Origin: Hormoscilla sp.
GTDB taxonomy: Bacteria > Cyanobacteriota > Cyanobacteriia > Cyanobacteriales > Desertifilaceae
NCBI GenBank assembly: GCA_051439505.1
Contig: JBFRWI010000044.1
Span: 1-40,177, forward strand
DNA: 40,177 bases
Direction: 5' to 3'
Below the pieces are notes generated by a model. The model saw only the letters and a program-made list of their open reading frames with translations. It had not been told where the DNA came from and did not search any database. The number at the start of each line of letters is the position of its first letter. Positions within the stretch are counted from its first letter, which is position 1. The position numbers and the translations under genes are program-made. Below, piece after piece: positions 1-40,177 of the stretch.

Positions 1-118
1 AGAGGAAAAGGAAAAGTGTCTGGCAGCAGGTATGAATGATTACCTCACCAAGCCCTTGCAATTTGATTCCCTTTTCCAAGCTTTGAGTAAATGTAAAATT
101 TTACAGCATGAATCATAA
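1..118 (+). CDS. 3' end of a receiver-domain protein, probably a hybrid histidine kinase (partial, runs off the window)
   Basis: Manual translation from nt 2: EEKEKCLAAGMNDYLTKPLQFDSLFQALSKCKILQHES*, with TAA at 116-118. CLAAGMNDYLTKP is the typical C-terminal REC motif. Confidence 0.85.
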   Translation, partial: EEKEKCLAAGMNDYLTKPLQFDSLFQALSKCKILQHES

Positions 119-120
119 TA

Positions 121-153
121 AATTCAAAATTCAAAATTCAAAATTCAAAATTC
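121..153. repeat. STRR-type heptamer tandem repeat (AATTCAA)n
   Basis: About 4.7 tandem copies; the same unit recurs at 1133-1164. Confidence 0.9.
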
Positions 154-231
154 GGAAACAAATTGAGGCACGATTATCCGTTATCTGATTTCAAAAAATA
201 TCAGATAATTAGCATTTGAGATGATGGGATT

Positions 232-443
232 CAATACTTCTCGGTTAACAACTTGTCATTGCGAGGGGGGGACACAAACCAACATTTTAGGAAGCACCAC
301 CAGGATCCCCCCCCGAAGCAATCTCATAGGACGCGGGGATTGCTTCGGGGGGGGGTAACTCAATTTCCCATAAGTTAATCGCTACGTACCCCCCCTCGCA
401 ATGACATCCTAATCCTTACTATATCCTTAACCGAGAAGTATTG
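232..443. mobile_element. MITE family A, 212 bp, 17-bp TIR CAATACTTCTCGGTTAA, degenerate 10-bp TSD
   Basis: Perfect TIR pair at 232-248 and 427-443. Flanks are TGATGGGATT (222-231) and TGATAGAATT (444-453). Internal palindrome TGTCATTGCGAG...GAAGCAATC...GATTGCTTC...CTCGCAATGACA. A second copy lies at 38802-39020. Confidence 0.9.
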
Positions 444-451
444 TGATAGAA

Positions 452-1067
452 TTATTCGGGCAACTCAAAGGTGGCAATGGGATAGCTAACACCGGTTCCA
501 TTATCTCCCTCCATGACCCCATCCCCATTCTCATCCCACAACTGCTAGACAAAAAACTGGCATTCTACCTCAATTTTATTTACCCCGGAATTGGCAACAT
601 CAAAATCTAAATTCCCGCTTTTTGTGGCGCATTCAAATTCAGCTTTTTGGCTTTTCTCCGGGTATTTTTTTCGCAATTTTGTTAGGATTTTTTCGCAATT
701 GGGACCGCTACAATTCCAAGAACTGGCAAACCCCGCTTCCTCCCCGGGAAAGGGCAATACGCCTAACCATTCTCCTGTCCTGGATCCATCGGTCCCTTTC
801 CCACTCCAGCAGGCGAAATTGACTCTTTTCCCTTCCCCCGCGCGATCGAATACTGATAATCCTAATATTTGCTTACCCTGGCAGTCTGCTGCGTATTTGT
901 TGACGGGATCGGGGAACCGCGATCGCACCTGATTTAAGACTTCTTCGCAAGCATGTACAATCTCCGATAATTGGAATACTCGGTTGAGTCGGTTGAGTTT
1001 GTTTATTTGTACCCGTGCAAGCAAAGGTCGCTAACCTGGTCGCGATCGCCATTATTCTCTGTTTCAT
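452..1067 (-). pseudogene. Probable disrupted Cys-rich lipoprotein/secreted protein gene (frameshift plus in-frame TAG)
   Basis: A lipoprotein-like N-terminus (MKQRIMAIATRLATFAC) starts at 1067 in one frame and the body is in ORF 545..1024. Past the TAG at 545-547 the same frame continues QLWDENGDGVMEGDNGTGVSYPIATFELPE to TAA at 452-454. Confidence 0.55.
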
Positions 1068-1132
1068 TTTCCTTGATAATTGAGAATTAAACGATCACCT
1101 ATATATTACATTCGTAGGGTGGGCACCTAAGC

Positions 1133-1164
1133 AATTCAAAATTCAAAATTCAGAATTCAAAATT
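1133..1164. repeat. STRR heptamer (AATTCAA)n between two REP-like copies
   Basis: AATTCAA AATTCAA AATTCAG AATTCAA AATT, preceded by a partial REP CGTAGGGTGGGCACC at 1113-1127. Confidence 0.85.
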
Positions 1165-1190
1165 GGGAAAGTAGTTCGACCGACCTATGC

Positions 1191-1211
1191 GTAGGGTGGG
1201 CACCGCCCACC
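1191..1211 (+). repeat. GTAG-tagged REP-like 21-mer GTAGGGTGGGCAnnGCCCACC
   Basis: GTAG followed by hairpin GGTGGGC/GCCCACC. Other copies at 5132, 8690, 10334, 14721, 14754 and 28478. Confidence 0.9.
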
Positions 1212-1226
1212 ATTACTTTACGCTTC

Positions 1227-1369
1227 GTGTTTACTACGAACCCCGAAACACTAAAGTGTTTACTACGAACCCCGAAACACTAAAGTGTTTACTACGAACC
1301 CCGAAACACTAAAGTGTTTACTACGAACCCCGAAACACTAAAGTGTTTACTACGAACCCGCAAACACTA
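1227..1369. repeat. Tandem array of five 29-bp units GTGTTTACTACGAACCCCGAAACACTAAA (GTAG-type palindrome on minus strand)
   Basis: Units start at 1227, 1256, 1285, 1314 and 1343; four are identical and the fifth is diverged. No spacers. Confidence 0.95.
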
Positions 1370-1876
1370 CGAACGGTTGAGAACTCCGGGCCAGTTCCGG
1401 TTCGCCCGATCGATATGACCGGGAATGTCTCTTTCCCAACTTCTCTGTACCCTTCTATTATAGTTGAGATACAGTTTGCCATTGACAATTTTCCAGGCAT
1501 TTGGATCTATAGGTGCCGTGTACCCTTGACTGACTGCCCATGCACAGTAACCACCATATTGGGGCGCGTATCTTTCCGGGTTGTTTGCAAACAAATCCCG
1601 ATTTTCAGCACTGGAAAATTGCCAGGTGGCATTTCCCCAGCGATGGGTAAATTCACGGCTACCAGCAACAGGTTGACCTTGTCGGAAATAGGCCACCGGA
1701 TCCGTGCCCCCGATCGCGATGCCATTTTCTTGGTAAAAGAAGGGGCTACTCCCCTGGGCTAGCATCACCGGAGTGGCTGCATCAGCATTTATATTGGCGC
1801 GGTTGTCCAAGCCTCTAGTTAGTCCGATACTCAGCATTGAGAGGCTGGCCAGGATGGCCAAGGATTTGATTTTCAT
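1367..1876 (-). CDS. Secreted YHS-domain-family protein
   Basis: Signal peptide, then AIGGTDPVAYF, WQFSSAENRDLF..NPERYAPQYGGYCAWAV and IDPNAWKIVNGKLYLN. Confidence 0.9.
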   Translation of the reverse strand: MKIKSLAILASLSMLSIGLTRGLDNRANINADAATPVMLAQGSSPFFYQENGIAIGGTDPVAYFRQGQPVAGSREFTHRWGNATWQFSSAENRDLFANNPERYAPQYGGYCAWAVSQGYTAPIDPNAWKIVNGKLYLNYNRRVQRSWERDIPGHIDRANRNWPGVLNRS

Positions 1877-1969
1877 GGGCTATGGGCTAGGTTTTCTCTT
1901 CGACTATCTACGATTAAAGATAACATAAATGAGTAAAGCCTGAGAAATAGCTGGGCGATCGGTGAAATT

Positions 1970-3166
1970 TTAATTTTTCTGTAGTTGGCCCTGGAGATAT
2001 TGTAAAATCAACATGCCAATGCCGACGCTGACTGCGGCAACTAACCAGAAACTATCGGCAATGTAACGCGATCGATCTAAGGCCCATCCCCCCAGGGTAG
2101 GACCGATGAAATACCCGATCGCCCAACATTGAGCGTTGAGAGACATATATATTCCCCGCAGGGATGGAGGGGCTAAGTCGGCGACGAAGGCAGATGCAGA
2201 GGGCGTATAGGCAGCAGTAGCTAAGGCCATAATTGACAGTGCCAAAATTGCCCAAATTACCCCATCCATCACTCCTGTTACCCAAATTAACCCAAAGCCT
2301 ATTTCCCATAGTAGCAAAGAAATACCTAAGGCTTGAGGACGGCTAAAACGATTCAGCCAGCGGGCAAGGGGTAATTGACAGAGGGCGACAAAGACAATAT
2401 ACCAGGTGAACAAACCGCTGATAATTTTGGGATCGAATCCCCTGACAAAATTGCTCAGATACAGGGGTAGGGTACTTTGTAATTGAGACAGGTAGGTGGT
2501 AAACATGATATTCACTACAAAGAATATCATTAGAGGCCGATCGCGCCATGCCACCATCCAACCCGGTCGCCTCTGGTTGCTGTCATGCTTGCTGAAGTCA
2601 CCTGTTTCCGCGATCGCTTTATACACTATGCCAAAGAAAATCACAAATGAGATACCATCGATCGCAAATAAAACTCGATAATTGACAGATGCTGCCATCA
2701 AGGCCCCTCCCAAAACCACTCCGATCGACAAGCCCAGATTATCTGCCAGCCGCATGATGGCAAATGTTTCGTTACGCTGCCCGTCAGTTGTCAGATCTGC
2801 TACTGCTGCTTCTGTCGCTGGCCAGTAAAGACCAATTCCCAAACCCATCAACAAGTTACCAATTATAAAGATGGGCAAGTTATTGGTGAAGATAAACACC
2901 AGATCTGCTAATGCAGAAATTGCTGCCGAAAGCAAAAGCGTGCCTCGCCGTCCCACCAATGGAGAGTCAGCGAAGGTTCCTCCCCAGAAGCGACCCATCA
3001 CTCCAGAGATGGCACCGCTACCGATGCCTATTCCCACCGCCGCCGCTGATAAACCCAGCTGATTTACGAACAAGATGGGGGCGTAGAATCGGGTAAATCC
3101 ATTGCCAATTTGGGATAAGCAGCGACCCGCTGCTAAAATACTGACTTGGGGTGGAAAACTTTTCAA
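1970..3166 (-). CDS. MFS transporter
   Basis: 398 aa with about 12 hydrophobic segments and motif A-like G.FADSPLVGRRGTLL. Confidence 0.92.
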   Translation of the reverse strand: MKSFPPQVSILAAGRCLSQIGNGFTRFYAPILFVNQLGLSAAAVGIGIGSGAISGVMGRFWGGTFADSPLVGRRGTLLLSAAISALADLVFIFTNNLPIFIIGNLLMGLGIGLYWPATEAAVADLTTDGQRNETFAIMRLADNLGLSIGVVLGGALMAASVNYRVLFAIDGISFVIFFGIVYKAIAETGDFSKHDSNQRRPGWMVAWRDRPLMIFFVVNIMFTTYLSQLQSTLPLYLSNFVRGFDPKIISGLFTWYIVFVALCQLPLARWLNRFSRPQALGISLLLWEIGFGLIWVTGVMDGVIWAILALSIMALATAAYTPSASAFVADLAPPSLRGIYMSLNAQCWAIGYFIGPTLGGWALDRSRYIADSFWLVAAVSVGIGMLILQYLQGQLQKN

Positions 3167-3564
3167 TCCTTCCAGTCTTTCTCCTCAGTGGGTTCGTAAT
3201 GGGGGCAATTTTCACATGGCCCTTCGGGATTTACTGCACAGCGGATGTAAGCAGAACGGGCATTATAGTAGCAACTGACATCTCCAATCAGTAGACCTAT
3301 ACCCTCTATATAATGATGCTCCGAGGGGAGCTGAGGTACTGGCGGTGGCATTTCCAGGCTTGGCTGCTCGACGGCGGGCGATCGCATCATCGCCTGGGTC
3401 GATATTTCCATCTGAGATACCACCCGCTGTTGCTTGGACCCCTCTACTTTATACATCATCCACACTGAAAGTGCAGTAGAGGGCATCAGACCTAGGGAAA
3501 TAACTAACAAAATCTCTTCTAACACAGCAGGAGTTTTCTTTTCACTTCGGTGAGTTTTTCGCAT
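3163..3564 (-). CDS. DUF6464-like cyanobacterial protein (start uncertain)
   Basis: N-terminal TM helix and C-terminal IGDVSCYYNARSAYIRCAVNPEGPCENCPHYE; 4-nt overlap with the MFS start. Confidence 0.8.
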   Translation of the reverse strand: MRKTHRSEKKTPAVLEEILLVISLGLMPSTALSVWMMYKVEGSKQQRVVSQMEISTQAMMRSPAVEQPSLEMPPPVPQLPSEHHYIEGIGLLIGDVSCYYNARSAYIRCAVNPEGPCENCPHYEPTEEKDWKD

Positions 3565-3724
3565 TTCGGACTACCTGGGCGGAAGTACTCTCCCTGTTTG
3601 GAGCCGATTTCCCTTATACAGGGTCTCTCCGATCATAGCGGTATGCAGGCAAGACTGCCAAGTCCCTCTAGTATTATGTCACCTTTCGTGCCACAATGGC
3701 TGACGACGAGGGGGCAGTTCTTTT

Positions 3725-4282
3725 ATGAAAGAAATCAAAAAGTGGAATATTTTGCAATCCCGCCTGGTTTTTGACAACCCGTGGTGCCAAGTCAGGCAGG
3801 ATGAAATCCAGTTACCCAATGGCCAGGTTATCGATGACTATTTTATCACCATTCGACCAGATGTTGCTCTCGTGCTTCCCATTACCCAGGCCCAGGAAAT
3901 TGTTTTCGTCCGCCAATACCGACATGGGGTCGGGGAAATCTTGTTAGAGCTTCCCGCTGGCCATTTTTACCCAGAGCGGGAAACCGGTGCATCTGCTGCT
4001 GCCAGAGAGCTTCGAGAAGAAACTGGTTATGTCGCCCCGCAACTGATTAAACTGGCCACTCTCTATGATAATCCCGTCAAGGACACCAATCTCATCCATG
4101 TTTTTTTGGCAGAAAATGCTGCTAAGTTTGGCGAACAACAGCTTGACATCACCGAAGACATTGAAGTAGTATTAATTCCAGTAGCAGAAGTAATGCAGCG
4201 GATATTCAAAGGCGAAATTTGTGTATCTGGCACGATCGCTGCTATTGTCTTGGGCTTAGAATACCTCCTCAAAAAAGGCTAG
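3725..4282 (+). CDS. NUDIX hydrolase (ADP-ribose pyrophosphatase-like)
   Basis: Nudix box ELPAG...AAARELREETG, with RQYR upstream. Confidence 0.93.
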   Translation: MKEIKKWNILQSRLVFDNPWCQVRQDEIQLPNGQVIDDYFITIRPDVALVLPITQAQEIVFVRQYRHGVGEILLELPAGHFYPERETGASAAARELREETGYVAPQLIKLATLYDNPVKDTNLIHVFLAENAAKFGEQQLDITEDIEVVLIPVAEVMQRIFKGEICVSGTIAAIVLGLEYLLKKG

Positions 4283-4285
4283 AAA

Positions 4286-4942
4286 ATGAACGATCGACAA
4301 GAGAACGATCTTTACAAGCAACCTCCTGCTCTGCCAACGGTACATCTGAGAGCGGCACCTCTACCGGCGATCGGACTGCTGGCGGTTCACCTGTATTTTG
4401 TGGTCTCCAGCGGTCCTGATCGTCCCTGGGAAAGGTGGGAAGTCTGGCAATGGCGAAATCTTTTTCGGGAGCGGAAAAATCCCAGACAAAAAGCTTACGG
4501 TCATCTGCATGTTAATCTGATGGCTCCTTTGAGTGGAATAGGTGGCGGTCCCAGTTTTATGGTGCAAACCTGGGATGGAGAAACGGCGGCAAAAATTATT
4601 GCGGTTCTCCACGAACAGGCGGAAAATTATATTTCTCGTAGATATTTCCTTTGGCCCGGACCGAACTCCAATACCTATGTTGCCAGAATTATTAATTCTG
4701 CTGGCGTTCCTGCTTCTTTTCCCGGAACCGCGATCGGGAAAGATTGGGATGGCATTTTAAATTTTAAGTTTTCACGCGCTCCCTTCCGTTTAATTTGTCA
4801 GACGCCGCTAATTGGTGTTAATCTTTCCTTAACAGAAGACCTGGAACTAAATTTTTTGGGAGGGACGATCCTGGGGATAAATTTTCGCTTTCAGGAGTTG
4901 AAATTTCCTTTGGGTAGAGGGATAATTAAATTATGCCGTTGA
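4286..4942 (+). CDS. DUF3750-like protein
   Basis: RWEVWQ and YFLWPGPNSNTYVA...PGTAIGKD motifs; starts 3 nt after the NUDIX stop. Confidence 0.75.
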   Translation: MNDRQENDLYKQPPALPTVHLRAAPLPAIGLLAVHLYFVVSSGPDRPWERWEVWQWRNLFRERKNPRQKAYGHLHVNLMAPLSGIGGGPSFMVQTWDGETAAKIIAVLHEQAENYISRRYFLWPGPNSNTYVARIINSAGVPASFPGTAIGKDWDGILNFKFSRAPFRLICQTPLIGVNLSLTEDLELNFLGGTILGINFRFQELKFPLGRGIIKLCR

Positions 4943-5039
4943 GAGTTAATTGTACTGAAAATTCACGATAACTAAATAAACCATTTCTCTAGGCTGTTTT
5001 CAATCGGTTTCAACTCAGATATTGCACGATAAGGTAAAG

Positions 5040-5093
5040 AGTCGGTTTTCAACCGACTTTAGCTATTAGCCGTGGGTTTGAACCCACGGCGGG
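5040..5093. repeat. Double-hairpin repeat (family B core)
   Basis: AGTCGGTT..AACCGACT TTAGCTATTA GCCGTGGGTT..AACCCACGGC, matching the copies at 10684-10814 and 23400-23512. Confidence 0.9.
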
Positions 5094-5131
5094 CCAGGAG
5101 ACTAATTGACTAATTGAGATGCACCCGACAT

Positions 5132-5152
5132 GGTGGGCGATGCCCACCCTAC
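5132..5152 (-). repeat. GTAG-tagged REP-like 21-mer overlapping a stop codon
   Basis: GGTGGGCGATGCCCACCCTAC; CTA at 5149-5151 is the TAG of the 575-aa ORF. Confidence 0.9.
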
Positions 5153-6876
5153 GATTGCTTGAGTATACAGTTGGCATCAAGGACAACCATTCCCCGGGTT
5201 TGGAAAGCCTGACAGCTATTTATTACTTTGGCTAAAGCTGGGGTTTTTCCCTGTTTCATATTATCGATCGCCGCTTGAGCAGGTTGCAGTTTTCTAATCC
5301 AGCGTTGTCCCCTAGAAGAGATATATTCTGGTGTTAGGGCTCCAGGATCTAGTAAAATGAAGTCTACTCCATAGGTCTGAATGAATTTTTTAACTTCTGC
5401 TAAGTCGGGACTGTATTGTGCCTGGACTAAGTCAAGCAGGCGCTGGCGAAATTGGCGGTAGTAGCCCAGTTGATAGGGAATGGCATATTCTCTGGCTACC
5501 AAAACCGATCGCTGGGTAAAGCTGGGTAGGCGATCGGCTTCTTCGGCGACCGAAGCAATTAAAATGTCTTTGGGTTGCTGCCTGAAGAATTGGTATAATT
5601 CTGGTAATTCACCATGTTTGTAAGAAGCTTTGGGGAAGCTTTTGACAAAGCTGGGATAGCACAGCAGGCTAATACTGACGATCGCCACTGTTACCCATGC
5701 TATTATTTGACGAGGAAAATTTCCCTGCTGGGCCCAGCTTAACAGGGCGTCCAGGATCAGGGTGAAGGCGATCGCACTTGCCAAGACGATGACAACTCGA
5801 AAGCTATAACCGGTGTAGCGACTGGGTAAATGCAGCTTGAACAGCAGGGCGTGGGCAGCACAAAAAAGGGCGATCGAGGCCAGCAGCATTTGCGGTAAAA
5901 TTTTGATGCCACTGCGCAGCTGCTTTCCCAAGGGAAAACGACTGCTAAAGGCCAGCAGCAAGGGTAATAATAATCCCACACAGAGGGTAACTGGGGTTAG
6001 TATAGCTTTGGGAAACATGCCGCTGCGACCGCCAAATAGGAAAAAATCCCAAGGGTTTTCATTGAAGAAGCTACTGCGTCCTTTGGGCCAAAATTCTGGT
6101 AATGTTTTAGCTTCAGCTACGGCGATCGCCGGTCCATATTCAGAGGTATTTAAGGCGAAGGGCAATAATATCAAGAAAGTTACTCCTAACCCCGCAGCAC
6201 AGAAGATATAATCGGACCGTCGTTGAGAAAACTTCAGTTTGCCATTTTCCCAGTCTAGCAAGCGCAGCACCAGGATAGCGGCACAGAGTAGCAAGACTTG
6301 AGGGTAGAATAGTCCTAACAGGGCGATCGCCCCTAAAGTGGGCCATAATTTTCCTCGTAATAGATAGTAGAGAAACGCCAGCAGCAGTGGATAGGCAAAA
6401 GCCCTGGGAGTTGCGGAAATTATATCATCCTTAAAGCCCATATGTTGGTTGAACAGCAATGTGGCAATAAACCCAGCAGCGGGGATGGGAAAAATCTCCA
6501 AGCAGAGACCAAAGCAATAACCAGTAATGATTATACCCAGCACCGGGGGCAGCAGTTTATTGAAAAATAAGGGATTGATGCCCGCAGCGGCGGCCAGGCG
6601 GTAAATGCTAGTATATCCTGCTGGGGCCACTGACTGAAAATAATCGGCAATCAAATCATTGGGAAATAACTGCGGGTCCAGAAATCGTACCATCCAAAAT
6701 ACATGTTGTCGCGCGTCATCCTGCACTACATACTCGCCGTCAAAAGCTTTGCGTAACCCCAACCATGCATAAATAAGAGCAAATGTCAAGCTGAGGCAGA
6801 ACCAAAAGATCATCTGGCCGCGAGAGGTTTTCGCAGTTGGGGTAGTAATCAACTCGTGCAGGCGCGTCAATAACAT
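5149..6876 (-). CDS. Polytopic membrane protein, possibly a GT-C fold glycosyltransferase
   Basis: 575 aa with many TM segments, acidic QDDARQH after TM1 and a soluble C-terminal domain; divergent from the GT39 genes. Confidence 0.75.
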   Translation of the reverse strand: MLLTRLHELITTPTAKTSRGQMIFWFCLSLTFALIYAWLGLRKAFDGEYVVQDDARQHVFWMVRFLDPQLFPNDLIADYFQSVAPAGYTSIYRLAAAAGINPLFFNKLLPPVLGIIITGYCFGLCLEIFPIPAAGFIATLLFNQHMGFKDDIISATPRAFAYPLLLAFLYYLLRGKLWPTLGAIALLGLFYPQVLLLCAAILVLRLLDWENGKLKFSQRRSDYIFCAAGLGVTFLILLPFALNTSEYGPAIAVAEAKTLPEFWPKGRSSFFNENPWDFFLFGGRSGMFPKAILTPVTLCVGLLLPLLLAFSSRFPLGKQLRSGIKILPQMLLASIALFCAAHALLFKLHLPSRYTGYSFRVVIVLASAIAFTLILDALLSWAQQGNFPRQIIAWVTVAIVSISLLCYPSFVKSFPKASYKHGELPELYQFFRQQPKDILIASVAEEADRLPSFTQRSVLVAREYAIPYQLGYYRQFRQRLLDLVQAQYSPDLAEVKKFIQTYGVDFILLDPGALTPEYISSRGQRWIRKLQPAQAAIDNMKQGKTPALAKVINSCQAFQTRGMVVLDANCILKQS

Positions 6877-6966
6877 GGTAATGTACTACATTAGTGGTAT
6901 AGACAAGAATCACATTTAATTGTAAGCTAGGGGAAGCTACAAAGCAATCTCTTTGATTTGACATCT

Positions 6967-8598
6967 ATGAACTGGAAGTGGATTCACAAGCAGAATGGGA
7001 GAATCTCCCCCTTGGGGTTTGCGATCGTCGTACTATTGATTCTAGGAGTTTGGTTTCGGTTTGCCAATCTCGACCAGAAGGTTTGCTGGGGTGACGAGAT
7101 TATTAGTTCGTTCCGCATGGCCGGTTACACTCAAGAAGAGGTCGATCGGCAGCTTTTTAACGGGGAAATCCACAGTCCGGCCTATTTTCAGCATTTTCAG
7201 CACCTTACTCCCGAGAGAAACCTATCCGATACCCTGGATTCTTTAGTGGTAGAAGCCCCAGAACATGCGCCGCTTTATTTTACCATCGGGCGGTTTTGGC
7301 AGCAACTATTTGGGGATTCCCTGTTTGTCAGAAGAAGTTTGCCTGTCCTGATTAACTTGCTAGCCATTCCGGCTATCTATTGGCTGGGCTACTTATTGTT
7401 TGCTTCCCACAGGGCGGCAGGAATAGCTGCTGGTCTGCTGGCGATTTCCCCTTTTCAGATATTATACGCCCAGGAAGTGCGACAATATAGTTTGTGGACT
7501 CTGACGATCGTGTTCTCCAGCGCCGCCCTCTTATCTGCCATGACCCGCAAAACTAAGGTCAGTTGGGTGATTTACTCCTTCAGTTTAGCAATAGGTTTCT
7601 ATACATTTATGTTTTCGGCATTGGTGGCAGGGGCCCAAGGGATTTATCTAATTTACACCGAAGGGTTGCGCCTCACCCAAACCGTGAAACAATATCTACT
7701 AGCCCTGGTAGCAGGTATCTTGATGTTTCTGCCTTGGGGTTTGGTAATCTTAATCAATTTCGGTGATATCCAGTCAGCGATGGACTGGACGGGAAAAAAG
7801 GCCAAAAATATGTATGTCATCCGCTTCTGGATCTTAAACTTGGTGAGTAACTTTGTCGAGTTTCGAGATCCGGAAGATCCCTTTACCTTTAGAATGGACT
7901 TAGACCGACCCCTGACATACTATATTATTTTCATCCTCGCCCTAGTGGGCTATGCCATCTATTGGCTATGTCGGCAAAAGCGAATTTGGACATTTGTCTT
8001 AATGTTGATGGCCGGAACGGTGTTTCCCCTTTTACTTCCAGATATTATCTTCGGAGGACAGCGCACCAGTATTGGCAGATATCTGATTCCCTGTTATTTA
8101 TCCATTCAGTTAGCAGTTGCTTATCTCTTCGCCTCTAAGATCGCCGATCGATCTAGGATAACACGTAAATTCTGGCAGTTGGTGATGTTGCTTGTCATTG
8201 CTTCGGGAGTAACTTCGGGGGTGTTAATTTCTCACTCCCAGACTGCTTGGACTAAGTATGCTGACTATTATAACGATCGCATAGCGACCATAGTCAACCA
8301 AGCACCGTCACCGCTGTTAATTGGAGATGTTACCTTAAATACAACTCAAAGTCGCCTAATGTCCTTGAGTTATTTGCTGAAACCGGAGGCGCGAATTCAG
8401 GGATTTCTGCCGGAAAACCTGCATCAATTCGACGGTCGGGGGTTCAGCGATATCTTTTTACTGACGGTGAGGCGACAGGAACCTTTACCAGGGATCCTGA
8501 TGCAACATGAAAATTATCATGTAGAATTGTTACATCTCTGGGACATGTCTTATAAAAGACGTAAGATTAGACTCTGGAAAGTTACGCGAATTGGATAA
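6967..8598 (+). CDS. GT39/ArnT/PMT-like membrane glycosyltransferase
   Basis: RFANLDQKVCWGDE, PEHAPLYF and SPFQILYAQEVRQYSLW motifs. ATG at 6967 preferred over TTG at 6958. Confidence 0.9.
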   Translation: MNWKWIHKQNGRISPLGFAIVVLLILGVWFRFANLDQKVCWGDEIISSFRMAGYTQEEVDRQLFNGEIHSPAYFQHFQHLTPERNLSDTLDSLVVEAPEHAPLYFTIGRFWQQLFGDSLFVRRSLPVLINLLAIPAIYWLGYLLFASHRAAGIAAGLLAISPFQILYAQEVRQYSLWTLTIVFSSAALLSAMTRKTKVSWVIYSFSLAIGFYTFMFSALVAGAQGIYLIYTEGLRLTQTVKQYLLALVAGILMFLPWGLVILINFGDIQSAMDWTGKKAKNMYVIRFWILNLVSNFVEFRDPEDPFTFRMDLDRPLTYYIIFILALVGYAIYWLCRQKRIWTFVLMLMAGTVFPLLLPDIIFGGQRTSIGRYLIPCYLSIQLAVAYLFASKIADRSRITRKFWQLVMLLVIASGVTSGVLISHSQTAWTKYADYYNDRIATIVNQAPSPLLIGDVTLNTTQSRLMSLSYLLKPEARIQGFLPENLHQFDGRGFSDIFLLTVRRQEPLPGILMQHENYHVELLHLWDMSYKRRKIRLWKVTRIG

Positions 8599-8664
8599 TG
8601 GCTAATTGCTAATGGCTAATTGCTAATGGATAATGGCTAATTGCTAATGGCTAATGGCTAATTG
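8596..8664. repeat. STRR heptamer array (TAATGGC/TAATTGC)n
   Basis: About 10 degenerate heptamers beginning at the stop codon. Confidence 0.9.
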
Positions 8665-8689
8665 AGAAGAGGTAGTTATGGGTCAGTAA

Positions 8690-8710
8690 GGTGGGCATTG
8701 CCCACCCTAC
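8690..8710 (-). repeat. GTAG-tagged REP-like 21-mer
   Basis: GGTGGGCATTGCCCACCCTAC. Confidence 0.9.
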
Positions 8711-8753
8711 AGATGGTGGTTATGGGTAAGTTATGAACGATAAATAATTCAAA

Positions 8754-10598
8754 ATGAAGCATCAAGAAAAAGTCCAATTTCATTTACTTGTGCTGCTGGG
8801 GTGGATGGCGATCGCGGCTATTTTACGCTTGACAAATTTAGGAGAAAAACCCCCTTGGGCCGATGAATTTTCCACCCTAGTTTTCAGTCTCGGTCGCGGT
8901 TTCAGAACTGTACACCTGGACCAAGTAATTACCTCAGATACTCTTTTGGCACCATTAAAACCCAACCCAGTTACCGATGTCAGCGCAGTGGTTCGTCACC
9001 TGATGAGTGAAACGAATCATCCCCCAGTATATTTTATGCTCAATCATCTCTGGTTGCAACTGTTTCCTGGAGAATTGGTATCCCTCTGGGGGGCCCGATC
9101 GCTGAGTGCCCTGCTGGGGATAATTTCCATTCCGGCCATCTTCGGCTTTAGTTGGTTAACCTTTCGTTCAGTTAAAGTTTGTCACCTGGCAGCAGTATTA
9201 ATGGCCGTTTCCCCCTATGGCATATATTTAGCACAAGACGCCCGCCATTATACTCTGGCAATTTTGTTAATTATCGCCTCCCTCAGTTGCCTGATCCTCG
9301 CCACCCAAGCTGTTAAATTGCACAGAACATGTCCCATTTGGTCAATCTTCATCTGGGTTAACATTAATAGCTTGGGTATGGCGGTCCATTACTTCTTTAT
9401 CCTCGTCATCGCTGCTGAAAGTTTGGTCATATTTTATCTGCTAATTAGACATCGAAACTACCCACATTGGGGGCGACTTGGCGCAACTGCTGCGGGCACC
9501 GCGATCGGGGTTTTGGTCTGGTTACCGGTGTGGCAGAACATTCCCGGTAGCCAGCTGACAAGATGGATTTATCATAGCCATTCTTTCGGGGATTTTCTCG
9601 CACCCGTGGCCAGAATTTTGGCTTGGACAACTACTATGCTGTTCGTGGTGCCCGTGGAAGGACAAACTTTACCTGTTATCCTCATCTCGGCATTGGCAAT
9701 TATATTTTTGCTGTTCTTCACAGTCAGACTTCTTATTCAAGGGATCAAAATTAGTCCCCATGGTTTCCCGATCGCGGTTTTGGGCGGCTTCCTGCTAGGG
9801 GCGATCGCCCTCATCTTCGGACTTACTTACGGTCTGGGCATTGATTTAACTCTAGTGGCCCGCTACCAATTTGTCTACTTCCCCGCCGCGATCGCCCTCT
9901 GCGCCGGTAGCTTTGCCAGCTTTTGGCACGACCCCACCCAGAGGCGAGGGGTGCGGTCAAAAGTAGTTGCGGCGGATCCCCCCCAAACCCCCCCTTGCAA
10001 AAGGGGGGGCTTCCGGAAGCCCCCCTTTTTAAGGGGGGTTTGGGGGGATCCCACGACTGGGAAGATCCATGAACGATCAACTGGTTTTGACCATACCCAG
10101 AGGCGAGGGGTAGCAATAATTTTGCTGGCGGGACTCATAGGGGGGCTGATGGTAGTTACTAACCTCGCCTATCAAAAGCCCGATCGACCGGACCTGGTGG
10201 TTGCAGACATTCTGGAAACTAGCAACTTAGAAGTTCCCGTCCTCATTGCCACCGTTCACAAAACCCACGAACAAACTGGAGAAATGATGGGGTTAGCTTG
10301 GGAACTGACTCACCTGGATCGTAACCCACTTCTGGTGGGCGGTGCCCACCCTACGAATGCAACAACTTTTGACCGCACCCGGATTAATTTTCTCCTAGCA
10401 CACAAAGAGGATGACCCCCTAGTTGCGACCCAAACTCTTCAGCAAACCCTGGATAAACTGCCCAAACCTTTAGAATTGTGGGTGGTGAATTTCTCCGCTT
10501 CTGTCAAGATTAAAGCCCAAGGTTGCATTAAAGACAAAAAATCCATTGCCCGAGTGGCGGGCTATCGATATCGACGTTATCATTGTTCTGCTTCCTAG
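8754..10598 (+). CDS. GT39/PMT-like membrane glycosyltransferase carrying in-frame repeat-derived inserts
   Basis: RLTNLGEKPPWADE, NHPPVYF and SPYGIYLAQDARHYTL motifs; a 53-codon MITE insert with duplicated TQRRGV. Confidence 0.9.
   Translation: MKHQEKVQFHLLVLLGWMAIAAILRLTNLGEKPPWADEFSTLVFSLGRGFRTVHLDQVITSDTLLAPLKPNPVTDVSAVVRHLMSETNHPPVYFMLNHLWLQLFPGELVSLWGARSLSALLGIISIPAIFGFSWLTFRSVKVCHLAAVLMAVSPYGIYLAQDARHYTLAILLIIASLSCLILATQAVKLHRTCPIWSIFIWVNINSLGMAVHYFFILVIAAESLVIFYLLIRHRNYPHWGRLGATAAGTAIGVLVWLPVWQNIPGSQLTRWIYHSHSFGDFLAPVARILAWTTTMLFVVPVEGQTLPVILISALAIIFLLFFTVRLLIQGIKISPHGFPIAVLGGFLLGAIALIFGLTYGLGIDLTLVARYQFVYFPAAIALCAGSFASFWHDPTQRRGVRSKVVAADPPQTPPCKRGGFRKPPFLRGVWGDPTTGKIHERSTGFDHTQRRGVAIILLAGLIGGLMVVTNLAYQKPDRPDLVVADILETSNLEVPVLIATVHKTHEQTGEMMGLAWELTHLDRNPLLVGGAHPTNATTFDRTRINFLLAHKEDDPLVATQTLQQTLDKLPKPLELWVVNFSASVKIKAQGCIKDKKSIARVAGYRYRRYHCSAS
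9949..10098 (+). mobile_element. MITE family C, 150 bp, in frame within a CDS, 9-bp TSD
   Basis: TIRs GGGTGCGGTCAAAA and TTTTGACCATACCC; TSD AGAGGCGAG at 9940-9948 and 10099-10107. Confidence 0.93.
10334..10380 (-). repeat. REP-like 21-mer plus a solo family-C end inside the CDS
   Basis: GGTGGGCGGTGCCCACCCTAC (10334-10354) and GCAACAACTTTTGACCGCACCC (10359-10380), the latter matching the reverse complement of 9949-9970 at 21/22. Confidence 0.8.
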
Positions 10599-10683
10599 GA
10601 CTGTCTCGCCTGTCACCGTTTCGTCTGTCACCGGTTTTTTCTTTATTAATTTCCCAATTATCAATTTTTCATTTCCAAATTGC

Positions 10684-10814
10684 TTATACCATTTTCTCAA
10701 AAATAATCGACAATTTTTAAGCATTATGCTATTAGTCGGTTTTAACCGACTTTAGCTATTAGCCGGGGGTTTTAACCCCCGGCGGGCTGACAGCGAAGTA
10801 CACATTTGGTATTA
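10684..10814. mobile_element. Family B MITE-like element between convergent genes
   Basis: About 113 bp are homologous to the reverse complement of 23400-23512. Imperfect short terminal inverted ends TTATACCATTT / ATTTGGTATTA. Confidence 0.75.
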
Positions 10815-11354
10815 ATAGGGACCAAAAAATAAGTTTCCGGGAGCATCTGGGTCATCGCTGTGATGGAATTGCCAGATCAGCACCATAAATTCCTTTTTGC
10901 TGATACCGCCGTCATCATCTAGGTCTAACTTGGGAAATATTTCCACTGCTAATTCCTCGGGAATCCGCCAACTCCGATAAAATGTTTTGTATTCTTCCAG
11001 ACTAATCACCCCATCTCCATTCAGGTCTAATAGCTCGAATATATGACTGGCCAGATCCAGAACCGTTTGGTACATCTCCGTGTTATTGATGCGCCGATCG
11101 CCATGTTCGAGCCATTCGGATAGCTCTATTTTACCATTATTATTTTTATCCGCATCTTTTCGCAGATCTTCCCAGTCTTCCATAAACTCAGCATGCAGCC
11201 GATCATATTCCGGGGTACCCGGGATTAAATTACGAGATGCGACAACATTTTGAAATATTTCCTCATAATCCTCTTTTTCCACCACGCCGTTTCCATTGGC
11301 ATCATAGACGTGAAACAGCCGCGTCCACTTTCTCCTTTGCAGTTCTGTGAGCAT
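10812..11354 (-). CDS. EF-hand calcium-binding protein (calerythrin/SCP-like)
   Basis: Four EF-hand loops: DANGNGVVEKED, DKNNNGKIELSE, DLNGDGVISLEE, DLDDDGGISKKE; ends PGNLFFGP. Confidence 0.93.
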   Translation of the reverse strand: MLTELQRRKWTRLFHVYDANGNGVVEKEDYEEIFQNVVASRNLIPGTPEYDRLHAEFMEDWEDLRKDADKNNNGKIELSEWLEHGDRRINNTEMYQTVLDLASHIFELLDLNGDGVISLEEYKTFYRSWRIPEELAVEIFPKLDLDDDGGISKKEFMVLIWQFHHSDDPDAPGNLFFGPY

Positions 11355-11472
11355 TGTTTACCTTCCTCCATTTGGTACAGCCAGTCTGGGGTTAATCCCA
11401 TTTCTACCTTACCACGGTCTTGACCTATTTTTCTTAATAAATTTTAATTGTTTCCCGGGCTACACTGGCTTT

Positions 11473-11583
11473 CTATAGCAGTTTAACTGGTATCTTAGCT
11501 GAAGAGCAAATTCCCGAGTGAGATACCTTTGGAGTCTAGATCACACTCGGAAACTTGCCACAACTCAAATAGGATTGCTATAG
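11473..11583. mobile_element. Short degenerate MITE with CTATAGCA...TGCTATAG ends
   Basis: 8-bp terminal inverted repeat and an internal 16/19 stem GCAAATTCCCGAGTGAGAT / ATCACACTCGGAAACTTGC. Confidence 0.65.
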
Positions 11584-11585
11584 TA

Positions 11586-12707
11586 TTAATCGGCAGCGAT
11601 CGCCGAACGTTCCAGAGGACAAATTACCGAAAGTTTGCCCTGAAAATCAGTGAACGTCACTTCATCCTTGTAATGGCGGGGAGTTTTCATTAGCAACCGC
11701 CAAGCTTCCCCAGCGTCAACTAAATTCATTCGACCTGGATAGTGGATTTCTAACAACTCTTGCACCACCGGATAATAGTCCGAGTTCAGACTCGGAAAGA
11801 TATGATGTTCCGTGTGATAAGAAAAGTTAAAATGCAGCAAATCGAAGAGTTTGGGCATCCGTAGGGAAACGCTATTAATCAAGGGATCGTTCACCTCAGT
11901 CATCCGGCAAAACATGTGATTGGTGAAGATATAGAACATCCCGCCAGCATGACCAATTGCCAGGGGGAGAAAATAGCCGAGCGCCAGTTTCAGCGGGTGA
12001 AACCCTAGATAAAATAGGATGCTCAAATGAATGGCGAAAATTCCCAGACATTCACAGGCGATCGCCCACCGGTCATTAGGGCTAACCGTAAAAGCTGCGG
12101 GCACATAATCAACGGATTTATTATTAAATAATAGCACCGATGTCAGATTGCGGAAATTATGCACTATCCAGGAGCCCGCCATGCCTACAGTCAGCCAAAA
12201 TGGATGGACTTCCAGGGAGGGGACAAAGAGATTTTGGATCCATTTTCCCCAAGTTAAGGGCTGTTGGTGAAGGTAATTGCGGTCTGGATCCTCTAAGGAA
12301 TTTGTCTTGTTGTGATGTACGAGATTATGGAGAGATTTCCACTGGGTCGGCGGCATAAACCACATGCTTAACCCGATAAAGCTAATCAGATAAGTCAGTC
12401 GAGACTTTTTCTGTACGCTACCGTGCATCATATCGTGGGAACTAAATAGCAAAACTATGATGCTATTTCCCATGATTGATGCTAGAGGTAGATAAAGCCA
12501 TAAAAGATAGACCGGCCAACGATCTAAATGAGCGGCAATTCCCCATCCTAGCATTAAAATGGCCAGATTGATTAACAGGATTACCACCTTACTCGCATCT
12601 GGCTGAAATGCTTCCGCTGGCAGCAATGGACGCAGGGTTTTGGCATAGACTGATTGGTGAATTAGCAGCCCTTCGGATGCACCCTTCATCGTTTTTTCTG
12701 TGTTCAT
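11586..12707 (-). CDS. Membrane fatty-acid desaturase family protein
   Basis: Three His boxes: HDMMH, HNLVHH and HTEHH. Confidence 0.92.
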   Translation of the reverse strand: MNTEKTMKGASEGLLIHQSVYAKTLRPLLPAEAFQPDASKVVILLINLAILMLGWGIAAHLDRWPVYLLWLYLPLASIMGNSIIVLLFSSHDMMHGSVQKKSRLTYLISFIGLSMWFMPPTQWKSLHNLVHHNKTNSLEDPDRNYLHQQPLTWGKWIQNLFVPSLEVHPFWLTVGMAGSWIVHNFRNLTSVLLFNNKSVDYVPAAFTVSPNDRWAIACECLGIFAIHLSILFYLGFHPLKLALGYFLPLAIGHAGGMFYIFTNHMFCRMTEVNDPLINSVSLRMPKLFDLLHFNFSYHTEHHIFPSLNSDYYPVVQELLEIHYPGRMNLVDAGEAWRLLMKTPRHYKDEVTFTDFQGKLSVICPLERSAIAAD

Positions 12708-12936
12708 TTTCTAAGACCTTGGTAAAAAACATCCTCATATTTCCACTGAGACTCAGTAGTTTTGAGGTCTAATTTCCGATCTCTAATCATCTTACATCAT
12801 TGGCGAACAAAAATTTTTCTGCTATCTTCAGATCGTCACATCATTTTTTTACCCTACCACAGGTCGGCAGCTTTTTGGGTGAAGAAATGTTAACTTTTAT
12901 GTCAGGCGATCGCATAACCGGACTTTATCTAACAGT

Positions 12937-13884
12937 TTAACGAAGATCTTGACGACGAATGCCAGTCATGTATTTCCCCAAAAAGGGCAAACCCCCGATC
13001 GCGGGAATCAGGTACCGGGAAGTACATAATAGTCCTAGGGCCGCAGCAGTTGATGCGGTAAAATAAGGTTGATAAAATAGAATCAGGGCCGCATCCCGGG
13101 TGCCAACCCCCGCAAAGGTTAAGGGCAGTAATCCTGCTAAAATGGCCAGAGGAGAAAGGGCCAGATTCGCCAAAAACGGCGTCCAAGCTTTCAGGGCCAG
13201 AATGAAAAACCAGATTTGCATTAAATGTCCGAACCAAAGGAAAATAGAAGTGAAGGAAATGAGGGCTAACTGGCCCCGATCGCGCCAAAAGTAGCCGTGC
13301 ATTTCCTCCCAAGCGGTTCTCAAAGTTGCTAACTTAGACCGCATTTTGCCGGGCGCCACCTTAGAGGCCAGGGAAAAGAATCCTTGGGCAAACTTTCCCG
13401 AGGCCAGCAGCAGCGTACAAAAAGCCAGTCCGCTAGCAACGCTGACCGTCATCACCCCAAATAACCAATCTTTGCGAGGATACAATGTCAAGCCAAAGGC
13501 ACACCACAACAGCAGCGAGGACATGTCACAGGCTTTTTCAAACACCACCAAGGACAAGGATAAAGAACCGCTCAAATTTCCCCGTTCGCGGAGAAAATAG
13601 GCTTTAGCAATATCTCCCATCTTCGATGGTAAAATCATATTTAAGCTGCTAGCAGCCAGAATCAGCTTATTGGCTTCCGCAAATCCCAAGTTAGCTTGAG
13701 ACGGTGTCAATTGTTGCAGTCGCCAGGATGTCAGCATGGTGAGGGGAATTACCATACTCAGACTAACCGCCATCCACAGGCGATCGCAGTCCCGGAAGAC
13801 TTGCAGCAGGGCCTGAAAATCAATATTCCAATAAATAAATGCCAGAATTACTAAGCTAACAGCTAGGGAAATTATTCGTTTCAT
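12937..13884 (-). CDS. Lysylphosphatidylglycerol synthase TM domain (UPF0104, flippase-like) protein
   Basis: NMILPSKMGDIAKAY, VVFEKACD and LPLTFAGVGTRD motifs. Confidence 0.88.
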   Translation of the reverse strand: MKRIISLAVSLVILAFIYWNIDFQALLQVFRDCDRLWMAVSLSMVIPLTMLTSWRLQQLTPSQANLGFAEANKLILAASSLNMILPSKMGDIAKAYFLRERGNLSGSLSLSLVVFEKACDMSSLLLWCAFGLTLYPRKDWLFGVMTVSVASGLAFCTLLLASGKFAQGFFSLASKVAPGKMRSKLATLRTAWEEMHGYFWRDRGQLALISFTSIFLWFGHLMQIWFFILALKAWTPFLANLALSPLAILAGLLPLTFAGVGTRDAALILFYQPYFTASTAAALGLLCTSRYLIPAIGGLPFLGKYMTGIRRQDLR

Positions 13885-14678
13885 ATTGGATCTGCCAGAT
13901 ATAGCATAGTGCGATACAATAAATAAATCATACCCCGTGCATCGACCCAGTTCCCATGCAACCGCTGCAAATCGGAAACTAATTGTTTATATACCGTTCC
14001 AGTGCGCGGTAGATAAGATATACTCTGGGTTCTGCCAATTAATCCCCCTAGATCCAACTCCTGCTTGTAGCTAAAGTTGTGGCAACGGCAATTCCCGAAC
14101 AGGGGACTATTAAGTAGCGCTGCCGCCGAAAAGACTCGCTTCTCAGCAGGATGATCGCTTGATGCTACTCGGATCGACTCCCTGTAGCTGCGGGTAAAGG
14201 GGTCCGATCGATCTAAATCGTACCACATTAAAGCTAGTCGTCCCGTCTCTTTGAGAATGCGGCGGAACTCTGGCAAGCACAGTTCCGGGTTAAACCAGTG
14301 AAACGCTTGACAGCAAACTACCAGATCCGCAGAGGCATCTGGTAGGAGAGTTGCTTCCGCCGTCCCATCCCGGAATTCTACCAAGGGATACGCTGCTGCG
14401 GCTGTTCTCATGGCCCCGTTGGGCTCGATCGCCAGGACGCGCACCCCCCGATCGGCCAGCAAACGGGAGGCGATCCCGGTACCGGCACCGATATCAGCGG
14501 CTACCGGTCGGTCCAACCCCTGCAAGATCCTGTCTATGGCCCCGGCTGGATAACTCGGTCTATACTTGACATAATCGGCTGCCCGATCGGAGAATCGATC
14601 CAGCGGGTTCATCTGATGTAGGGCCGGAGTCTGATTTTCTACTCGCAAGGGTCCGATCGCATAAGCGTGCCTGTTCAT
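13881..14678 (-). CDS. Class I SAM-dependent methyltransferase (start may be downstream, e.g. 14612)
   Basis: RFSDRAADYVKYRPSYP, ADIGAGTG and QAFHWF motifs. Confidence 0.92.
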   Translation of the reverse strand: MNRHAYAIGPLRVENQTPALHQMNPLDRFSDRAADYVKYRPSYPAGAIDRILQGLDRPVAADIGAGTGIASRLLADRGVRVLAIEPNGAMRTAAAAYPLVEFRDGTAEATLLPDASADLVVCCQAFHWFNPELCLPEFRRILKETGRLALMWYDLDRSDPFTRSYRESIRVASSDHPAEKRVFSAAALLNSPLFGNCRCHNFSYKQELDLGGLIGRTQSISYLPRTGTVYKQLVSDLQRLHGNWVDARGMIYLLYRTMLYLADPI

Positions 14679-14713
14679 TTTATTGCCAATCTGTTAAGAT
14701 AATCAAATCACAA

Positions 14714-14774
14714 CTGACATGGTAGGCAATGCCCACCCTACCATAGCTGACATGGTGGACAATGCCCACCCGAC
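14714..14774 (-). repeat. Two tandem degenerate REP-like copies (33-bp period) upstream of the phytochrome gene
   Basis: CTGACATGGTAGGCAATGCCCACCCTAC and CTGACATGGTGGACAATGCCCACCCGAC. Confidence 0.85.
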
Positions 14775-14795
14775 AAAATCACAATTGATAATAGC

Positions 14796-17039
14796 ATGAA
14801 TTTACAAACAGTTGATTTGAGCCAGTTCGATCGCGAACCCATTCACCTCTATGACTACATTCAACCCCACGGCCTCCTGCTAGCCCTAGCAGAACCCCAC
14901 CTGACCATCTTACAAGTGAGTAATAACACCTACGATTGGTTCGGCGTTCCCCCCGAACAGATGCTAGGAAAACCCCTGCAAAACTTTTTCTCGGCATCTG
15001 AGATCGAGAGATTAAAGCAAATCATTGATAATGATGATTTTGCTTGTCTGAATCTGGTAAAAATTAAATTAGCCCAACAAGAAAAACTCATCAATGGGAT
15101 AGTAAATCGCAGTCAAAATGAATTGATTATCCTGGAATTAGAACAAGCTCATTCAACCGGAAATAACAACTTCATGGAATTTTATCATGTAGTAAAATGT
15201 TCTGCCAATAAACTGCAAAAAACATCCAGCTTCTCCCAAATGTGTCAACTCCTGGTCAAAGAAGTGCGAAAAATAACCGAATTTGACCGAGTCATGCTAT
15301 ATAAATACGATCGAGATTGGCACGGTCACGTGATCGCCGAAGATAAAAGAGCGGACCTGGAAGCATTTCTAGGATTACATTACCCAGCGGCAGATACGCA
15401 ACCACCCCGAGAACTATTTACCTTAAACTGGGTGAGGGTAATTCCCGATATGAATGCAGAACCGGTGAAACTTATCCCCAGCCAGAATCCGGTCACAAAT
15501 AATCCCCTGGACCTGACATTTTCCGTGCTCAGAGGCGTGTCATCCTGCCATATAGAATACTTGCAAAATATGGGGGTAGGTGCGAGCATGTCTATATCTT
15601 TAATTAGAGACCAGAAACTCTGGGGACTAATCGCTTGTCATCACTACTCTGCCAAGCAGGTTGCTTATGAAGTGCGGGAAGCTTGTGAATTCCTCGGACA
15701 AGTGATCTCCGTAGAACTGACGGTCAAAGAAAAGGATGAAAACTATGAATATCGCGTGGAAGTGAAAGAACGGCAAGGAAAATTGGTAGAATATATGTCT
15801 GCCGAAGATAATTTTATTGATGGCTTAGTTAAGCATAAACCGAATTTACTAGATTTGGTGCGGGCTGAAAGCGCAGTGGTGTGGTGGGGCGAAGATTGTA
15901 CGAAGCTAGGCATAACTCCTGAAGATGCAGATATCCAGGAATTAATTGCCTGGCTAGAACAGCAGGGAGATGAAAAGGTTGACGAAAAAGTTTTTTATAC
16001 AGATGAGCTGCCTCGCATTTATCCGGCAGCAGAAAAGTATAAAGATATAGCTAGTGGGTTACTCGCCATTTCTATCCCCGATCGCAATTATATACTCTGG
16101 TTTCGACCGGAAGTGATTCAAACGGTAAATTGGGCCGGAGATCCCAATCAGGCCATTATCAAAAAAGTGGATGCCCGAGGAACTGTGCGTCTGACTCCTC
16201 GGGGATCCTTTGAAGAATGGAAAGAAATTGTCCGCTGCAAGTCCTTACCCTGGAAACCCTGTGAAATAGAGGGGGTAAGGGAACTCAAAAGTGCGATCGT
16301 GAATATTGTCCTGCGTCAAGCCGACGAACTGGCCTCATTAGCGCGGGAACTAGAACGTTCCAATGCCGAATTAGAAAAATTTGCCTATGTGGCCTCCCAT
16401 GACTTACAAGAACCATTAAATCTCGTGTCTAGCTACGTGCAGCTGTTGGAGATGCGCTACGAAGATCGACTCGATCGAGATGCCAAGGAGTTCATCGGCT
16501 TTGCCGTGGAGGGAGTTACCCACATGCAGAAATTGATAGATGACTTATTAGCTTACTCGCGGGTGGGGACCAGAGGCAAGGAGTTTGCGCCCATTGTCGT
16601 TGAGACAGTATTAGATCGCGCCCTCACCAATTTGCAGATCCGGATCGCCGAAAGTGGGGCAGTCATTACCACCGACCCCTTGCCCACACTCAACGGTGAT
16701 AGCACCCAACTGATCCAACTGTTCCAGAACCTGATCGGCAATGCCATCAAGTTCCGCAGCGACCAACCTCCGCAAATTCACATAGGCGCAAAACAGCAGT
16801 CCCACGAGTGGCTATTCTCCGTCCGGGATAATGGCATTGGTATAGATCCCCAGTTCGCCGATCGCATCTTCACGATCTTTCAGCGCCTGCACGCCCGGGA
16901 CGAGTATCCCGGCACCGGCATCGGTCTAGCGGTCTGCAAGAAAATAGTCGATCGCCACGGCGGGCGCATCTGGGTAGAATCAGAACTGGGGCAGGGATCG
17001 ACCTTCTACTTTACGCTTCCAATCCAGTCAGAATTGTGA
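14796..17039 (+). CDS. cph1: Cyanobacterial phytochrome (PAS-GAF-PHY-histidine kinase), Cph1/AphA type
   Basis: DREPIH..IQPHG, FDRVMLYKY, GAF bilin-binding CH (VSSCHIEYLQNMGV), tongue WAG and PRGSF, H-box ASHDLQEPL, and HATPase G boxes. Confidence 0.93.
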   Translation: MNLQTVDLSQFDREPIHLYDYIQPHGLLLALAEPHLTILQVSNNTYDWFGVPPEQMLGKPLQNFFSASEIERLKQIIDNDDFACLNLVKIKLAQQEKLINGIVNRSQNELIILELEQAHSTGNNNFMEFYHVVKCSANKLQKTSSFSQMCQLLVKEVRKITEFDRVMLYKYDRDWHGHVIAEDKRADLEAFLGLHYPAADTQPPRELFTLNWVRVIPDMNAEPVKLIPSQNPVTNNPLDLTFSVLRGVSSCHIEYLQNMGVGASMSISLIRDQKLWGLIACHHYSAKQVAYEVREACEFLGQVISVELTVKEKDENYEYRVEVKERQGKLVEYMSAEDNFIDGLVKHKPNLLDLVRAESAVVWWGEDCTKLGITPEDADIQELIAWLEQQGDEKVDEKVFYTDELPRIYPAAEKYKDIASGLLAISIPDRNYILWFRPEVIQTVNWAGDPNQAIIKKVDARGTVRLTPRGSFEEWKEIVRCKSLPWKPCEIEGVRELKSAIVNIVLRQADELASLARELERSNAELEKFAYVASHDLQEPLNLVSSYVQLLEMRYEDRLDRDAKEFIGFAVEGVTHMQKLIDDLLAYSRVGTRGKEFAPIVVETVLDRALTNLQIRIAESGAVITTDPLPTLNGDSTQLIQLFQNLIGNAIKFRSDQPPQIHIGAKQQSHEWLFSVRDNGIGIDPQFADRIFTIFQRLHARDEYPGTGIGLAVCKKIVDRHGGRIWVESELGQGSTFYFTLPIQSEL

Positions 17040-17120
17040 TAAGATGTTAAATAGGGTAAAGTTATGTTACAAATATCCTTTTTAATCCCATTCACATTTA
17101 CAATCCAGCCTACGGTAAAC

Positions 17121-17558
17121 ATGCAAACAGCCACAAGCAACCGCAAAATCCTGGTAGTGGAGGACAACCCTGCCCAGATCCGCTTAATTAAAGAAGCATT
17201 GAAGCAGAGTTCCACCTCCCACCAGATGACTGCGGTCAACGATGGCGTAGAAGCAATGGCCTATCTGCGCCAGGAAGAACCCTATACTGGGGTAGGGCGG
17301 CCAGACATCATCCTGCTAGACTTGAATTTACCCAGAAAGAATGGTAGAGAGGTACTCGCCGAATTGAAAACCGACCCGCAGCTGAAGCGCATTCCCGTGC
17401 TAGTGGTGACAAGTTCCAGAAATGCCGATGACATTGCTAGCAGCTACGACCTGCATGCCAATTGCTACATTAACAAATCAAGAAACCTGAAGCAGTTATT
17501 GACAATAGTAAAGAGAATTGAAGAGTTTTGGCTGGACACCGTCACTCTGCCGTCATAA
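17121..17558 (+). CDS. rcp1: Phytochrome cognate single-domain response regulator
   Basis: VED...PDIILLDLNLPRKNG...IPVLV..TSS...YDLHANCYINK...FWLDTVTLP, directly after cph1. ATG at 17121 preferred. Confidence 0.9.
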   Translation: MQTATSNRKILVVEDNPAQIRLIKEALKQSSTSHQMTAVNDGVEAMAYLRQEEPYTGVGRPDIILLDLNLPRKNGREVLAELKTDPQLKRIPVLVVTSSRNADDIASSYDLHANCYINKSRNLKQLLTIVKRIEEFWLDTVTLPS

Positions 17559-17622
17559 GATTGACAGTTAGTAGTTGCGTCAACAGCGCAACTGTTAGCA
17601 TTGAATTGAGTTAGAGAATTTT

Positions 17623-19278
17623 ATGCAGGATAAATCAATAAAGCTATTATTAGTCGAGGACAACGCCGCCGAAGCTAGACTACTGCAAGAGTACTTAAAG
17701 GGAGTCAAGTATAAGCAGTTTAGTCTGGTGCATGTCAAGCGCTTGGCCGCAGCACGCGATCGCGCAATATCCGAAAGCTTTGATATCATCTTATTAGATC
17801 TGACATTACCAGACAGCGAAGGGTTGGAGACCTTAGAAGCGATGAATGCTATTGCCCCTAGCTTACCCATTGTCGTGCTCACCCACACCGAAGACGACGA
17901 ACTGGCGGTTTCCTTGGTGCGGCGGGGGGCCCAAGATTATCTAGTGAAGCGACATCTCAACCGGGAATTGCTAGTTCGTGCTGTCAGCTATGCGATCGAG
18001 CGCCAGCAGGCAGCAGAAGCATTACGCAAAGCCAACGATGAATTAGAGATCAGGGTAGCAGAACGAACGGCCCAGTTAGCAAAAAGCAATGAGGAACTGA
18101 AAGCAGCCAACAAAGCCAAAAGCGAATTCCTCACCAACATGTCTCACGAACTCCGCACCCCTCTCAACAGCATTTTAGGCTTTACTCAAGTGCTGCAACG
18201 GGCCGACAACTTAATAACCGAGCAGAAAGAAAGCATCGACATCATCTACCAGTCGGGAAATCACCTACTGACCATGATTAACGACATCCTCGACCTCTCG
18301 AAAATCGAAGCCGGTAAAATGCAGCTTACTCCGAAAGATTTGCATTTGCCTGAATTTTTGGAAATGGTAGTAGAAATCTTGCAGATCAAAGCCGAAGAAA
18401 AGGGGATTTTATTAAGATATAAACCAACCTCTGAACTCCCGGCAGTCATCCGTGCAGATGAAAAACGCTTGCGACAAGTGTTAATTAACTTGCTGGGCAA
18501 TGCCGTTAAATTTACTGAAAAGGGCGGCGTGACCTTTAAGGTAGAGATGAAGCAGGTCAAAGAGTCATCGCCATACCCAGAAGCCTCCATTAGATTTGAG
18601 ATCGCCGACACTGGCATTGGCATAGCGGCAGCTCAATTGGAAAAGATATTTTTACCCTTTGAGCAGGTAGGGAACGCTCAACACAAAGCCGAGGGAACTG
18701 GGTTAGGATTAGCAATTAGTCAAAAAATTGTCCAAATGATGGGCAGTAGCTTAAAGGTGAAGAGTCAGCTTGGGGAGGGAAGCATTTTTTGGATGGATTT
18801 GGATTTGCCAGTAGTCGCCGGCTTACCCCAGTCTCATCCATCCCTTGCCAACTCCGATTTATCGGGAACCGTGCAAAAAATAGAACTGGATGAATCCTTT
18901 GGTCAAAAGTACCCCTTGCGCATTCTGCTAGTGGACGATGCTCGCATTAACCAGAGGGTAGCGCTGATGATGTTTGAGAAGTTGGGGTATAAGGCCGAAC
19001 TTGCCAAAAACGGCAAAGAAGCCCTAGAAATGATGCGCCGCCAGTCTTATGACGTGGTGTTTATGGACATACAAATGCCGGAAATGGACGGACTGGAAGC
19101 TACTCGTCACATTTGTCAGCACTGGCCAGAGTCGGAACGGCCTCACATTATTGCCATGACCGCCAATGCCATGCCAGAGGACCGAGAGAAATGCTTGGCA
19201 GCGGGGATGAATCACTACATCAGCAAACCAGTTCGACTGGAGACCATTGTCCAAGTCTTGCGTGAATGCAGTCAGTAA
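17623..19278 (+). CDS. Hybrid histidine kinase REC-HisKA-HATPase-REC
   Basis: N-terminal REC (LLDLTLPD), MSHELRTPLN, GTGLGL and C-terminal REC (FMDIQMPEMDG). Confidence 0.93.
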   Translation: MQDKSIKLLLVEDNAAEARLLQEYLKGVKYKQFSLVHVKRLAAARDRAISESFDIILLDLTLPDSEGLETLEAMNAIAPSLPIVVLTHTEDDELAVSLVRRGAQDYLVKRHLNRELLVRAVSYAIERQQAAEALRKANDELEIRVAERTAQLAKSNEELKAANKAKSEFLTNMSHELRTPLNSILGFTQVLQRADNLITEQKESIDIIYQSGNHLLTMINDILDLSKIEAGKMQLTPKDLHLPEFLEMVVEILQIKAEEKGILLRYKPTSELPAVIRADEKRLRQVLINLLGNAVKFTEKGGVTFKVEMKQVKESSPYPEASIRFEIADTGIGIAAAQLEKIFLPFEQVGNAQHKAEGTGLGLAISQKIVQMMGSSLKVKSQLGEGSIFWMDLDLPVVAGLPQSHPSLANSDLSGTVQKIELDESFGQKYPLRILLVDDARINQRVALMMFEKLGYKAELAKNGKEALEMMRRQSYDVVFMDIQMPEMDGLEATRHICQHWPESERPHIIAMTANAMPEDREKCLAAGMNHYISKPVRLETIVQVLRECSQ

Positions 19279-19540
19279 CGTTAGTGCGGCAGGCTGCAAC
19301 CAGAGAGCGGCAGTAAGAGTGATCCGGCGGTGACCACACCCCGGTTGTGTGACAATAGAGGGAAAAAAAATTTTCAAGTTGCAATTTGCAATTTGCAACC
19401 ATTGGCTGGTATCATCCCCTCAATCTGCAACGCCGGTTAAAGTAAAGTTTTGTATAGTAATTTAATTTTTTCGATCCCGGATAGGTTAGGATAAGCCATA
19501 AGACCAAAAAGCAGTTTAATATAACAATATTTTTAGACTT

Positions 19541-21763
19541 ATGGAGGAAGACTCTGTAAAAATTTTGTTGATCGAGGACAGCCTCGCAGAAGCGAGATTG
19601 CTGCAAGAGTATCTCAGGGCCGCTAAGTACAAGCAGTTTACGGTGGTGCATGTCAAGCGCTTGCAGGCAGGGCTGGACCTGCTGGCCACAGAGGAAGTCT
19701 TTGATATTATCTTGTTGGATCTGACACTGCCAGATTCGATGGGGCTAGCATCCCTGTCACCCCTGAGTAAGCAAGCTCCTAGTTTACCAATTGTGGTGCT
19801 AACTAATAAAGATGATGATGAACTGGCGACCCAGGCAGTTCGGGGCGGGGCCCAAGATTATCTGGTGAAGCGACAGGTGAATACGGAACTGCTAGTGCGA
19901 TCGCTCCATTATGCGATCGGGCGCAAGCAGGCTTCCGAGGAGTTGCGCCAAGCGAAGGAGGAGTTGGAGGTACGGGTTGCGGAACGAACTGCGGAACTGG
20001 CAGCAACCAACGAGCAACTCCTCCAAGAAATTCGCGATCGCCAGCAGATAGAACAAGCGCTGCTGCAAGAGAAAGAACTGGCCCAAGTTACGTTGCACTC
20101 GATTGGCGATGCGGTGATCGCCACGGATGCCCAGGGGCGGATTGAGTCGATCAATCCAGTGGCGGAAAACCTGACGGGCTGGAAAGCGGTAACGGCTAAA
20201 GGTCGCCCCCTACAAGAGGTATTTCAGATCTGCAAAAGTATAGGAAAGTCCGCCGAAAATCCCCTCGCCAATCATGGCCAGCGCGAACCCCAGACCCTAT
20301 TAAAGAGCCGCGACGGCAAAGAATTTGTGATCTCCCATTCAGCAGCCCCAATTTATCTGACCAATGGTCAGATGCGGGGTACGGTCCTGGTGGCCCGGGA
20401 TATGACTCACGCTTATGAACTCGCCCGGGAATTGTCTTGGCAGGCCAGTCACGACCCCCTGACGGGTTTGGCAAACCGACGCGAATTCGAGCGCTGTTTG
20501 CAAGAAGCTGTCACAGATGCTAAACGATCTGGCAAATATCATGCCCTCTGCTATTTGGATTTGGATCAATTCAAGATTGTTAACGATACCTGCGGTCATG
20601 CTGCTGGCGATCGGCTGTTGCGCCATGTGACCGCCCTGTTGCAAAACCGGGTGCGCAAAACGGACATCCTGGCCCGTCTGGGGGGTGATGAATTTGGCCT
20701 GCTGCTGTACCAATGCTCCCTGGAAGAGGGACGAGCAGTGGCAACCCAGCTGCTGGATAGCATTGCAGCTTTTCGGTTTGTGTGGGAAGAGAAAACTTTT
20801 ACTATTGGGGTCAGCATTGGTGTCGTAGCGATTGATGCCAAGGTGGCAAGCGGTGCTGTGGTATTAAGTGCGGCGGATACGGCGATGTATGCGGCTAAGG
20901 ATGGCGGTCGCAACCGGGTACATGTCTACCAAACGGACGATCGGGATTTGGCACAGCGGTGCGGAGACATGGAATGGGTGTCGCAGATCGTTAGTGCTCT
21001 GGAGGAAAATCGGTTCTGCTTGTATTCTCAAGTAATTGCTCCAATCCAGGCAGATACTGGCTATCATCATGAGCTGTTGCTGAGGATGTACGATACCGAC
21101 GGTCAGCTAGTGCCGCCGATGGCGTTTATCCCGGCGGCAGAACGGTATAATCTCATGCCTGCGATCGACCGGTGGGTAGTGCGGACTCTGTTTACTCATT
21201 TGTCCTTAACCAAGAGCAAAGGAAAACATCTCTATGCTGTCAACCTTTCGGGAGTGAGTCTGAACGACGACCAGTTTTTGGGTTTTCTGACGGAGCAGTT
21301 TGCACTCCATCCGATCGATCCCCAGCAGATCTGCTTTGAGATTACGGAAACCTCGGCCATTACTAACCTGAACAAAGCTGCTCATTTAATGAGTACATTA
21401 AAGGAACTCGGTTGTTGCTTTGCCTTGGATGATTTCGGCAGTGGCATGTCCTCTCTAGCTTATCTGAAAAATCTGTCGGTGGATTACCTGAAGATCGATC
21501 GGCACTTTGTCAAGAACATTGTCGAAGATCCGATTAATGCTGCCATGATCGAAGCAATTAATCGGATCGGGCATATAATGGGTTTGCAAACTATTGCTGA
21601 GGGAGTGGAAAATGAAGCTACTCTGGAAAAACTCAGATCCCTGGGAGTTGATTATGCCCAGGGTTACTCAATTGCTAAACCCCTTCCCTTACCTTGTAAG
21701 TTAAATAATATGGTGCCTGGCTATCCCCTCGCTTGTCCTATCCCCTTAAAGGTAGCGGTCTAA
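19541..21763 (+). CDS. REC-PAS-GGDEF-EAL diguanylate cyclase/phosphodiesterase
   Basis: HDPLTGLANR, DLDQFKIVND, ARLGGDEF, ELLLR, EITE, DDFGSG and AEGVE motifs. Confidence 0.95.
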   Translation: MEEDSVKILLIEDSLAEARLLQEYLRAAKYKQFTVVHVKRLQAGLDLLATEEVFDIILLDLTLPDSMGLASLSPLSKQAPSLPIVVLTNKDDDELATQAVRGGAQDYLVKRQVNTELLVRSLHYAIGRKQASEELRQAKEELEVRVAERTAELAATNEQLLQEIRDRQQIEQALLQEKELAQVTLHSIGDAVIATDAQGRIESINPVAENLTGWKAVTAKGRPLQEVFQICKSIGKSAENPLANHGQREPQTLLKSRDGKEFVISHSAAPIYLTNGQMRGTVLVARDMTHAYELARELSWQASHDPLTGLANRREFERCLQEAVTDAKRSGKYHALCYLDLDQFKIVNDTCGHAAGDRLLRHVTALLQNRVRKTDILARLGGDEFGLLLYQCSLEEGRAVATQLLDSIAAFRFVWEEKTFTIGVSIGVVAIDAKVASGAVVLSAADTAMYAAKDGGRNRVHVYQTDDRDLAQRCGDMEWVSQIVSALEENRFCLYSQVIAPIQADTGYHHELLLRMYDTDGQLVPPMAFIPAAERYNLMPAIDRWVVRTLFTHLSLTKSKGKHLYAVNLSGVSLNDDQFLGFLTEQFALHPIDPQQICFEITETSAITNLNKAAHLMSTLKELGCCFALDDFGSGMSSLAYLKNLSVDYLKIDRHFVKNIVEDPINAAMIEAINRIGHIMGLQTIAEGVENEATLEKLRSLGVDYAQGYSIAKPLPLPCKLNNMVPGYPLACPIPLKVAV

Positions 21764-23341
21764 TTTGAGGGGTTGACGGGGGGCAAGTTTTTTCACTTCC
21801 TCTGTCAAGTCTAGCCAAGGTTGTAATTGTCCCAGTTGAAAGGTGCGACTCATGACTACATATATGGATGTCTGGTCGCCACCGATCCCTGCTGCCTCCA
21901 CGGCCTGCCACGATCGGGTCTGCAATTCATCTGTTACTTGCCACTGGTGATTTTGCCATCGCAGCCTGCGGGTGAAATAGAAGGGTGCATCTTGTTTGCC
22001 TGTAATTAGCATTTTTTGCAGGAGTTTGCGAATTAGGTTAGGAAAAAACCGTCCGAATGTTAACATCACTACCCGCAAAATTAATAAGTTGACTGGGGTC
22101 ATCTGCTTTTGCTTGGCCCACCCCAGTTGACCGCTAATGGTAATTTCGTCGGCATTTACTTGCACCTCGTAGTTATCGATCAAATGACCGACGGCATTTT
22201 TGAGTTTACCTCCCGATCGCACTTGCAGGGAGAACTGGGTATCTGATGCCACCAGTTTATGGTCGCGAAACAGCTTGAACGCCCCGCCTTTATTCAGGGC
22301 CATATAGAGTTCGACATTTTCACGCCTGTCAATCAATATTTGGGCTGATTTGATCCATATTCTGCCGGACTTGTGGGGGACTGCTAGAGGGGTGCGATCG
22401 ACAAAATCTCGCCAGGTGAGGAGATAATTCCAGGTATGATGTCCGATGATATGGTCGTCAGCATAGCAGGGTGCCAAACCTCCTGCAAGTCCCTGTAGGA
22501 AACAGTCATTAATGCGTAAGGCCCCTGGCAGCCATTGCCCGATCAATTCAAAGCCGTGGGGGAAGAAATTATAGGTATTGCGACTGGTATATTCGCCGCC
22601 GTAGGAACCGTCGGGATGCAGGAAATGGCCTGCTAGTTCGACTGCTTTCTTGAGGGCGGTTTTGAGTCTAATATTATCTGGTTGGAGTTGGTAAATTCTG
22701 GCTAAACATGATATCGTCAGTGTATGATAGCCTGGGTCGCAGCCTTCGTATTCAATAAACCAACCCTCCTCATGTTGCCAATCTAACACTTGTTCTAAGC
22801 GTTGGGTTTTTGCTCTGTCCCAGCGGGGAGTGCATAACATCTGACTGAGTAACTCCAGACAGAGGACTATGAGGGCTTGGTGATTGGTCAGGCGTCCGCT
22901 TTCCTGGTGATGGGCCAGCCAAGATGCCCGCAGCTCAAAAAACCTCAGAATTTCGGGGTTGTCTAATCCTAATAGTGAGTAGCTTTCAATACATGCTAGC
23001 AGGGAAAATGCTGCTGCACCCCCCGCCCGTTCAAAGGGAAAATAATCGTCGCAGGAACCGTCTTTATGGGCGGTTTTGGCGGCAAAGAGAATTCCTGCTT
23101 CGACCCAATCTCGGATGGCGGCTTGCTGGTAAAATGGATTGCTGCTGATGTTGGTGTAGTACGCCAGGGCTAGGGGATACAGGAACTCTTGGGCCATGCC
23201 GCTGGGAAAGTCGATAATCTTGTATTGCCAAAAGTTGCGATCGCAGCATCCGTAGGTCGGACTGTGGGGGTTGCGATCGCACAATGTCAGGATTTTGGGA
23301 ATTTGCGCTAGGGCCTCTTTGGCAAATAGGTCTCTGTTCAT
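21746..23341 (-). CDS. Conserved hypothetical protein (possible alpha/alpha-toroid carbohydrate-active fold)
   Basis: Long ORF. True start is likely MNRDLF at 23341 because the upstream 23 codons derive from repeats. The 3' end overlaps the convergent GGDEF-EAL gene by 18 nt. Fold is inferred only. Confidence 0.75.
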   Translation of the reverse strand: MNRDLFAKEALAQIPKILTLCDRNPHSPTYGCCDRNFWQYKIIDFPSGMAQEFLYPLALAYYTNISSNPFYQQAAIRDWVEAGILFAAKTAHKDGSCDDYFPFERAGGAAAFSLLACIESYSLLGLDNPEILRFFELRASWLAHHQESGRLTNHQALIVLCLELLSQMLCTPRWDRAKTQRLEQVLDWQHEEGWFIEYEGCDPGYHTLTISCLARIYQLQPDNIRLKTALKKAVELAGHFLHPDGSYGGEYTSRNTYNFFPHGFELIGQWLPGALRINDCFLQGLAGGLAPCYADDHIIGHHTWNYLLTWRDFVDRTPLAVPHKSGRIWIKSAQILIDRRENVELYMALNKGGAFKLFRDHKLVASDTQFSLQVRSGGKLKNAVGHLIDNYEVQVNADEITISGQLGWAKQKQMTPVNLLILRVVMLTFGRFFPNLIRKLLQKMLITGKQDAPFYFTRRLRWQNHQWQVTDELQTRSWQAVEAAGIGGDQTSIYVVMSRTFQLGQLQPWLDLTEEVKKLAPRQPLKLDRYL

Positions 23342-23343
23342 GT

Positions 23344-23381
23344 TGTCAATTGTTAATTGCGAATTGTTAATTGTCAATTGT
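23344..23381. repeat. STRR heptamer array (AATTGTY-type)
   Basis: TTGTCAA TTGTTAA TTGCGAA TTGTTAA TTGTCAA. Confidence 0.8.
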
Positions 23382-23399
23382 TGATGGCGAATTGTTCGC

Positions 23400-23512
23400 T
23401 TCGTTGTCATCCCGCCGGGGGTTCAAACCCCCGGCTAATAGCTAAAGTCGGTTTAAACCGACTAATAGCATAATGTTAAACTAATTGAGCATTTTTTGAG
23501 AAAATGGTATAA
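23400..23512. mobile_element. Family B MITE-like element (opposite orientation to the 10684 copy)
   Basis: Reverse complement aligns with 10684-10797, including both hairpins. Confidence 0.8.
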
Positions 23513-23594
23513 CCTGTAGGAGTTTATATCATATTTGTACCATATTCTGTGTCTACCGAACCCAACGGACTCCCCCTGCCCGCATCGGACGCCC

Positions 23595-23645
23595 GCACCC
23601 TCAAGGGTGCGGCTAAAGGAACACAGACCCCGCCTGCGCGGGCTA
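23595..23645. repeat. Double-hairpin repeat GCACCCTCAAGGGTGC...CCCGCCTGCGCGGG
   Basis: Homologous to the interior of the MITE at 32577-32699. Confidence 0.75.
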
Positions 23646-23664
23646 TGACAATTTACAATTTACT

Positions 23665-25398
23665 ATGAACGATCGACAATTTACAAGAGACAAAACTAGC
23701 TTCCGTACAGTTTTAGTTATAGCGGGCATATTTTTCTGCTTCGTGCTGGGGTTTTCTCTCCATCGTCATTATAGCTTCTTTACCAGTTACGATCAAGGGA
23801 TTTTTAACCAGGTTTTCTGGAATAATCTCCACGGACGCTGGTTTGAAAGTTCTCTCTCTTCCGCCCTTTCTACTAATGTCGTTCACGATAACTCATTTCC
23901 CGAAGTGGGTTATCGCCGCTTGGGACAGCATTTTACTCCCGCTTTGCTGCTGTGGCTGCCTATCTATGCCCTGTTTCCTTCCCCCGCTACTCTCTTGGCG
24001 ATCCAGGTGACGCTGATTGCGGCTGCTGGCGTGCTACTCTATGTTTTGGCCAGAGTTTATCTCTCTCCTCGACTGGCTTTGATGATTACTGCTAGTTATT
24101 ACTGTGGCAATGGGGTAGTCGGACCGGCCTTTTCTAATTTTAACGATTTGTGTCAGATTCCCCTATTTATCTTTGGGTTGCTGCTAGCCCTGGAAAAACG
24201 AGTTTGGTGGCTATTTTGGTTGCTGGCAGTTGGGACCCTGGCGATTCGGGAAGATAGCGGCGTGGTATTGTTTGGAGTGGGAGTCTATATGGTGGGCAGT
24301 CGCAGGTTTCCTGGGGCGGGGTTGGCACTATGCACTCTCAGCTTTGGCTATGTAATGTTGGCGACCAATGTGCTGATGGCAATGTTTTCTGAGGATGTCT
24401 CTCGCCGGTTTATGATCGAACATTTCGGTCAGTATGCCCGGGGCAATGAAGCTTCCACTCTGGATATTCTCTGGGGCATGATCTCTCAACCTCATAAGGT
24501 GATTATAGATCTTTTCTCTCCCTTTGGCAAGACTCTGAATTTCTTGGCCGGACAATGGTTGCCTTTGGCTTTTGTTCCCGCTTTTTCTCCCGCTTCCTGG
24601 GCGATCGGGGGTTTTCCGATGCTGCAACTGATGCTTCAAGATGGCAGTTTTGCCCTGCGCTTGAATTGGCGTTATGCTATTACTGTTGTCCCCGGCATGT
24701 TTTATGGTACCATTTTATGGTGGTCCGCCCATGGGGACAGGGCGGGATCCCCCCCAAACCCCCCCTTGCAAAGGGGGGGGCTTCAAAAGCCCCCCTTCTT
24801 AAGGGGGGTTTGGGGGGATCCGGCGACTAGGAGATCCCATGGGGATAAGTTTACCCCGATGCTGCGTCGCTTCTGGATCGCTTGCTGGGCGATCGCCTTA
24901 ACCTTTACCCTATCATCTAGTCCCCATCAGGTATTTTATTTTCTGATACCTGATTCTCGGGAACCTTTAGCCTATACTACTCTCAGTCAGCGTTGGGAAC
25001 ATGTGGGTCATATCCGCAGTTTGATGCAGAAAATTCCCCCTGATGCTTCCGTTTCGGCAACTACTTTCCTGGTGCCTCATTTGTCCGGACGCCGGGAAGT
25101 TTTACGTTTGCCTGCTTTGCAACTGCGGAATGATTCTGCTGAGGTGGTGTGGGTGGACTATGCGATCGCGGACTTCCAGCATTTCCTGCAATACCTACCT
25201 GCCTTCAAGTTTTTCGGTCCCCAAATGTCAGCTACAATGATAGCAATTGACAATAGTTTAGCTGCCGGTTTGTATGGGATAATGGAAGTAAAAGATGGAG
25301 TGGTGTTGCTAGAAAAAGGCAAGTTATCTCCTAGACAAGCTCTGATAGAGTGGGAGAGTTTGCAGCGAAGAGTGCGTAATGCGATCGCAGCGCCATAG
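23665..25398 (+). CDS. DUF2079 membrane protein with a 36-codon repeat-derived insert
   Basis: YDQGIFNQVFWN, LGQHFTP, IPPDASVSAT and PHLSGR motifs; the insert is bounded by duplicated HGD. Confidence 0.88.
   Translation: MNDRQFTRDKTSFRTVLVIAGIFFCFVLGFSLHRHYSFFTSYDQGIFNQVFWNNLHGRWFESSLSSALSTNVVHDNSFPEVGYRRLGQHFTPALLLWLPIYALFPSPATLLAIQVTLIAAAGVLLYVLARVYLSPRLALMITASYYCGNGVVGPAFSNFNDLCQIPLFIFGLLLALEKRVWWLFWLLAVGTLAIREDSGVVLFGVGVYMVGSRRFPGAGLALCTLSFGYVMLATNVLMAMFSEDVSRRFMIEHFGQYARGNEASTLDILWGMISQPHKVIIDLFSPFGKTLNFLAGQWLPLAFVPAFSPASWAIGGFPMLQLMLQDGSFALRLNWRYAITVVPGMFYGTILWWSAHGDRAGSPPNPPLQRGGLQKPPFLRGVWGDPATRRSHGDKFTPMLRRFWIACWAIALTFTLSSSPHQVFYFLIPDSREPLAYTTLSQRWEHVGHIRSLMQKIPPDASVSATTFLVPHLSGRREVLRLPALQLRNDSAEVVWVDYAIADFQHFLQYLPAFKFFGPQMSATMIAIDNSLAAGLYGIMEVKDGVVLLEKGKLSPRQALIEWESLQRRVRNAIAAP
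24738..24845 (+). mobile_element. TIR-less family C core inserted in frame (108-bp net insert)
   Basis: Core GATCCCCCCCAAACCCCCCC...GGGGGGTTTGGGGGGATC; direct repeat CCCATGGGGA at 24728-24737 and 24836-24845. Confidence 0.85.
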
Positions 25399-25449
25399 CA
25401 ATGACCATTGTTCGTCGGCCTGTAGAGCGATCGCCACAAAAGTTAAATC

Positions 25450-25473
25450 AGCAACCAGCGCTCGCTGGTTGCT
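25450..25473. terminator. Putative hairpin terminator between convergent genes
   Basis: 10-bp perfect stem AGCAACCAGC/GCTGGTTGCT with a 4-nt loop; U-tracts are weak. Confidence 0.45.
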
Positions 25474-25514
25474 TCAGCAGGATCGGAGTGTAGCATATAC
25501 TATAACTGCGGCAC

Positions 25515-26240
25515 TTAGAGAGCGGTATTGACAACAGGCTGTTGGGCCAAATGTTCTAGCTTAACTCGTGCGAGGAGTTTTTCCCATTGGGCCTCTAGGG
25601 TTGAGTCGTCCGGATGCAAGCGGCGCAACTCGGCCAGAGTTTTCAGGGCCTCGTACCAAAGGCCCTCTTGCATATAAATCTCGGCCCGTTGGCGTGAGTC
25701 CGCCTGTTGCAACTGTCTAATCAGGCGATCGCTCACTTCTACTCGTTGCACCCACCCTTCTACAAAAGCACCAAGCTCATCATCGCAAATAAACTGAAAG
25801 TACCACTGGTAATTTTTACCCATCTCCAGGGGTGGGAGTTCGACTGGCAGTTTGAAGCCCACCACACCGGAATCAATATTCTGCTCGATAATAGTGCTGT
25901 AGATCTGCTTGCCCTGTTCGTCCATCAAACCAATCTCTGCGCCCTGGGCCGTATTGGGAGGAATATAAACAAAGAAGGTAGGATATAGGGATATTGTTTT
26001 GCCCAAATTGGTCATCGGGATCAGCGCAGTCATCCGCTGCTCGCCGCCAACGCAAATACTGCGGGTACCACCCCCTTCTCGTCTTCCTGGCATGCCATCG
26101 ACTGCTGGTAGACCAGATTCTGCTAGGGACAGGGTTGGCCAAGCAAGTGTCAAGCAGGTGACAGTAGAGGCTAAACCGACCGCGATCGCGGCAATTTTGC
26201 GACCATTAGGGGTTAAATTCTTGATAAATTGGTAATTCAT
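25515..26240 (-). CDS. DUF928 domain protein, secreted
   Basis: Signal peptide, PGRREGGGTR, PTFFVYIP, YQWYF and GLWYEAL motifs. Confidence 0.92.
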   Translation of the reverse strand: MNYQFIKNLTPNGRKIAAIAVGLASTVTCLTLAWPTLSLAESGLPAVDGMPGRREGGGTRSICVGGEQRMTALIPMTNLGKTISLYPTFFVYIPPNTAQGAEIGLMDEQGKQIYSTIIEQNIDSGVVGFKLPVELPPLEMGKNYQWYFQFICDDELGAFVEGWVQRVEVSDRLIRQLQQADSRQRAEIYMQEGLWYEALKTLAELRRLHPDDSTLEAQWEKLLARVKLEHLAQQPVVNTAL

Positions 26241-26390
26241 AGTAGATGCCTCATATGATCGATTGAGAACCTTGCGGTTTTTGTTTAAGTAAATCTACAT
26301 TGGGCACGGCTGTCATTTCGCAAACTTTAGTTTCGCCCTATTAGATAAAATTGCTGTAAAATAGTCTTTTGTTTGAGGGAACATAAGTTA

Positions 26391-27191
26391 ATGGACGATC
26401 GCCACCTCTTAACTTTGCTGAGTGATTTCGGTTTGAGTGACATCTATGTGGGGGTGATGAAGGGGGTAATTGCCCGGATTAACCCCAGTTTAACAGTAGT
26501 GGATATCACCCACAACATTCCGCCCCAGAACATTCTTGCTGCTAGTTTCTGCCTGAGAGAGGCCCTGCCCTATTTTCCCCCTGGGACCGTTCATGTCGCC
26601 GTTGTCGATCCCGGAGTCGGGAGTCCCAGGAGGGCGATCGCCCTCCATCTGTCGGACTGTTATCTGGTCGGACCCGATAACGGCATATTCAGCGGCATTT
26701 TGGCGGAAAATCCCGTGCTGGCAGCGGTCGAACTGGACAACCCAGAATATTGGCATACACCCACACCCAGCAGCACCTTTCACGGTAGAGATATCTTTGC
26801 GCCAGTAGGGGCCCATCTGGCCAGCAGCGAAGCGTGTCCTCTAGCTGACCTGGGAAACCCGATCGACCCAGAAACTTTAGTCCAGTTACCCCTACCCGCA
26901 TGCATCCATACAGAAACTAGCATCACTGGCTGCATTCAGTATATCGACCACTTTGGCAATTTGATTACCAATATTCCCGGCAGCAGCGTTCGGGGAAAAC
27001 AGTGGTATATTAAATTAGATAACCAGGTGATTAACGGGAGCAATACTTATGCAGACAGCCCGCCACGGTCGGCGATCGCCTTAGTAGGAAGTCATGGTTG
27101 GGTAGAAATTGCTGTCAATGGCGGGAATGCTCAATCTCAACTTCAGATGGACTGGCAAGATAAAATAGAAGTAAATTTTCATGACATTTAA
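26391..27191 (+). CDS. SAM hydroxide adenosyltransferase (DUF62; chlorinase/fluorinase superfamily)
   Basis: LLSDFG, VVDPGVGSPRR, GPDNG, STFHGRDIFAP and YIDHFGNLITN motifs. Confidence 0.92.
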   Translation: MDDRHLLTLLSDFGLSDIYVGVMKGVIARINPSLTVVDITHNIPPQNILAASFCLREALPYFPPGTVHVAVVDPGVGSPRRAIALHLSDCYLVGPDNGIFSGILAENPVLAAVELDNPEYWHTPTPSSTFHGRDIFAPVGAHLASSEACPLADLGNPIDPETLVQLPLPACIHTETSITGCIQYIDHFGNLITNIPGSSVRGKQWYIKLDNQVINGSNTYADSPPRSAIALVGSHGWVEIAVNGGNAQSQLQMDWQDKIEVNFHDI

Positions 27192-27201
27192 CTAGCAAGC
27201 T

Positions 27202-27861
27202 ATGACTCAATTGCAAGCATCTGAACCGGAAATATATCAAGGACAGTTTGGTTCCTTTACTATTACAGAGGCCGATCGATCGGGCGTAATTATCTATCGC
27301 ACGGGCTTAAACATAGCGGCCTTCTGCTTTGCCCTCGGCAGTACCCTAGTGTTGTGGCAAGGAGGCACCCCAGCTGTTATTAACGCCCTCACTCCTTTAT
27401 ATGCAGTGTTTTGTTTAGCCCTAGGGGTCAGCTTACTTACCATTCACATCTATTTGGCAGTGCTGCACCGCGCATTACAGTTGTTTTGGGCGATCGGGGT
27501 CCTGGCCGCGATCGGATTTAGTCTTTTCTACAGCGAACCTTTGGCATTAACGGTCTACAACCACCCAACCACTTTATTTGGCATCGGCTTCACTTTCGCC
27601 GCCTTGACAGGAATTTACTTTAAGGAAGCCTTTTGCTTCAATCGTCTGGAAACCAAGTTGCTGACTCCCTTAGTACCAATACTGCTGTTAGGACATCTGA
27701 CTGGCATCTTACCAGTCATGACAGAACGAGTCTTGCTAGCTACCTGGGCAGTGGGGTTTGTAGTGTTTGCCCTGCGCAAGGCCCTGCAAGCTATCCCCCC
27801 TGACATTGGCGATAAGTCGGTTTTTGCCTATCTCAAACAGCAGCGTCAGACAGCAGGATAA
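27202..27861 (+). CDS. DUF2301 integral membrane protein
   Basis: YQGQFG.F.IT..DR..V..YR, IHIY, FKEAFCF and DIGDKSVF motifs. Confidence 0.88.
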   Translation: MTQLQASEPEIYQGQFGSFTITEADRSGVIIYRTGLNIAAFCFALGSTLVLWQGGTPAVINALTPLYAVFCLALGVSLLTIHIYLAVLHRALQLFWAIGVLAAIGFSLFYSEPLALTVYNHPTTLFGIGFTFAALTGIYFKEAFCFNRLETKLLTPLVPILLLGHLTGILPVMTERVLLATWAVGFVVFALRKALQAIPPDIGDKSVFAYLKQQRQTAG

Positions 27862-27938
27862 TAGCAAAACATTGAAGTATTGCAGGTAGGTGAGGGGTGA
27901 TTGGTGATTGGTGAAAGCTAAAATGGGGTGCTATCAAA

Positions 27939-28463
27939 GTGATATCAGTTCTAATCAGTTTCTTTCTAGCAGGAGTTCCTCTAGAAGAAACTTCATTACT
28001 GCAACCAACTCCTTGGCAGATGCACGAACAGGTCTGTCGTCAAATGCCTATCGGCCTAGGAATTCCCGGATTTCAACCAGGAATTCACAAAAGTTATGTC
28101 CTGCACATGTTTGGCGTTCCCACTGGGACTGAGGAAGGCTATTGGCCCCATACCGATGCTGTTTTCTATGAACTGATTCGCGATCGCGTCAGTTTGGGCT
28201 TCCTGTTCGATCGAAATTCTGGAGTGCTTCGCCAAACCGAAGCTTCCTTTGCGACTGAGTTTGATTTTCAGGAGGTGCTGAAAACCCTCGATGCCATGTC
28301 AGGTTGTCAGATCGATCGGGAAATCAAACTCGGACTCCAACAGGTTTGGACTCGCCAGTCACCCCGCTACTCCTTTACCCTCGGTCCCCTTGAAGGCATC
28401 ATTGAGTGGGAAACTCAGCGCGATCGCATCTACATCGGCATCTGGCAATCAGACCTACATTAA
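27939..28463 (+). CDS. Hypothetical exported protein
   Basis: Hydrophobic N-terminus; LGFLFDRNSGVLRQTEASF...DRIYIGIW resembles a domain I recall at the C-termini of cyanobacterial Ser/Thr kinases. Confidence 0.7.
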   Translation: MISVLISFFLAGVPLEETSLLQPTPWQMHEQVCRQMPIGLGIPGFQPGIHKSYVLHMFGVPTGTEEGYWPHTDAVFYELIRDRVSLGFLFDRNSGVLRQTEASFATEFDFQEVLKTLDAMSGCQIDREIKLGLQQVWTRQSPRYSFTLGPLEGIIEWETQRDRIYIGIWQSDLH

Positions 28464-28477
28464 TATTTGGTCAGTTG

Positions 28478-28498
28478 GTAGGGTGGGCACTGCCCACC
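28478..28498 (+). repeat. GTAG-tagged REP-like 21-mer
   Basis: GTAGGGTGGGCACTGCCCACC between convergent genes. Confidence 0.9.
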
Positions 28499-28544
28499 AC
28501 GTCAGTTGTCTGCTAACTACTAGCCTGCCTTTCTGAGATGCACA

Positions 28545-29057
28545 TCAAAGATGCATTTCCATTGGGATAACGACTGCTTCTTCTGTGTCATTAGACTCAA
28601 CAGAAGGATCCGAGAGTGGTGGCCCCACTTGTGAGAAGCCATACCTTTTAAATAGGAGGAAATTCCGAGGGAGAATCGCCACCAATAGAATGGAAGCGTC
28701 ATGCTGTTTGGCGACCCTACAAGCAGAAGAGAAAATTTTGCTAAAGGGAATTTTACCTCGCTTTTCTTTAAGCAGGACGAGACGTGACATTTCGCAGACC
28801 TTGTGAGGATCGAACTGCTTGAGGTCAAACCCACTTTCCTCTATGGGTAGTCCGAGAGAGGGGTTAGGAAGAACAATTCGGTAAGTTCCGACAACAGCGT
28901 CAGAATCCTGAACTTGCATATATACTGAAAACTGGTCATAGTCATCAGGTATCTTCATACCAAACAGCTGTAGTTCGTGATGAAAGATGTCTATTTGCAT
29001 CTGGTTGCAAAGGTTTAATTGGTCAGAGATGCTGACCTGCTGAATCGAAATAGTCAT
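28545..29057 (-). CDS. GNAT-fold acyltransferase (FeeM N-acyl amino acid synthase / LuxI-like)
   Basis: DDYDQFS, VVGTYRIV, GLPIEE, CEMSRLVL...RG and FKRYGF motifs. Confidence 0.75.
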   Translation of the reverse strand: MTISIQQVSISDQLNLCNQMQIDIFHHELQLFGMKIPDDYDQFSVYMQVQDSDAVVGTYRIVLPNPSLGLPIEESGFDLKQFDPHKVCEMSRLVLLKEKRGKIPFSKIFSSACRVAKQHDASILLVAILPRNFLLFKRYGFSQVGPPLSDPSVESNDTEEAVVIPMEMHL

Positions 29058-29063
29058 CGAATA

Positions 29064-29789
29064 TTACCGCTTTTTATAAATTGCAAAGCGATCGCCATTA
29101 CTGGTGTCTTGGAAATCAAATCCTGCTTCACTTAACATTGTCCGAGAAATCTCGGGTTTAAAACAGGTAATTAATAGCTGTTCTTGAGCTAATATTTTTC
29201 CATCTTTCTTAAAGAAATAACTCTTCTGGAAAGTATGATATTCACTCGTTTCTTCCCCTTCCTCTAGCAACTGGGAATAGACAATTCCCCCAGCCAATGT
29301 TTTTTCAAAGTCCTCGTGTGGTTTTTGCAGGTGTAACAATAATAATCCTCCTGCTCGTAAATGGCGAGCTAAATTTGCCAACCCTTTCCGGTTGGCTTCA
29401 ATGCCGGGAACGTGGCCTCCAAATTCCCATCTATCGCGATCGCCCAAATCAAGAATTCCCCACACTCCTCCATTAGATATCGCTGCATCGAAGGTTGCGT
29501 TTAAGTCCATTGTTACAGCATCTGCTTCAATCAATTTAACTTTGTCTCCCAACCGTTTCTTGGCAATCTCCAGCATGGATGCAGTAAAATCAACTCCCGT
29601 AAACTCGCATGTTGGGTCAATCTCCATGTACTTTTCTACCAATAGTCCCGTTCCTACTCCTAACTCAAGCACCTCACGACCATTCCCCACAATTGAGTGT
29701 GCTTCGGAAGCGAGGATTTGGTAGTCGTAGTAACCCGAACTTACCCACAAGTCGTAATACTCAGTAATCTTTGTATATTGATTGATCAT
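29064..29789 (-). CDS. Class I SAM-dependent methyltransferase
   Basis: VLELGVGTG, GVDFTASML and EADA motifs; ends 6 nt before the acyltransferase start. Confidence 0.9.
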   Translation of the reverse strand: MINQYTKITEYYDLWVSSGYYDYQILASEAHSIVGNGREVLELGVGTGLLVEKYMEIDPTCEFTGVDFTASMLEIAKKRLGDKVKLIEADAVTMDLNATFDAAISNGGVWGILDLGDRDRWEFGGHVPGIEANRKGLANLARHLRAGGLLLLHLQKPHEDFEKTLAGGIVYSQLLEEGEETSEYHTFQKSYFFKKDGKILAQEQLLITCFKPEISRTMLSEAGFDFQDTSNGDRFAIYKKR

Positions 29790-30000
29790 TTTACTCTCTA
29801 GATCGACTAACGCTTCTTGCTCGTTACAGCTGTTGTTGCTCGGTCAACATAGGTATTTTGACCAGTAGCGCCGCAACTGTAGCCATTATAACAGTATGAA
29901 GGGCGATCGCAATCTCCTCAACGCATTTATAAGCAGTTCTTCGTTTGTCGGAGAGAGCTTCAAATTACCATATAGCAAGGGTTCTACCCTTGTTTCCCCG

Positions 30001-30127
30001 CCGCAGTCGGATCGTCTGAGAGCCTTGGTCGGATCGTCTGAGAGCCTTGGTCGGATCGTCTGAGAGCCGCAGTCGGATCGTCTGAGAGCCGCAGTCGGAT
30101 CGTCTGAGAGCCTTGGTCGGATCGTCT
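30001..30127. repeat. 22-bp tandem repeat, about 5.8 copies, two variants
   Basis: CC(GCA/TTG)GTCGGATCGTCTGAGAG units at 30001, 30023, 30045, 30067, 30089 and 30111. Confidence 0.95.
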
Positions 30128-30133
30128 CCCCGC

Positions 30134-30285
30134 GGGTGTGGTCAAAACCCGTTGATAGTTCTAGGGCCCTCCCAGTTGCCCCGATCCCCCCAAACCCCCC
30201 ATAAAAAGGGGGGCTTCCGGAGCCCCCCCTTTTGGAAGGGGGGGTTTGGGGGGGATCGGGCGATCAACTACTTTTGACCACACCC
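30134..30285 (-). mobile_element. MITE family C, intergenic copy, 152 bp, perfect 9-bp TSD
   Basis: Perfect TIRs GGGTGTGGTCAAAA / TTTTGACCACACCC; TSD TCTCCCCGC at 30125-30133 and 30286-30294. Confidence 0.95.
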
Positions 30286-30606
30286 TCTCCCCGCCAACGG
30301 AGAACTCCGAACTCGCATCACCCCCTTATTGTGCAACGCCCTCATCGAAATACCAACCGCCTAATTTCAAGCACAATAAACCAAGACCAGCTATATCGCT
30401 GGTCTTGGTCAAAATTGTCCATCAGTTGTCTAGAGGAAACCCGAACTGCGCGTTCCCAAGGCGTAGGCCGGTCAAGTGTTATCTTTTGTTTCTCTTCTAT
30501 ATATTGTAGCAACCTACACTATTTTTCGATCGTAAAAATTTAGATGCATTTGACAGACTTTACATAAATAAATTTTATCTGATGCTAGCTAAAGCATAAA
30601 TCAGCT

Positions 30607-32490
30607 CTATGAGAGCTTGCGGTCAGCGATCGCCTGTTGGGGCCGCCCCCAGAGGACAGTCTCTTGCTTATAGATCACCATACCAGGTTTAGCGCCCTTG
30701 GGCTTATAAACATGCTTGGGGGTTGTGTATATCACCGGCACCTGGTCGCTTTGGCGTCCTTGACTATAATACCCTGCCAGGTCGGCAGCAAATTGTAAAT
30801 CTGCTTCATCAGGCAGTTTACCAGGTTCTAAGCGCATCAGCACGTGACTGCCGGGAATTTCTTGGGTGTGAAACCAGAGGTCATAGTCATTGGCGATCCG
30901 AAAAGAAAGCTGGTCATTCTGCCGGTTGTTGCGACCGATCAACAGTTCAAAACCGCTGGGTGTCTGGAAACGATAAGGAACAGAGGTATCAGTCTGGCGG
31001 CGACGGGGCAGGTTACCCTTGTCCAGATATCCCTGATCCATTAATTCCTCGCGAATTTCTGTGAGAGTTTGCAAATCTTCCTTGGTCTGGTAGCTATCCA
31101 GTTGCCAGAGGGTAGCTTTCACCAGTTCCAGATACTCCATTTCTGCCTGCACTTGGTTGAATAATGGTTCAACGGCACTGCGGGCCCGTTTCAGCTTCTG
31201 GTGACGCTTGTAAAGAGATTGGGCATTACCGACGGCATTCTTTTCGGGATCTAGGGGAATGGTAATGGGTTGGTTGGTTTGGAAGTCGCACAGGGAAATG
31301 GATGTCATTCCCGGTTGCCACTCGTGCAAATAGGCCATCAGCAGGTCAGCTTGTTGACGATACTCGTCGGCGTTGTCCGACTGTTGTAACCGTTCCGAGA
31401 ATTTCAGGGCTTTTGAGGTCTGCTTTTCTAAGATATGCGCGAGTTTTTGCAGCAGTTGCTGGCGCAGTTGGGTGAATTCCTGGCTGTTCAACTTGCTGGT
31501 ATAGTACTGGGCGAGCAATTCCTGGGTAGAAGGGACTGGTGCCGGGGTGTGGTCAAAAGTAGTTGTAGAGGATCCCCCCAAACCCCCCTTAAAAAGGGGG
31601 GCTTCCGGAAGCCCCCCCTTTTGGAAGGGGGGGTTTGGGGGGGATCCGGCGGCTGAGGAGGCCCTAGAACTATCAACGGGTTTTGACCACACCCCTGCGC
31701 CCCAACCCATAACTGTATATCCCTCTTGAGTCCAGGCCGGATGAAATTGCCCTGTTTCTAGGGCCTGCAACCAGAATTGCCAGCATTTCCACAATTGCTG
31801 CCAGTCTCCATCTGTGAGAGTATCTGTAGGTTTATTTGGCTCTAAAAGAGCTGCTGCGACCATTGATTTTACCAGGGTTGGACTCAGTCCGCGATAGCAT
31901 TTGAGCAGTTGACGCCACAGCGGTCCGGGAACTAATGCCACTCGCTCTTGCCAGCGACCGAAAGATTCGTTCAAACTGGGAATAGCATTGGTCAGGGCTG
32001 GTGGTAGTGAGTAGGGCTGACCGGTGAGAATAGGACGGACGCTGGATTTTTCTTCGCTTACCTGGTGGGCAACGGTGACGATCTGGTTTTGCTGATTGGT
32101 TAAAATGACGTTACTGTATTTGCCCATGATCTCTACGTACAGGTGCCAGAGGGCTGGTTCTCCCGGACGCTTGGCAAATTGCAGGTCTAGGGCCCTTTCC
32201 CAAGGTGCAACCGGTTCGATGGCCACCCAGGCGAGACCATTCAGTTGATGTCGCAGTTGGTCGCTAAAGGTAAAGGTATCGGGTATTTTCGGCGGTGGGT
32301 CGCCGATGCATATATGTGCCGCTTGGGGATGCCAGCAGATATTTAGCCAACTTCGCCCCTTCAGGGTTCGCAATGCTAGGGCGATATTGTGCCGATCGCG
32401 CTGATAGACTGTTTCTAGTCTGGCGGGCACCAGGCGATCGCGCAGTTCGGCACAAGCAGCAATTAGGGTAGTAAAGTCAACGGGTTGCAC
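30607..32490 (-). CDS. rqcH: RqcH/NFACT (FbpA-like) ribosome quality-control protein with an in-frame MITE insert
   Basis: MQPVDFTTL, PWER, EIMGKYSN, NAQ.LYK..QKLKR, GRNNRQND, WFHTQEIPGSHV and KPKGAKPGMVIY motifs; GTG start. Confidence 0.92.
   Translation of the reverse strand: MQPVDFTTLIAACAELRDRLVPARLETVYQRDRHNIALALRTLKGRSWLNICWHPQAAHICIGDPPPKIPDTFTFSDQLRHQLNGLAWVAIEPVAPWERALDLQFAKRPGEPALWHLYVEIMGKYSNVILTNQQNQIVTVAHQVSEEKSSVRPILTGQPYSLPPALTNAIPSLNESFGRWQERVALVPGPLWRQLLKCYRGLSPTLVKSMVAAALLEPNKPTDTLTDGDWQQLWKCWQFWLQALETGQFHPAWTQEGYTVMGWGAGVWSKPVDSSRASSAAGSPPNPPFQKGGLPEAPLFKGGLGGSSTTTFDHTPAPVPSTQELLAQYYTSKLNSQEFTQLRQQLLQKLAHILEKQTSKALKFSERLQQSDNADEYRQQADLLMAYLHEWQPGMTSISLCDFQTNQPITIPLDPEKNAVGNAQSLYKRHQKLKRARSAVEPLFNQVQAEMEYLELVKATLWQLDSYQTKEDLQTLTEIREELMDQGYLDKGNLPRRRQTDTSVPYRFQTPSGFELLIGRNNRQNDQLSFRIANDYDLWFHTQEIPGSHVLMRLEPGKLPDEADLQFAADLAGYYSQGRQSDQVPVIYTTPKHVYKPKGAKPGMVIYKQETVLWGRPQQAIADRKLS
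31545..31694 (+). mobile_element. MITE family C, 150 bp, in frame within rqcH
   Basis: Perfect TIRs GGGTGTGGTCAAAA / TTTTGACCACACCC. Flanks CTGGTGCCG and CTGCGCCCC match only 5/9. Confidence 0.93.
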
Positions 32491-32532
32491 GGCGAGTATT
32501 ACCTAAGACAGCAAAGAATGCTTCTCCATCAT

Positions 32533-32755
32533 ATAGGTTTGTAGTAAAGACTTTAGTCTTTTCCGTTTGTCGCGATGGGTGCATCTCATCGCAAGCGTTG
32601 CCCGAACCCTAAAGGGTCCAGCTACATGAACAAAGCCCGCCTGCGCGGGCTAAATTACATCTATTATCAATGTAGCTTTGCGTGCATTGAGATGCACCCG
32701 TCGCGATCCGCCTCAACAGATAGGTTTGTAGTAAAGACTTTAGTCTTTTCCGTTT
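32533..32755. repeat. 36-bp direct repeat pair (GTAG-type palindrome) at 32533-32568 and 32720-32755
   Basis: ATAGGTTTGTAGTAAAGACTTTAGTCTTTTCCGTTT occurs twice; related to the 29-bp unit at 1227. Confidence 0.9.
32577..32699. mobile_element. MITE family D, 123 bp, 12-bp TIR GGGTGCATCTCA, 8-bp TSD
   Basis: TSD GTCGCGAT at 32569-32576 and 32700-32707. A solo end TGAGATGCACCC lies at 5115-5126. Confidence 0.92.
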
Positions 32756-32767
32756 ATCGTGGGCATC

Positions 32768-34483
32768 CTAAACAATGAGGTCAAGTTTAGTATTATCGAA
32801 CCCGACATTCACGAATTCAGTAATAACCCCATCCAGTCCGTCACCAGAGAAGGTAACTGTATAGTTCCCAGGTGGCACCTGCACCTGATAGCCACCAGCA
32901 GTCATCGTCCTGGTAGAAAAGGAACCATTAGAACCGCTGATGTTGACATTCACGTTTCCGAGTCCTTCGCCGCTGTCGTAGAAATTGTCAAAGTCAGCAT
33001 CTGCAAATGCTACTCCCAACAACCAGGGGTTGCCAAAGTTGAAGCGGGAGCCAAAATTCTGGACGACCACCAGGGGACCGACGCTAGTATTGGGGTTATT
33101 TTCAGGTCGGACATCAATACCCACTTCCCGGTAATTCCTGCTCATCATAATATTGCGGTGACTGGGCGGGTTTTGGATCCCCGTCACGCTGTCATCCCAG
33201 TCGATCGCCAACCCCGCGTGACCGTAGAAGACAGACTCTGAGAAAGCAAAGATATTCTCAGCATAGCCAGAAACATTATTATACCCAGCATTAGCAATTC
33301 GCTGACCTAGATCCGGCTCCCCAGGGAGTTGGTGGGACTGTTGGTCCCAAGCAATTATCTGCTGACCGTGACCCCTAGCAGCATTTTGCAGTTCTGGAGA
33401 CCAAGCAAGTGGCGCAGCTGAAGTAAGATTGCTCCACTGGGATGCCAATAGATTAACATCAACATTGAAGAAATTGAGCGCCCTGTTGACATCAGCATCT
33501 CCTGAATTTACCAACCTATTCAACTCTCCGGCAGGGTTCATGCGCATGCGGTTGAGCAACTCCAGCATTTCCTGCTGTTGTGACGTCGGCGGCCCCATGC
33601 TGATGCCAGAACTGATGGGTTGGGCATCTACAATTGTCAAAGTAGCAGTATTTTGCGTCCCCAGACCTGCCCGACCCCTAGGGTTACTCAAACGCAAGTT
33701 GACAGTCTCGTTCCCCTCAACTGCATTATCATCCCGGATGGAGATAGTGAACGTTTTGCTCGTTTCTCCATCAGCAAAATTTACGAGTCCTGATGCCGAC
33801 AAATAATCCGATCCTGCTCTAGCCGTGCCATTGAAAGTGCTATAATTGGCGCTAACTGCACCATCGCTACCGCCCGATCGCCTGACTGTAATTGTCGCAC
33901 TGACTCCATTCTCGCTGACATTGTAGGTTGCTTGAGAGAATGCCAATGTGCCTGGGTTTGATGGTGGCGGGGTCGGTGTCGATATTGGTGTCAGGTTCGT
34001 GGTGAAATCATTGCGATCGATCTCCCAAGGGTTAACATTTTCTAATCTTGCCAATACTTGACCGTTGCGCCGAATAATGGTGTCTCCTGCATTAACACCA
34101 GATATCTGTAGCTGATTAAATGTTAAGTTATCTGATAGCCCGAGCAAATCTTCTCCCTTAGTAAAGTCAGTAATAATATCTTCTCCCGAACTGAGCACAA
34201 AGATATCTCTGCCCGGACCTCCTGTTAATGTATCTCTGTTTTGGTCTCCATCCAGAAGATCGTTACCGCTTTCACCATCAAGCTGGTCATTACCCGGACC
34301 CGCCCTAATTATATCATCACCGTCGCCACCATCGATCGAGTCATTACCCGCGCTAGCAATCACCAGGTCATCTCCCTGAAAGGGAAACACGAGGTCATTT
34401 CCAGCTCTAGCGACTATGATGTCATTCTCTCCTGTACCTGTGATCGCGTCATTTCCAGATGTGCCATAAATTATATCATCCAT
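32768..34483 (-). CDS. RTX Ca-binding repeat / Calx-beta / CAP(SCP)-domain protein
   Basis: GxGND nonapeptides; Calx-beta (FSQATYNVSE...VEGNETVNLRL); CAP (ELLNRMR, AARGH, AENI, HRNIM, EVGI); beta-rich tail. Confidence 0.9.
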   Translation of the reverse strand: MDDIIYGTSGNDAITGTGENDIIVARAGNDLVFPFQGDDLVIASAGNDSIDGGDGDDIIRAGPGNDQLDGESGNDLLDGDQNRDTLTGGPGRDIFVLSSGEDIITDFTKGEDLLGLSDNLTFNQLQISGVNAGDTIIRRNGQVLARLENVNPWEIDRNDFTTNLTPISTPTPPPSNPGTLAFSQATYNVSENGVSATITVRRSGGSDGAVSANYSTFNGTARAGSDYLSASGLVNFADGETSKTFTISIRDDNAVEGNETVNLRLSNPRGRAGLGTQNTATLTIVDAQPISSGISMGPPTSQQQEMLELLNRMRMNPAGELNRLVNSGDADVNRALNFFNVDVNLLASQWSNLTSAAPLAWSPELQNAARGHGQQIIAWDQQSHQLPGEPDLGQRIANAGYNNVSGYAENIFAFSESVFYGHAGLAIDWDDSVTGIQNPPSHRNIMMSRNYREVGIDVRPENNPNTSVGPLVVVQNFGSRFNFGNPWLLGVAFADADFDNFYDSGEGLGNVNVNISGSNGSFSTRTMTAGGYQVQVPPGNYTVTFSGDGLDGVITEFVNVGFDNTKLDLIV

Positions 34484-34600
34484 TTTTTTACTCCAGTAGT
34501 TATTAATACAGCTTTTTCTATCTTTAATTGATAATTACTCTTGTCAGTCGCCTTGCCGCCCACCAGTTCTGTTGTCAATTTTTACTATTGTTAGTGCTTC

Positions 34601-36238
34601 TCAGACAATAATAAAATTAGCGGCTGTCAGGTCGGTATTAGCAAAAATTTTGATCTGGTTTCCAGGGCTGAGGGTGACGACTGCAAACCGCCCTCCGCCA
34701 ATAATATTACCTTGTGTCGTAATTGCTTCTATGGCCTCTTCTCCGGTAGTAAAACCTAGCTCACCTGCTAGGGCGATCGCATCTTCAGCGCTATTAAAGT
34801 CATTAATACTGTCTGCGCCATTGTTGGCAGCAAAGAAAAATGTATCTATTCCCTCCCCACCGATGAGGATGTCATCGCCGAGACCACCATTGAGAGTATC
34901 GTTACCTTCTTCGCCAAAGATCAGATCGTTACCCTCCCCACCATTGAGCAGATCGTCCCCCCGATCGCCTTGAATTTGGTCGTTGCCAGCTAAACCGTCG
35001 ATCGTATCGGCTATAATGCTGCCGAAGATGGTAACGTCATCTCCGGGAGTGGCGATCGGGGGCGTTTCCCCTTGGGTTGTAAAGCCCGATATTTCATAGC
35101 CAATATCCGCCAACAGGGCCAAGTCAACCTGAGTTGGTAATTTGCGCGTTCCCGTAGTGCTTGTGGGGTCCATCAGCACGGTATTATTCTCAAACCCCTC
35201 TTGGACGTGAAATAAATCACTTTCTAGAGGAATGGGATCGCCTCCATTAACAGCTAAAGCATTAAAACCATCAAAAGCTGCTCCCGCAGCTATTTCTCGG
35301 AAAATATCAGCAGTGCCAATGCCCAAAATATGTCCGATCTCGTGCAAAGCGGTAGTAATAAAGTCGCTTTGTCCGAAAGGAATGTCATCATCTGTATCGG
35401 GGGTGGGGTCGAAAAACCAATTCGCATCGGTATCGAAGGTTATACTTCCCACCCAAGGTTCAAAATTGCTGCCTTCGAGTCTGTTGGAGAAAATACTCCC
35501 GGCAGCATTCACGCCATCCGGTCCCGCTTGGGCTAGAGTATTGCCAGGGAGCGATCGGGCCCCGACAAAGATCAGCAGATCGTCAATTTCCGCATCCAAG
35601 ACCAGCATTTCCGTCTCCTCTGTGGTGGGATTTTCCACCGCAAAGGAGATTTCCGCTGGCACGTTGGTAAAATCATCTTGGATAAAACTCTCCCAGATCT
35701 GGGCTACCGCTGCTAATGCCGCCCGGCGATCGGGGTCATCGAAAAATCCCGTGCTATCAAACCGATAGTCTAATTCTATGTTAAAGCCGCTACTCTCCGA
35801 TTGTTCCAGAAAAGATGCGATCGCCTCTCCCGTCGTCCGGGTAGCATTTGGGCCGATCGCGCCATCAACCAGAGCATCATCTCTAATTCCAAACAGATAA
35901 CGGATAATTAGGATACCGTCCGTCAGGGCATCTGCCAACCCATTGCCATCCACATCCAGCAAGCTATCCCGCAACCCATCCAAGTGTGCTACAATATCAG
36001 TTGCATCACGGATAGCACTATCACCGATCGCATTTTCCGTCAGGGCATCACCTGCGATCCCAAACAGATAGCGAATAATTAGGATGCCGTCTGTTAAGGC
36101 ATCTACTATTCCATTTTGGTCTATGTCCAAATTACTGCTCTCGCCCGCAGTATTATTAACCGCCAGCGTCCGACCCCTCACTGGAGATCTTGAGGGGGTT
36201 TTGAGGATATCTAAATGAGTATATGGACTTCTTTCCAT
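34601..36238 (-). CDS. Dockerin-like repeat + zinc metalloprotease + RTX repeat protein
   Basis: Two LD(I/V)DxNGxxDALTDGILIIRYLFG repeats; HEIGHILGIG...FHVQE...LMDP; GGxGxD repeats. Confidence 0.88.
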   Translation of the reverse strand: MERSPYTHLDILKTPSRSPVRGRTLAVNNTAGESSNLDIDQNGIVDALTDGILIIRYLFGIAGDALTENAIGDSAIRDATDIVAHLDGLRDSLLDVDGNGLADALTDGILIIRYLFGIRDDALVDGAIGPNATRTTGEAIASFLEQSESSGFNIELDYRFDSTGFFDDPDRRAALAAVAQIWESFIQDDFTNVPAEISFAVENPTTEETEMLVLDAEIDDLLIFVGARSLPGNTLAQAGPDGVNAAGSIFSNRLEGSNFEPWVGSITFDTDANWFFDPTPDTDDDIPFGQSDFITTALHEIGHILGIGTADIFREIAAGAAFDGFNALAVNGGDPIPLESDLFHVQEGFENNTVLMDPTSTTGTRKLPTQVDLALLADIGYEISGFTTQGETPPIATPGDDVTIFGSIIADTIDGLAGNDQIQGDRGDDLLNGGEGNDLIFGEEGNDTLNGGLGDDILIGGEGIDTFFFAANNGADSINDFNSAEDAIALAGELGFTTGEEAIEAITTQGNIIGGGRFAVVTLSPGNQIKIFANTDLTAANFIIV

Positions 36239-36414
36239 CTAGTCTGCGATCGGGGACCTTATTTAGAGATTCACCTGCATCCCTCCCTTTTTCGCAAACC
36301 ATCAAACTTACTTTTGTCTCGATCTTTCCTTATTTGCGAATTGACGATGACGAAGGAATAATCATTCAATATATTGAGCAAATTAGCTCGCAAACTCCTG
36401 ATATATTGCTTATT

Positions 36415-36593
36415 TATTGCGTTTCTCAAATTGATGTGGTATATTTTATATCGCATATTTGTCATTGCGAGGGGGGATAACCGCGATCAACTTATGCTTT
36501 CATAGAGTTAACCCCCCGCTAGCGCAGCGGCCCGACGTAGGAGGGCTAGCAATCTCACCAACCGCATATCACATTAATCTGAGAACTGCTATA
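36415..36593. mobile_element. TA-ended MITE (179 bp) with nested repeat fragments
   Basis: 28-bp imperfect TIRs (22/28) TATTGCGTTTCTCAAATTGATGTGGTAT / ATATCACATTAATCTGAGAACTGCTATA; contains half of the family A core. Confidence 0.75.
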
Positions 36594-36604
36594 ATTGCCA
36601 TTCC

Positions 36605-38656
36605 TTAGACGATCGTGAAATTGGCAGCGGTCAGGGGAGTAATATTGACATCAAAGATTTGCTCGTGAAAGACATCGATCCTGTTCCCAGGACTAAGGGT
36701 GAAGGTAGAAACATTAGCAGCAGTGCGGGATAATGTAGAGAGAATTTCTGTTGTGGAAGTAAATCCCAAACTAGCTGACACCAATATTATATCATCAGAG
36801 ATATTAAAATCGCTCAAGATGTCTGCACCGCTGTTGCCACTAAAGAAAAAGCGATCTCTACCTGGACCAGCGATCATGCGATCGTCCCCCGAACCGCCAA
36901 CAAGCAAATCATCTCCCGCACCTGCACTGAGAACATCATTGCCTGCACCGCCAATGAGAGTATCCCGGTCTGCATCGCCGAACAGGGTATCATTACCCGA
37001 GTTACCATAGAGGACATTATTGCCTGCACCTGCCTGGAGAAGGTCGTCACCAGCACCGCCAGTGAGAATATCGTCACCTGCTTGACCGAAGAGAGTATCA
37101 TTCCCGGCGCCACCATTGACAACATCATCCCCTTCGTTTCCCTGAACTTGGTCGCTGTCAGCGTCGCCATTCAGGATATCGTCACCTGCTTGACCCAATA
37201 TATTATCGTTACCAGCACCGCCATTGATTACGTCATCACCTTCATTGCCTCTAATCTGGTCGTTGCCCGTCTCGCCACTAATCCTGTCTGCTAAGATCGT
37301 GCCGAAGATGGTAATGTCATCCCCAGAGGTGGCAATTGGTGGGGTGTTTCCTTGTGCTGTAAAGCCTGCAATTTCATAACCTATATCTGCTAAGAGTGCT
37401 AAGTCTATTCTGGAGGGCAAAATGCGCTCGAAGTCCGCGATCGGGTCCATAAGGACTGGTTGACCGTCAATAGTAGCACCTTCCCCGACGTGAATTAGAT
37501 CGGGTTCCAGAGGCAGAGGAACACCGCCATTGACATTAACAGTATTGGGGCCCGTAAAAGCAGCACCCGCACCAATTGCTTGGAAAATTGGGGCAGTTCC
37601 AATTCCTAAAATATGTCCGATTTCATGCAAGGCGACCGTAATAAAATCGATCTGCCCATTCGGAATATCGTCATCCGTAGCGGGCGTAGGATCGAAAAAC
37701 CAATCAAAACTCGGATTTGGATTGAATGAGAGAGTGCCGACCCAGGGTTCAAAATTAGTAACTGGTCCTGTCCCTCTGAAATTCTCGCTAATGCGGGCCT
37801 GGAAAACATCTCCAGCAGCATCAATGCCATCGAATCTTGCCAAGGCCAAAGCATTCCCCTGACCCGTCGTCCCGACAAAAATTAGGAGATCGTCAATTTC
37901 CGAGTTTAAGACAATAGTTTCCAACCTGCCTGATAAGGTCTGATTTTCCACGGTAAATTCAATCCCGGCAGGAATATTGTCAAACTCATCTTGAATCAAA
38001 TTCTCCCAAATATCTGCTGCTGCTTCTAAGGCATTCCTATGTAGAGGGTTATTGAAAAATCCCGTGCGATCGAACCGATAGTCGAATTCAATATTAAACT
38101 TTAGGTCGGTGCTATTGGAGGGCAACGGTGTCAGATTGCCAGTAAAATCCCCCGCGTCTATACTGCTACTGTCAACACCTTGCAATATTGCTAATACCTG
38201 ACGTCCATTGGCAATAATAGTATTGCCCGTGTTACCCTTGGTGCCGGGTGAGATTCTTAGTCGATCGAATGTTAAACCCCCATCGAGTCCTATCAAATCT
38301 CGACCCGGTTCAAAGTCAGTAATCAAATCTCTGCCCGCACTGAGTACAAATATATCGGAACCGGAACCGCCAGTTAAGGTATCTCGGCCTTGGTTGCCAT
38401 AGAGGAGATCATTCCCCCGATCGCCCCATACCCGATCGTCCCCATCACCTCCATGTAATATATCTCTATCTTTGCCACCATAAACCGAGTCATTCCCAGC
38501 ATCTCCATGCAGATAGTCATTACCCTCGTTCCCCAGGATCGAGTCGTCTCCTGCTTGACCCTCGACCCGGTCATTGCCAGCAAAAGTTCTAATTAGATCT
38601 CCTGCTGTCGTGCCAGTGAGAACATCAGATATATCAGTACCGTTAATATCTACCAT
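36605..38656 (-). CDS. RTX repeat + zinc metalloprotease + RTX repeat protein
   Basis: N- and C-terminal GGxGND arrays; HEIGHILGIG...IHVGE...LMDP. Start at MVDING (38656), preceded by GGGAG. Confidence 0.9.
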   Translation of the reverse strand: MVDINGTDISDVLTGTTAGDLIRTFAGNDRVEGQAGDDSILGNEGNDYLHGDAGNDSVYGGKDRDILHGGDGDDRVWGDRGNDLLYGNQGRDTLTGGSGSDIFVLSAGRDLITDFEPGRDLIGLDGGLTFDRLRISPGTKGNTGNTIIANGRQVLAILQGVDSSSIDAGDFTGNLTPLPSNSTDLKFNIEFDYRFDRTGFFNNPLHRNALEAAADIWENLIQDEFDNIPAGIEFTVENQTLSGRLETIVLNSEIDDLLIFVGTTGQGNALALARFDGIDAAGDVFQARISENFRGTGPVTNFEPWVGTLSFNPNPSFDWFFDPTPATDDDIPNGQIDFITVALHEIGHILGIGTAPIFQAIGAGAAFTGPNTVNVNGGVPLPLEPDLIHVGEGATIDGQPVLMDPIADFERILPSRIDLALLADIGYEIAGFTAQGNTPPIATSGDDITIFGTILADRISGETGNDQIRGNEGDDVINGGAGNDNILGQAGDDILNGDADSDQVQGNEGDDVVNGGAGNDTLFGQAGDDILTGGAGDDLLQAGAGNNVLYGNSGNDTLFGDADRDTLIGGAGNDVLSAGAGDDLLVGGSGDDRMIAGPGRDRFFFSGNSGADILSDFNISDDIILVSASLGFTSTTEILSTLSRTAANVSTFTLSPGNRIDVFHEQIFDVNITPLTAANFTIV

Positions 38657-38801
38657 TTTTAACTCCCTGCTCTCTAGTGCCACCATCAATGTGGTTTTTC
38701 CCTCTTAGAGAAATATCCTCATCTTCTCTCTTAGGATCGGGACGTAAATTTCATTAATTTGTTTTTTTAGCAATCAATTTTCCCTACGTTCCCATCGGAC
38801 C

Positions 38802-39020
38802 CAATACTTCTCGGTTAATAACCTGTCATTGCGAGGGGGGCTTAAATCGATATTGTAGGGATGCGTCGTGAGGATCCCCCCCCGAAGCAATCTCCCCGAC
38901 GATGCCGGACAACTATCGATCTCGGGGGGATTGCTTCGGGGGGTCAATTCATAAAGCATAAATTAATCACTACGTTTCCCCCTCGCAATGACAATAAAAA
39001 TGCTTAACCGAAAAGTATTG
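38802..39020. mobile_element. MITE family A, 219 bp, perfect 10-bp TSD
   Basis: TIRs CAATACTTCTCGGTTAA / TTAACCGAAAAGTATTG (16/17); TSD CCATCGGACC at 38792-38801 and 39021-39030. Confidence 0.95.
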
Positions 39021-39126
39021 CCATCGGACCACCCTCTCGATCGTATATTTTGATTTTATCATAGCGCCCCCAAATGAGTCATGAACGCCGAAAAACCGGG
39101 TTTGGACGATAAACCCGGTTTCTGGT

Positions 39127-39159
39127 AGGCGATCGCCCGTTTGTCAGCGATCGCCTTTA
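39127..39159. terminator. Hairpin built from two HIP1 sites just downstream of the RTX gene
   Basis: AGGCGATCGC...GCGATCGCCT stem about 20 nt past the stop; the T-run lies on the plus strand. Confidence 0.4.
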
Positions 39160-39178
39160 TCAAAGGATGGAGAGTCGC

Positions 39179-40177
39179 TTAGAATAGTCCGACTTCTACG
39201 GGAACGAAATTGCCATCGCCCATTAGCCGGTCCGGTGTCACCTCGAAAACAACGCCTAAGATGTCATTCGACGTCGTATTGATGATGGCCGTACTGTCTG
39301 CTGTGAAAGTCAGACCTTGGAATTCTATGGTAATCTCTGTTTGCTCCAGACGCAGATCGTCGGATGTTAATCCATCTGTAAGCCCAATCTTATCAATACC
39401 CACCTGGTAGGCCAAGATCACATCTGCCTGATTAACGTCAGTGGTTCCCTCGTCACTTGCCAGTACGAAGACATCGCTTCCCATACCACCTTCAAGGAAA
39501 TCTTTACCCAGTCCGCCGTATAGGGTATCGCTGTTTTCGCCCCCATTGAGAATGTCATCTCCTGGACCGCCATAGAGAACGTCATTACCCGGACCGCCAA
39601 AGAGACTGTCAGCGCCTTCACCGCCTTCTAGCAAGTCCCCACTGGGCCTGCCGATCAGCAAATCGTCCCCTCCCAGACCATCCAGGCGATCGCGAACAGG
39701 AGTACCCCGTAGAGTATCATCTCCGTCAGTTCCCAAGCGCTCAATCACATTAGGTGCTGGCGTCACCGTCGTGTCTTCGATCACCAGGTTGTTGGTTTCG
39801 TCGCTTTCCGCGATCGCATTATCCGGGTCAACCACCGCCGTGCTATTCACCACCAGGCGATCGCGCGGGCCCACAGTGGGAGCATCACCTATAATTGTCA
39901 GCTCTGCACTTTCTCCACCATCCAGGCTACCACCAGAGAAAGTAATCACATTACCAGTGAGACTGTGAGTGAAGTCACCATCATCTACAGCGGTCGGAAT
40001 GAAACTAAAGGGCAAAGCATGCTCTACTACGATATCCGTTGCTGGCCCCTCTCCGGAATTAGTCACTGTCAGAGTGTAAGTCAGGGGTTCTGCTTCCGTG
40101 ACTTGGTCTGGCATGTCAGAGATGCTAACTGTCAGATCTGGTTCGTCAACTCCGACATCTGCGATCGTAATAGTTGC
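39179..40177 (-). CDS. DUF11/CARDB-like + RTX repeat protein (partial; 5' end outside the window)
   Basis: The frame is open to the window edge (ATITIADVGVDEPDLTVSISDMPD...). LTYTLTVTNSG, VDPDNAIAESDETNN and GGxGxD repeats. Confidence 0.88.
   Translation of the reverse strand, partial: ATITIADVGVDEPDLTVSISDMPDQVTEAEPLTYTLTVTNSGEGPATDIVVEHALPFSFIPTAVDDGDFTHSLTGNVITFSGGSLDGGESAELTIIGDAPTVGPRDRLVVNSTAVVDPDNAIAESDETNNLVIEDTTVTPAPNVIERLGTDGDDTLRGTPVRDRLDGLGGDDLLIGRPSGDLLEGGEGADSLFGGPGNDVLYGGPGDDILNGGENSDTLYGGLGKDFLEGGMGSDVFVLASDEGTTDVNQADVILAYQVGIDKIGLTDGLTSDDLRLEQTEITIEFQGLTFTADSTAIINTTSNDILGVVFEVTPDRLMGDGNFVPVEVGLF

Follow-up and report, generated by a model that had tools for sequence, protein, structure and literature searches.

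Rickettsia palindromic elements (RPEs) are ~150-bp palindromes found in frame in unrelated genes with a predicted peptide of ~50 amino acids, and nearly half of them are reported to lie in ORFs (PMC10969869, PMC3733652). CGTC-tagged REPs are reported without a dedicated transposase. QMITE2 of Coxiella is described as a 150-190 bp element with terminal inverted repeats (TIRs), direct repeats (DRs) of 7-11 nt, a REP inside and TIR-less short forms; most of its copies lie between genes, some occur in frame in the middle of an ORF, and it is a target for another IS (PMC5896051). The cyanobacterial MITEs Nezha, Muzha, MaeMITE and those of Anabaena, together with BRE/ERIC ORF fusions, represent TIR/DR elements of 130-224 bp that fold stably; sites with and without the element are described, as are ORF fusions, BRE lying inside about 9 genes (PMC3184786). 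Intragenic REPs are short repeats translated as neutral loops (PMC3733652). These REPs, as well as STRR and SDR repeats, are shorter than the element analyzed here and lack TIRs and target site duplications (TSDs). The SDR repeats of cyanobacteria were reportedly treated in a 2008 paper by Elhai.

The window, a stretch of 40,177 nucleotides from the genome of Hormoscilla sp. (G000), a marine cyanobacterium, was claimed in a sequence-only reading to hold four related copies of a MITE, and all four were present. The element is ~150 bp long, with the TIR GGGTGYGGTCAAAA, a 9-bp TSD and a hairpin core. The features were as follows.

8754..10598, forward strand: host gene, 614 amino acids, GT-C/PMT-like membrane protein similar to its neighbor at 6958-8598
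9949..10098, forward strand: full-length MITE of 150 bp with both TIRs, in frame, adding 53 codons including the TSD
9940-9948 and 10099-10107, forward strand: perfect 9-bp TSD AGAGGCGAG flanking the copy in the GT-type gene
10316..10380, forward strand: second in-frame repeat insert in the GT-type gene, in which a GGTGGGC..GCCCACC palindrome precedes a single TIR end (at 10380)
23665..25398, forward strand: host gene, DUF2079 membrane protein of 577 amino acids (PF09852, E 5e-106)
24728..24845, forward strand: copy lacking TIRs, made up of the core and a MITE-type inner flank, net 108 bp or 36 codons
30134..30285, no strand assigned: full-length intergenic MITE of 152 bp, located where a 22-bp tandem array ends; its TSD is TCTCCCCGC
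30607..32490, reverse strand: host gene rqcH (NFACT family), 627 amino acids, E 5e-64 to solved RqcH
31545..31694, reverse strand: full-length MITE of 150 bp without an intact TSD, in frame in rqcH (residues 266-315)

The host ORFs were open, and open frames also existed on the antisense strand (stop-to-stop 9875..10168 and 31505..31729). The claim that a 150-bp coding copy plus its TSD amounts to 53 codons held for the GT-type gene, but not for rqcH: the latter copy is flanked by CTGGTGCCG and CTGCGCCCC, with no intact TSD, and its insert is a net 150 bp or 50 codons, because removal of exactly 150 bp gave a gap-free empty site in 4/4 congeners. The DUF2079 copy, located between 10-bp direct repeats CCCATGGGGA at 24728 and 24836, was TIR-less with a net length of 108 bp as proposed, and had an empty site in G002; the intergenic copy was likewise 152 bp, which is not a multiple of 3 (3n). 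The boundaries of the second insert in the GT-type gene were approximate (net +21 bp relative to G002/G003). The label "GT39" given to this host was consistent with its similarity to the neighboring PMT_2 protein (E 5e-16), but the protein had no Pfam or NCBIfam match of its own. When four sets of DNA contigs from a single study were mapped on 8600-28400, depth spikes were found at repeats, and among the joints listed, none skipped the GT-type or DUF2079 coding copy, with rqcH outside this range. Two RNA runs contained a 0.05-0.07 share of the words.

A genome-wide census identified 149 TIR-bounded copies of up to 400 bp in G000, which were short, transposase-free and dispersed, with a stable fold. 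The proposed TIR/TSD-bearing nature of the element was confirmed: among 144 scorable copies (5 at contig ends were left out), 109 carried a 9-bp repeat that was perfect or had a single mismatch and 29 had at least 4 mismatches, and for candidate TIR pairs repeats of the former kind were found in 114/407, compared with 0/407 in the shifted control. The predicted RNA fold of each copy was about -93 to -96 kcal/mol (z -7 to -9; -8.65 for the GT-type copy), TIR pairing closing one long hairpin. An inward TIR lay within 110-130 nt of 282/312 poly-C/poly-G core matches, and this core, unlike a free REP (RAYT-type), was not dispersed without TIRs. Other palindromic fillers were mostly TIR-free (e.g., only 32/477 and 58/356 with a TIR), and several different fillers occurred inside one common TIR shell. 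The commonest length in the core-bearing subfamily was 150 bp (non-genic copies: 150 bp, 21 copies; 151, 13; 152, 13; 149, 7; 153, 7). The exact TIR pair was present in 7/151 genomes of the order, and searches of openly available full-text literature returned no description of the TIR.

The sequence-only reading had suggested seeking an IS that shares the TIR and a 9-bp TSD. Such an IS was found in G000 (G000:C102:12439-14879) and other genomes, where a transposase ORF of 471-481 amino acids lay between the same TIRs and a perfect 9-bp TSD. Same-TIR elements of 1.92-2.0 kb were present in named Hormoscilla and Microseira records, with transposases 52-71% identical. An initial view of the C102 transposase as part of a foreign IS that had inserted into a MITE was abandoned. 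The best family was ISKra4 (NF033572, 179.6 bits), below the NCBIfam cut-off of 205, and the candidate parent is therefore filed as ISKra4-like only. The UPF0236 domain scored above its cut-off (38.3 against 24.3 bits), and D, D and E motifs of a putative DDE triad appeared, by eye, to be conserved across the transposase ORFs. At E 1e-60, the transposase was detected in 2/151 genomes of the phylum. Published p-MULT elements have IRs of 18-39 bp ending in C and DRs of 8-9 bp, and ISMpr2 of Moorea starts with GGGTGYGG and has a 9-bp DR (PMC3942029, including Table S1). The ends of the parent agreed with p-MULT 4 in having IRs ending in C and a DR of the 8-9-bp class, although its IRs were long and imperfect, about 65-140 bp instead of 18-39 bp. 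The ISKra4-group ISs (p-MULT 4; ISMpr2, ISLesp2) also share with it a 9-bp DR and a transposase of the 460-aa class (PMC3942029); the TIR starts like ISMpr2 and diverges after base 8, and GGGTGTGGTC/GGGTGCGGTC did not occur in Table S1 of PMC3942029. Some ISKra4/p-MULT 4 members insert upstream of sigma-A promoters, whereas no promoter-anchored insertion was seen at the MITE sites.

The element thus resembles RPEs in being a ~150-bp palindrome in frame inside unrelated genes, but only 8/142 to 22/126 copies were genic or coding, and its TIRs, 9-bp TSD and candidate transposase set it further apart. Compared by description, it shares the above features of QMITE2, but the mid-ORF cases of the latter are hypothetical proteins, while several hosts here are housekeeping enzymes, and the transposase class differs from the ISKra4-like partner. 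In comparison with the cyanobacterial MITEs above, the partner is ISKra4-like and not ISNpu3, and one TIR shell holds several fillers. The in-frame inserts are a fresh example of a known phenomenon, with no new mechanism, and not an element built for proteins.

Family-derived inserts, predicted as loops of 30-57 amino acids, were identified in at least 17 genes of G000. The expectation of many modified proteins genome-wide was borne out to that extent, but the window was atypical, with 3/4 copies coding compared with 22/126 genome-wide (binomial P 0.019); the proteins called intact are so at the DNA level, as open frames. Hosts included the conserved housekeeping genes lnt, rqcH, rsmG and menC/D/E, without stops or frameshifts. 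In DNA-level alignments with four congeners (G001, G002, G003, and G004), the sought empty sites were clean in 6/10 genes: rqcH, DUF2079, hydroxy-acid oxidase, rsmG, lnt (3/4 congeners) and a kinase. In 5/10 genes (the GT-type gene, menE, menC, menD, and lnt), the loop concerned was occupied by an unrelated repeat in at least one congener. The protein-level assignment of menC, menD and menE as empty sites was rejected, since congeners carry other repeats there. For the PTS host, no orthologue was detected in the four congeners with the query used, and ycaO, present as adjacent pieces in G004 with only 53-60% identity, was left out of the comparison.

The GT-type gene had no empty site in any of the four congeners. 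G004 carried the same copy at the same site, with substitutions but no indel, and a different repeat occupied the MITE site in G001, G002 and G003, being in frame in the same loop in G002 and G003. Between G000 and G004, dS was 0.15 and dN/dS 0.34 over 531 codons; insert and reading frame have been kept since these two genomes split. The shared insert had a dN/dS of 0.91 on 11 changes, and host flanks gave 0.16-0.47 in 36/36 pairs, values that mostly reflect time before insertion, windowed dN/dS being too noisy to use.

In the RqcH structure model, the insert was a low-confidence loop (pLDDT <50 over 267-311) with confident flanks, and is thus predicted to be disordered. In a set of 120 RqcH proteins from cyanobacteria, inserts of at least 8 residues, 47 in number, sat 20 residues upstream of the MITE site; STRR-like peptides occurred in RqcH homologues. 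No insert was found at the exact MITE site in any of 119 homologues. The insert in the hydroxy-acid oxidase lies 14 residues after the HGGRQ motif and splits a stretch that is gap-free relative to solved enzymes. This conserved stretch and the insert-free rqcH site speak against a reading in which loops alone are entered.

TIR-bounded copies were genic in 8/142 cases (5.6%), compared with 63-66% of random sites, genic status being assigned by a dicodon score of our own that failed to pick up the menE copy; an earlier classifier with fixed 150-nt flanks (6 genic/102), which also misses low-scoring hosts like menE, was replaced. Promoter or repeat targeting was not seen (18/107 MITE sites compared with 78/500 controls), -35 or -10 like hexamers showed no offset peak at the 107 MITE sites, and insertion site preference was weak; the scarcity in genes therefore points to selection. 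When lengths were tabulated modulo 3, genic copies were mostly 3n, as anticipated (6/8 compared with 48/134 non-genic, one-sided Fisher P 0.034), but less clearly so among core-bearing copies (6/8 compared with 37/85, P 0.09). A random genic hit was estimated to keep the ORF ~17% of the time. The coding share was 8/22 for one-TIR copies and 7/90 for two-TIR copies (P 0.002), half of the coding copies being without one TIR. Greater age of coding copies was unsupported by nearest-copy identity (0.91 compared with 0.94, P 0.18).

We favor, with a probability of about 0.7, near-random transposition followed by purifying selection, the in-frame survivors being tolerated loops and not function. An ISKra4-like (p-MULT, prokaryotic Mutator) TIR pair around an exchangeable palindromic filler would form a non-autonomous MITE, which a transposase such as that of C102 may move in trans with 9-bp duplications. 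The counts suggest that most genic insertions are purged through a frameshift or stop, and most frame-keeping ones as well. Survivors would be copies that by chance have a 3n length (150 bp being commonest in this subfamily, and 9 a multiple of 3), that are GC-rich with some two of six frames open, and that mostly fall in loops and linkers tolerant of repeats, where they are probably translated as Pro/Gly-rich unstructured loops. Deletions were seen to trim a TIR or TSD, and a coding copy would become fixed in place because of this loss, presumably after insertion. With a candidate mobilizing enzyme, TSD and congener empty sites all in hand for RPE-like repeat-derived protein inserts, survival of in-frame insertions becomes estimable: ORF-keeping genic insertions numbered roughly 6-8 of 39-85 expected, assuming random targets and neutral intergenic copies. 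Further, the congeners provide a natural insertion scan marking tolerant loops in conserved proteins, and PPNPP/KGG/FDHT-type segments in these proteomes should be annotated as transposon-derived.

A wider version, which we hold only tentatively and think rather unlikely, is that one ISKra4-like TIR shell, common to distant cyanobacteria, has repeatedly captured locally common palindromes and time and again adds translated loops to housekeeping proteins (Lnt, RqcH, RsmG, MenC/D/E). TIR-removing deletions would immobilize coding copies and might rescue insertions that had at first broken the frame, as long as a wild-type chromosome copy persists; the genus would thereby map hot-spot loops overwritten repeatedly by unrelated repeats.

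It is unlikely that the copies in open frames are cryptic knockouts, or passengers that do mild harm, with host proteins that are dead or dispensable and a genome laden with repeats in which selection is weak. In G001 the DUF2079 orthologue was apparently broken, and G004 had a partial one, the oxidase, with its insert in the conserved barrel, was truncated in G002, and the predicted mRNA fold of each copy is strong, all of which would fit; however, the housekeeping hosts free of stops and frameshifts and the frame kept in the GT-type gene argue otherwise, and the rarity of frameshifting genic copies (2/8) indicates selection on host ORFs.

The sequence-only reading had proposed that length and composition let the element colonize genes, that is, an element itself selected to enter genes harmlessly through a 3n length, a 9-bp TSD and TIR frames that lack stops on either strand. 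This is improbable and already largely refuted by gene avoidance and by frame and length statistics. The modal length of 150 bp and a mild 3n excess in core-bearing non-genic copies (37/85, P 0.03, though copies share ancestry) are in its favor, but non-genic copies overall showed none (48/134, P 0.30), over half of copies were non-3n through homopolymer slippage, sister subfamilies with the same TIR measured 121-179 bp and were not 3n, and same-TIR elements of other genomes were 3n in 9/35. Both TIR-set frames were open in 17/30 3n copies, but two of six frames were closed in 30/30, and mean open frames (2.23 of 6) equaled dinucleotide shuffles (2.07). The 9-bp TSD is standard for the transposase class (PMC3942029). 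Genic copies did occur in both orientations, as claimed, and in two phases, and another assembly (P0121) has the same insert, again in frame, in a HEAT-repeat protein; the insert-peptide search, which picked out just 2 further proteins from 232 candidates, says little about spread.

Post-transcriptional removal or skipping of the hairpin (RNA excision or ribosome bypass), restoring the protein, is very improbable: the TIRs pair into one long hairpin, but an Rfam search with the MITE gave no match, half of the coding copies lack a TIR, and the strong bias of genic copies to open, 3n forms argues that the insert is read. Least probable of all is that repeat copies were stitched into genes during the short-read style assembly (232 contigs, many ending inside a MITE), as open-frame preference is not expected of mis-stitching, perfect site-specific TSDs match the congener empty sites, and the same copy is present in the independent assembly G004.

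Four copies of the element were found in the window at the positions claimed by the sequence-only reading:

9949-10098, in the GT-type gene: MITE copy, 150 bp long and flanked by a perfect 9-bp TSD
24728-24845, in the DUF2079 gene: copy bounded by 10-bp direct repeats at a spacing of 108 bp, with an empty site in the congener G002
30134-30285, intergenic: MITE copy of 152 bp with a TSD
31545-31694, in rqcH: MITE copy without an intact TSD

The lengths claimed for the first three copies (net 108 bp for DUF2079) were confirmed, as were the antisense open frames of the two full-length coding copies. The rqcH insert had been given as 53 codons including a TSD, but the protein alignment gave 50 residues (net 150 bp), and deleting exactly 150 bp produced a gap-free match to all four congeners. 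A 9-bp duplication may once have been present there and then been lost through a 9-bp deletion, since the base adjoining the left end is G in the studied assembly (G000) and A in all four congeners. In addition, a 10-mer resembling a TIR end (9930-9939, one mismatch) lies directly left of the first copy's left TSD, and the GT-type gene carries another in-frame repeat, bearing a single TIR end (10316-10380), in a loop that differs in all four congeners. The assembly comprised 6.47 Mb in 232 contigs (48% GC), of which the window is contig C44, and the comparison genomes G001-G004 belong to the same genus. In a homologue search the closest named RqcH came from Hormoscilla, and the organism is accordingly a probable Hormoscilla-like filamentous cyanobacterium.

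Genome-wide, 149 TIR-bounded copies of ≤400 bp were identified, 100 of them with the poly-C/poly-G core. A 9-bp TSD with ≤1 mismatch flanked 109 of 144 scorable copies (control, 0/407). Several unrelated palindromic fillers share this TIR, and most of them are also common in free form, whereas the core of this MITE adjoins a TIR in 282 of 312 matches. The exact TIR pair occurred in 7 of 151 order-level genomes and in 5/5 chosen sequence handles, and one TIR half was present, among the matches listed, in named Hormoscilla, Prochloron, Microseira, Nostoc, Scytonema and other cyanobacterial records. A full-text literature search for this TIR gave no match, and no description of this MITE family appeared in literature listings. 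Three TIR-TIR miniatures of 40-41 bp without TSD were also detected (C2:69263-69303, C21:24638-24677, C165:14530-14569).

An IS with the same TIR and a perfect 9-bp TSD was sought and found at C102:12439-14879 (2441 bp, a single ORF of 471-481 aa). Named Microseira and Hormoscilla records contain 1.92-2.0-kb elements that share these ends and whose ORFs (several of them split) are 52-71% identical; one of the elements lies at three sites, two with a perfect TSD. Homologues were present in 5/5 handles tested, which may overlap these records and were not counted as independent. The best transposase family was ISKra4 (179.6 bits, under the 205 cut-off), and a UPF0236 domain scored over its cut-off. 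According to one survey, p-MULT elements have IRs of 18-39 bp with a terminal C and DRs of 8-9 bp, and ISMpr2 has ends GGGTGYGG and a 9-bp DR (PMC3942029); the exact TIR is absent from its Table S1. On these family scores and end features, the candidate parent is ISKra4-like.

To call genic copies, each empty site was modelled and scored with a self-trained dicodon measure. After 7 edge copies were dropped, 8 of 142 copies were genic, against 63-66% of 600 random positions. Tabulated by length, 6/8 genic copies were divisible by 3 (3n) and stop-free versus 48/134 non-genic copies (Fisher P 0.034), a difference that weakened in core-bearing copies only (P 0.09). The menE copy fell below the dicodon threshold, yet is genic by Pfam and congeners. 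A random genic insertion was computed to keep the ORF in ~17% of cases; assuming random targets, 39-85 frame-keeping insertions were expected versus 6-8 observed, and no promoter or repeat targeting that could explain this gap was seen at insertion sites. In a second census, a profile search that also admitted eroded copies gave 185 core-bearing hits. Of the 126 that lay clear of contig edges, 22 were in frame within coding-scored ORFs; the coding share was 7/90 with two TIRs, 8/22 with one and 7/14 with none, six TIR-less coding hits resembling a related free repeat. At least 17 inserts are family-derived, counting the DUF2079 and menE copies along with the 15 that retain a TIR, so that the expectation of many modified proteins held modestly, whereas three coding copies in four is not typical (P 0.019). 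Hosts included hydroxy-acid oxidase, Lnt, MenC, MenD-type, MenE-type, RsmG, a PTS protein, YcaO, kinases and WD40 proteins; a HEAT-repeat protein of another assembly (P0121) holds the same insert. Copies overlapping ORF ends supply a stop codon or possible N-terminal extension:

C214:30524-30673, ORF-end copy
C227:33790-33940, ORF-end copy
C183:23980-24133, ORF-end copy
C72:3570-3709, ORF-end copy
C26:31801-31941, ORF-end copy

Overall, the sequence-only reading was confirmed in part as an observation and supported in part as an interpretation. Near-random MITE transposition filtered by selection, taken as a whole, is the best explanation, with a probability of roughly 0.7. At the sequence level, TIR, TSD, empty sites and a parent with the same ends are established; gene avoidance, in-frame survivors, loop reuse and enrichment of TIR loss in coding copies were observed. 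The parent transposase would mobilize copies in trans, purifying selection would filter the insertions, the inserts would be translated, and trimming may immobilize copies.

DNA-level alignment of ten host genes with the congeners gave clean empty sites in six: rqcH (150), DUF2079 (108), oxidase (159), rsmG (129, one TIR lost), lnt (159, in 3/4 congeners) and a kinase (171). An unrelated repeat occupied the same loop of congeners in five genes, namely the GT-type gene, menE, menC, menD and lnt (G001), and in menD the MITE lies within such a repeat. The menE-, menC- and menD-type genes (menaquinone/phylloquinone-pathway domains; C132:74534-77112 and C169:2102-3970), labelled from domains and gene order, all carry the insert of this family, in loops where congeners hold other repeats. 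The 120 RqcH proteins compared have 47 inserts grouped after residue 245; only the insert of G000 lies at 265, corresponding to solved RqcH near residue 269; in the AlphaFold model, residues 267-311 (pLDDT <50) lie between confident domains, just ahead of a long helix. The oxidase insert is a counter-example, splitting a gap-free conserved stretch.

In-frame copies might alternatively be cryptic knockouts, residing in dead or dispensable proteins, which we consider unlikely. The DUF2079 and oxidase genes appear broken in some congeners. Host-flank dN/dS was 0.16-0.47 in all 36 pairs. The one pair that diverged after the insertion is G000-G004 for the GT-type gene (0.34), and its insert changes as neutral sequence would (3 synonymous and 8 non-synonymous changes, no indel).

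Somewhat less likely still is adaptation of the element itself to genes, its length and composition having been proposed to let it colonize them. Core-bearing copies have a modal length of 150, 37/85 of their non-genic copies are 3n (P 0.03), and both TIR-set frames are open in 17/30 3n copies; because copies share ancestry, this excess and these frames amount to one observation. In contrast, there was no 3n excess among all non-genic copies (48/134, P 0.30), 3n copies had on average as many open frames as dinucleotide shuffles (2.23 vs 2.07), two frames were closed in every 3n copy, and only 9/35 same-TIR elements of other genomes (36 minus one duplicate) were 3n. Removal of the hairpin from RNA is very improbable; each window copy forms a single extended hairpin (z -3.9 to -8.7), and an Rfam search of the element gave no match. 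An assembly artefact is the least probable; many further copies end at contig breaks, and a contig end (C111:1-132) carries what we take to be an adapter-like stretch, a sign of short-read assembly.

The element is a MITE, RPE-like in action where genic, and not an RPE. In-frame MITE fusions have been termed "not unusual", the ~150-bp RPEs representing the extreme case (PMC10969869), and precedents include intragenic REPs with a flexible-loop argument (PMC3733652) and cyanobacterial MITE-ORF fusions and BRE inserts (PMC3184786). Likewise, Coxiella QMITE2 has the same build, with some mid-ORF in-frame copies (PMC5896051). The MITE family studied here has a candidate parent of a named class and offers a useful natural insertion scan.

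In several copies, a second IS (464-aa ORF), presumably IS4/IS50-like by its appearance, interrupts the MITE core at one and the same A-run (C81:36974-39096, locus L148; also C135:77414, C153:2070 and C174:51981); the core therefore acts as a landing site. Other repeats in the window were as follows:

29978-30127, tandem array of a 22-bp unit
1227-1371, tandem array of a 29-bp unit
8578-8675, 23343-23398 and 102-172, 7-bp tandem repeats
1187-1213, 5122-5159, 8680-8717, 14711-14781, 28462-28509, 10717-10807 and 23390-23480, dispersed palindromic (REP-like) repeats

One REP-like family had 477 matches genome-wide. A single Rfam CRISPR-DR28 match at gathering score (32629-32652) is probably spurious, because it lies within a palindromic repeat without an array. 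Further, passenger genes appear to be carried by the TIR pair, since TIR-bounded, TSD-flanked elements of 1405 bp (C174:29000-30404, locus L156; 240 aa) and 854 bp (L111:2501-3354; 149 aa) carry non-transposase ORFs.
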